Positions 1 through 44,295 are shown, numbered from the stretch's first letter. The stretch is 44,295 bases of DNA from a virus (IMGVR_UViG_3300033067_002050:1-44295); one strand, 5' to 3'. The notes: generated by a model from the letters alone, not told the origin. Numbers and translations are program-made.

Positions 1-1
1 T

Positions 2-769
2 GTCTTTGGTGATGAAGAAGCTCTTGTGAGAATCGATATGAGTGAATATATGGAAAAATTCAGCGTTAGTCGATTGGTTGGTGCACCTCCGGGATATGTT
101 GGTTATGACCAAGGTGGACAACTTACTGAGAAAATCAGAAGAAAACCATATGCTGTTATTCTTTTCGATGAAATTGAAAAAGCACATGAGGATGTATTTA
201 ATATCCTACTTCAAGTATTGGACGAGGGACAACTCACGGATGGTATGGGAAGAAGAGTAAATTTTAAAAACACCCTGATTGTAATGACATCAAATATCGG
301 AGTAAGCGAACTTAAGAACTTTGGTAAGAGCATGGGGTTTGAAACCGCTGCAACAATTGCAAACGAAGAAGAAAAAAATCATGCAATTATTGAAAAGGCA
401 CTTAAGAAAAAATTCAAACCAGAATTCTTAAATCGTATTGATGAATCAATCATTTTCAATAGTTTAAAGCCAGCCGATATCAATAAGATTATCTACAAAG
501 AAATCGAAAAACTTGAAAACAGACTTAATGAGGTTGGCTATAAAATTAAAATAACCGAAGAGGTTATCGACTTTTTGGCTAAACAAGGTTATGATGAAGC
601 TTATGGCGCAAGGCCTTTGACCAGAACCATACAGCGTTATATTGAAGACCCAGTTTCTGATGAAATCCTTAGCGGAAATATCAAGGATGGGGGTACAATT
701 AAAATAGCCCTAGATAAGGAAAAACAGGAACTAATCATTAAAACGACAAAGTCCAAATCCGATGAATAA
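2..769 (+). CDS. ClpB/ClpC-family AAA+ chaperone, C-terminal part (5'-truncated by window)
   Basis: RIDMSEY, SRLVGAPPGYVGY, LFDEIEKAH, GARPL motifs of the second Clp ATPase domain; frame is open from position 2. Confidence 0.95.
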   Translation, partial: VFGDEEALVRIDMSEYMEKFSVSRLVGAPPGYVGYDQGGQLTEKIRRKPYAVILFDEIEKAHEDVFNILLQVLDEGQLTDGMGRRVNFKNTLIVMTSNIGVSELKNFGKSMGFETAATIANEEEKNHAIIEKALKKKFKPEFLNRIDESIIFNSLKPADINKIIYKEIEKLENRLNEVGYKIKITEEVIDFLAKQGYDEAYGARPLTRTIQRYIEDPVSDEILSGNIKDGGTIKIALDKEKQELIIKTTKSKSDE

Positions 770-775
770 TCAAAT

Positions 776-799
776 AAAACCCACTTTTTTGTGGGTTTT
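776..799. terminator. Rho-independent terminator-like hairpin
   Basis: AAAACCCA-N8-TGGGTTTT just after the clp stop. Confidence 0.6.
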
Positions 800-815
800 A
801 TTATATTTATGATAT

Positions 816-1217
816 ATGAAAGCCGTTATCAAAAGATTGTTAAACGAGGGATTATTTGATAAAACATCAAAGAAACAAATAGCATTATTGGATGAATTTG
901 TTGATTTTGCTTGTGATTTTTTAAAACTAGACAAACCAACAATCAAACTACAGTTTAACCACGATGGATTGGTTACCACCGCAGCCTATGGTGGTAACAA
1001 AGTATTTGTATATGCAAAGGAAAGAGCCCTAGTTGATATCATGAGGTCAATAGCTCATGAGCTTACCCATATGAAACAAGATTCTGACGGTAGACTTGAA
1101 CAAACTGAACATGAAAAGAATAATGCCGCTGGGTCTCCAGTAGAGAATGAAGCCAATTCAAAGGCTGGTATTATGATAAGAAAATTTGGCGAACAACACC
1201 CAGAGATATACCCATGA
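816..1217 (+). CDS. Hypothetical protein with HExxH zinc-metallopeptidase-like motif
   Basis: SIAHELTH plus downstream ENEAN; ATATTTAT motif at 803-810. Confidence 0.7.
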   Translation: MKAVIKRLLNEGLFDKTSKKQIALLDEFVDFACDFLKLDKPTIKLQFNHDGLVTTAAYGGNKVFVYAKERALVDIMRSIAHELTHMKQDSDGRLEQTEHEKNNAAGSPVENEANSKAGIMIRKFGEQHPEIYP

Positions 1218-1786
1218 CAAGAAATGACTACTTAAAAAGAGCTATTGAATTGGTTAACGGTGGCTCAATACAAGGCTTTAGCGCAGAACCAATGAAACAA
1301 GCAGCCAATACAAACGTAGAAAAATTTAAAGAGTATTTACAAAATATTTCTGAGCAAGCATATGACCCAGATGCATATGGAATCACCATAAAAACATATG
1401 GACAAGAATTAACCAATATTGCAATGGCTCTTTTTCCTGAAAATAAAGAACGACAAAACAACTTAAAGATAAACGTAACAGAAGAAAAAATAAAAGGCGG
1501 AATGGCTGATGATATAACACTTGAAGATATCGCTAAAAAATTTAACGTTACGGTTACATCGTTAAAGAAACAATTAAAAATGGGTGTTGAAGTCGAACTG
1601 GAACACACTAAAAATAGAAGCACCGCTAAAGATATCGCCATGGACCATCTTACCGAAATGCCTGATTATTATACCAGACTCGATAAAATGGAAACACAAG
1701 CTACAAAGTATTGGGACAAGAAAGAAATAAAAGAAACTAAATTTATTGTTAAACAACTTTTAAGAGAAGGTCTTGGTGTAATATAA
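1214..1786 (+). CDS. DUF5661-like phage protein
   Basis: GVEVELEHT...IAMDHLTEMPDYYTRL motif; ATGA overlap with the previous gene. Confidence 0.7.
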   Translation: MTRNDYLKRAIELVNGGSIQGFSAEPMKQAANTNVEKFKEYLQNISEQAYDPDAYGITIKTYGQELTNIAMALFPENKERQNNLKINVTEEKIKGGMADDITLEDIAKKFNVTVTSLKKQLKMGVEVELEHTKNRSTAKDIAMDHLTEMPDYYTRLDKMETQATKYWDKKEIKETKFIVKQLLREGLGVI

Positions 1787-1793
1787 CGGACCT

Positions 1794-1958
1794 TTATCGG
1801 ACATGTCCAATATATTCATGGCTAAAACAAATTCTCTTATTATCTACGAAATGATTATTGTATATTTTCTTGTGCTTAACGTCAAGACGTAATTTCTTAT
1901 TTTTATGTGTTGGCCTCCAAAGTGGAGAATTTTCACGATAAAAACCCATTCGTGGATG
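1794..1958 (-). pseudogene. Orphan duplicate C-terminus of the GNAT gene
   Basis: Translates HPRMGFYRENSPLWRPTHKNKKLRLDVKHKKIYNNHFVDNKRICFSHEYIGHVR*; 36/51 residues identical to the C-terminus of 2690..3223. Confidence 0.92.
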
Positions 1959-1999
1959 CTTTTACTATTTTTAGACATATTTATTAATAAACTACGAAT

Positions 2000-2716
2000 A
2001 TGTCAAAAACATTAACTACAGAACAATTCATTGAAAAAGCTAATAAAATCCATAATAACAAATATGATTATTCAAAAACTAAATTTGTTAACAGCAAAAC
2101 TAAAGTTACAATTATTTGCCCAATACATGGCGAATTTGAACAGTTTCATGGTAAACATTTATCTAAAAAGGGATGTACAAAATGTGGGTTTATATCAAGA
2201 TGTAACATGGCCAGAAGTAATTCACACGATTTTATAATCAAAGCAATAAAAATTCATGGTGAGAAATATAAATACGATAGGGTTGTTTATACAGGTAAAG
2301 AAAACAAAGTAACAATTATTTGCGAAAAACATGGATACTTTAATCAAACACCACATAACCATTTAGCCGGTAATGGTTGTCCACATTGTAAAGAATCAAA
2401 GGGTGAGCGTGAAATAAGACAATTTTTATTTGAAAAAAATATTAAATTTACTCCACAAAAAAGATTTAAAGATTGTCGACATATATTACCACTACCATTT
2501 GATTTTTATCTTCCAGAACATAATATATGTATTGAATATCATGGTATACAACATTACAAACCAAGAAGTAAATTTGGTGGTGAAAAAGAGTTTAAACAAC
2601 TTATATTAAGAGATAAAATAAAGATGGAATATTGTATAGAAAATAATATAACACTTAAAATTATAAAATATAATGATAATCTATTACAATTACTTGAATC
2701 CTACATACTCAAATGA
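2000..2716 (+). CDS. Putative homing endonuclease (two Zn-ribbon repeats plus DUF559/PD-(D/E)XK-like nuclease)
   Basis: Repeats YDYSK..VTIICPIHGEF..GCxxC; C-terminal PFDFYLP..CIEYHGIQHY..RDKIK. Confidence 0.85.
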   Translation: MSKTLTTEQFIEKANKIHNNKYDYSKTKFVNSKTKVTIICPIHGEFEQFHGKHLSKKGCTKCGFISRCNMARSNSHDFIIKAIKIHGEKYKYDRVVYTGKENKVTIICEKHGYFNQTPHNHLAGNGCPHCKESKGEREIRQFLFEKNIKFTPQKRFKDCRHILPLPFDFYLPEHNICIEYHGIQHYKPRSKFGGEKEFKQLILRDKIKMEYCIENNITLKIIKYNDNLLQLLESYILK

Positions 2717-3169
2717 ACCGCACACTCGTTTATTATCAGCGTAGAAGTTATTATAAATTTTTTTATGCGTTATATCCTTTCTAAGTTTTTTATGTTTACT
2801 GGTTGGGCGCCATAATTGAGAATTCTCTCTATACCAAATCATTCGTGGATGTGCAGTTCTTGAAAAATAACGCAACCCTTGGTCAATATGATGTTGCGCA
2901 ATCGCATCCGAAAATCTAACACCTATACCCATACCTTGAAAATCGGGTAACACAACAGTTCGATGACCTCTCCATGCATCAGACACATATGGATTTGGCT
3001 GACGTAGACTAGCACCAAAAGCTACCACCTCACCATCCCAAACCCCAACATAACATCTGGCGGTTTTATTTACACCACCATCTAAATAGTGATGGCTTTT
3101 AAACATGGGCCATATATGATAGCTCGCTCTATAAATCTCAATGTTGATTTTCGGACGGACAAAAAAAAA
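2690..3169 (-). CDS. GNAT-type acetyltransferase domain, probably fused to the upstream ATPase by a -1 shift
   Basis: HHYL, RTVVLPDFQGMGIG acetyl-CoA-binding motif; no convincing start of its own; joins the upstream frame at the T9 run 3161-3169. Confidence 0.8.
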   Translation of the reverse strand, partial: FFFVRPKINIEIYRASYHIWPMFKSHHYLDGGVNKTARCYVGVWDGEVVAFGASLRQPNPYVSDAWRGHRTVVLPDFQGMGIGVRFSDAIAQHHIDQGLRYFSRTAHPRMIWYRENSQLWRPTSKHKKLRKDITHKKIYNNFYADNKRVCGSFEYVGFK

Positions 3170-3777
3170 CCAGAATGTAATTCTCCAGCATCTGTGTCGA
3201 TAACCCAATCGGGTTCCAACCAATCCAATATATCACGATGGCATGTAGACAAAATAATATTACTAATATCATTATTCTTAATGTATCTTGATAACGATAC
3301 CGACGCAGCTTTTGCAACAGTTCTGTCAACAACAGAAGTATATTCATCTATAATTGAATTTGATTTTAATTTTCTTGAAAGGTCAGCCCTGAATTTTTCA
3401 CCATTGGAAAGCACATGATATGGTTTATACCATGTAGGAATAGAGTTCAACCCAACAGCACCTAATTTATTGATTGCCTCATCAGTAGAATCAAAATGCG
3501 AAAGAATTGATTTATCTGGATTCCAATCTGGTTTTTCTTCTACACCAAATTGATTAAGCAAGGTTGATTTCCCAGAACCGCTAGACCCAACAATAACACC
3601 AATTTTAAAACGTTCGGGAATTTTTGACGGCTTCACCCATGGATAAAATTTAGATGTTCCATCAAACATACAGTCAAAGGCTATTTCACTAGCTTTGATA
3701 AAATCATCAGATTCTACATTACATATCAGTGGGTGGTCAGCTCTAACCAAAGTCTCTATTACTCTTTCCATGGCCAA
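3082..3777 (-). CDS. ABC-type ATPase domain
   Basis: Walker A GSSGSGKST, signature LSNGE, Walker B IIDEY, switch His (STCH). Confidence 0.9.
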   Translation of the reverse strand: MAMERVIETLVRADHPLICNVESDDFIKASEIAFDCMFDGTSKFYPWVKPSKIPERFKIGVIVGSSGSGKSTLLNQFGVEEKPDWNPDKSILSHFDSTDEAINKLGAVGLNSIPTWYKPYHVLSNGEKFRADLSRKLKSNSIIDEYTSVVDRTVAKAASVSLSRYIKNNDISNIILSTCHRDILDWLEPDWVIDTDAGELHSGFFLSVRKSTLRFIERAIIYGPCLKAITI

Positions 3778-3882
3778 AAGATAAATAAATTATATCCGAT
3801 GTAAAGCTTAGGTTATATAAATAGAAGAGCTAGGAAGTATAAAAATACCCCCTAGCTTCTTTATTTTTTGTTTTAAGTTTGA

Positions 3883-4089
3883 TTACTTACCCTTACCTAA
3901 GTTGGCCAATTTAGCTTCTAAATTGCTCAATCTAGTCTCTAAAATTGCTGTTTTATCACCCTTGGAAGCTTGTTCAGCTAACCATTCTTTTTTCTTAATT
4001 TCAACAGCTTCGGTGACAATCTTATCTATTAGATTTACCAATTCGGTTTCTTTGATTCTAACAGCTTTTGTGGTTTTTGACATATGCAT
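3883..4089 (-). CDS. Hypothetical small coiled-coil protein
   Basis: ORF with upstream ATATTTAT motif and downstream hairpin at about 3826-3860. Confidence 0.7.
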   Translation of the reverse strand: MHMSKTTKAVRIKETELVNLIDKIVTEAVEIKKKEWLAEQASKGDKTAILETRLSNLEAKLANLGKGK

Positions 4090-4166
4090 GAGTTTTTATA
4101 AAGATTCTTTATCTCTTAATAAATATGTATTAATTTAAAAAAAGATAAAGAATCAGAATTTTTTTC

Positions 4167-4679
4167 TCATTTGGCATATTTATCTCCACCATAACTAGCC
4201 GCCCAAGCGTCAGGTTTTATCTTGAACTCGTAACCCATACCAAGAATATAACCAACCGCTTCGCTCATAGCCTTGTTAGATTCCCATCTTGGGTCTGAGT
4301 TGATGTCAGCGTGGATTTCCATTTTGATACCGTATTGTTCCAAAATTGGTGCTATTTCATATGCTGTTTCGATAGATTTACCAACCTCAGTAATCATTCT
4401 CTCGTTAACCCCTTCCTTGTTCATTTTATAAACCTTCATTTGATATGTGGACTCGATTATCTTTCCACCTCTACCAACCAACACACCACCACCAAGGTTT
4501 TCCTTTACGGTTATCAAAATAACGGTAGCAAACTTATATTGAAACTTACCACTCTTTTGTGAGTCTGTTCCAACAGAAATTCTCCATTCATGGTTAGGCA
4601 ATTTTTCAGCCTTAATCAAGTTTTCCAAATACTCACTAATTGAGCCTTCGATTTTTTTTCCCGCTCTTCTCCAGTTCAT
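4167..4679 (-). CDS. RNase H-like YkuK (DUF458) family protein
   Basis: VGTDSQ, EVGKSIE, EIHADIN, KPDAWAAS motifs. Confidence 0.85.
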   Translation of the reverse strand: MNWRRAGKKIEGSISEYLENLIKAEKLPNHEWRISVGTDSQKSGKFQYKFATVILITVKENLGGGVLVGRGGKIIESTYQMKVYKMNKEGVNERMITEVGKSIETAYEIAPILEQYGIKMEIHADINSDPRWESNKAMSEAVGYILGMGYEFKIKPDAWAASYGGDKYAK

Positions 4680-4739
4680 AATACTAAATTTTAATCATTG
4701 TTATAAAAAAAAGCCTCCATTTGGGAGACTTTCACTATC

Positions 4740-6143
4740 TTAAAAATTAGTTGTAGGTAACAACTCTTTTAATTTTCGATAATTTTTTTCTCCGATATCC
4801 TTCTTATCCACCGCTAAATGAAATAGCGACCCACCATTTGATTTATCCAAATATTTAATTTCAGTAGGTATCTCCGTTAACGGATTCCCCATTAAATTTA
4901 AAAACGTTAACCCCTTAAGGTTTCCAATCTCTGAGGGTAATGATTTAATCCTATTTTTTGCCAATACCAACATTTCAAGCTTTGACAAGCTACCAATAGA
5001 GGGATGAAGCTCAACCATATTAGCACCAGTAATGATTAACTGGTCCAATAATTTGAACTTACTAATATCCGGCAACTTTGGTATTTCTCTACTCATAAAC
5101 CTAATTATTGGTGTATTAACATCAATTAATTCAAACAGACTCTCACAAAAACCAAATTTGATTAGAAAATCCAAATATTTGTTATTGTCTAACCCTGTTT
5201 TACATTGCTTAGCCATTCCAATTAACTCTTCATGGAAGAAATTGGAAAGACTTTCACTTTCACTAATAACGTTTTCAAAAATACTTACATTTTGAGAGTT
5301 ATGTCTGTCTTTAATTTGATTGGTCTCAAAATGTATTTGGTAAATCTCACTTGATTCACCTTTGAAAAACAAATTATTTATTATAATATAAATATCTGAC
5401 TTCCTACCATCAGGCTTACGATTATTGGTCGTATAAGAAGCAAACATTCCATTATCAACTTTAGCCGTACACCAGTTGGCATAATTATCAAAAATAACAT
5501 TAGCATCCCTCGTTTTGGGAATAAATAATGTGAATTTTCTATCACTAACCGGTATCATCGCTTGCCCAGCATCAACATAACGCATAAGCAAACGCTCTAA
5601 TTCACTTGGGTTCTTCTCAATAAATGGGTCAACAGCATCAAATAACTGAGATAATGACTTATACTGATTAATGTCAGTTGGGTCAGACATCCCCTTTAAT
5701 AAATACGACGAAGAACAAAGTTCTTTAAATCTCTTTTTTCCCTTGTTAGCCTCAAACAAACTAAGATAAATACCAGCCTGTGGTAAATCCTCACTAACAA
5801 AACGAATGGCCAAATTCATTGACTTAACACCTTCCCTGATAAACCTAGTAAAAACATTAAGCATCCACTGGACACATGATTTATTAGGTGTCGGGTCAGC
5901 AGAAATCATTTCTGAAAACACATCGAAAGAAACACTAATATGTTTCTTTATCCGCTCATTTTCACTGTTTTCCTTTATTGATAGAATTGCTAATACTTTC
6001 CCTTGATGTTCAATCAATTGGGTCTTATAACCAGCATCCTCAAGCTCTTTTAACTTGGCAACAATATTAATCCCATCATATTCGAAAACATCAAATTTGG
6101 CGGCTAAAAACGCAATTCTTCGACCTATTTTTGTTTCAATCAT
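4740..6143 (-). CDS. Leucine-rich-repeat protein with N-terminal WCT-motif domain
   Basis: C-terminal LRRs (LPSEIGNLKGLTFLNLMGNPLTEIP); DINQYKSL and ANWCTA motifs; Bacteroidota-type promoter at about 6167-6198. Confidence 0.8.
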   Translation of the reverse strand: MIETKIGRRIAFLAAKFDVFEYDGINIVAKLKELEDAGYKTQLIEHQGKVLAILSIKENSENERIKKHISVSFDVFSEMISADPTPNKSCVQWMLNVFTRFIREGVKSMNLAIRFVSEDLPQAGIYLSLFEANKGKKRFKELCSSSYLLKGMSDPTDINQYKSLSQLFDAVDPFIEKNPSELERLLMRYVDAGQAMIPVSDRKFTLFIPKTRDANVIFDNYANWCTAKVDNGMFASYTTNNRKPDGRKSDIYIIINNLFFKGESSEIYQIHFETNQIKDRHNSQNVSIFENVISESESLSNFFHEELIGMAKQCKTGLDNNKYLDFLIKFGFCESLFELIDVNTPIIRFMSREIPKLPDISKFKLLDQLIITGANMVELHPSIGSLSKLEMLVLAKNRIKSLPSEIGNLKGLTFLNLMGNPLTEIPTEIKYLDKSNGGSLFHLAVDKKDIGEKNYRKLKELLPTTNF

Positions 6144-6199
6144 AGACTAATTAACCCAATTTAGGACAAATATACTAAACAATATCTTAAAGTCCAAAT

Positions 6200-6544
6200 T
6201 TATTTATAGAATCTTTTGAAGAAGTCCTCATCGGCATACTCCTCAACTCTTCTTTTTAACACCCAAACCAGCCCACTTAATTCATCGTTTTTATACCTTG
6301 ATATGATATCCAGCATAACCAAATTCGGGTTTTCACCATCAGTAAACCTATATTTGATTTCTTGAAAATATTTCCCATCATCCACATTAAATAATTCTCT
6401 GATTATTAAATTATACACTTCCCATCTCGTACTATCCTCTTCATCGCTTAATGTTACTACATCTTTTATTAACTTTCTATACTCCTTATCTAATAAAGTA
6501 CTCTTTCCTGAACCTTTTTTTAGAATGAAATCAAATAGTTCCAT
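6200..6544 (-). CDS. Hypothetical protein, paralog of 6620..6943
   Basis: Shared W..YN....EL / E..Y..TD...PN.V..D.I pattern. Confidence 0.75.
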   Translation of the reverse strand: MELFDFILKKGSGKSTLLDKEYRKLIKDVVTLSDEEDSTRWEVYNLIIRELFNVDDGKYFQEIKYRFTDGENPNLVMLDIISRYKNDELSGLVWVLKRRVEEYADEDFFKRFYK

Positions 6545-6619
6545 AATACAGTTTTTAATTTATGTTATCATATACATAAATATCTTAAAACCGGCAATTG
6601 GATTGATGGATAAGTTAAA

Positions 6620-6943
6620 TTATCTAAAGTTTCTAATCTTATAATAAAGACGTTCAAGCTCTGGAGAAAATTGCTTTACTTCGTGTATAACATCGATACA
6701 CACCTGATTTGGGTCCGTGTTATCGGTCAATTTATATTGGAGTTCCTTGACCCTTAAATTATCCTTGATTGAATTTTTTAACTCTAATACTACTTGGTTA
6801 TATGTTGCCCAAGCCTTTCTATCCTTAACATTCTTACTTGTTAATTGCTGTGTAATCTTGTTCTCATAAACATGCTCTAAATGCGTTCTAAACTCGCCAT
6901 ATTGTTCTCTTAACACTTGCCTTATCTTGCTCCTCAGGTCCAT
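6620..6943 (-). CDS. Hypothetical protein, paralog of 6200..6544
   Basis: Same shared pattern; N-terminal KIRQVLREQ motif. Confidence 0.75.
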   Translation of the reverse strand: MDLRSKIRQVLREQYGEFRTHLEHVYENKITQQLTSKNVKDRKAWATYNQVVLELKNSIKDNLRVKELQYKLTDNTDPNQVCIDVIHEVKQFSPELERLYYKIRNFR

Positions 6944-6949
6944 ACAACA

Positions 6950-7288
6950 TTATTTAATAGGCACATTTTTTGATAACATATTACCCTTAAGTGTACCGAA
7001 CATCCAGTCTCTGATTACTTGCTTCGTAAACTCCTCACCTAATTCATATTTCTTTCTGAAATATTCATAAACCTGTCTTGGAGTAGTCTCAGTTTCATCG
7101 GCCTTTATCTTAATCATCGGCTCTTCAAAATATTCACCATCTTCACGCATAATACCCAACATTGGCTCGTAATTGGTATTTAAATCCGTAACCAACTTCT
7201 CTACCAATGATTCGTAAAATTTGTTCTCATTTATGCTTTTTTGCAAGACATTTAACTGTCTTTCCGTTATGATTAGTTTTACACCCAT
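6950..7288 (-). CDS. Hypothetical protein
   Basis: Likely start 7288 (MGVKLIITERQL), directly after ATATTTAT at 7294-7301. Confidence 0.7.
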   Translation of the reverse strand: MGVKLIITERQLNVLQKSINENKFYESLVEKLVTDLNTNYEPMLGIMREDGEYFEEPMIKIKADETETTPRQVYEYFRKKYELGEEFTKQVIRDWMFGTLKGNMLSKNVPIK

Positions 7289-7343
7289 ATCACATAAATA
7301 TCTTCTAGATAACAAAAAAGGCCGTTTTCACAGCCTTTTTTTA

Positions 7344-7655
7344 TCATTTGTTCTCGCTAATCTTAGCCTGAAGAACCTTCTTTGGTACAGCTCCTATTAC
7401 CTTATCCACAACCTCACCGTTTTTTATAAAAATAAAACTTGGGAGACCGCTAACCATATACTCAATGGCTGCTTTTGGATTATCACTAACATCCACCTTC
7501 CCAATAATAACATCAGGGTTTGTTTCCGCTAATTCATCAATAACAGGTGCCATCATCTTACATGGGCCACACCAAGCTGCCCAAAAATCAATCATAACAA
7601 GCTTATCTTGTTGTAATACGTCACCAATAGTTTGGTCTGTAATTTCTAATGCCAT
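7344..7655 (-). CDS. trxA: Thioredoxin
   Basis: DFWAAWCGPCK active site. Confidence 0.97.
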   Translation of the reverse strand: MALEITDQTIGDVLQQDKLVMIDFWAAWCGPCKMMAPVIDELAETNPDVIIGKVDVSDNPKAAIEYMVSGLPSFIFIKNGEVVDKVIGAVPKKVLQAKISENK

Positions 7656-7685
7656 AATTTAAATGTGTTTTATTTTAATAAATAT

Positions 7686-7994
7686 TCAATTAAATGAATT
7701 TGAATAATATTCGTTTATTAGCCTTACCGGCTCCTCAAAAGTCTCCCACTTCTCCTCAATAAAATACCTTATGATATATTCATTGATAATCGAACCATTC
7801 AACCCATACAATAACCTCAAATATTCATATAATTCAGAAACTATTGATGTTTCACGTTTGTCAAGAACACCTAATAAAAACGAAGATTTAAGCCCCTGAC
7901 AAAACGTTGAATATGACATATAAAATGTCTTTGACTTAAGCTCAAGCGTCTTTTCACAAATTGAATAATAAATATAGTTATCAAACTTGGTCAT
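7686..7994 (-). CDS. Hypothetical protein
   Basis: 102-aa ORF filling the gap between genes. Confidence 0.55.
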   Translation of the reverse strand: MTKFDNYIYYSICEKTLELKSKTFYMSYSTFCQGLKSSFLLGVLDKRETSIVSELYEYLRLLYGLNGSIINEYIIRYFIEEKWETFEEPVRLINEYYSNSFN

Positions 7995-8021
7995 TTTAAG
8001 CGTAACAAATATTTATATGTA

Positions 8022-8258
8022 ATGTTGTTAGAAGAATTAATGATAAAATTTCTTAAACGTAACTACCCAACCCACAGAATCAAAGATGCTAATCGATTCA
8101 AACGTGGTATTGTACTAGATGACGGAATCTATTTTCTTAGCGATAAAGAGAAGTTTAATGAACTCTATTTTAAAATGCTAAAGGTTCTGGAAATCGTTTT
8201 TTCCACCGATAAATCCGTCAACGAGAGCGTTTTAAACGTCTTTTTACACCTGAAATAG
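8022..8258 (+). CDS. Hypothetical protein
   Basis: 78-aa ORF. Confidence 0.6.
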   Translation: MLLEELMIKFLKRNYPTHRIKDANRFKRGIVLDDGIYFLSDKEKFNELYFKMLKVLEIVFSTDKSVNESVLNVFLHLK

Positions 8259-8373
8259 CCACTATAATATAGCTTTTGAAGGTTAGAAAAATAGGACCCA
8301 AACCCAATAAATAAATAAAGCTTGGATGACCATCCCCACAAAACCCAAAAAAGTGTTTAATAGCCTCTATCAT
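8218..8373 (-). CDS. Small hypothetical membrane protein (not in ORF track)
   Basis: MIEAIKHFFGFCGDGHPSFIYLLGLGPIF..., 51 aa; TATATTTG promoter at about 8390. Confidence 0.55.
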   Translation of the reverse strand: MIEAIKHFFGFCGDGHPSFIYLLGLGPIFLTFKSYIIVAISGVKRRLKRSR

Positions 8374-8489
8374 ATTTGTAACTTTGATGCAAATATACTA
8401 AAATTTATCCAAAAAACAAATTTTTGTTTGACATTTTTATCAATTTATCGCCATTGACAAAACTAAAAAATTAGAGTATATTTAATAAT

Positions 8490-8981
8490 ATGGCGAATTA
8501 TAATTTTGAAACAGATATTCTGATTGGTGAAAACGGTGAACAAGTTATTATTGACGACCTTATCTCCATGGGCGGTACATTTGACTCCAACAATAAAACC
8601 AACTCACATGATATAATCATGATATACGACGGTAAGCCTATTAGCTACGAATGTAAGACAGATGTGTTTGATGACACTGGTAACATGTTCATTGAAACCA
8701 AATGCCGAGGAAAGGCCTCTGGTGTCTCTGTAACAAAGGCTAAGTGGTTTGTAACATATTTCAAAAAACTGAATGAAATCTGGTATATCAAAACATCTAA
8801 GCTAAAAACCATTCTTAAAAATAATGAACATAAAATAGCAACCAAATGCGGTGACCTAAATAGCGGAACCGAAGGTTACCTAATAAATAAAAATATGTTC
8901 CGGGATAAATTCATCGTTAGAGATTCAATCAGACATAAAGAGATTATACCAAAATGGCAAAAAAAGAGAAAATCAAATTAA
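8490..8981 (+). CDS. PD-(D/E)XK-family nuclease-like protein
   Basis: HDII...YECKTD...TGNMFIE motif. Confidence 0.65.
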   Translation: MANYNFETDILIGENGEQVIIDDLISMGGTFDSNNKTNSHDIIMIYDGKPISYECKTDVFDDTGNMFIETKCRGKASGVSVTKAKWFVTYFKKLNEIWYIKTSKLKTILKNNEHKIATKCGDLNSGTEGYLINKNMFRDKFIVRDSIRHKEIIPKWQKKRKSN

Positions 8982-9502
8982 GCATCGAACTTGTCCCTAA
9001 AACTTGTCACTACTCTAACGTAAGAACCACACTAAAACCAAAAGAATGGGATACCATACGATTTATTTCATATCAATTGGCAGATAATAAATGTGAAATT
9101 TGTGGACAAACAGGATTAGAACAAGGCTATGGACATAGAGTTGAATGTCACGAAATCTGGGAATATAACGATAAAAAATTCATTCAAAAATTAATTGGTG
9201 TTATTTCTCTTTGCCCACTATGCCACCAAGTTAAACATATTGGAAGAGCCAATGCAATGGGTAAACAAGCAGACGTTTTTAAACAACTTGAAACCGTTAA
9301 TAACTGGAACCATAAACAAGTAGTAGAACACGTGGCCGAATCATTTGAGACCTATTATGAACGTTCAAAACATGAATGGTTGCTTGATATATCTATATTA
9401 AAAAAACCTCCTTTTAATCTTGAGATTAACCCAATTATCAAAAGGAAGTTTAAAGGTAAATATAAACGAAAACGTCGTAAAAGAAAAACAACTAGAGCTT
9501 AA
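8954..9502 (+). CDS. HNH-type nuclease
   Basis: CEICG...ECHEIW...LCPLCHQVKH. Confidence 0.75.
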   Translation: MAKKEKIKLSIELVPKTCHYSNVRTTLKPKEWDTIRFISYQLADNKCEICGQTGLEQGYGHRVECHEIWEYNDKKFIQKLIGVISLCPLCHQVKHIGRANAMGKQADVFKQLETVNNWNHKQVVEHVAESFETYYERSKHEWLLDISILKKPPFNLEINPIIKRKFKGKYKRKRRKRKTTRA

Positions 9503-9869
9503 TTTCTTCACGCAACATATCACAAATTACTGCCTCAAGCTCCAATTTTACAGGCATATCCATCTTCGTTGTAAGCACCATAGAACGTAATTTATTTAAT
9601 GGTACCATCGGCCCACCATTATATTCACCACCCTTAACCCTGTGCTGAATTACCAATGGCTTTGCCTTTTCCTGCTTTACAGGAACACCAGCCTCAGCGC
9701 CAATAAGCTGAGCATATAATTCTTCAATACTAATTGAAAGTACACCAGACTTCATTCCCTTTAGCTTAAAAGAAATTTGCTGGTCAGCCGTAAGTGTTAC
9801 CTGAATTTCACGGTCATTGAATTTGACGGTGGATTCACGTGTAATGTCCTTGTCAAGAATTGTTGCCAT
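9492..9869 (-). CDS. Hypothetical protein
   Basis: 125-aa ORF in operon. Confidence 0.7.
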   Translation of the reverse strand: MATILDKDITRESTVKFNDREIQVTLTADQQISFKLKGMKSGVLSISIEELYAQLIGAEAGVPVKQEKAKPLVIQHRVKGGEYNGGPMVPLNKLRSMVLTTKMDMPVKLELEAVICDMLREEIKL

Positions 9870-10281
9870 GTTTTTTCTTTAAATGTTTATAATAATGATA
9901 AATAACTGTCCTGTCACGATTAATTAATTCAGCTGCTAATCTTACATTTATTTTGTTATTGAATACAATCTTCGAATAATCAATAACAGCATTTCGTTCC
10001 TTGACCAATTCATGCTTCTGTAATCTGGTTTTCCTATCGAGTATCTTATTGATATCGGCACCATTCCTTTCAACACAAATATCCAAAATCTGATTCAACG
10101 ATAATGCACCATCAATATTTCCAATATCACCATCAATTACAATTTCACTATTACGAAGAAATGGTTTTCTAAAATCAGAAAGCCCATTCATAGCGTTCCA
10201 ATCAATAATCAATTGTTTCCCAAAGGTATTTTGAAACTCTTTCTGAAAACCTTTGATGACCATCAATTCAATCTTATCCAT
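9853..10281 (-). CDS. Hypothetical protein with DnaA-domain-IV-like HTH
   Basis: AAELINRDRTVIYHY resembles the RDHTTV HTH. Confidence 0.55.
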   Translation of the reverse strand: MDKIELMVIKGFQKEFQNTFGKQLIIDWNAMNGLSDFRKPFLRNSEIVIDGDIGNIDGALSLNQILDICVERNGADINKILDRKTRLQKHELVKERNAVIDYSKIVFNNKINVRLAAELINRDRTVIYHYYKHLKKKHGNNS

Positions 10282-10555
10282 TCAACAATATTTTTGATAT
10301 CCAAATTCCTAAGATACTACCAACAACACCACCCAACGCATAACCCAACCAAGGCCAGAACGCATTGTCACCCTCTTTCTCTTCCTTTGCAATTCTCTTG
10401 ATAACAAAGAATGATGCACTGGCAATCATAAAATCAGACACCGCCGATTGTAAATAATCTCCCTTGGCAACCGCCCTGTAATTTATACAAAGAATTGTAT
10501 ACATCAAAACCTGTGTTAAAAACAATATCAAAAAATCCTTTCGCTGTTTGCTCAT
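10274..10555 (-). CDS. Small membrane protein
   Basis: Three hydrophobic segments. Confidence 0.7.
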   Translation of the reverse strand: MSKQRKDFLILFLTQVLMYTILCINYRAVAKGDYLQSAVSDFMIASASFFVIKRIAKEEKEGDNAFWPWLGYALGGVVGSILGIWISKILLNG

Positions 10556-10556
10556 T

Positions 10557-11468
10557 TTAAAAATTTAAATTCCCTTGATTTACATTGAATGTAAAAATAC
10601 CCTGTTCATACCACATATCCAAAACTTGTAACCTATCATCATAAACAGCCAATACATTATATTTCCCCTCAATTTCATTCTGATAAATCTCACGTTTGAT
10701 AACCGTGTCCTTTCTGTAATCATTCTCAGGCCGCATAAACAACATATCAAACTCAATCTCATAAAAATTCATCCATTCAATTGTCTCTTCTCGGCAAATA
10801 GCATCACGACCACTTACCAACAGAATTTTCCGACCCTTTGAACGATGGAAAGCGACTTGCTCGGCAACCAATATGTTCACGTCATCCCTATCCACCTTCT
10901 TCCATTCAAACGCTCCACGATTTTTCATATGGGCCAACGTGCCATCTATATCAAAGATAACAGCTTGTGGTAATACTGAATACCAATCTGGTTCAACAAC
11001 GGGACGATTGTCAATCTTCCTGATAGAACTAAAATCCATTCCATCAACAAGCTTCTTATAATCCTCATACATCTTTCTGATTACACCTTCACCAACCTTA
11101 GCGTCCCTAGCGTTGTCACGCTCAATAGCCTTGGCCAATGATATATCAAACAACTGATATTCGATATCAGCAGTGTATTTAAATCTTTCGATGATTTCAT
11201 CCAGATATTTTTGTTTCAAATTGGTGTTGTCAACAATAACATTCTGCTTACGCATCAAACATGTTTCAATTGTTGAAAACATAAGCCCAGTAATCATATC
11301 CTCAATCTTAGGCTCACACATCTGCGCATCCTTCAACATCAACCTGAATGAATCACGATTAACACGAACCCAATTCTCATGCTTACGCACATAATCCTTC
11401 GCCCAAGTAGATTTACCTGACGCTGGTATGCCAATCAATATCAATATTTTTAAATTACTCTTTTTCAT
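10557..11468 (-). CDS. pseT: Polynucleotide 5'-kinase/3'-phosphatase (T4 PseT-like)
   Basis: GIPASGKST and NRD kinase motifs; HAD DIDGTLA and YDDR. Confidence 0.95.
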   Translation of the reverse strand: MKKSNLKILILIGIPASGKSTWAKDYVRKHENWVRVNRDSFRLMLKDAQMCEPKIEDMITGLMFSTIETCLMRKQNVIVDNTNLKQKYLDEIIERFKYTADIEYQLFDISLAKAIERDNARDAKVGEGVIRKMYEDYKKLVDGMDFSSIRKIDNRPVVEPDWYSVLPQAVIFDIDGTLAHMKNRGAFEWKKVDRDDVNILVAEQVAFHRSKGRKILLVSGRDAICREETIEWMNFYEIEFDMLFMRPENDYRKDTVIKREIYQNEIEGKYNVLAVYDDRLQVLDMWYEQGIFTFNVNQGNLNF

Positions 11469-11934
11469 TTCTTACATAACTTGGGTTGTACTTATTTACA
11501 AATGGTTTACCATTAAATGTAAAGGTACAACAATGACACGTAGGATGCAACATTTCATTTGTAAACGTAGGGTCCAATATTTGTAGCGTATTGTTATCAT
11601 CTACATACAATTTACTGTAATAAGAAGAATCACCACACAACCTATACGGATATTTTTGCTCCCTATCTTCTACAACAAGATGATAAATCGCATCTTCACA
11701 ATCTAATCTTGAAATAGCTTCACTGTGAACCACATCCCAATTCTCACCAATCTTTGAAAGTAAAAACATATATAACGGGGTATAATCCAATCCACGATGA
11801 ACACCCTTTTTCAAGGTCTTTTTAAGACCAGCTTTGGTGTTCCTATCATGCCTAGCATCACCACCGGAATAATGATGAACATGTCTAGCTTTGGTGTTAA
11901 CCTTCCGATACAACGGTTTCTTTTCCTGTCTCAT
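11455..11934 (-). CDS. Hypothetical protein
   Basis: 159-aa ORF overlapping the pseT start. Confidence 0.7.
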   Translation of the reverse strand: MRQEKKPLYRKVNTKARHVHHYSGGDARHDRNTKAGLKKTLKKGVHRGLDYTPLYMFLLSKIGENWDVVHSEAISRLDCEDAIYHLVVEDREQKYPYRLCGDSSYYSKLYVDDNNTLQILDPTFTNEMLHPTCHCCTFTFNGKPFVNKYNPSYVRNEKE

Positions 11935-12081
11935 CTTGTAACTGTTTTAAATATAATACTATACTCTCAAGCCACTCAATGATTTGTGGATTGGCAAAAC
12001 TGGCCGATTTATATGCATTCAATTCAGCCTCAGTTTCTTTTATTGTTTGGTCAAGTGTAATGAAAATATACCCCCAGTGTT

Positions 12082-12450
12082 TTAATCGTCAATATCTACC
12101 ATAAAGATAGCTAAAAAAGTCGAACCAACCAAAAAGAATCCACACAATATTAAAAAAACTAGACTAACTCGTTGAGTTTCAGCCTTTTCCTCGTATCTAC
12201 GGCCTTCGGTCATGGAGAAATAACTAGCTCCACCAATTGATTTCGTCCAATAAAAATTACTATCATCATCGTACTTAACTGTAATATAGTAATCTGGACG
12301 ATAATTACCCTTATAATAATGCTCACTCTGATGCTTGGTAATAAGTGTATACGTTCTCGTATAGAAAAATAACTTATTATCCTTATCAGAAACCCAATAT
12401 AAAAGGGAAAACCCAATTACAATTAATACAAAACCAATTATTCCTTTCAT
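12082..12450 (-). CDS. Hypothetical membrane protein
   Basis: N- and C-terminal transmembrane segments. Confidence 0.65.
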   Translation of the reverse strand: MKGIIGFVLIVIGFSLLYWVSDKDNKLFFYTRTYTLITKHQSEHYYKGNYRPDYYITVKYDDDSNFYWTKSIGGASYFSMTEGRRYEEKAETQRVSLVFLILCGFFLVGSTFLAIFMVDIDD

Positions 12451-12770
12451 TATCTTAAATTTTGTGAATCAATATATGCTTTTGAATATGAACTATTAAT
12501 CTTTCCATAAAGGTCATTAGGGTGAAAACCAACAACAGCATGACCAGTCGCATGATGCTCTTCACACATCAAATGGTGTGTCTCACAAACGGTAATACCA
12601 TTGGATAAAACATAACCACCATTCGGCATGTCATGCCTATCAGTAATGTGATGAACATCCAAGCCCTCTGTTACGTCACAGAAAACACATTTGTTCCCAT
12701 CACGCTCCAAACAATCTTCATTGAACTGCTTGCGCCACCTCTTATGATTCTGTTTCTGACTCATTTTCAT
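12450..12770 (-). CDS. HNH endonuclease
   Basis: ERDGNKCVFC..LDVHHI..NGITVCETHH. Confidence 0.85.
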   Translation of the reverse strand: MKMSQKQNHKRWRKQFNEDCLERDGNKCVFCDVTEGLDVHHITDRHDMPNGGYVLSNGITVCETHHLMCEEHHATGHAVVGFHPNDLYGKINSSYSKAYIDSQNLR

Positions 12771-12945
12771 TTATTAATCTGCTTCCCCAATAATCATAAA
12801 GCTCATCCAACTGAAATTCATAATCCTGATTATCGTCCAAAGCATCAATCAAATACCAACCACTCACCCCCTTGATACATTCCGTATCAAGAAAGACTGC
12901 AAAGCCCAAGGCAACTAGCTTTATTTGTGATTGTTTATCGCTCAT
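12742..12945 (-). CDS. Hypothetical protein
   Basis: ORF in operon. Confidence 0.55.
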   Translation of the reverse strand: MSDKQSQIKLVALGFAVFLDTECIKGVSGWYLIDALDDNQDYEFQLDELYDYWGSRLINENESETES

Positions 12946-12958
12946 TGTAAAAATTCTA

Positions 12959-13177
12959 TTACTTCCTCATCAGTAGTTGTTTCCCATTGATATGGTAGTG
13001 CATGACCATATAACGGATTTTGAATAAATGCATAACCAATCCAAATGTATTGATTACCCCTCCTAAAACATTGATATGAACTACCTTTCTTTTTGGTAAA
13101 CTTACCCAACGTTTCCACCCATGCTTTTCAGCTAATGAAAACATTTCCTCGTGATTTCTTTTGTAAACCAACTCCAT
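12959..13177 (-). CDS. Hypothetical protein
   Basis: ORF coupled to the YopX stop. Confidence 0.6.
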   Translation of the reverse strand: MELVYKRNHEEMFSLAEKHGWKRWVSLPKRKVVHINVLGGVINTFGLVMHLFKIRYMVMHYHINGKQLLMRK

Positions 13178-13614
13178 TACTTTAACAATTCAGGATTTTC
13201 AAATATGTTTCCAAGTATCTTGGTACCCTTAAGGTCATGCTCTCCAAACTGATTTTCACTAATTGACAAATACGCTTTTCCATCATCCATCGACTCAAAA
13301 TAAAATCCGTTTATCTCAACCTTAAAAGTATTATTTCTACTATTATATGAAACAACCTCACGCTCAATCTTACCAAACCTTATAATAAATCTGTTGTCAT
13401 CAATATAAACCGAAACAATATCTCCTTCACAAAGTTGAATATCATTCATATCCTTGGCATCCATGTATTGCATCCAAATCAATCCATTAAAATAATTAAA
13501 ATGATTTCCCAAATCCAATCGACACTTGACCAGTTCACGAACTTTAATCAACTCAATTGCATCTTCAATCATTACTTGTTGACGAATGTCCCAAGCTCTA
13601 AATTTTGTTTCCAT
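13177..13614 (-). CDS. YopX-family protein
   Basis: KFRAWD...MQY...EGDIV...GNIFENPELL. Confidence 0.9.
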   Translation of the reverse strand: METKFRAWDIRQQVMIEDAIELIKVRELVKCRLDLGNHFNYFNGLIWMQYMDAKDMNDIQLCEGDIVSVYIDDNRFIIRFGKIEREVVSYNSRNNTFKVEINGFYFESMDDGKAYLSISENQFGEHDLKGTKILGNIFENPELLK

Positions 13615-13624
13615 ATATTAATGT

Positions 13625-13999
13625 TTATTCTTCAGTATCTGATTCCTTAACCTTAAAACTTATCCCCTTGTGCGTATCAACAACCAACGTAATTAATTTC
13701 TCAGAAGATAAAACATTTTTTATATCATCTGGGACATCAATTTCATTAGCGCTTATCAAGCTGAGAACTGTTTGATTAAACATTGCAAGAGCTTCAGGAC
13801 TTAATTGATTGATAAAATCAATCGAACTATCAAGAGCCTTTGCAAACTTAAAGTCTTCATCAGTTAAAACATTCTCGCCACATTTTGGGCAAGGCTTATT
13901 CAACCAATTTTCAAATTCCTCATCAGGAATTGTTTCATTTATCCAATCACATTTTGGGTTGTCGCATTTTAAACCACCACCAACTTTTTCAATATTCAT
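13625..13999 (-). CDS. Hypothetical Zn-ribbon protein
   Basis: KCDNPKC...CPKCGEN. Confidence 0.7.
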   Translation of the reverse strand: MNIEKVGGGLKCDNPKCDWINETIPDEEFENWLNKPCPKCGENVLTDEDFKFAKALDSSIDFINQLSPEALAMFNQTVLSLISANEIDVPDDIKNVLSSEKLITLVVDTHKGISFKVKESDTEE

Positions 14000-14001
14000 A
14001 G

Positions 14002-14394
14002 TTAAAGTAATTTTAATTCACCTGTTATCTTATCAACATCCTCGGCCCATGCCGGACCAATTGCACAACATGTCTTGGTAGCAACACCACCAAATTCAGT
14101 AACACCAGCATCTACAATCAAAGAACAAATCAACCCAGCTTGCTTAGCCTTGTTATAGATTTCAACCAATTCCTTCTCAGAATCAACACTCAAACAAACC
14201 TTGGTAAACCTACCCTCAATCCAATCCTCAAGAGGAGAACCAGCAACCATTTCCATGGTCATTGAATTCTTTTGTGGCTGAAATTTCATTATGTCTAAGA
14301 TTGCTTTCATTGAGGCATGTGCCCCCTGCGCAACCATTTTCCCCTTTCTCATGTTGAGGTCCTTCCTCATCACAATTACTTGCTTGCTTCCCAT
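14002..14394 (-). CDS. Peptidyl-tRNA hydrolase, Pth2 family
   Basis: KQVIVMRKDLNMRKGKMVAQGAHA, DAGxTE, AIGP, ITGELKLL. Confidence 0.95.
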   Translation of the reverse strand: MGSKQVIVMRKDLNMRKGKMVAQGAHASMKAILDIMKFQPQKNSMTMEMVAGSPLEDWIEGRFTKVCLSVDSEKELVEIYNKAKQAGLICSLIVDAGVTEFGGVATKTCCAIGPAWAEDVDKITGELKLL

Positions 14395-14696
14395 GTTAAT
14401 TCAATTTTTAAATCTTTAGGTATATTTAGGTCTGATAACTTATTTTTGGAAACTGGGAACGAAACATGCCGAACCTTTCCAAATTTATCACGGTCCTGAT
14501 AAATCTTACCATTTAAATAATAAACATTCTCAAGACCAGTATGATGCTGATGCCCATGGTCATAATCAATCTCATAAGGAACCTTCTGCCTCAATACCTC
14601 AATTCCATTCAAAAAGAAAATATAGTGACTCTTGCTAACTCCACTCATCGGATTTTTCTTATTACGTTGAAATTTAAATGTTAACTTATTTTCCAT
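14376..14696 (-). CDS. Hypothetical protein
   Basis: 106-aa ORF in operon. Confidence 0.65.
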   Translation of the reverse strand: MENKLTFKFQRNKKNPMSGVSKSHYIFFLNGIEVLRQKVPYEIDYDHGHQHHTGLENVYYLNGKIYQDRDKFGKVRHVSFPVSKNKLSDLNIPKDLKIELTWEASK

Positions 14697-14706
14697 GTTT
14701 TTTTAT

Positions 14707-14943
14707 TTATGCAAACCCATAAGGGGTTTTGGTAAAATTAATAAACGATAACTTTTCATCGACACATTGCTCACATAAATGAGCCTCCCAATGCTCTAAA
14801 TCCTTTTTGGTGCTGAAGCCCCAATAAGACTCAAGCTTCAACGTGTTTCCTCCGTATTCGTCCATACAAGATTTACCACAACAATCACAAGTCACATCAA
14901 CCATGACCTCAGTCTTAACCATTTGATATTCTGTCTTTATCAT
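14707..14943 (-). CDS. Hypothetical Zn-finger protein
   Basis: CDCCGKSC...LCEQC. Confidence 0.65.
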   Translation of the reverse strand: MIKTEYQMVKTEVMVDVTCDCCGKSCMDEYGGNTLKLESYWGFSTKKDLEHWEAHLCEQCVDEKLSFINFTKTPYGFA

Positions 14944-15569
14944 TTTAATTTATTTGGTGTTATAATACTAAACATCCAATGCTGGTCAGTTGTCACATGC
15001 TTAGGACGAACCCACTTACCTACATTCAAAGCAAAATCATCAAAATGAAAAGAATCAGCATTCCTGATAACATACCCTTCCTTTTTGCTGGTCTCAAATG
15101 TATTCGCTAGATTTTTTAAATAACCCTCATCATATACCATCTTCCCTATCACAGGAACCATCTCAAGACTCAAAATATCACATATCCCAATTGTATCCTC
15201 CCATGATAAACATTCATTCTTTTCATTCCAAATACTAAACACCATGAAATACGAAGACAACCCCTCATAATACAACGAATGCTTCGCATACAAATTCTCA
15301 CCACATATCCTCCACCCATCAGGTATCTCATTCTTTATCTGACCCCAAAGACCCTTCACCCAATTCCTAGAATCATGATGCTTGGAATCAATGGAACGTG
15401 CATGAATACGGTCAGAATACATATTCGTGTTCTCCCCATCCATCTTCTCAGTAATTATAATAGTCTTCCCAATAAAAGACGATGTGTCCTCCATGAACTT
15501 GTCATCACTGGTTGAACCCAATGACCAAGGGAGATGTAGCGTCCGTTGGTATTTGTAATAAGTTGTCAT
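14940..15569 (-). CDS. RNA ligase (Rnl2-like nucleotidyltransferase)
   Basis: RTxHLPWS, TEKMDGEN (motif I), CGEN, EGYVIR, KWVR; ATG at 15569. Confidence 0.92.
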   Translation of the reverse strand: MTTYYKYQRTLHLPWSLGSTSDDKFMEDTSSFIGKTIIITEKMDGENTNMYSDRIHARSIDSKHHDSRNWVKGLWGQIKNEIPDGWRICGENLYAKHSLYYEGLSSYFMVFSIWNEKNECLSWEDTIGICDILSLEMVPVIGKMVYDEGYLKNLANTFETSKKEGYVIRNADSFHFDDFALNVGKWVRPKHVTTDQHWMFSIITPNKLK

Positions 15570-16236
15570 AATCACGTTTATAATAAACCCAATATTTCTT
15601 TAATAACATTCTTTTATCTCGTCTTGCGTTTTTAACATTACCCTTTGTGCATTTTAAAAATTCTGAAACCTCTCTTGAATTATTAAACTGGTTAATAATT
15701 TCATAATTCTCGTTCAATAATAACCAATCATCTTTTTTTTGTATTTCCGATATTTTTTTTCTAAACGCTTCAGATTTTCTTGAGAACTTAAATTTATCGG
15801 AATTAATCATAGCCAGTCGTCGCCGCTCAATTTCTTCCGGTAAAATTTTAAATCTTTTCCCAAACATACCGTTTCTTTCACCACTATTAGCAATCGAAAT
15901 TTTATTCTTAGATTCATTACTTAGTGTTACTCGCTTTCCACCCACATCAATATTAGTTAAATTTGAGTATTGGCTAATCCAGAAAACTTCCCTATCATTC
16001 ACAACCTCAAAATCACATTCTTCAATTAATTCAATAACAATTTTATTTTCAATGTTTTTACTTATTAATCGATATATCCAGTTTTCTTTATGCGTTAACA
16101 CTTTTTTTAATCTAAAATTTCGTTTTGTCTCATAAATATGACTTTTTAATCGATTACTTAGTTTGGCAATTGTTTGCCCAATATACCTAATTTCGTTTGT
16201 TTCAGGGCATCTTAACCCGTAAATAAATGCTTTCAT
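15505..16236 (-). CDS. GIY-YIG homing endonuclease with NUMOD-like repeats
   Basis: FIYGL..IRYIGQT, E.FWI, N..GG, SNESKNKIS, NGMFGK. Confidence 0.9.
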   Translation of the reverse strand: MKAFIYGLRCPETNEIRYIGQTIAKLSNRLKSHIYETKRNFRLKKVLTHKENWIYRLISKNIENKIVIELIEECDFEVVNDREVFWISQYSNLTNIDVGGKRVTLSNESKNKISIANSGERNGMFGKRFKILPEEIERRRLAMINSDKFKFSRKSEAFRKKISEIQKKDDWLLLNENYEIINQFNNSREVSEFLKCTKGNVKNARRDKRMLLKKYWVYYKRDYDNLLQIPTDATSPLVIGFNQ

Positions 16237-16254
16237 ATTAATAAATATCCGTAG

Positions 16255-16293
16255 TTACTGATACGTTCTGGGATATTTATAATACTGTTCCAT
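16255..16293 (-). pseudogene. Orphan original N-terminus of the RNA ligase
   Basis: MEQYYKYPRTYQ*; the current ligase begins MTTYYKYQRTLH; the ATG overlaps the upstream gene's stop (TAATG). Confidence 0.85.
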
Positions 16294-16697
16294 TATATTG
16301 TTTGTACCGTTTTAATCTTAAAAGAGAATTTACGCTCTTCAAAAAACTTAATCAACTCAACATTATCTCTGGGTATCTTGTAATAAACATACATCCAGTG
16401 AAACTCCATCACCAACCCAACCTCCTCCTCCAACATATCCAACCCAATATCAAACGGGCCAAATATCCAAGGCTTTTTATACTTAATCTTAGGGTCAATA
16501 TATGTTATTGCCAATGTGTTGAAACTAACCGAACAAAACTTGTTGATTAAATCCTTCTTAAACTCACTATGCTCACCAGCATATTCCCATCTAAGCTTAG
16601 TCAACTTATCCACATCCTTCGATTTACTACCAGAAGCATAGACATCAAACCTCAACACCAAATACTTTTTATCGTAAACTCTACCATGCTGTCTCAT
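16293..16697 (-). CDS. Hypothetical protein
   Basis: 134-aa ORF with ATGA coupling. Confidence 0.65.
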   Translation of the reverse strand: MRQHGRVYDKKYLVLRFDVYASGSKSKDVDKLTKLRWEYAGEHSEFKKDLINKFCSVSFNTLAITYIDPKIKYKKPWIFGPFDIGLDMLEEEVGLVMEFHWMYVYYKIPRDNVELIKFFEERKFSFKIKTVQTI

Positions 16698-17056
16698 ACA
16701 AAAATGACGTTTTTAAAAAATATTTGAATATCAGAATTTTCACTTAACTGCTCAACAATCGATGGCATATCAATATTATTTAAATGCTTTTGGGCTATGT
16801 TATTTAGCCTAATTACAAATATATGACCCAATAATAATATCGTTTCAATTTCTGACCTATCATCTTCACTTTCCATTTCATTAAACCAAAAATCACAATC
16901 GGTAATACCAAACTCACAAACAACTTGAAGAGCCCTTGCAACCCTTTCAGAATAACCTTCTTCCTCACATTGTCTAACAAGGCCTTCCAGTTTATCAAAA
17001 ACTGGTTTTAAGTTTCCAACGACATCTAACTCCGATAAAACAATTGTTCTTTCCAT
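16694..17056 (-). CDS. Hypothetical protein
   Basis: Likely start 17056; Bacteroidota promoter at about 17130-17161. Confidence 0.65.
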   Translation of the reverse strand: MERTIVLSELDVVGNLKPVFDKLEGLVRQCEEEGYSERVARALQVVCEFGITDCDFWFNEMESEDDRSEIETILLLGHIFVIRLNNIAQKHLNNIDMPSIVEQLSENSDIQIFFKNVIFV

Positions 17057-17186
17057 AAATATTATTTTGGGAAGGGGGTCGGGGGATGGGCAGTTAAGTC
17101 GGCCAGCCACTCCAATGCCTTATTTTAGGCAAATATACGTGTTTATTTGACCATTTCCAAATATTTATTAAAAAAGTCCTAAATCA

Positions 17187-18035
17187 ATGAGATTCATAAC
17201 AAATGCTTTGCTGGAAAATACCCAAATCGGTACCAATATGCCCATGGATGAAGTTACCGACCTTAATGAAAAAATTCTCAAAGACCTGAACCAACAACTG
17301 GAAATCCCTAAGGATGTTCTGGCTAGCTTCCAAATCAAAGACCAACTTAACCCCGATATCTGGAAAAATGAAAAATTAAACCCAGAAATCAAATCCAACT
17401 TAATCAAAATTGCCAAAGACTTCTTTAAAAACTTAGAACTACCATCAAATATAAAACTAAAAGATATCCTATTCGTAGGCTCATTAGCTAACTATAACTG
17501 GTCACGATTCTCAGATATCGACCTACACGTCGTCGTTGACTTCTCAGACTTTAAAGAAGACGAAGACTTCATAAAATCATTCTTCGACGCACAAAAAAAC
17601 CTCTTTAACTCAAAACACGATATCGAAGTCAAAGCCTACCCAGTAGAAATCTATGTCCAAGACGTTGCAGAAAAACTACACGCTGGTGCCATCTACTCCG
17701 TACCACACGATAAATGGGTACTTAAACCAGACCCAACAACATTTAAAATTGATAAAAACCTTATCAAACGAAAGGTTCAGAAAATATTTGATAAACTTAA
17801 ATCCATTAAAAAAGATTATGAACTCAAAGCATTCCAAACCGTCGTAGATAAAGTCGAAACACTCAAAGACGATATCAAAGAAATGAGACAAGCCGGACTC
17901 GAAAAAGGTGGCGAATTCTCAACCGAAAACCTAGTATTCAAGGTCCTTAGAAGAACCGACTTCATGGACCTGCTAGATAGCTATAAGATAAAAGCATATG
18001 ACCAACTGGTTAGCGTTAACGAAGAACAACCATGA
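17187..18035 (+). CDS. Pol-beta-superfamily nucleotidyltransferase
   Basis: GSLANYNWS..SDIDLHVV (GS-x-DxD) and VEIYVQD. Confidence 0.8.
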   Translation: MRFITNALLENTQIGTNMPMDEVTDLNEKILKDLNQQLEIPKDVLASFQIKDQLNPDIWKNEKLNPEIKSNLIKIAKDFFKNLELPSNIKLKDILFVGSLANYNWSRFSDIDLHVVVDFSDFKEDEDFIKSFFDAQKNLFNSKHDIEVKAYPVEIYVQDVAEKLHAGAIYSVPHDKWVLKPDPTTFKIDKNLIKRKVQKIFDKLKSIKKDYELKAFQTVVDKVETLKDDIKEMRQAGLEKGGEFSTENLVFKVLRRTDFMDLLDSYKIKAYDQLVSVNEEQP

Positions 18036-19498
18036 TACTAAATACTGACCTTGCCCCCGAATACCTGATAAAAAGAATACCATTTCTTAAAACATTTGAA
18101 AATCGCTCAACACCAAAAACAGCGGCTTTTCAAAAAATAACCTTTAATTCAAATGTAAAGATTGATATCGGCGACGAATCATATGTCTTCCCACATTGGA
18201 ATATCGCAATTCAATGCGATTACATGAGAGAACAAATAAATGATAACTTCAGATTTACATTTACAATAGAACCAGAAATTATCGTTACCAAACCAAAAAA
18301 TATGAACCCACTACTATTCACCGTCCTGAATATAGTGCTTAAAAAAAACCAAAAGACCCTTACGCTTAATAAAGATATCATGTCAAAACAAGAACATCTA
18401 ACCAAAGAACAACTTGATGATATAATCAATGATGCCAATAAAATCTTTTTTATGATAGAAGAACAACATTTATCGGCACCAGAAGCAATTAAATCACCAC
18501 TAGACGAAAAAGTAATCAAACAAAAAATCAATATACTGGAAAACCTGCGTAACCTCCCACAAAACTTTGACGCTGAATTTAATCAAACAGGTAGCGGAAA
18601 ATCAATCCATGGCAAACCAAACCTGCCAAACGCTTCCGCTATGCAAATTGCTAAAATGAAAGCCAGAATCACACAAGCTCACCAAATAGCTAAAACCTAC
18701 CGTGAAGCTTACCAAAAAAACCTAAATACCTTCAACGTTATGTGGCAAGGTACAGAATATACCTGCAAAATACCTGACGGATTCAGAGAAAAAACAAACC
18801 CAGCTGGACAAAAAACCGATTACCTATATTACTTCGATTACCCAAATATCGGCGACGGCGGATTCCAAATCGCCATGGATAAAACTGGATTCATGAAAGC
18901 AAAACATATCCGCTCAAAAGCCGATATGAACCAAACACCTAACCTAGCAGCAGCTACCGATGCCGGTTACCAAAAAGACTACGAAGGACGTACCAAATAC
19001 TTCTTCGTACAAGCAGGTGTAAAAGGAAAATTTCAAGAAAACGGTTACTCCGTTTTCCCATCACCAGCCATGGACGCTGCCGTGAAAACTCTCATATCAT
19101 TCCAAACTGATATCATCGACTTTATCAGCGGAAACCTAGGATATACCTCAGACGCAAAAGGAAAAGACCTAGCCAACAATATGAACCTTGAAGATAAAAT
19201 TAAAAAAGTAAGACTAGACGCTGAACAAATCCTTAAAACCGATAAATCACTCGCATTTAACCCAGTCTGGACAGCATTCAGAGAAAACCTGTTAAAAAAA
19301 TATAATAGCGAAAAATCTATATTTAACTTCGATATCAACTCAGAAGTCGATGCATTCGTAGAAACCTTTAAAAACAAAAACCCTTTCAATAACCAAAAAC
19401 CTAAGATTGGACTCCCACAAGATGAAATAGACGCTTGGGAAAAAGAACAAAAAGAAAAATTGGCCAGATTGATAGCAGCAAGAGCTAGAAAACACTAA
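18032..19498 (+). CDS. Hypothetical protein (488 aa)
   Basis: Long ORF coupled to the nucleotidyltransferase. Confidence 0.8.
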   Translation: MILNTDLAPEYLIKRIPFLKTFENRSTPKTAAFQKITFNSNVKIDIGDESYVFPHWNIAIQCDYMREQINDNFRFTFTIEPEIIVTKPKNMNPLLFTVLNIVLKKNQKTLTLNKDIMSKQEHLTKEQLDDIINDANKIFFMIEEQHLSAPEAIKSPLDEKVIKQKINILENLRNLPQNFDAEFNQTGSGKSIHGKPNLPNASAMQIAKMKARITQAHQIAKTYREAYQKNLNTFNVMWQGTEYTCKIPDGFREKTNPAGQKTDYLYYFDYPNIGDGGFQIAMDKTGFMKAKHIRSKADMNQTPNLAAATDAGYQKDYEGRTKYFFVQAGVKGKFQENGYSVFPSPAMDAAVKTLISFQTDIIDFISGNLGYTSDAKGKDLANNMNLEDKIKKVRLDAEQILKTDKSLAFNPVWTAFRENLLKKYNSEKSIFNFDINSEVDAFVETFKNKNPFNNQKPKIGLPQDEIDAWEKEQKEKLARLIAARARKH

Positions 19499-19500
19499 AA

Positions 19501-19980
19501 TCAATGCGTCGCATAATAATTGATATACGACTTCAAACATTTGGATTTTAACTCAATCCAACGCTCCATGTTTATCCTGATTCCTAACTTCTTCGCTAAC
19601 TTGGCCCCCTCATCCCATGCTAAAAACTCTTCCTCCAAACTAGCCACAGCATATGACTTCCTACGAACAAACTTCCTAGGACCATTGTTAAATGCCTTCT
19701 GCTCAGCATACGCCGTTACAGGAAACTTTTTCTTGAACTTTACCCAATCCTTCCTCAATTCATGATGACCTAACTCATGCAAAAATAAATACGTCTTTAA
19801 CTCAAGCGTATAATCCTTCTCAATATAAATGCTATATGGAGTATTCAATGACTTCTCCTTCTTATTCATAAACGATATCCCCTTATGATTAAGCACAACC
19901 TTCTCATACCCCTCAGCATAAGCATAGTTTATCAACTCATCCAACGCTCGTTTATAACTGTAACGCATAGGAAACCTCAT
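19501..19980 (-). CDS. ImmA/IrrE-like HExxH metallopeptidase-like protein
   Basis: FLHELGHH...EEEFLAW. Confidence 0.65.
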   Translation of the reverse strand: MRFPMRYSYKRALDELINYAYAEGYEKVVLNHKGISFMNKKEKSLNTPYSIYIEKDYTLELKTYLFLHELGHHELRKDWVKFKKKFPVTAYAEQKAFNNGPRKFVRRKSYAVASLEEEFLAWDEGAKLAKKLGIRINMERWIELKSKCLKSYINYYATH

Positions 19981-20020
19981 TTTCTAATAAATATTTCAAC
20001 CAACACCTTTCAACAATATT

Positions 20021-20446
20021 TTATCCAAATTTAACCTCCTCCAATCGAAAAATTTTATCCCCCTTGAAATAATAATTGTAAATCAAACAATTGGGACTCA
20101 AATGACGTAAATCTGGAAACAACGTATCCCCAATACTATTATTATCAATATGACTTATATGCAATTCCGTGAAATATGACGCATACTTCTCATACGTCCG
20201 CCTCCCACCAATACACCAATCTATCAACTCCTGTGACTTAAACACACCCTGAAAATCCTCCCGCCTATCCAATATCACCGTTCTACCCTTTAACTCAGGA
20301 AGCGTCTGAAATGTATTATAACCAACCAATAACGTAGAATTCTCTGTCAAACGCTTAAAGTGTTGAAAATCAGACTTGCAATGCCATGGAAGACCAGAAT
20401 TAAGCCCAATATAACCTAAATTATTTACAGCAAGAATACCCTTCAT
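20021..20446 (-). CDS. Dihydrofolate reductase
   Basis: IG..LPWHCKSDFQHFK..T..LLVGYNT..LKGR..IGG..GDTLFP. Confidence 0.92.
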   Translation of the reverse strand: MKGILAVNNLGYIGLNSGLPWHCKSDFQHFKRLTENSTLLVGYNTFQTLPELKGRTVILDRREDFQGVFKSQELIDWCIGGRRTYEKYASYFTELHISHIDNNSIGDTLFPDLRHLSPNCLIYNYYFKGDKIFRLEEVKFG

Positions 20447-20489
20447 AAAATGGAGTTTTTACAACTATACATAAAAAAATCCATAAAGC

Positions 20490-20690
20490 CAAATTTTTCA
20501 CGTGAAAATTTCTGGAAAAAAAATTTTTGAAAAAGGGGGTACCTCTTAAATAAAGTCAAAAATTTCTGGAAAAAAAATTCGAGTGCGGTATCGTCCCCCC
20601 TATTAGGGGTATGGTAGGGGGGGTATGTAAGGGGGGTAACGGGGGGAGGGGTGGTATAGGGTTAATGGGGGGAGGGGTATGTACCCGTTC
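20490..20690. other. Non-coding G-run/A-tract locus, candidate replication origin or genome landmark
   Basis: Palindrome TTTTCACGTGAAAA (20495-20508); direct repeat AAAATTTCTGGAAAAAAAATT (20505, 20559); many G3-G7 runs at 20606-20677; apparent skew switch. Confidence 0.5.
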
Positions 20691-20889
20691 TATTCAGGTG
20701 TATGAGCCTTGTGTTATATCCAATCAACTGATAGTCATTTAATTGTCTGCGCATCTGCGAGACTTCATTTATTGTATAATTTCCTTCAGTCAATTCACCG
20801 CCAACTGTTTCAGCTAACTTAATATCAGGAGTATAGTTCAATTGGTTTGTGAACCAAGAATAACCGTTAATTAATAATTCATACCACAT
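20662..20889 (-). CDS. Hypothetical protein
   Basis: ATG 20889 just downstream of the promoter repeat at 20908. Confidence 0.55.
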   Translation of the reverse strand: MWYELLINGYSWFTNQLNYTPDIKLAETVGGELTEGNYTINEVSQMRRQLNDYQLIGYNTRLIHLNRTGTYPSPH

Positions 20890-20965
20890 AGTTGCCAATT
20901 TAGAACTCAAATATAAGACTATTTTTAATACCAGCCAAATTTATTTTTAGTGGCTGAGAACGAGT

Positions 20966-20989
20966 AAGGGGCTTTGCAGCCCCTTTTTT
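20966..20989. terminator. Terminator hairpin
   Basis: AAGGGGC-TTTGCA-GCCCCTTTTTT. Confidence 0.7.
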
Positions 20990-20991
20990 GG

Positions 20992-21582
20992 TTAGAGTGT
21001 CAGGCCGTTGATTTTCAGGTCTTCCTTCCGGCCTAATTTAAACTGTTTGTATTTTGTTTCCCGGAGGTCAGCTGCTTTTTTAATCTGATTCTTAGCAATC
21101 GTAAGGGCTGCTGAATTAACAGTTTTGTAATTACCCTTTTGGATTACTGTCTTACGAACCATCAGGCCGTACAGGTACAAATAGCCGTCCTGTACTTTCA
21201 GGCCTTTAGCGATATGTTCATAGGCATCCTTTTGGGCATCACTGGCTTTGATTGTGGCATCACCTTTAGCCCTTAATTCGTCTTTTACGGATTCATCGGC
21301 TAACCTTTTACGCAGGCTTGTAACGAGGTCAGCATGAGCCTGTAAAACGATTCCTTTGTCGATATTGGTTTCCATTGTCAGTGGGTCAAAAGCCAATAAT
21401 TTTTGCAGGTCGTTTTTCAGCATATTGGTATAGTCGATACCAACAAGAAAGGTCTGGTTTGAAATTTCCCCTTCTTTATTTTGGTAATTTTGCACCCCTA
21501 CAAAAGACGTACCTTTGATGTTCTTTACAGATACGATTGTCAGAAGGGTGGCCAGAAGGTTGTTTGTTTTAACGAGTGTCAT
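20992..21582 (-). CDS. Hypothetical early protein
   Basis: 196 aa, own promoter at 21602. Confidence 0.85.
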   Translation of the reverse strand: MTLVKTNNLLATLLTIVSVKNIKGTSFVGVQNYQNKEGEISNQTFLVGIDYTNMLKNDLQKLLAFDPLTMETNIDKGIVLQAHADLVTSLRKRLADESVKDELRAKGDATIKASDAQKDAYEHIAKGLKVQDGYLYLYGLMVRKTVIQKGNYKTVNSAALTIAKNQIKKAADLRETKYKQFKLGRKEDLKINGLTL

Positions 21583-21723
21583 AGTAGATTGTTTTAGAAT
21601 ACAAATATAGGACTATTTCACATACCAACCAAATTTATTTTTGACTTTATTATGTGGATAACTTTATTTGGTAGATTGAAATAAATGTTGTAACTTTGCA
21701 CATTTTTCTTATTGGGCGATTAG

Positions 21724-21783
21724 AAAGTTCTGGGTAGAGTGGAGTATACTTCCCGCTTCGCAGCGTCTTGTCCTTTGACAGGT
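21724..21783 (-). ncRNA. Candidate small RNA, copy A
   Basis: Promoter followed by GTCAAAGGACAAGACGCTGCGAAGCGGGAAGTATACTCCACTCTACCCAGAAC; no ORF. Confidence 0.6.
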
Positions 21784-21819
21784 CAAAGATAGGACTATTT
21801 TTAATATAAACAAAAAAAA

Positions 21820-21843
21820 AAGAGGACTTTTTTTGTCCTCTTT
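21820..21843. terminator. Terminator hairpin (near-identical copy at 22173-22197)
   Basis: AAGAGGAC-N7-GTCCTCTT. Confidence 0.7.
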
Positions 21844-21864
21844 CTTTCCTTTATTTTGCCGGGT

Positions 21865-22119
21865 TTATTTTACGCCAGCCAGCTTTTTTAATTCGGCCTT
21901 GATACGTTTGGCATCCTCACCACGCCATGTGGTGGCATTGGCAAGGAAATACAGTACCATAGATTTGCCGGAATCTTGTCCGTAGTTATCGGTGATGTTG
22001 GTCAGTGATTCGAGGGCTTCAAGGTAAGGAACGGCACCGAAGTAAACCTTAGGCCATGTTTTGCGGATTTCGCTGGCAATTACGTGAAGCGGACGGGTTG
22101 TTGTTGCTGTTTGTGTCAT
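21865..22119 (-). CDS. Hypothetical early protein
   Basis: Own promoter; YFGAVPYL..YFLANATTWRG. Confidence 0.85.
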   Translation of the reverse strand: MTQTATTTRPLHVIASEIRKTWPKVYFGAVPYLEALESLTNITDNYGQDSGKSMVLYFLANATTWRGEDAKRIKAELKKLAGVK

Positions 22120-22206
22120 ATTGGTTTGATTTAGGATACAAAGATAGGGCTATTTTTGATACTACCAAAAAAAAGAGGACTTTATTTTGTCCTCTTTTCT
22201 GTTTTA

Positions 22207-22542
22207 TTAGTTCCCTTTATATTCGGGGATATATTCGATTTCTTTATCAATGGCATCGAAAAGCATATCGAAATACAGGCCAGTGATTTCTTTCTTTATT
22301 TCACCTTGCAGGGTTGTGATATGAACATCATACAGGTCTAATCCGTTGACTGAAATATATACATGACCTTTGTGGTGGTGGCCTTCAGATTTGAAGCGGA
22401 GGGCTTTATTTCCCATATTGGTAAAGGCATGAGCACCCCAAGACCAAAATTTAGGGCCATAGGATTGAAGTAGTTGCAGGGTTTCATGAACGTTCATTGT
22501 CCTGCAATTTTTGAATGTTTCGTGAAAATTGATTTTTGCCAT
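22207..22542 (-). CDS. Hypothetical early protein
   Basis: Own promoter; WSWGA..HKGHVYI..DLYDV. Confidence 0.85.
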   Translation of the reverse strand: MAKINFHETFKNCRTMNVHETLQLLQSYGPKFWSWGAHAFTNMGNKALRFKSEGHHHKGHVYISVNGLDLYDVHITTLQGEIKKEITGLYFDMLFDAIDKEIEYIPEYKGN

Positions 22543-22593
22543 AGTGGTTTGTTTTAGGATACAAAGATAGGACTATTTTTGATATTACCAAAA

Positions 22594-22767
22594 TTATTTT
22601 CGTCTTGCCGGATATTTTTTACGGAATAACATAATAGACTCCTTTTGATTGTATCCTATATATTTTTCTCGATACCCGTCCCTTTCGATTAAAGTTAGTT
22701 GAGGGTATTTCGTTATGGTCATTCTGTTGATTATACGGATAGAAAGCGCATTATTCAATAATTCCAT
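22594..22767 (-). CDS. Hypothetical early protein
   Basis: ATG 22767 after the promoter at 22786. Confidence 0.65.
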   Translation of the reverse strand: MELLNNALSIRIINRMTITKYPQLTLIERDGYREKYIGYNQKESIMLFRKKYPARRK

Positions 22768-22888
22768 GTGGCTTGTTTTAGACTTCAAAGATAAGACTAT
22801 TTTTGATATTACCAAAATAAAAATAAGACTATTTTTATTTTTTTGTTTCAGAATATTGTTCTATATTTGTGTCCTCAATCAATCAACT

Positions 22889-23092
22889 ATGGCAAAGACA
22901 CAAACATGGATTTTCTTTTATGAAGGCGAAGACTTCACAAAATACAAGGTATCTGAACGGGAATGTAAAAAGCCGGAACGTACCAAGAATTGGAATGAAA
23001 CGAGGGAATGTATTAAAATCCCGTTTCGCTCGTTTGGGGCTATGATAAAAGAGGATTTTGAGAAATATGATTATAAGGAACACGTAAGATAG
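22889..23092 (+). CDS. Hypothetical early protein
   Basis: ATG 22889 after TATATTTG at 22862; hairpin at about 23118-23141. Confidence 0.7.
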   Translation: MAKTQTWIFFYEGEDFTKYKVSERECKKPERTKNWNETRECIKIPFRSFGAMIKEDFEKYDYKEHVR

Positions 23093-23178
23093 TAATATGG
23101 GTTAGTTTTAGTAAGTTAGGGGTATTGAAAAATATCCCTTTCTTTTTTTGGTGGAATGAATAAATAGTCTTATCTTTG

Positions 23179-23230
23179 ACTTGTCAAACAGGACGGGACG
23201 CTGCGAAGCGGGAGGTATACTCCGACCTAT
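23179..23230 (+). ncRNA. Candidate small RNA, copy B
   Basis: ACTTGTCAAACAGGACGGGACGCTGCGAAGCGGGAGGTATACTCC after the promoter at 23147-23178. Confidence 0.6.
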
Positions 23231-23306
23231 GTGTTATTTTTTTATATGTTAAAAATGAAGAAAGCCCGTGGAAACGGGCTGACTTTATTCTGGCTATAAG
23301 AAAAGA

Positions 23307-23552
23307 CTAATAATCCGGGCCATCCTGAAAAACCTGTTCGGCTTCCCAATTATCACGGTCGCTTCCCTCATCAAAAGGCAACCCCTCATCATCGGGATAT
23401 TCGCCGTTCATATACTCCCATTGACGCTCTTCATTCTCAAAATACTCAGGTGCATCGTGACGGTTACAGGTTTCAAACTGGTCATCTAAGAATTCATCGG
23501 GTTCGTGAAACTCTTCAGGCTGAATCTGGGTGTCAAAATCGTCGTAAGTCAT
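23307..23552 (-). CDS. Highly acidic small protein
   Basis: Asp/Glu-rich 81 aa, own promoter. Confidence 0.8.
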   Translation of the reverse strand: MTYDDFDTQIQPEEFHEPDEFLDDQFETCNRHDAPEYFENEERQWEYMNGEYPDDEGLPFDEGSDRDNWEAEQVFQDGPDY

Positions 23553-23604
23553 AGTGGTTTGTTTTAGAATACAAATATAGGACTATTTTTGATATCCACC
23601 AAAT

Positions 23605-23835
23605 TTATTTTACCCGATAAAAGTGGATATAAGATAAGTCCTTGGTATAGGCAACTCTTAAATTGCCGGGGTATCCCCAGTAAGCGCCGCCTTTATCGTA
23701 TCCGCCGCTATCGAGTGGTACTTTACAATCATATATACGTTTATCCGTTGGCTTATGGGTTCCAACCTCAGGCCGTCCCATTGGTGCGCCGTATTGACAA
23801 TTTACAAGGGTTATGATTTGGTTTAATGTGCGCAT
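23605..23835 (-). CDS. Hypothetical early protein
   Basis: YGAPMGR..GYDKGGAYWG; stop abuts the next promoter. Confidence 0.8.
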   Translation of the reverse strand: MRTLNQIITLVNCQYGAPMGRPEVGTHKPTDKRIYDCKVPLDSGGYDKGGAYWGYPGNLRVAYTKDLSYIHFYRVK

Positions 23836-23978
23836 AGTTGATTAATTTAGGGGTTAAAAATCAGTAAGGCATGAATGTACTACGGTAACAATTAAGTTCG
23901 CTCCTTCCATATATTTACTACTTTATCTCCCCGCTGATTTCAATACAAATATAAGACTATTTATTCAAACCACCAAAT

Positions 23979-24188
23979 TTAATCCAATTGCCAGTCATGT
24001 TCCTCCCAAAATTTATTTTCACACTTAATAGTATGTTCCTCACTAGCAATATCACTAGCGGCTTCAATTACTTCTGATTCGGTTATGCCATCAAAAAGTA
24101 TATCAATCGCATCTTTTTCGGTAAAGGTTTCAACGCCTTTTTTTGTTAACTCTTCATTGAAGAGGACAAGAGCATCATTTTTTGTCAT
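23979..24188 (-). CDS. Acidic hypothetical early protein
   Basis: Own promoter. Confidence 0.75.
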   Translation of the reverse strand: MTKNDALVLFNEELTKKGVETFTEKDAIDILFDGITESEVIEAASDIASEEHTIKCENKFWEEHDWQLD

Positions 24189-24262
24189 AGTGGGTTGTTT
24201 TAGAATGCAAATATAAGACTATTTTTGATATCAGCCAAATTTATTTTGATTCTTTTTTTAAA

Positions 24263-24322
24263 GTAGAGTGGAGTATACTTCCCTACGGGGTTGCTCCAGT
24301 AGTCTGTCTTTGTTTGACAAGT
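24263..24322 (-). ncRNA. Candidate small RNA, copy C (diverged central hairpin)
   Basis: ACTTGTCAAACAAAGACAGACTACTGGAGCAACCCCGTAGGGAAGTATACTCCACTCTAC. Confidence 0.55.
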
Positions 24323-24424
24323 CAAAGATAGGACTATTTTTTGACATGACCAAATTTATTTTTAGAAAGATTTATTTGGTAATATGAAAAATAGTCTTAT
24401 ATTTGCATCCTAAAACAATCTATT

Positions 24425-24718
24425 ATGACACCATTTGAACAAGCTCGTAAGGCCGTTGCTGAGGGAAGATTAGATACTCCGTCAGTATCCAGTGTAAAAG
24501 GAACCATTGATTACTTCTGGTTTCAGCTGGTTAGCCATCATTTTTATATGAAAATCTTTGCCGCTGGTATGACAGCAAGGGGTGCAAACCTTAAGACCTA
24601 CAAAGTGTATTACGGTTTGAAAGGCAGAAGTGCCAAGGATTGCCTTCCTCAGTTTGAGAAAATCATGAATGATTACAAAGCGGAACTGGATGCGAAGCAA
24701 CAAGCGGCCCAGAATTAA
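24425..24718 (+). CDS. Hypothetical early protein
   Basis: Promoter at 24375-24405 and terminator at 24723-24746. Confidence 0.85.
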   Translation: MTPFEQARKAVAEGRLDTPSVSSVKGTIDYFWFQLVSHHFYMKIFAAGMTARGANLKTYKVYYGLKGRSAKDCLPQFEKIMNDYKAELDAKQQAAQN

Positions 24719-24722
24719 ACAG

Positions 24723-24746
24723 AAGCCCCTGAGGGGCTTTTTTTTT
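24723..24746 (+). terminator. Rho-independent terminator
   Basis: AAGCCCC-TGA-GGGGCTT followed by a T-run. Confidence 0.85.
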
Positions 24747-24763
24747 GTGTTATATGTATTGAT

Positions 24764-24779
24764 GTACACAAAAGTGTAC
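24764..24779. repeat. GTACAC-N4-GTGTAC palindrome (family)
   Basis: Other copies at 25085, 31864, 42651, 43533; degenerate at 43214; half-sites at about 42683 and 44230. Confidence 0.85.
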
Positions 24780-24886
24780 TGGTCAGGAATCGCCTAGGAA
24801 TGGCTTTAAACCAAAATCCCTCTACCATTTACTGGAGAGGAAATTAAGGTCTAAATCAAACTACTAATCTTCAATCGGGTTATTAA

Positions 24887-25069
24887 TTACGCTTTTAAGA
24901 GCTTAATAGTATCTTGTAATTGTTTAAAGGTTGCTAGGTTGATTGTTTCTTTAACCTCAGGGTAATACTTTAAGAGAAAGCTTTGCATTTCAGTCTTAGA
25001 GTTTAAACTCACTTCATTGGCGGCTTTTCTTTTTTCGCACATCAACTCAAATTCTTTGCTTAGTGTCAT
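24887..25069 (-). CDS. Hypothetical protein
   Basis: Likely start near 25069. Confidence 0.6.
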   Translation of the reverse strand: MTLSKEFELMCEKRKAANEVSLNSKTEMQSFLLKYYPEVKETINLATFKQLQDTIKLLKA

Positions 25070-25099
25070 GATGGTTGGGTTTATGTACACAAAAGTGTA

Positions 25100-25204
25100 C
25101 TATTCATTGCCTTTCCTTATGGTTTTAACGAATGCAAGGACTATAAAGCAGATTACCATAAGAAATATTAATTCAGTTGTTGTACCATTAAATGGAATAA
25201 ACAT
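25100..25204 (-). CDS. 34-aa single-transmembrane peptide (not in ORF track)
   Basis: MFIPFNGTTTELIFLMVICFIVLAFVKTIRKGNE*, after the promoter at 25221. Confidence 0.6.
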   Translation of the reverse strand: MFIPFNGTTTELIFLMVICFIVLAFVKTIRKGNE

Positions 25205-25258
25205 TTGGATAATTTTAGGGCAAAGATAGGGGGAATCTTTTGATTCCCCAAATCTATT

Positions 25259-25465
25259 TTAGGCTGGTGTTACCGTTCCTTGTTTCAGGGCAAAGGGGAA
25301 GTAAGCTTTGCCTTTCAGGTTCATTTTGCGGAGGAAAGCTTTTACTCTTGCTTCATCACCGTTGAGGTACATGGTTTTTTCCCGGCCAGCGTAACGTGTT
25401 TCAACGTTATCTTTTCCGGCGAGATTGCGGAGTGTTTCTTTCGTAGAGGTTGCAACTGTTGGCAT
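25259..25465 (-). CDS. Hypothetical early protein
   Basis: Own promoter. Confidence 0.75.
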   Translation of the reverse strand: MPTVATSTKETLRNLAGKDNVETRYAGREKTMYLNGDEARVKAFLRKMNLKGKAYFPFALKQGTVTPA

Positions 25466-25537
25466 AAAAAATTGTTTTTAGTTTGATTTGATTTATTAAC
25501 GATGTAAAGATAATACTATTTTTGTTATCCACCAAAT

Positions 25538-25750
25538 TTATTTTGGTAAATAGGGTTTAAGGTCATGATGAGAAAGGTCATTCAGCTTTAATATTTCCAC
25601 ATCTTTGAATGAATTGGGGTTCGGTCTGTGAGAAATAGATATCCATGAATCTACTCCATGGGTATCACCATCAAGACCAATAGATATTTCCACGTTATAC
25701 TTTTCCAGTAAGTCGTAGAGTTCTTTGATGAATTGAGGTTTATTTTCCAT
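25538..25750 (-). CDS. Hypothetical early protein
   Basis: Own promoter. Confidence 0.75.
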   Translation of the reverse strand: MENKPQFIKELYDLLEKYNVEISIGLDGDTHGVDSWISISHRPNPNSFKDVEILKLNDLSHHDLKPYLPK

Positions 25751-25805
25751 GTGTTGTTTGATTTTGATACCTCAAAAATAAGACTATTTTTAATACGAAC
25801 CAAAT

Positions 25806-26354
25806 TTATCTTGATTTGGCAATGGTTCGTCCCATTGAATCTTCAATCTCATATTTCCAGCCCTTGAATCGGTTGCGAATGATTTTTTTAATTACCGCAA
25901 TCAGTTCCTCTTCACTTTCCCAGCAATTGGTTTCACTCCCAACCCTATAACACTCCCAACGTTCAGGGTCATCAAATATTTCTTGGCTGGTGAGTTCACG
26001 GACCACCGAAATTTGATAGCTCTTTGCATCATTGGGTTTGAACTTATCAAACGAACCACTGATACTAGATTGACATTTCTTTCCGTCTTCTATATATGAA
26101 AGGTTGGGGTCAGAGAGATGTATTTTAGCGTAGTAATGAATAGCGCCAATAGAGATGCCACGCCATGAGGTAATCTTGGCCTGTATGATACCACTATATC
26201 GGTCACGGGGAAGGGTTGTGTATTCCGTACCTTCATCATCCTTGAACTTAACTCCAACACCAAAATCCACAGGAATAATATCGGGGAGGGTTCCTTCACC
26301 GTATTCAACCTGACAATGTTTCAGGGCTGTTTGGAGTGCTGTTTCTTTTGCCAT
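25806..26354 (-). CDS. Hypothetical early protein (probably leaderless)
   Basis: -7 box lies 4 nt before the ATG. Confidence 0.8.
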   Translation of the reverse strand: MAKETALQTALKHCQVEYGEGTLPDIIPVDFGVGVKFKDDEGTEYTTLPRDRYSGIIQAKITSWRGISIGAIHYYAKIHLSDPNLSYIEDGKKCQSSISGSFDKFKPNDAKSYQISVVRELTSQEIFDDPERWECYRVGSETNCWESEEELIAVIKKIIRNRFKGWKYEIEDSMGRTIAKSR

Positions 26355-26369
26355 GATGTAAAGATAGGA

Positions 26370-26462
26370 TTATTTTGTTAAAGCGCCAAATATTGTGAAT
26401 GCCAATATCAGTGCAATCCAGATAAGGGATACAGTGACAGGCCAATTTTTTTCTGTTTTCAT
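26370..26462 (-). CDS. 30-aa single-transmembrane peptide (not in ORF track)
   Basis: MKTEKNWPVTVSLIWIALILAFTIFGALTK*, ATGA-coupled. Confidence 0.6.
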   Translation of the reverse strand: MKTEKNWPVTVSLIWIALILAFTIFGALTK

Positions 26463-26671
26463 TGGATTGTGATATTTTTGATTTTGGCAATGTAGTTTAC
26501 ATCATTCATATCATAACAGAAGACCATACGGTCTGACATTGGAATGCCAAGGAACCGGAAGCCTTGATGAATTTCATAACAGATATTAGGCACACCCTTG
26601 TAATAAAAGTACTTGTACTTAAGGAAGTAACCAGTATCGGGGTTAAAGAGGAATTTCCAAATACGTTTCAT
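26459..26671 (-). CDS. Hypothetical protein
   Basis: ATGA-coupled. Confidence 0.65.
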   Translation of the reverse strand: MKRIWKFLFNPDTGYFLKYKYFYYKGVPNICYEIHQGFRFLGIPMSDRMVFCYDMNDVNYIAKIKNITIQ

Positions 26672-26874
26672 GCTGTTTTAGTTGTTGGTTTATTAGTTAT
26701 ATGATGTTTTACATATCTTAAAACATTACAAAAAAATATAAGTTGGTGTATATCCGCACTTGGGAATTCAGCCAATTCTCTAACAGCATTTTCAGCTTCA
26801 GTAATAAAAGTTTTCTCACCAAGCTTTTTTATATTACGCTCAACGTATAATTGATAAGGAAGTTTTTTTGCCAT
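26668..26874 (-). CDS. Hypothetical early protein
   Basis: Own promoter. Confidence 0.7.
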   Translation of the reverse strand: MAKKLPYQLYVERNIKKLGEKTFITEAENAVRELAEFPSADIHQLIFFCNVLRYVKHHITNKPTTKTA

Positions 26875-26925
26875 GATTGATTGATTTAGATATCAAAGAT
26901 AAGGGTATTTTTTCAAACCGCCAAA

Positions 26926-27231
26926 TTAATCTTCAAGCCATTTATACATATCCCAATCATTCTCTTTGGTCAGCCGGAAAGCAGCATCAGGAATCTTCTC
27001 ACAGGTTTCATCAATATCGCAATAAATAACACGCATTTCCTTATAGCGCCGGGATTTACGTACTATCAGCGTATTGATAACATTGGTCTTCACACCTGTA
27101 ATCATTTTGAAGTGGTTCGATAGGTTCTCAAGGGTAGAAATGATTGAGTGGATATTATCGGTTGATTCACCATATCCGGCAATGTAGAAAAGCTTTTTAT
27201 CTGATTCGGAGTAGAATAATTCTTTTGCCAT
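26926..27231 (-). CDS. Hypothetical early protein
   Basis: Own promoter. Confidence 0.8.
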   Translation of the reverse strand: MAKELFYSESDKKLFYIAGYGESTDNIHSIISTLENLSNHFKMITGVKTNVINTLIVRKSRRYKEMRVIYCDIDETCEKIPDAAFRLTKENDWDMYKWLED

Positions 27232-27261
27232 GGTTGTTGATTTGAGAAGTCAAAGATAAGA

Positions 27262-27330
27262 CTATTTATTCATTCCACCAAATAAATGTTTGCGCAGGGC
27301 ATATCTTGCATTATCGTCACACCATTGGTT
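27262..27330 (-). pseudogene. Orphan original C-terminus of the RNase H
   Basis: NQWCDDNARYALRKHLFGGMNK* versus the active end NEWCHINAKAAVQPKIKNYPV*. Confidence 0.75.
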
Positions 27331-27376
27331 TTTAGTCACACCACTGATTTTTATCTCTTTCTACATATTTATAAAT

Positions 27377-27934
27377 ATGACAGAACAACAACGAATTAAA
27401 CAACGAGCATACCGAGCAGCTAATGCCGAAAGGGTTAAAGCCAATAGAAAACGATATATGGATGAAAATAAAGACATGATTAACCAAAAGAAAAAACTTT
27501 GGCGTGAGGCTAACCCCGATACCGTAAAACAAATGAATAAATTAAGCCATATTAAACGCAGGGATAAAACTAATGAGTATCAAAATATTAAATATAAAAA
27601 TAATCCAACATTTAGACTTAGAAAAAAAATGGCTAATGCCATTGGTAAAGCATTTAAACGAAACGGTTATCCGAAATCTTCAACCACTGAATTAATATTA
27701 GGTTGCTCTTATAATGATTTTAAAGAATATATTGAAAGCAAATTTGAATCATGGATGAATTGGAATAACTACGGTCTGTATAATGGTACTGAAAGGTATG
27801 GATGGGATATTGACCATATTATCCCAATAGCATCAGCAATGACAGAAAACGAAATTATTCAATTAAATCATTACACCAACTTACAGCCATTATGTAGTAA
27901 ACTTAACCGAGATATTAAACGGGATAATTTTTAA
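27377..27934 (+). CDS. HNH homing endonuclease
   Basis: LGCS..F..WMNW.NYG..WDIDHIIP..HYTNLQPL; ATG 27377 after ATATTTAT; antisense to its neighbours. Confidence 0.88.
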   Translation: MTEQQRIKQRAYRAANAERVKANRKRYMDENKDMINQKKKLWREANPDTVKQMNKLSHIKRRDKTNEYQNIKYKNNPTFRLRKKMANAIGKAFKRNGYPKSSTTELILGCSYNDFKEYIESKFESWMNWNNYGLYNGTERYGWDIDHIIPIASAMTENEIIQLNHYTNLQPLCSKLNRDIKRDNF

Positions 27935-28373
27935 TCTTGGGTTGTACTGCCGCCTTAGCGTTTATGTGGCACCATTCGTTTACCCAGTTCCTTTTTGTCT
28001 TGGTATGCTTATGACTCTTTACATGTCTGAATTCAATCTGACAGGTCAGGTTCATATCAACCAGCAGTTTTTTATATGCCTCCAACAATGAACCACCCCA
28101 CTTTGATGAAGTATAGTTATTATTTACGAGGTTTATCGTAGTAAGACTATCAGTATTGATGATTATTTTTTTAAGGTTGGTTAACTTACGACTACCAACC
28201 TTATGCAGGGCATTGATGATACATTTGAATTCAGCTTCATGTGAGGTTATTATTTCACCCTTCAATACACCAGCTTGCTTTATACGTCCCGTATCGGTTG
28301 TAATCCAGAACGCATAACCAGCAGCTTTTTGTGTGGGGTAAAAGGAAGCATCAGTATTGATTGTTACCATCAT
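27915..28373 (-). CDS. Ribonuclease HI-like protein
   Basis: NTDASF, EAEF, NTDS, FRHVKSH, NEWC. Confidence 0.88.
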   Translation of the reverse strand: MMVTINTDASFYPTQKAAGYAFWITTDTGRIKQAGVLKGEIITSHEAEFKCIINALHKVGSRKLTNLKKIIINTDSLTTINLVNNNYTSSKWGGSLLEAYKKLLVDMNLTCQIEFRHVKSHKHTKTKRNWVNEWCHINAKAAVQPKIKNYPV

Positions 28374-28377
28374 ACCC

Positions 28378-28782
28378 TTACATTTTAACAAAGCCATTCG
28401 TAATGAAATACTCATAGCTAACCTTGTTAGCAGAACACCAGAACATCAATGTATCCTTTTGTTCGCTGGTAAGTTTATTACCACCTTCTGTTAATAGCTG
28501 TGTTAATGTGCCTGACCATGTAAGCAAACGATACCAACCCAGCTTATGCAGGACTTGATAAGGATAAGAATAGTTTCCACCGATTTCATTTTCAAAATTA
28601 CGTTGTTTATCCCAATCCTTTCCGCAAAGTTTATCGAAGATATAATCGGAAGCCCATTGAGTGTGATTCATGTAACCGGAATCGTAGAGTTTACCGTCAG
28701 GTGACAGCCAAGCGTTATCAATACCCTTGTATTGTTTAATGGTAAGCGCTTTGTAGCTCCTTCTGTTAGGGATTCTTGCCAT
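28378..28782 (-). CDS. Hypothetical early protein
   Basis: WLSPDGK..H motif, own promoter. Confidence 0.8.
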   Translation of the reverse strand: MARIPNRRSYKALTIKQYKGIDNAWLSPDGKLYDSGYMNHTQWASDYIFDKLCGKDWDKQRNFENEIGGNYSYPYQVLHKLGWYRLLTWSGTLTQLLTEGGNKLTSEQKDTLMFWCSANKVSYEYFITNGFVKM

Positions 28783-29093
28783 AGTTGATTGATTTAGATA
28801 TCAAAGATAAGACTATTTATTCAAACTACCAAATAAATTTTAGCCCCCGTAACTAAATTCGGGGGCTAGTTTAATTATTCTAAGACTTAAAAATATTATA
28901 TACTCATTAATTTTAATAGGTGGGCGCTCGTATCATATTAATCGGTTTTAAAATACTTGAATTTTTGAATTTTACCGGGAAATTTGACTTGCTTTCTGTT
29001 CTTGATTTTAGATTAACGTTTCATGGTAATATGTTTTAAGGTTAAACAATCAATTCAACTCGAAGATATGTGATTTATTTCAATCCACCAAAA

Positions 29094-29558
29094 TTATTTT
29101 ACAGAGTAAACCACTTCTTTATCTTTGCTGGTTCCTTTGTGTTTTACCAGTTCAGCACGTTCCCAATGGTTACCCAAGTCGTTATAATTAAAGAAATTTT
29201 CTTCTTTGGTGATATACAGGACTTCAGTGTCAGCATCTTTCATATCCAGCGTATTGGCCACAAAATCACTGTGACAAGGCCTTGCAAACAGGAGGAGAAC
29301 CTTATTCCCAACCCCTACAAAAAGCTTAGGGTGGTCTTCAATACGCCATGGCATGATACGAACACCAGTTTTTAAATATTCATTACCATCAAATTCACCC
29401 ATGGGTTCAAACCCCAGCACCTTGGCACCCAGTTTATTAAGCCCTCTGGTTATATGGCCTTCACCGGCTCCGATATCATAAATAATACGGTCACCAGCAT
29501 AATCTTTCAGCCATTGAAGCATTTCAGTATTCGGTTCGAAGAATTTAATTCCAAACAT
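29094..29558 (-). CDS. SAM-dependent methyltransferase-like protein
   Basis: IYDIGAGEG motif I. Confidence 0.65.
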   Translation of the reverse strand: MFGIKFFEPNTEMLQWLKDYAGDRIIYDIGAGEGHITRGLNKLGAKVLGFEPMGEFDGNEYLKTGVRIMPWRIEDHPKLFVGVGNKVLLLFARPCHSDFVANTLDMKDADTEVLYITKEENFFNYNDLGNHWERAELVKHKGTSKDKEVVYSVK

Positions 29559-29623
29559 AGTTGATTATTTTAGAATACAAATATAAGACTATTTTTGATA
29601 TCCACCAAATTTATTTTATGAAC

Positions 29624-29851
29624 CTATACCGAAGGGGCTTTTTGTGTTCCACGGTTTTTGTTTGTATCATCGGTATCATCAAATGGCTCAGTACCCTCCA
29701 TATCATATAACAGTTCAATTTCACGTCCGGTAAGGGTTTCCCAGCGCCGTACACTACCAACCAATTCCGTATTGGTATCGCATATTTGAGTTTTTTGCAA
29801 TGATGATAATCCGTTCCACCATTGCATAGCTAATTGTCTTTTATTTTTCAT
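29624..29851 (-). CDS. Hypothetical protein
   Basis: Likely start 29851. Confidence 0.65.
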   Translation of the reverse strand: MKNKRQLAMQWWNGLSSLQKTQICDTNTELVGSVRRWETLTGREIELLYDMEGTEPFDDTDDTNKNRGTQKAPSV

Positions 29852-29861
29852 ATCGTTTATT

Positions 29862-30437
29862 TTATTCGGCCAATTCGCCAACATGGTCAAGCATACCATT
29901 GGTTTTTACATCGTCTCCGTAGAATCCCCAGCAGCTATCTTCTTCTTCACCCTTTTCATTGAACACTCTGAAGCCATATACTTCACCAGCGATATACTGA
30001 TTGAGTGTTTCCACTTCACCTTTAACCACTGTCAATGCTTTATTAATGGCTTTTTGTGTAATACGTTTCAGGTTATATTCTTTGCGCAGGTCTGACTTTG
30101 TAACAACAGCAAAGCCAATTGTACCACTATCCCAAGGACAGTTGAAAGGATACTCATTAGCAGACAGGGAGATACCGGCACCACCATGTTCGTAGTAATG
30201 AACAGGTAAACAGATAACAGCGTCCATCATTTTCTTTACGTCTTCAGCGCCTTGTTCAGCGAATTCCCAGCGGCTAGCATAGCTGCGATTCAGTACGATA
30301 TTATGTTTATCACCTAAGCTTTCTTTACCACCGAAGAAAACCATCTTTGCGAGGTTATCCCATGAGCGGGGAGATTCAGCTGAACCATCGTTATAGACTT
30401 TTAATGTTTTGCCGTTTTTGAGTTTGTATTCTTGCAT
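29862..30437 (-). CDS. Conserved-looking hypothetical early protein
   Basis: SPRSWDN..YEHGG..WDSG..GEVYGF..DSCWGFYG. Confidence 0.85.
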   Translation of the reverse strand: MQEYKLKNGKTLKVYNDGSAESPRSWDNLAKMVFFGGKESLGDKHNIVLNRSYASRWEFAEQGAEDVKKMMDAVICLPVHYYEHGGAGISLSANEYPFNCPWDSGTIGFAVVTKSDLRKEYNLKRITQKAINKALTVVKGEVETLNQYIAGEVYGFRVFNEKGEEEDSCWGFYGDDVKTNGMLDHVGELAE

Positions 30438-30489
30438 AGTTGTTAATTTGATAGGTCAAAGATAAGAGTATTTTTTGTAACCACCAAAT

Positions 30490-30813
30490 TTATTCATCAA
30501 GATAATTATCCTCAACCATAAGGAGGCACAGGTCAAGACAAATTAATCGCTCCATTTGTAACCATTCAGCACTTGTTGCGTCAAGATACATTTCTTCATC
30601 TTTATATCCAAACCAACAAACACCGACAACATATTCAATTTGTTCTTCTTTGGTTGGTTCAAACAATCCAAACTCTGGAAGTCTACTTGTAGTGTCTTTC
30701 ATAGCACAGTTAAGTATGTTTGAAAATTGGCCACAAAGGAAATTGTAACCAAGATAGTTAGTGATATTGTCTTTGGCTTCTAAATAAGCTGATTTTCTCG
30801 CTTCCTTTGTCAT
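30490..30813 (-). CDS. Hypothetical protein, paralog of 40779..41120
   Basis: PEF..F.PT.EE..W..R...L..C..M shared. Confidence 0.8.
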   Translation of the reverse strand: MTKEARKSAYLEAKDNITNYLGYNFLCGQFSNILNCAMKDTTSRLPEFGLFEPTKEEQIEYVVGVCWFGYKDEEMYLDATSAEWLQMERLICLDLCLLMVEDNYLDE

Positions 30814-30865
30814 AGCTGATTGTTTTAGAATATAAAGATAAGACTATTTTTGATATCCACCAAAT

Positions 30866-31108
30866 TTATTTTACAATTGGGTCACCACTCATTATCGGGA
30901 AAATCCATTTAGGGGGCATAGCCTGTCCCATATCGTCACTTGTTTTGATGAATGTGGGTTGCGAGATGATTGCGATAAATGCTGCCATTGCTCCGGTAAA
31001 GAACTCAGCTTGCATATGTTTATATTTAGCTGAACCCTTTTTGATATTATTCGCTTTTATGCGGGATTCAAATTGTTCTTCTACCGCTTTATAAATTGCA
31101 TCATTCAT
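30866..31108 (-). CDS. Hypothetical early protein
   Basis: Own promoter. Confidence 0.75.
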   Translation of the reverse strand: MNDAIYKAVEEQFESRIKANNIKKGSAKYKHMQAEFFTGAMAAFIAIISQPTFIKTSDDMGQAMPPKWIFPIMSGDPIVK

Positions 31109-31160
31109 AGTTGATTGTTTTAGAACTCAAAGATAAGACTATTTTTATTCCCCACCAAAT

Positions 31161-31352
31161 TTATTCTTCAAATATTGGGTCTTCAATATTCCCCTCATAT
31201 ATAGGAACCGATTTCCAATTTCCATCACCATTATTTTTTTTAAGCCATTCATTAACAAATGATTTTGAAAAAACTTGAAACGAATAAAATTCATCGGGTA
31301 TATTATGTAATCCATCAATACTTTCTATTTGATATCCGATAACTTCATTCAT
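31161..31352 (-). CDS. Hypothetical early protein
   Basis: Own promoter. Confidence 0.75.
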   Translation of the reverse strand: MNEVIGYQIESIDGLHNIPDEFYSFQVFSKSFVNEWLKKNNGDGNWKSVPIYEGNIEDPIFEE

Positions 31353-31389
31353 AATTGTTTGATTTAGGACACAAAGATAGGACTATTTT

Positions 31390-31551
31390 TCAATCCACCA
31401 AACTTTTCTTAAGAATTTTTTTGTTTTGGTTTCTATCATATTTTGTCTTATCTTTGTGAATGCGATTATATGATACCCTTCCGGCTTCCAATTCCAGCTG
31501 GCGGCTAACCTTGCGGCTCAGCTTCTCAATATGTTCCTTGGGGAGTTTCAT
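31390..31551 (-). CDS. 53-aa basic peptide (not in ORF track)
   Basis: MKLPKEHIEKLSRKVSRQLELEAGRVSYNRIHKDKTKYDRNQNKKILKKSLVD*. Confidence 0.65.
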   Translation of the reverse strand: MKLPKEHIEKLSRKVSRQLELEAGRVSYNRIHKDKTKYDRNQNKKILKKSLVD

Positions 31552-31556
31552 TACAT

Positions 31557-31796
31557 TTATTTGTAATATTCTTTTAAAAGCTTCTCACAATCGCTTACGG
31601 TTGGCATGGTGTAAAACGGCTTCTTTTGATTGATACATTTGCCAACAAATTCATTATTTTTATAAACGTAAACAAGGAAATGTTTTGCATCCTTAGAATT
31701 TACATAGTCATCTTCATTGTTCCACACGCCACAAACATTAACAGTTTTATTGTCAATCTCTGTTATCTCCAAAACGACTGTGTAATTATGTTTCAT
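31557..31796 (-). CDS. Hypothetical early protein
   Basis: Own promoter. Confidence 0.75.
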   Translation of the reverse strand: MKHNYTVVLEITEIDNKTVNVCGVWNNEDDYVNSKDAKHFLVYVYKNNEFVGKCINQKKPFYTMPTVSDCEKLLKEYYK

Positions 31797-31973
31797 AATT
31801 GATTTGTATTAGGACTCAAAGATAAGACTATTTATTCAATTCACCAAATTTATTTATGTATATGTACACAAAAGTGTACAGGGTGTAAAAAGAAAGGGTC
31901 CCACCACAGGACCCTTGGTGCCTAGCACCATAAAACAAAGCATCTTTATCTAGAGGGACCTTTCGGTCCTAGG

Positions 31974-32207
31974 TTAACCAATAAAGGGAGTAATGGTTTC
32001 TTTAAGGTCGAAGAACATCTTGCGCCCATCACCATTATGGTAATACAAACGGTCCAATGTGAAACTATCCCTCACAACCTCAAACCCGATACCATGTGTT
32101 TCGATGATATGGAATGTTTCACCCGTTTCATTGGCTACTGTTTGCGCATCCATAAATGCATTATCCAGTTGCTTGTAGGGCTTTTCTGTTAATTCTTTAA
32201 TTGTCAT
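31974..32207 (-). CDS. Hypothetical early protein
   Basis: Own promoter; GGACC-TTTC-GGTCC hairpin downstream. Confidence 0.75.
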   Translation of the reverse strand: MTIKELTEKPYKQLDNAFMDAQTVANETGETFHIIETHGIGFEVVRDSFTLDRLYYHNGDGRKMFFDLKETITPFIG

Positions 32208-32259
32208 GGCTGATTGATTTAGGATTCAAAGATAAGACTATTTTTTCAATTCACCAAAT

Positions 32260-32397
32260 TTATTTGAAGAAATCTTCTTTCCGTACCTTTATGGCTGACA
32301 CATACCATGCATAGGTATATTCAGGTGCGCTGAGTAATTTACTGAAAAATACAATCAGCTGCCATTTAAATAAGGTCTTATCAAATTTGAATATCAT
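32260..32397 (-). CDS. 45-aa hypothetical protein (not in ORF track)
   Basis: MIFKFDKTLFKWQLIV...; stop abuts the promoter repeat. Confidence 0.55.
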   Translation of the reverse strand: MIFKFDKTLFKWQLIVFFSKLLSAPEYTYAWYVSAIKVRKEDFFK

Positions 32398-32403
32398 ATA
32401 CAA

Positions 32404-32703
32404 TTATTTTATTGGTATGATTTTATCAATGTCTTCATCAGTCATTTCCGGTGAAGCGTCAAATAAATAAAAAGCTTCACCGAATGTAGTGGGGAATGAC
32501 CTGTGTCTGAATTGATGTATTGTTCTGGGTTTATGTATTGAATCATCACCCCTGAAGCTTCCCATGTATTGCCATGTTTCCCCGTTCTCAGGGTTAAGGG
32601 CAATCATTGGGTCAAGCTGGTCCTTGTTTATTGGATGTTCAGCCAATTGTTGCCACATCCGATTCCATTCAGCTGAATCCTGTTTGATTAATAACGCTTC
32701 CAT
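32404..32703 (-). CDS. Hypothetical protein
   Basis: ETWQYMGS..HQFRHR. Confidence 0.8.
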   Translation of the reverse strand: MEALLIKQDSAEWNRMWQQLAEHPINKDQLDPMIALNPENGETWQYMGSFRGDDSIHKPRTIHQFRHRSFPTTFGEAFYLFDASPEMTDEDIDKIIPIK

Positions 32704-32706
32704 ATA

Positions 32707-32904
32707 TCAGGAAGGTAATTGAAAATAGAATAAAGTAAAATCCCTTTTATCAAGGTCAGCCTTGAACTTTTTGATATCAAATACATGACGGTCAGGAGGG
32801 ATATTTTTTACCCGTACATTTGTGGAGACCCCCAACTGTTTAAACCACTCTTCCAATGATGGACGATTTGCTGGGGTAACGGTTGATGCGATTTTTAATG
32901 ACAT
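32707..32904 (-). CDS. Hypothetical early protein
   Basis: ATG 32904 after the promoter at 32925. Confidence 0.7.
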   Translation of the reverse strand: MSLKIASTVTPANRPSLEEWFKQLGVSTNVRVKNIPPDRHVFDIKKFKADLDKRDFTLFYFQLPS

Positions 32905-32957
32905 ATTGCTTTGTTTTGAGAATGTAAAGGTAAGACTATTTTTGATACCAACCAAAA

Positions 32958-33188
32958 CTATTCACTTATTTTCATATACTCAGCCAATTCTTTTTTGGTT
33001 GGTTTTTTCCAGTTCAGTAACATTCCGGTATCAATATCAATTTCCAGCTCAATGTAATCTCCACAATGGTCCTCAGGCATGATATCAGGTACGTACCCAT
33101 TGGTTTCTTTTACTACCTTACCATCAATTTCGAGTTTAGTTACACAAAGGTCTGAGGGTTTTCCGGTTACAAATAATATTCTTGCCAT
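32958..33188 (-). CDS. Hypothetical early protein
   Basis: GYVPD..GDYIELEID..G...NWK. Confidence 0.8.
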   Translation of the reverse strand: MARILFVTGKPSDLCVTKLEIDGKVVKETNGYVPDIMPEDHCGDYIELEIDIDTGMLLNWKKPTKKELAEYMKISE

Positions 33189-33240
33189 GATGTTTTGTAT
33201 TAGAATGTAAAGATAAGAGTATTTTTGGTTACTACCAAAT

Positions 33241-33471
33241 TTATCTGTAAAATTTACTGGAACGTTTATGAGTGGTAAATTGATGTGTTACATCTTTGGG
33301 GTCAGACGTTTGACCTTCGGCATATAATAGAACACTATGAACATGTTCATCCTCATGCATATCATTTTTAATAAATGACTTTACTTCATCTGAGGTATTG
33401 AATTCAAAATGATTTTCTGTGTAGTCGGCACCACCTCTGGTAGCTTCACGGACTTCAACTGAATATGACAT
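33241..33471 (-). CDS. Hypothetical early protein
   Basis: Own promoter. Confidence 0.75.
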   Translation of the reverse strand: MSYSVEVREATRGGADYTENHFEFNTSDEVKSFIKNDMHEDEHVHSVLLYAEGQTSDPKDVTHQFTTHKRSSKFYR

Positions 33472-33529
33472 ATCGCTTTGTTTTTAGAATATAAAGATAA
33501 GAGTATTTTTGGTACCTACCAAATTTATT

Positions 33530-33970
33530 TTATTCGGCTAACATGATATATTCATAATTTGTAGACATTACATTCAATACAGTAACCTCTTCAGCTACAT
33601 CGAATGACATACGATTAACGGTTGCGTGTTCCAAATTCTCATTCAGAATGGTATCAAACACATTTCCGTAATAAAAGTGCTGACCACCGCCTTCAGTTGT
33701 ATCGGTGGCTACTTCCCGGCCATCCAGCTCATTAATCAATTCAGTACTCAGTTCAGACTTAGCCAGCTGTAACACTTTAAGAGAAACAGTGGTATAGTTC
33801 TTACCATGTGCTTCAATCTTTCCACCAAAGATACGGGCTTTTTTTATTGCTTCAGAACGAGTATATAACTGTATCTTCCCCGGCTCTACCTCAGAACCAA
33901 TATAACCATCAACAACATATTCTTTTTTGATTAAATGCCCCTTAAGGAGCTTTACTTTGTAAACTTGCAT
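33530..33970 (-). CDS. Hypothetical early protein
   Basis: Own promoter. Confidence 0.8.
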   Translation of the reverse strand: MQVYKVKLLKGHLIKKEYVVDGYIGSEVEPGKIQLYTRSEAIKKARIFGGKIEAHGKNYTTVSLKVLQLAKSELSTELINELDGREVATDTTEGGGQHFYYGNVFDTILNENLEHATVNRMSFDVAEEVTVLNVMSTNYEYIMLAE

Positions 33971-34126
33971 ATCGCTTTGTTTTAGAATACAAATATAAGA
34001 CTATTTTTGATATCTACCAAATTTATTTTTCCTTAAATGTAGAAAGGCCACCCACAGGTAGCCTCTCTTAGGGACTCCAAAACGGTTGTCCCCATTTCTC
34101 TATTTCAACTAAACAATCCTTATTTG

Positions 34127-34231
34127 TCAGACACTCATTAACTTTGTACAAATAAATACAAATAATGAAAGTGATACAACACCCATTACAAACCATGTAA
34201 CAATTGCTGTCCAATTTAAATGCTTCATCAT
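34127..34231 (-). CDS. 34-aa single-transmembrane peptide
   Basis: MMKHLNWTAIVTWFVMGVVSLSLFVFICTKLMSV*. Confidence 0.55.
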   Translation of the reverse strand: MMKHLNWTAIVTWFVMGVVSLSLFVFICTKLMSV

Positions 34232-34332
34232 AAAAATTTATAAATCAACAATCCAATTATCAACAACCCTACCCCTGTTATACAAACAGAAAGTGGTAAT
34301 ATGTTTCGATATTGTCCGTCTCGGTTACTCAT
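34228..34332 (-). CDS. 34-aa single-transmembrane peptide
   Basis: MSNRDGQYRNILPLSVCITGVGLLIIGLLIYKFL*. Confidence 0.55.
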   Translation of the reverse strand: MSNRDGQYRNILPLSVCITGVGLLIIGLLIYKFL

Positions 34333-34369
34333 AACCTAAAGATATAAATATTCTATAACTTAACAAAAA

Positions 34370-34618
34370 TTATCCTTTCTTCAACACATTATACACCCGT
34401 GTCAATTCTGACATCCAAAATTCAAGTCCATCAATCGCTTCATTAATATCTCCATTACCATTGATGACCAATGCCCCAAGAAAAGCAGCAACAGGGTCAT
34501 CAAGATTCTCATCACCACACACCTCCAAGGCTTTCTCAACCTTTTTACCAAAATTTTCACGGCTACCAGCATCATGCTGTACCGCATGGCATTTATCAAT
34601 AAATTCTTGCAGTTCCAT
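34370..34618 (-). CDS. Hypothetical protein
   Basis: 82-aa ORF. Confidence 0.7.
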   Translation of the reverse strand: MELQEFIDKCHAVQHDAGSRENFGKKVEKALEVCGDENLDDPVAAFLGALVINGNGDINEAIDGLEFWMSELTRVYNVLKKG

Positions 34619-34747
34619 ATTAATTGTCGTTTATTGTTAACACCTTATGGTATTTCTCACATTCATAATCAAGAACCTCCTCATACGGTGGATGGTCAGC
34701 ATTATACAAGAAACAATTACCACGATTATCCGGCCCACCACCCAAAT

Positions 34748-35014
34748 TTATTTACAACCAAAAGCCATCTTAAACACCCGGAACAACGCCTCATTAGACT
34801 CAGTCCAACTGGAATCATAGTCAACAGATACATGAGTTTCATCATTCATTACAAAGAATCTCAATACTCTCAGGTGTTCCCTGTTCTTTACCATGACCAT
34901 ATAATTCCCGCCATTATCCTCTTGTTCGAGAATCTCAGTCCCCGGAGTCATACCAACCCATTGATTTACTTTCTTGGTATCATACCCCGCCGGAATTTCT
35001 AATATGTTTTCCAT
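34748..35014 (-). CDS. Hypothetical early protein
   Basis: ATG 35014 after the promoter at 35033. Confidence 0.75.
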   Translation of the reverse strand: MENILEIPAGYDTKKVNQWVGMTPGTEILEQEDNGGNYMVMVKNREHLRVLRFFVMNDETHVSVDYDSSWTESNEALFRVFKMAFGCK

Positions 35015-35065
35015 TGCTTTGTTTTTAGAATACAAATATAAGACTATTTTTGATATCCACCAAAT

Positions 35066-35395
35066 TTATTTTGCCATGGTACCATAACGGCTGGGAATCT
35101 CTCCGTTGCTCCACTTAACAGACCCTTTCATATAAGGTTCGGTATTACCCTTTGCCAGCTTCACATAGTTCTTATATGCATCCTTCAGGACCACAGAGTC
35201 ATGAGCGGTCTCATCAAAAGGATAGAAACCAAACAGGCTAACCTTTGGAACACCAAAGTATACAACCTTCTTGGATGTCTGACCATAGCGATGAATAGTC
35301 GCCCTGTTTTTAAACTTAGAATAGAGCACAGGTGTGCCGTCGTCATTGATAAGACCCAGTTTTGTCAACTTGGCCTGTATTTGTTTTGATGTCAT
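35066..35395 (-). CDS. Hypothetical protein
   Basis: 109 aa; stop abuts the promoter repeat. Confidence 0.75.
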   Translation of the reverse strand: MTSKQIQAKLTKLGLINDDGTPVLYSKFKNRATIHRYGQTSKKVVYFGVPKVSLFGFYPFDETAHDSVVLKDAYKNYVKLAKGNTEPYMKGSVKWSNGEIPSRYGTMAK

Positions 35396-35396
35396 A

Positions 35397-35852
35397 TTAA
35401 TAATTAAATTTTATGCTACTCTCTTTCATGATTTGTCTTTCAAGCCTTGTCATACCACGTTCAAAAAACGTATCATATGACCCAGTGGCCAATTCAATAT
35501 CCCGGTGATTTACGGCAAGATACTTACCAATTCCACGCATAGCGTTCTTGCTGGTACGCCCAAAATAACAATCGAATATAAGGGCTCCAATCGGTGCTAC
35601 AAAGACCTCACCCAATGCCTTGGGATTCCAATATTTTTGAAAGTCTTTGAAGGATTTGATTTTATCTTTGGGGAAAAACTCTTCAGGCCAATTCCCATCC
35701 TCCAGCTTGAAGTATTCGTATTCAATCCGTACATCTTCCAATGAATAAAACCTGTATTTCTTAGCTACGCCAAATTCACGTAACTTGGCGTTATGCTTAG
35801 CGATATTCTCCTCGCTTGTATCCTTTAATTGAAACTTTGTAAAACCACCCAT
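35397..35852 (-). CDS. Hypothetical early protein
   Basis: Own promoter. Confidence 0.8.
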   Translation of the reverse strand: MGGFTKFQLKDTSEENIAKHNAKLREFGVAKKYRFYSLEDVRIEYEYFKLEDGNWPEEFFPKDKIKSFKDFQKYWNPKALGEVFVAPIGALIFDCYFGRTSKNAMRGIGKYLAVNHRDIELATGSYDTFFERGMTRLERQIMKESSIKFNY

Positions 35853-35896
35853 GATTTAATGTTTTAGAGATGTAAAGATAAGACTAATTATTGATA

Positions 35897-36211
35897 TTAC
35901 AAAATATCCTCAGAATAAACTTCACCAGTTATTATATAGTTAATCATCACATAAAACGGCCCCCAAATACTTATTGTTAACATCAACAGATGATTAACAC
36001 AATCACCCCTGTTATCAAGAATCGGGAAAGCCTCTATAGTCGTAAGCTTTGACCCAGATAAATTCAACAAAAATATAAATGGAGTTGTAATAAAGTATCC
36101 AAATGCAAAGATTGTTAAGAGTGTTAACGGAAGCATATATCCCGCTAGTACGATAATCACACCCCAAAGGTAAACAATCGGGGACAATATAATACGAAGA
36201 ATTAGTTTCAT
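35897..36211 (-). CDS. Membrane protein
   Basis: Hydrophobic 104 aa. Confidence 0.7.
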   Translation of the reverse strand: MKLILRIILSPIVYLWGVIIVLAGYMLPLTLLTIFAFGYFITTPFIFLLNLSGSKLTTIEAFPILDNRGDCVNHLLMLTISIWGPFYVMINYIITGEVYSEDIL

Positions 36212-36221
36212 ATAGATGGTT

Positions 36222-36542
36222 TTAGATTCCTCTTTTCAAATGAATAGCATCAATTTTAGCCATATCCGTTTCCAGAAAAATATATCCCATTCTATTATGC
36301 CAATAGGCCAACCCGTGTCCCATTCCTTTCATATTAGAACCAGCTAAACGAATATCCTCTGTTTCATTTAAAGCTTTTTTAACATCACTCAGGTGCATAT
36401 CAGCACCTATTAAAGCTATTGAACAATCAACAAGGCTATGCACCCGCTTCTTTCTCCCTTCTAAATGTATAGATAACAGTTCAATAGCTTCTTTAGGTGT
36501 AAGCTTATGCTTATCTTCACTTATGACTTTTTTCTTTGCCAT
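36222..36542 (-). CDS. Hypothetical protein
   Basis: VHS..LIGAD..MGHGLA..FLET. Confidence 0.75.
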   Translation of the reverse strand: MAKKKVISEDKHKLTPKEAIELLSIHLEGRKKRVHSLVDCSIALIGADMHLSDVKKALNETEDIRLAGSNMKGMGHGLAYWHNRMGYIFLETDMAKIDAIHLKRGI

Positions 36543-36545
36543 GGC

Positions 36546-36785
36546 TTAGTTGATTTGAATTGAATATTTCTTGATAATACGAGGACCGATTATATCAAGT
36601 AAAATGGTACGTGGAAACACCTTTGCTGACTTAATTGGTGGTTCATCTAACATAATACTACACACCTCCCAATTACCCATATCACGCTCAACAGTCTTTT
36701 GAGATGCACCAGTTGTAGCTTTCTCAAGTTTCCGCCAAACAGCATTGTTCATCCCCTTGGTTCCGGTTAATACAAAATTATACAT
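36546..36785 (-). CDS. Hypothetical protein
   Basis: ORF in operon. Confidence 0.65.
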   Translation of the reverse strand: MYNFVLTGTKGMNNAVWRKLEKATTGASQKTVERDMGNWEVCSIMLDEPPIKSAKVFPRTILLDIIGPRIIKKYSIQIN

Positions 36786-36790
36786 ATTGA

Positions 36791-37087
36791 TTAATTTACT
36801 CTTACTGCAAATGCAAAGTTACAAGATATTGGCATCTTTAAAAGCCGCTCATCACTCTGTGCCACCTCAACAAAATCAGCATCATATTCGTCAACCTCTG
36901 TAAACAGCAAACGATAGGCTTCCTTGAAGGCTAAATCACGGCGTGTCCCAGCAATGCGAATCCGATACTTCCAGCCATACTTTTGATATCCATACAGGAA
37001 AACAAACCCAACCGTACCAAACTTATGCATGGTTGCCAGTTCCTTGAATTCCTTAAACGATTTGGGCTTATCAGTACAAAGTATCAT
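36791..37087 (-). CDS. Hypothetical early protein
   Basis: ATG 37087 after the promoter at 37106. Confidence 0.7.
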   Translation of the reverse strand: MILCTDKPKSFKEFKELATMHKFGTVGFVFLYGYQKYGWKYRIRIAGTRRDLAFKEAYRLLFTEVDEYDADFVEVAQSDERLLKMPISCNFAFAVRVN

Positions 37088-37140
37088 ACTCTTAATTTGA
37101 GAACACAAAAATAGGGATATATTTCTATATCCCCAAATTT

Positions 37141-37302
37141 TTAGCTAACTTTTTTTTGCTTGTCGTATTCCAAGACAAATTCAATTCCGTCTTCCATTGC
37201 TGTTCGGAAATGGTCGGTGCGATATTCAGACGGCGTATCCTCATCAGCTTGGATAATCATATCCCGTAACAGCTTAACGGCGTTTTCTAATGTTAATTCC
37301 AT
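37141..37302 (-). CDS. 53-aa hypothetical protein (not in ORF track)
   Basis: MELTLENAVKLLRDMIIQADEDTPSEYRTDHFR... Confidence 0.65.
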   Translation of the reverse strand: MELTLENAVKLLRDMIIQADEDTPSEYRTDHFRTAMEDGIEFVLEYDKQKKVS

Positions 37303-37319
37303 ATAAGAGTATTTTTAGG

Positions 37320-37811
37320 TTATGAATGCATGTCAACGAAAACCACATATCTGGTTTCTCCATCGTCATCTTCCATCATATCGGTGACACCCATTTCATC
37401 AAAATCGTAGTTAAATAACGTGGTCTTGAAGATATCCACGTTTTCCCTTTCAATATCTGCAACTTGATACAGATATTTGGCATATTGCTGTAAGCTCCAC
37501 AGCTCATGCTTAGGCCATTTGGTAATATCCGGCTCTGTCTTCAGCATCTCTATTGCTGACTCACAATAAATGCCGCTGTCATTAATCCATGACTTTACCA
37601 GCTTATTGAGTTTTTTGATTGTGTTGTACTCTTGGTCGGCGGGAGACCAACGGCCATCATCATTTACATAAACTTCATCATGTTCAGAGACACATCCACA
37701 AATGGTTCTCCAATTGTTTTCGTTTCCCCAATCCATGAGTTCGTTCTCCACATGATTACAGGCATCTTCCGGGCAGTCAGCTTTGACCACCACTAGGTGT
37801 AAATTGTGCAT
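37320..37811 (-). CDS. Hypothetical acidic protein
   Basis: MH..VVV...VFVDMHS. Confidence 0.8.
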   Translation of the reverse strand: MHNLHLVVVKADCPEDACNHVENELMDWGNENNWRTICGCVSEHDEVYVNDDGRWSPADQEYNTIKKLNKLVKSWINDSGIYCESAIEMLKTEPDITKWPKHELWSLQQYAKYLYQVADIERENVDIFKTTLFNYDFDEMGVTDMMEDDDGETRYVVFVDMHS

Positions 37812-37864
37812 TTGCTTTGTTTTATGGTTATTAAAAAAAGGGGTGTGGTTAGTACCCCTTAGAA

Positions 37865-38221
37865 TTACGATTCTAATCCGGCAACAATATCAGCAATCGC
37901 ACAGATACAGGGAGCTGATAAATCGTCAACCTCAAACGTTCTGTCATCATCCGTCTCACCAATACAAGATAACCCAACAAAGGTTAACTTATCCTCGTTA
38001 TCAATATTAATAACAACAATCGGATATTCCTCATAGAAGCCATGCTTTGTAACATGAATGCCTCTGGGTAACTCATAAACCTCATCTTCAATATCATCCT
38101 CGTAACTCGCTGGGTCAACGATTTCATAGTTAGTACCCCGCTTCTTTAAGACACTCAGAATATAATCCAATGCCTTTTTTTCTACAGCTACGATTTTATT
38201 AACGAAAGTTTGTTTTGCCAT
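37865..38221 (-). CDS. Hypothetical protein
   Basis: 118 aa; hairpin at about 37838-37860. Confidence 0.75.
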   Translation of the reverse strand: MAKQTFVNKIVAVEKKALDYILSVLKKRGTNYEIVDPASYEDDIEDEVYELPRGIHVTKHGFYEEYPIVVINIDNEDKLTFVGLSCIGETDDDRTFEVDDLSAPCICAIADIVAGLES

Positions 38222-38239
38222 GATTTATTATTGATATGT

Positions 38240-38494
38240 TTAGTATTCTAATTCATACCCGTCCTCGTCCAGCATAAAAAAACTGGGGTCACTGCCTTGC
38301 GCTCTAACAGCATTAACAGCCGCTTTTCCTTGTAACGGTTCATTGTCTACAGCGTTATCCAAAAACCGTCCAGACATATGCCCATTTGTGGTTTCATCTG
38401 CAATATCTGTTAAAGACATACTTTCAGTAATTGGTTCATCACTCAAAACCTCAAACTGAAATACAGTACGATAAATTGTAGGTTTTACTGGCAT
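38240..38494 (-). CDS. Hypothetical early protein
   Basis: EVLSD..GSDPSFF; own promoter. Confidence 0.75.
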   Translation of the reverse strand: MPVKPTIYRTVFQFEVLSDEPITESMSLTDIADETTNGHMSGRFLDNAVDNEPLQGKAAVNAVRAQGSDPSFFMLDEDGYELEY

Positions 38495-38545
38495 GACTGA
38501 TTTATTTAGAATGTAAAGATAAGACTATTTTTGTTACAAGCAAAA

Positions 38546-38713
38546 TTATTTTTCATCATCCAAATCAAAATCCTCATCTTCATCATCTTCTAAACTGAAA
38601 TCATTTGCTTCAGGCTTAACAAGGTCATTTAATGCGTTCCATGCGTCAGCAGAATTCTCTGCGGATATTGAAATAACAGCTGATGTGTTGTTTGAAATGA
38701 ATACGTATGTCAT
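38546..38713 (-). CDS. 55-aa protein with acidic tail (not in ORF track)
   Basis: MTYVFIS...FSLEDDEDEDFDLDDEK*, own promoter. Confidence 0.7.
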   Translation of the reverse strand: MTYVFISNNTSAVISISAENSADAWNALNDLVKPEANDFSLEDDEDEDFDLDDEK

Positions 38714-38744
38714 GATTAGTTTATTTTATGATTCAAAGATAAGA

Positions 38745-38993
38745 CTATTTATTCACCTGACCAAATTTAATTCTGCATTCCCCCTTCATGGCCTCAATCA
38801 GTTCCCGATACAAATACGGGGGAATTGGTGTATGCGAAAGATAACCATTGGGGAACCGAGCCCTGATTCTTAAACCACCTGTCTTAAGCCGTCCAATGAC
38901 AAACCCAAACCGGAAACACTGGGTTGAAGGATGTGAGAAAATCACATGCTTAACCCTCCCTTTAACCGTAGATTTACATACAAAGTCTTTCAT
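38745..38993 (-). CDS. Hypothetical protein
   Basis: Coupled to the upstream stop. Confidence 0.65.
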   Translation of the reverse strand: MKDFVCKSTVKGRVKHVIFSHPSTQCFRFGFVIGRLKTGGLRIRARFPNGYLSHTPIPPYLYRELIEAMKGECRIKFGQVNK

Positions 38994-39284
38994 TATCCAA
39001 GTGCTTTTTTTAACATATCTGAATCCAGTTTCTTACCCACATCATTAATCCCCTTCTCAAATATTGTTACCATATGCCCATTGCCATATATATACAAAGG
39101 ATTACGAATAACAATACCAGCTTCAATCTTATACGCTGATGATTCACTATTAAAAAAACTTAATAGCTTCATCAATTGAATAAAACCTGTTGGCATGAGG
39201 GTTGACCTTCTTCCCCATTCCAAAATTCTGGGTCTTAAACCACACATCAATCTGGATAAATACCAATTCTGTTTTGTTTTTCAT
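38993..39284 (-). pseudogene. Frameshifted hypothetical gene (T7 run at 39152-39158)
   Basis: ATG 39284 right after a promoter; the frame stops at AAG TTT TTT TAA; removing one T joins it to NSESSAYK...LG. Confidence 0.6.
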
Positions 39285-39372
39285 GATACAAATATAAGAC
39301 TATTTCACATACCAACCAAATAAATCTTTCCAAAAATAAATTTGGTAGAACCAATTTTTCTCCCTATCTTTG

Positions 39373-39433
39373 ACTTGTCAAACAGGACGGGACGCTGCGA
39401 AGCGGGAGGTATACTCCACCCTACCCAGAACTT
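39373..39433 (+). ncRNA. Candidate small RNA, copy D
   Basis: Identical to copy B through TATACTCC; its tail CTACCCAGAACTTT matches copy A. Confidence 0.6.
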
Positions 39434-39613
39434 TTTGGATAGGGATATCCACAAAAAAAACCCCATGGGCGAAACCATTGGGGATTAAATGAGAAATAAT
39501 GAAAAGTTCAATACAAAGCTACAACAAATATTCCATTCCACCAAATTTATTTTAATAAAAAAAGGTCCTAAGAGTTTCCCCTTAGAACCTTATATGCTCA
39601 GTGTTTATGCTCT

Positions 39614-40534
39614 TTAGGCCAATTCAAACGCAGGTTCCAGCTCTACCTTTGCAATACCGGAAACAAACCGCAGGGATGCCAGATTCTTTTTGTAACCAGT
39701 ACCCAGAATCAGACTTTCCTCCTGACCATTCAGACGCTTCGGGCCTTTCCTGTCATGCGTGGTCCAACGGGTTACACCTGAATGAAGCCCCCACAGATTC
39801 AGCCCCTTATCCTTCACCTCTTTCTCAATAGAGGTATACAGACCTTCCATGATATTCTGGGACCGTGTAGGCAGCTCCTTTTGCTCCCTTAACAGGGATA
39901 ACCTGTCATGCCCCAGCACAGCATTGACCAATTCATGGGCCAGCGCCTTGCTTACATCCGTACTTTGAAAATGGCGGTACAGTTCCACCTGTTTGATGGA
40001 TACACCCAACGCCGTTTCAATCAGGGAAGGGATACTTTTGATTTTCTCCTCAATGGTTGAGGTATGGCGGAACTTTGCTTCACCGGCCTTGTAAAACTTG
40101 AAAAACTGGTTTTGGCAACTCATCGTTACATCACCAATACCCACTGACAGGGATGTACTTCCGTCGTTGCTGTCAATGATTGTAACATACCGTTTAATCA
40201 GGTCCCCATCCTTCAGCTTACTGTCACCTTCAATGGCCAGCTGCATGTATACCTTACGGCCTTCATGAATGCTTCCGGCTTTGCTTACAGTCAGTTTATC
40301 ACCAAAGTTTTTCATTCCCCGGAGAACCATTTCAACGATTTCAGCATTCTGGGAAATTGTGTAACCCTCTTTACAGGTATTGATACAGGACCCTGTTTTG
40401 GAATTAAACAAACCGTAATACGGGGTAATCAATTCATTCCCCTTGTCATTCTTACCGTTCAAGGGCCATTTCTCAATGGTAAAATCCAAACCATGGGCGG
40501 TCAGAATCTCTTTTACTCTTTTGTCGTAACTCAT
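39614..40534 (-). CDS. DUF932-family protein
   Basis: Y..SQN, AGSIHEGRKVY, DSNDGS, CQN, NLWGL..GVT...H. Confidence 0.85.
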   Translation of the reverse strand: MSYDKRVKEILTAHGLDFTIEKWPLNGKNDKGNELITPYYGLFNSKTGSCINTCKEGYTISQNAEIVEMVLRGMKNFGDKLTVSKAGSIHEGRKVYMQLAIEGDSKLKDGDLIKRYVTIIDSNDGSTSLSVGIGDVTMSCQNQFFKFYKAGEAKFRHTSTIEEKIKSIPSLIETALGVSIKQVELYRHFQSTDVSKALAHELVNAVLGHDRLSLLREQKELPTRSQNIMEGLYTSIEKEVKDKGLNLWGLHSGVTRWTTHDRKGPKRLNGQEESLILGTGYKKNLASLRFVSGIAKVELEPAFELA

Positions 40535-40606
40535 AATAAATGTTTTAAGTGATTGTTAATTTGACAAGGCAAATATAAGACTATTTTTGATATCTACCAA
40601 ATTTAT

Positions 40607-40789
40607 TTATATAAAATAATGTGCCAGAAATATCAAAACAAATATGCTTACTATGAGCATAATAACATACAGACCTTCTTTAATGGTAAAATTGGTATCT
40701 GGCGTTCTCCCATAGGTTACACCTTCTTCTTCCTCACATTCTGAAATATTATAACGTATCATACTGATTAAATTTATTTTATTCCACAT
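40607..40789 (-). CDS. Small protein with C-terminal transmembrane segment
   Basis: Likely start 40789. Confidence 0.55.
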   Translation of the reverse strand: MWNKINLISMIRYNISECEEEEGVTYGRTPDTNFTIKEGLYVIMLIVSIFVLIFLAHYFI

Positions 40790-41120
40790 TAATATTTCCC
40801 TTGGCCATCTCAATACACATGGTCAGCGCAATAACACGAGCCATCCGATTATCACATTTCCACCAAAATACGAGTTCTCCTTCTTCATCCCGTTCTTCAT
40901 CGGTTGGCCTGAAAATTTCAAACTCAGGAAATTGAGAAATATCACAACGGCCAAAAGTTTTAAAGTTATTAACTAAAAGACTAATCAACTCACATACACC
41001 TGATTCGTTCGTAAACCAATTAGGTGTAATCCACATAATTTGAGTATAACCTTTAAACTTCTTACCCTCAAGTAACCGTAAAGCTTTCTCATAATACTTG
41101 ATGCGCTCCTTTGCTTCCAT
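40779..41120 (-). CDS. Hypothetical protein, paralog of 30490..30813
   Basis: Shared motif; own promoter. Confidence 0.8.
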   Translation of the reverse strand: MEAKERIKYYEKALRLLEGKKFKGYTQIMWITPNWFTNESGVCELISLLVNNFKTFGRCDISQFPEFEIFRPTDEERDEEGELVFWWKCDNRMARVIALTMCIEMAKGNINVE

Positions 41121-41173
41121 GATATTTTTGTATTAGAATGTAAAGATAAGACTATTTCTAATATTCACCAAAT

Positions 41174-41908
41174 TTATTTTTTAAGGGATATAGCAAAACC
41201 AGTGGTAAATGCAATCTTATTGTCAGCCCCACTTCCCGCCTGATTCTTATACTTCAAACCAACAATAACACCCTTACCATCCAAAAACCGTAAATCCGTT
41301 TCATCACCAACAACCACCGGATAACCTTCATACTCAGCAGGAACTTCATCAAATACCATAGCCACATTCACCCCCTTCGCTAATAAACTCATAGCCACAT
41401 CATGATTAACTTCTGACCTGCTAAAAGTCAAATGATAATTCTTAGGCAACGGCTTATCAAAACGGTTGGGTATCTTTGTATAATCATAAAATTGCACACC
41501 CGGATATAAATCAAATATGCTCTTACCATCCCTTACCTTGATTTTCTCCCAAGTAATATCACTTGTACCATTCAAACGGAACGTAACAACCTTATCCGTA
41601 CCTTCATACTTCTTTACCAGCTTTCCAATCTCACTATCCAATTGTGCCATAAAACCCTTACGGTCAGCCAAATACCACTCAGTTTTATTCCGGCGACCCT
41701 CTTGTACCCTCTTATATACACCCCCAAAACCTGACTTGAATAAACAAGCACCGGAACACCCCTTACTCGCAAAAGGACACAAATTAATTCCTTTGCTATT
41801 ATCAGTATACGGTGACAAATACATGATATAGGTAATATACCCTAACTTTTCACCCTTTACTGTTTTGTGGTTATTTTTGCTTAATAACTTTGTGGTTCTG
41901 AATGTCAT
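41174..41908 (-). CDS. Phage Gp88-like (radical-SAM-related) protein
   Basis: LCPFASKGCSGACL, RLNGTSD, QFYDYTK, YHLTFS, GDETDLRFLD; ATG 41908. Confidence 0.8.
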   Translation of the reverse strand: MTFRTTKLLSKNNHKTVKGEKLGYITYIMYLSPYTDNSKGINLCPFASKGCSGACLFKSGFGGVYKRVQEGRRNKTEWYLADRKGFMAQLDSEIGKLVKKYEGTDKVVTFRLNGTSDITWEKIKVRDGKSIFDLYPGVQFYDYTKIPNRFDKPLPKNYHLTFSRSEVNHDVAMSLLAKGVNVAMVFDEVPAEYEGYPVVVGDETDLRFLDGKGVIVGLKYKNQAGSGADNKIAFTTGFAISLKK

Positions 41909-42146
41909 AACGTTTAATTGATTTAGAGAATGCAAATATAGGTTTATTTTTAATACCAACCAAATTTATTTTATTTTTCCCTTAGCACATATCTGAATAA
42001 TTGGTTGATTGTGATATCCTTAACTGAAGAACTGAAGCAAAGATAAGACTATTTTTAGTATTTCCAAATTTTTGACCAACTATTTTTAAAATATTTTTGG
42101 GACCTATATATAACATGCTTACCTTTATCCTTTAATCATAACCAAA

Positions 42147-42356
42147 ATGAATTATATGGAAAACATTTTGATTAAAGACAATCTCAAAAAAGTTATTGGT
42201 ATCCTTCAGGATACAATAGATAAAACTACGGTTATTAATAATTGTATGAAATATCTAAACTATTCATTTATTAAAAGGTTAGAAGCTCACTTCCAACTTC
42301 TTAAATTAAAAAAACAAAAAAGAAAACTTACAGCCCTCCTTCAAAAATTCTCATAA
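42147..42356 (+). CDS. Hypothetical protein
   Basis: After the + promoter at 42096-42127. Confidence 0.55.
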   Translation: MNYMENILIKDNLKKVIGILQDTIDKTTVINNCMKYLNYSFIKRLEAHFQLLKLKKQKRKLTALLQKFS

Positions 42357-42377
42357 CACTAAAAAAACAAGTACATA

Positions 42378-42611
42378 ATGCCACATCGTTATACCCTTCA
42401 TAAAGGTAAGGTGTCATTCCCTTGTAAACTAGCCAAAGAACATTGGATAATCGAAGGGAATATCTTCGGACTTAAAGATGTCCTTAAATTAGATAAAAAA
42501 AATCTATCGCCTACTCAGAAAGAACTTATTAAACTCTCCATCCGAGAACTCTCAGCCATGGAGAAAAGAATGAAAAAAGAACTCATCAAACAAGGTTACC
42601 AATATAAATAA
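42378..42611 (+). CDS. Hypothetical protein
   Basis: 77-aa ORF. Confidence 0.6.
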   Translation: MPHRYTLHKGKVSFPCKLAKEHWIIEGNIFGLKDVLKLDKKNLSPTQKELIKLSIRELSAMEKRMKKELIKQGYQYK

Positions 42612-42706
42612 CCCCACCAGACGCACCAGCATCTCGCTATGCACCCCTATGTACACAAATGTGTACAATTACAGTTCTTTTTGTGTACTTCATGATATTT
42701 ATTATC

Positions 42707-43234
42707 ATGAAACGAAATATTGAAACAAGAAAAAAATATTTGGAAGCAAACAAGGAAAAGATAGCTAAACAGAAAAAAGCATATTATGAAGCAAATAAAT
42801 TGAAATTAATTAATTATGGTAAAATATGGCGAGAAAAGAATTCAGACAAAATAAAGGCCTATTATAAAAGAAAACGAGCTACTGACACAATATATAAACT
42901 AAAAGGAAATATTAGATGTCTTATTAAAAATTCTATAATAAAAGAGTATAAAAAAGACACTAATACCATTCAAATTTTAGGGTGTTCATTTGAAGAATTT
43001 AAACAACACCTTGAGGCTAATTTTGAACCTTGGATGAATTGGGGAAATTACGGTAAACCAAGTAATAACATATATGAACCAAATAAAACATGGGATATTG
43101 ACCATATCATTCCGTTAGCTAATGCCAAAACAATTGATGATGTAATTAGACTTAATCATTATACAAATCTGCAACCACTATGTAGTTACAACAATCGGTA
43201 TATTAAACGTGATGTACACAAAAGTGGCAACTAA
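42707..43234 (+). CDS. HNH homing endonuclease (paralog of 27377 and 43554)
   Basis: LGCS..WMNW.NYG..WDIDHIIP..HYTNLQPLCS; ATG 42707 after ATATTTAT. Confidence 0.88.
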   Translation: MKRNIETRKKYLEANKEKIAKQKKAYYEANKLKLINYGKIWREKNSDKIKAYYKRKRATDTIYKLKGNIRCLIKNSIIKEYKKDTNTIQILGCSFEEFKQHLEANFEPWMNWGNYGKPSNNIYEPNKTWDIDHIIPLANAKTIDDVIRLNHYTNLQPLCSYNNRYIKRDVHKSGN

Positions 43235-43553
43235 TTTATACCTATGCCTAAGTCATAACCCTCCTGACCCAGCAACCCAAAAAAAAAAATTCTGGGCCGA
43301 AAAATAAGAGTAAATTTAAGCAAGGGGCCGTTTTTTATAGGGGGTTTTATATATCTCCCCACCCCTGATTATCACATAAAACCCTATTCTCAGGTGGGTC
43401 AAATAGGTTCTCCCTGTTTTTCAGGTATGTTTCGGAGGTATTTTCCCACTTTTTACCACTTTCTCCCAAAAATCTTTAAAAACCCCCAGAAAATGCAAAC
43501 GTGCCCATGAGGGTACGAAAAAGGAATCTTATGTACACAAAAGTGTACAATTT

Positions 43554-44171
43554 TTATCCATTATGCTTTTTAACGTATCGATTAATATATGAACACAATG
43601 GCTGAAGGTTGGTATAATTATTAAGACTAATTACATCAGCTTCACAAGTAGCTGTATCCAAAGGGATGATATGGTCAATGTCCCACCCATAGTCAGGCGT
43701 ACCGTTATAAAGTCCACGATTATCCCAATTCATCCAAGGTTCAAATTTAGCTTCGAGGTATACCTTAAATTCTTGGTAAGAGCAGCCAAGGATTTGTTCT
43801 GTTTTTGATAATTTTTTAAATGAATGTTTTCTAATTGAGTTACCAATAAGATTTTTGATATTGGTTTTAAGTTTAGTAAAAGTATCGTTTTGGTATCTTT
43901 CTTTATAATAAGTTCTTAATTTCTCTTTATTTGCATTACGCCATTCTTTTTGTTTAAGTAAAAGGAACTCTTTATTATTTTGATAATACTCTTTCTTTTT
44001 AAACGAAATTACATCTTTATTATTTTCGATATACTCTTGACGATGTATTTTATTATTTTGTTGATAAATTATATCGTATTCCTTCTTCTTGGTTTTATTT
44101 ATATCCCTGAGAGTCTTTAATTTATCCCTATTTTTGATGTAGTATTCTTTAGCTTTTTGTTTTTTATCCAT
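43554..44171 (-). CDS. HNH homing endonuclease
   Basis: Same motifs; repetitive basic helical N-terminus. Confidence 0.88.
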   Translation of the reverse strand: MDKKQKAKEYYIKNRDKLKTLRDINKTKKKEYDIIYQQNNKIHRQEYIENNKDVISFKKKEYYQNNKEFLLLKQKEWRNANKEKLRTYYKERYQNDTFTKLKTNIKNLIGNSIRKHSFKKLSKTEQILGCSYQEFKVYLEAKFEPWMNWDNRGLYNGTPDYGWDIDHIIPLDTATCEADVISLNNYTNLQPLCSYINRYVKKHNG

Positions 44172-44295
44172 AATTTATTTTAATATAAATATATTATGAT
44201 GGTAATTTGTTCATAATATTTTTATTAAAGTGTACATAAAATTAGGTTATGTGTTGCAGTAGAAGCAGATGTTATCTTTAGGGAGTAGGTATCCG

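Follow-up and report, generated by a model that had tools for sequence, protein, structure and literature searches.

Three unrelated nuclease genes in one phage, each between a gene and a stranded copy of that gene's end: probable homing by gene-end replacement

Introduction

How does an endonuclease gene come to lie between a complete gene and a leftover copy of that gene's own end, and to do so three times in one stretch of phage DNA? The window analyzed here, the whole stretch of 44,295 nucleotides (IMGVR_UViG_3300033067_002050:1-44295), comes from a virus record whose relatives are phage genomes of 327 to 372 kb. A preliminary description of its sequence proposed that nucleases of three families invade genes without an intron or intein, each bringing in a replacement terminus recoded so as to destroy the cut site. 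We asked which parts of that proposal hold when the loci are compared with their relatives.

Results

Each of the three unrelated nucleases was confirmed to lie between an intact host gene and a stranded copy of that gene's end, at 2000, 15505, and 27377, as first described. The interruptions are in genes for a GNAT protein (893 bp), an RNA ligase (728 bp), and an RNase H (650 bp), and each nuclease open reading frame (ORF) overlaps the terminus now in use, by 27, 65, and 20 nt, respectively. The ends are short (12 to 87 codons), and both 5' and 3' ends of genes are involved.

The alleles compared at the RNA ligase give the best support for insertion within a gene that now uses a substitute terminus and whose native end is left stranded. 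The ligase body (PF09414; 14940..15534, minus strand) follows a substitute N-terminus (15535..15569, minus) read in another frame within the tail of nuclease 2, a GIY-YIG type with a NUMOD3 motif (15505..16236, minus), and the stranded original N-terminus (16259..16293, minus) ends after a T-Y-H breakpoint. Translation of the ligase now starts at 15569, within the 65-nt overlap, and the duplicated codons of the in-use and stranded versions are identical at 17 of 26 nt. Nuclease 2 matches TIGR01453 with an E value of 1.4e-10, under the curated cutoff; its homologues either contain PF01541 or carry the source label group I intron endonuclease. The new ligase start codon is an ATG within the codons of the nuclease's conserved D-Y-(D/E) tail, an arrangement common to the window, L225, L227, and L238.

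An empty ligase allele, continuous across the insertion site, was present in a contig from run X12 in which only 4 letters separate 16259 from 15530 and exactly the 728-nt GIY-YIG insert is missing; its 35 + 4 nt leave the stranded ligase start in frame. This single contig, with a depth of 3.6 and a shorter side of 35 nt, may come from a related phage. The ligases of L011 and L026 (79% identical) begin MEQIYFKYPRTYHLPWS, resembling the stranded start. A ligase is found in 20 of the best 23 GIY-YIG loci and in none of 54 weaker ones, and the stranded starts of L225, L226, L228, L253, L239, L240, and L251 share one endpoint, after the T-x-H codons. In ten loci (L229-L236, L244, L245; some near-duplicates) the nuclease stands head to head with an intact ligase, and two of these, L232 and L234, retain a KYPRTYH consensus. 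A GIY-YIG scan of viral contigs yielded two distant loci only.

One tentative possibility is that the stranded piece is retained because the nuclease may bind it to repress the promoter of its own gene, as in the autorepression of I-TevI (PMC2988022). Immediately upstream of the GIY-YIG start, in either orientation, is a coding stretch of KYPRTxH type, which persists in decayed form or beside a complete ligase (L239, L240, L242, L251), and at the GNAT locus, L001 retains the junction-near part of its stranded end. However, the geometry would by itself place the piece near the promoter, and such a role would be compatible with homing by gene-end replacement.

At the GNAT locus, the host ATPase-GNAT gene upstream of the junction (2852..3777, minus) carries a conserved -1 frame change at 3171-3161 (1 of the 13 listed rows in a census of this change is a false match). 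Its substitute C-terminus of 53 codons (2690..2851, minus) shares its last 27 nt with nuclease 1 (2000..2716, plus), beyond which lies the stranded original C-terminus, from HPRMG to the stop (1794..1958, minus), with a junction shared by L001, L028/L029, and L030. The in-use and stranded ends are identical at 99 of 159 nt and 36 of 53 amino acids. Nuclease 1 combines DUF723-type Zn-ribbon repeats with a domain of the Vsr / I-Bth0305I-fold PD-(D/E)XK kind; it matches Pfam DUF723 and PHROG endonuclease families, and a PDB sequence search with it gave no match. The best folds for its structure model (pLDDT 92) were Vsr (Z 11.1, rmsd 2.7, 101 aligned) and I-Bth0305I (Z 10.7, rmsd 2.6, 89 aligned), and Foldseek placed the Vsr fold at ranks 1 to 3 (E 0.009-0.015). 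Residues D, E, G, Q, and H are invariant across 28 relatives, and the catalytic domain is predicted from the model to have a Vsr-like PD-(D/E)XK fold.

The GNAT junction is identical in four occupied alleles (the window, L001, L028, and L030), and a single starred clade (99/97) contains the in-use ends, to the exclusion of the stranded ends and the orphan-like empty alleles. A supported grouping of stranded ends with orphan-like empties was not obtained in this tree. The GNAT core tree was unresolved, and L030 was mislabelled in the groups of the latter because it has a third end type. Six of eight nuclease-free GNAT loci have orphan-like ends; such empty alleles are 58-64% identical to the window's stranded end versus 52-54% to the end in use. 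The other two, L002 and L010, carry the in-use end with neither nuclease nor scar. Among the relatives we found no close empty allele that has the stranded subtype of the window itself, and read joints of four runs, with low cover in three, contained no empty GNAT allele. The nuclease of L008 is reduced to a 28-amino-acid tail, a deletion scar. In L030 the gene is followed by a second nuclease, then by the earlier substitute end, nuclease 1, and finally the original end, a nested double invasion of this one locus.

Across the family, a duplicated terminus was detected in 11 of 63 tested Vsr-fold nuclease loci, at six host genes, using a screen cutoff of z ≥5; the remaining 52 had no duplication at that cutoff. 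A neck gene is empty in L300 and occupied in L033, whose stranded end is identical to the empty allele at 30 of 33 nt, compared to 20 of 33 for the end in use. These comparisons support the same kind of insertion for the Vsr-fold family, with the gene interrupted, its terminus replaced, and its native end stranded. They do not bear out the idea that the new terminus is recoded at the cut site: mismatches were, overall, not enriched beside the junction (84/270) relative to elsewhere (254/870), as fits a foreign allele better than recoding. Junction-focused recoding was therefore rejected as a general rule, although L033 and L043 do display such a focus.

Foreign-looking ends would also be expected from ordinary intronless homing of the T4 type, in which a nuclease beside a resistant allele cuts a sensitive one, a single, one-sided illegitimate repair event follows, and the stranded end is a leftover with no part in later spread. 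The seg and mob genes of T4 spread in this way (PMC2988022), the ten head-to-head GIY-YIG nucleases adjoin an intact ligase, and the in-use GNAT end of L002 and L010 could be a free allele. Nevertheless, we consider this account unlikely, as the junction is base-identical in diverged phages, the layout arose at six genes, and stranded ends keep locus-specific sequence along with flank common to empty alleles (L033/L300), as expected if each is renewed from its recipient. Such scarring may instead explain how each element first formed.

The RNase H body (PF00075; 27981..28373, minus) ends in a substitute C-terminus (27915..27980, minus) that has His in place of Asp and whose last 20 nt overlap nuclease 3 (27377..27934, plus), an HNH, endonuclease VII-like protein (phrog_1035, E 7e-8; annotated HNH relatives). 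The stranded original C-terminus, with the conserved Asp, lies at 27262..27330 (minus), and a second stranded copy of 5 codons (NQWCD, then stop; 27335..27349, minus) sits at the element's edge. Just 6 of 21 amino acids are identical between the in-use and stranded ends. A profile of 115 homologue C-termini gave its top score among 88,478 window positions to the stranded end (30.2 bits), with 12.7 bits for the end in use and -8.2 for the next position. The closest homologue, P0002 (71%), a protein that comes without locus context, agrees with the stranded end at 14 of 18 positions and with the in-use end at 7. Asp is present in 118 of 120 homologues where the in-use end has His; taken over the whole end, 119 homologues did not discriminate (50 nearer the stranded end, 46 nearer the in-use end, 23 ties).

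Surveys of the HNH family did not extend the pattern. Host-gene duplication at z 5 was found in 0 of 26 HNH loci (one, the nuclease remnant L222, reached z 5), the window's own locus scored z 3.8, below the cutoff of 5, and a control set of RNase H loci gave 5 passes in 65, which by eye were four GC-rich low-complexity alignments and one paralogous start. RNase H was near none of 44 HNH loci, and this HNH was near none of 79 RNase H loci. The closest HNH orthologues are P0144 (82%) and P0145 (63%); a genome scan gave eight distant loci, with duplication in none of the six tested. Viral, genome, and degenerate-pattern scans revealed no closely related RNase H allele that is empty and has DNA context, an alignment scan found distant loci only, and four related records had no match. 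The RNase H proteins of cultured phages are <36% identical, and reads covered the HNH gene in all four runs compared at the RNase H region.

Untargeted insertion with local duplication followed by drift, by a nuclease that does not cut its host gene, is most plausible for the HNH. With 3,774 matches the family is very large, and it is not linked to RNase H. Neither of the other two HNH genes in the window has a duplication, and the in-use RNase H end, which is short, shows poor conservation. We take the Asp/His position of the window's RNase H to be equivalent to that of the E. coli enzyme. An Asp-to-His change there is tolerated (PMC4032109), which counts against this account, and the second tiny stranded copy suggests repeated events at one place. 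With the GIY-YIG family bound to a single target and a single breakpoint, and GNAT in-use ends forming their own clade across phages, untargeted insertion is improbable as an account of the three loci.

An ATATTTAT motif was also described upstream of each nuclease, and it does precede all three (1977..1984, plus; 16241..16248, minus; 27365..27372, plus). It occurs 21 times in the window versus about 9 expected, and in 13 of the 21 cases it lies 4-31 nt ahead of an ORF of at least 50 amino acids. Because 8 of those 13 ORFs are genes other than these nucleases, we rejected the motif as an element signature; it is a general promoter-like motif of the phage rather than a hallmark of elements.

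An unrecognised intron or an assembly error, finally, is very improbable despite the intron-endonuclease labels of GIY-YIG homologues, as an Rfam search of the window gave 0 matches, the ORF, the substitute end, and a spacer of 20-45 nt fill the inserts almost wholly, with no space around the nuclease ORFs for the ribozyme core that accompanies group I intron endonucleases, two of the three nucleases are antisense, every host gene frame is complete without splicing, and contigs of several studies bridge the junctions at GNAT (X17 1584-2059, X12 2658-3401, X8 2584-3456), the ligase (X8 14436-15939; X13 14000-15879 and 15855-16923), and RNase H (X13 25305-29500, X16 27205-28044, X6 27253-28219), those of RNA runs X6 and X8 being unspliced, though possibly derived from DNA.

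Discussion

We consider it probable that each nuclease is a homing element that cuts uninvaded copies of its gene and is copied into them by recombination, without splicing. Judged from sequence, this reading is very likely for the GIY-YIG nuclease and equally so for the Vsr-fold nuclease, and for the HNH it is mildly favored. The mobile unit would comprise the substitute end, the nuclease gene, and its promoter. The nuclease would cut the uninvaded allele at or near the junction; each family keeps one fixed junction, and fixed breakpoints suggest a cut nearby. The upstream gene body and the stranded end would then serve as homology arms, as in the model for the WHO elements of yeasts. An occupied allele would resist cutting, since its site is split by the insertion and the foreign end differs from it, and later deletion may drop the nuclease and leave the substitute end behind.

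The core of the preliminary description, in which a nuclease enters a gene, supplies a new terminus, and strands the native one, thus survives for the ligase and Vsr-fold elements, and recurrence holds for the GIY-YIG and Vsr-fold families; its extension to HNH nucleases (0/26 host-gene duplications, 0/44 near RNase H) and cut-site recoding do not. Its expectation that nuclease-free alleles carry the orphan-type end was realized in frame at the ligase (X12/L011) and the neck gene (L300), at the level of end type for GNAT (6/8), and through protein P0002 alone for RNase H, whereas the opposite outcome, the in-use end in an empty allele, appeared at two of eight GNAT loci (L002, L010).

More broadly, we lean towards gene-end replacement being a common, many-times-evolved homing strategy of jumbo phages, one that may be used by three or more unrelated nuclease families at both 5' and 3' ends, may build a new gene start from a nuclease tail in another frame, and may stack rival elements on one gene in an arms race that rewrites the ends of enzymes and virion proteins. 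If phages do use WHO-like homing with several nuclease families, free-standing nucleases can enter conserved genes without splicing, and phage gene ends and gene bodies would differ in history, affecting trees and annotation. Because stranded ends mark likely cut sites, each element offers a ready nuclease-target pair for testing, and natural empty and occupied pairs (ligase X12/L011 versus the window; neck gene L300 versus L033) make such testing direct.

I-Bth0305I is intron-encoded. Nuclease 1 shares the fold of its catalytic domain with this and other Vsr-fold (EDxHD) homing endonucleases (PDB 3r3p, 1cw0) at about 19% identity, but it is free-standing and has Zn-ribbon repeats as its likely DNA-binding part. 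Among free-standing phage nucleases, the intronless homing genes seg and mob of T4 (PMC2988022, PMC2790892) and CapR/DUF723 of ICP1 (PMC10448857) are likewise of GIY-YIG, HNH, or DUF723 type and adjoin or overlap their targets. The T4 genes occupy positions between genes and cut at sites hundreds of bases distant, whereas the window's nucleases sit inside genes; the ten head-to-head GIY-YIG relatives do lie between intact genes. Within-gene insertions in Aeh1 nrdA and T4 gene 60 lead to split proteins, unlike here, and the passages of these sources that were compared mention no duplicated, stranded gene end. A literature search covering mainly open-access main texts found no phage description of the stranded-end layout.

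The fungal mitochondrial precedent named in the preliminary description matches in layout. In the gene hybrids of Allomyces atp6 and Glomus atp6, atp9, cox2, and nad3 (PMC3630166), a foreign C-terminus is used, an endonuclease ORF follows, and the native C-terminus is stranded downstream and matches an empty relative, as in the phage loci; C-terminal duplications also figure in PMC6279837. Those hybrids differ in having mitochondrial respiratory or ATP synthase hosts, C-terminal replacement in the passages compared, and ORFs of LAGLIDADG or GIY-YIG type, some of which are in the host gene's reading frame.

The closest precedent, missed earlier, is the WHO homing elements at the FBA1 locus of Torulaspora and Lachancea yeasts (Coughlan et al. 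2020, PMC7282813; Osborne et al. 2026, 10.64898/2026.08.13.744650), described in the 2026 preprint as a third class that, compared with introns and inteins, is "considerably more rare"; the word "phage" gave no word-start match in either paper. As in the phage loci, an endonuclease gene separates a full-length host gene from a duplicated fragment, the gene's end has been exchanged, and some elements are antisense. WHO homing involves no splicing, as is also likely for the phage loci. Successive WHO invasions pile up at the gene, the most recent lying closest to it, an order also present in L030, a single locus. WHO proteins are intein-derived LAGLIDADG-Zn finger proteins related to HO and VDE, in contrast to the Vsr-fold, GIY-YIG, and HNH nucleases here, and their target is mainly FBA1, compared to many in phages (in the window, GNAT, RNA ligase, and RNase H). 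Allele-specific cleavage by WHO elements was demonstrated by experiment (PMC7282813), whereas the phage nucleases are known from sequence. Phage ends, unlike those of WHO elements, are short, may be 5' as well as 3', and overlap the nuclease ORF. Homing by terminus replacement is already known from yeast and fungal mitochondria, and the phage loci would add other nucleases and 5' ends to it.

Three nuclease elements

At 3/3 sites a nuclease lies between a gene and a second copy of that gene's end, which confirms the three layouts. The GNAT end now in use (53 codons, minus strand) starts at 2851 and ends at 2690; nuclease 1 (2000-2716), antisense to GNAT, overlaps it by 27 nt, and the stranded end beyond (1958-1794, minus strand) is identical to it at 99/159 nt. 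The RNA ligase is read from a start at 15569 (minus strand) inside the tail of the GIY-YIG gene (nuclease 2, 16236-15505, minus strand), and its stranded start (16293-16259, minus strand) matches at 17 of 26 nt. The RNase H end in use (minus strand) finishes at 27915, overlapping the antisense HNH gene (nuclease 3, 27377-27934, plus strand) by 20 nt, and its stranded end (27330-27262, minus strand) ranks first among 88,478 positions by a profile from 115 homologue ends. Contigs of runs from studies P2, P3, P4, and P5 bridge the junctions; possible source samples lie within P2 and P3, and none within P4 and P5. No Rfam matches were found within the window.

The three nucleases are mutually unrelated, as the preliminary description proposed. 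Nuclease 1 carries DUF723 repeats, and its catalytic domain model (pLDDT 92) best matches Vsr (Z 11.1) and the homing endonuclease I-Bth0305I (Z 10.7). The GIY-YIG enzyme matches a group I intron endonuclease model below that model's cut-off, while nuclease 3, HNH/endonuclease VII-like, weakly matches an endonuclease VII PHROG and has relatives annotated as HNH. The motif ATATTTAT does stand upstream of the nucleases, but it is a general motif rather than a special mark of the elements: of 21 copies in the window, 13 lie just before ORFs, 8 of which are not these nucleases. Two more HNH genes of the nuclease 3 family (42707-43234, plus strand; 43554-44171, minus strand) each have ATATTTAT, and no terminus duplication was found at either. 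A tandem pair of further nuclease-like genes lies at 8490-8981 and 8954-9502 (plus strand), the second matching an HNH PHROG.

Empty and occupied alleles

The ligase element is the strongest case. An empty allele with the stranded-type start in frame, as had been predicted, appears in run X12, where a single contig (depth 3.6, short side 35 nt) runs from 16259 to 15530 across four intervening letters; X12 lacks cover in the bin inside GIY-YIG. With this join 39 nt precede 15530, as they do with the in-use start, and the stranded start is therefore in frame. The related loci L011 and L026 (79% identical), which lack GIY-YIG, agree in having a ligase start that resembles the stranded copy. A contig from run X13 (window 15855-16923) differs at 105 places across the start of GIY-YIG and the gene upstream of it; it is a diverged occupied allele within the same population. 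The window and L011 have just the 210-aa ligase form, and many relatives of the ligase (L226, L237, and most of L012-L027) are ~340 aa long, their additional N-terminal domain carrying an H-H-I-I-E-R motif.

Among 77 loci with a GIY-YIG match, several of them near-duplicates, ligase is present in 20 of the best 23 versus 0 of the other 54. The same T-x-H codons terminate seven stranded ligase starts; four loci use a start ATG that falls within the D-Y-(D/E) tail codons of the nuclease, and the same tail extension, out of frame, is seen in protein P0134. Against this stand ten GIY-YIG loci lying head to head with an intact ligase, with the consensus motif kept in L232 and L234. Four others (L239, L240, L242, and L251) have a complete ligase plus an antisense stub next to the promoter. 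The family is tied to the ligase target, yet several layouts are in use.

For GNAT, the window's junction is common to L001, L028/L029, and L030. The expectation that nuclease-free alleles carry the orphan-type end held for 6/8 such loci and failed for L002 and L010, which have the in-use type. A deletion scar in L008 (4463-4747, minus strand), where a 28-aa nuclease 1 family tail is fused to the neighbouring gene directly after the GNAT stop, indicates that nuclease loss by deletion does occur. In trees of GNAT ends, in-use ends form one starred clade and stranded ends are not firmly grouped with the empty alleles; the GNAT core tree gave no resolution. Locus L030 (~2900-5400) holds a second, paralogous DUF723 nuclease, with entry 120 nt further upstream, a third end type, and two stranded ends left. 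This is a nested double invasion in which the newcomer displaced the substitute end already present, together with nuclease 1 and the original end. In 12/12 loci examined (the window, L001-L008, and L028-L030), a GG-T(8-9) run (window 3171-3161, minus strand) carries the -1 frame change that joins the ATPase and GNAT halves; programmed frameshifting or slippage is likely there.

Generality of the layout also stood in part. In the nuclease 1 family, a screen of distinct loci for duplicated termini flanking the nuclease, at z of at least 5, was positive for 11/63. The host genes involved number six: three are poorly annotated, and the others are GNAT, a neck/head-tail adaptor, and a 5'-3' exonuclease (5' end). 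Controls gave 0/14 for ligase loci and 5/65 for RNase H loci, the latter classed on visual inspection as artefacts or paralogy. The nuclease-free neck gene of L300 is identical to the stranded end of L033 at 30/33 nt versus 20/33 nt for the in-use end, and shares the flank downstream of that stranded end, making a second empty/occupied pair; L301, found via the neck gene, is also occupied. No overall pattern of this kind emerged for the HNH family, which gave 1/26 loci at z 5, that one a nuclease remnant.

The RNase H element is the weakest case. P0002, the closest homologue, agrees with the stranded end at 14/18 versus 7/18 for the in-use end, but distant homologues do not discriminate (50 nearer the stranded end, 46 nearer the in-use end, 23 ties). 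RNase H was found near 0/44 HNH-family loci, and the searches made found no empty allele with surrounding context. A five-codon second copy of the end (27349-27335, minus strand) lies 19 nt before the main stranded end. The in-use end has His where 118/120 homologues carry Asp, a position we take to be E. coli RNase H D134. The E. coli enzyme retains activity, at a reduced level, when D134 is replaced by N or H (PMC4032109).

Source phage

The window is a virus record of 44,295 bases. Its genes have relatives in complete genomes of phages, 327-372 kb in size, and it probably represents part of a jumbo phage. Near-identical DNA occurs in wastewater, sludge, and river runs from 7 studies. Promoter blocks ending in TATCTTTG repeat between small genes at ~20900-29400, with three copies matched; we take TATCTTTG to be a Bacteroidota-type promoter motif, which suggests a Bacteroidota host. 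Many contig joints connect positions within this region, suggesting module shuffling. A 467-aa phage protein at 4740-6143 (minus strand) has C-terminal leucine-rich repeats.

Proposed mechanism

Most likely, each nuclease would cut empty alleles at the junction or close to it. By analogy with yeast WHO elements, which replace a gene end without splicing, repair off the occupied genome would use the gene body as one arm and the stranded end as the other; the recipient would thereby gain the substitute end and nuclease, its own end becoming the new stranded copy. As to origin, a plausible beginning is a first, illegitimate join from a nuclease located next to a resistant allele, and the stub may possibly be kept as a candidate self-repression site. 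The earlier idea of a terminus recoded at the cut site found no support: overall, mismatches do not cluster at the junction (84/270 versus 254/870), so the substitute ends resemble foreign alleles more closely than recoded ones. The phage version of gene-end-replacement homing is real and recurrent: support is good in the GIY-YIG and Vsr-fold cases, the HNH case is plausible, and cleavage is a prediction for all three.

Comparison with known systems

Accounts of WHO elements describe the same layout, demonstrated allele-specific cleavage, and serial clusters (PMC7282813; 10.64898/2026.08.13.744650). The window's elements work alike but are not members of that group, because nuclease and host differ. 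Fungal mitochondria have a C-terminal form of the layout (PMC3630166, PMC6279837). In T4-type free-standing homing, nucleases lie between genes or split proteins, unlike here (PMC2988022, PMC2790892, PMC10448857, PMC8351571). A literature of limited coverage yielded no phage description of this layout.
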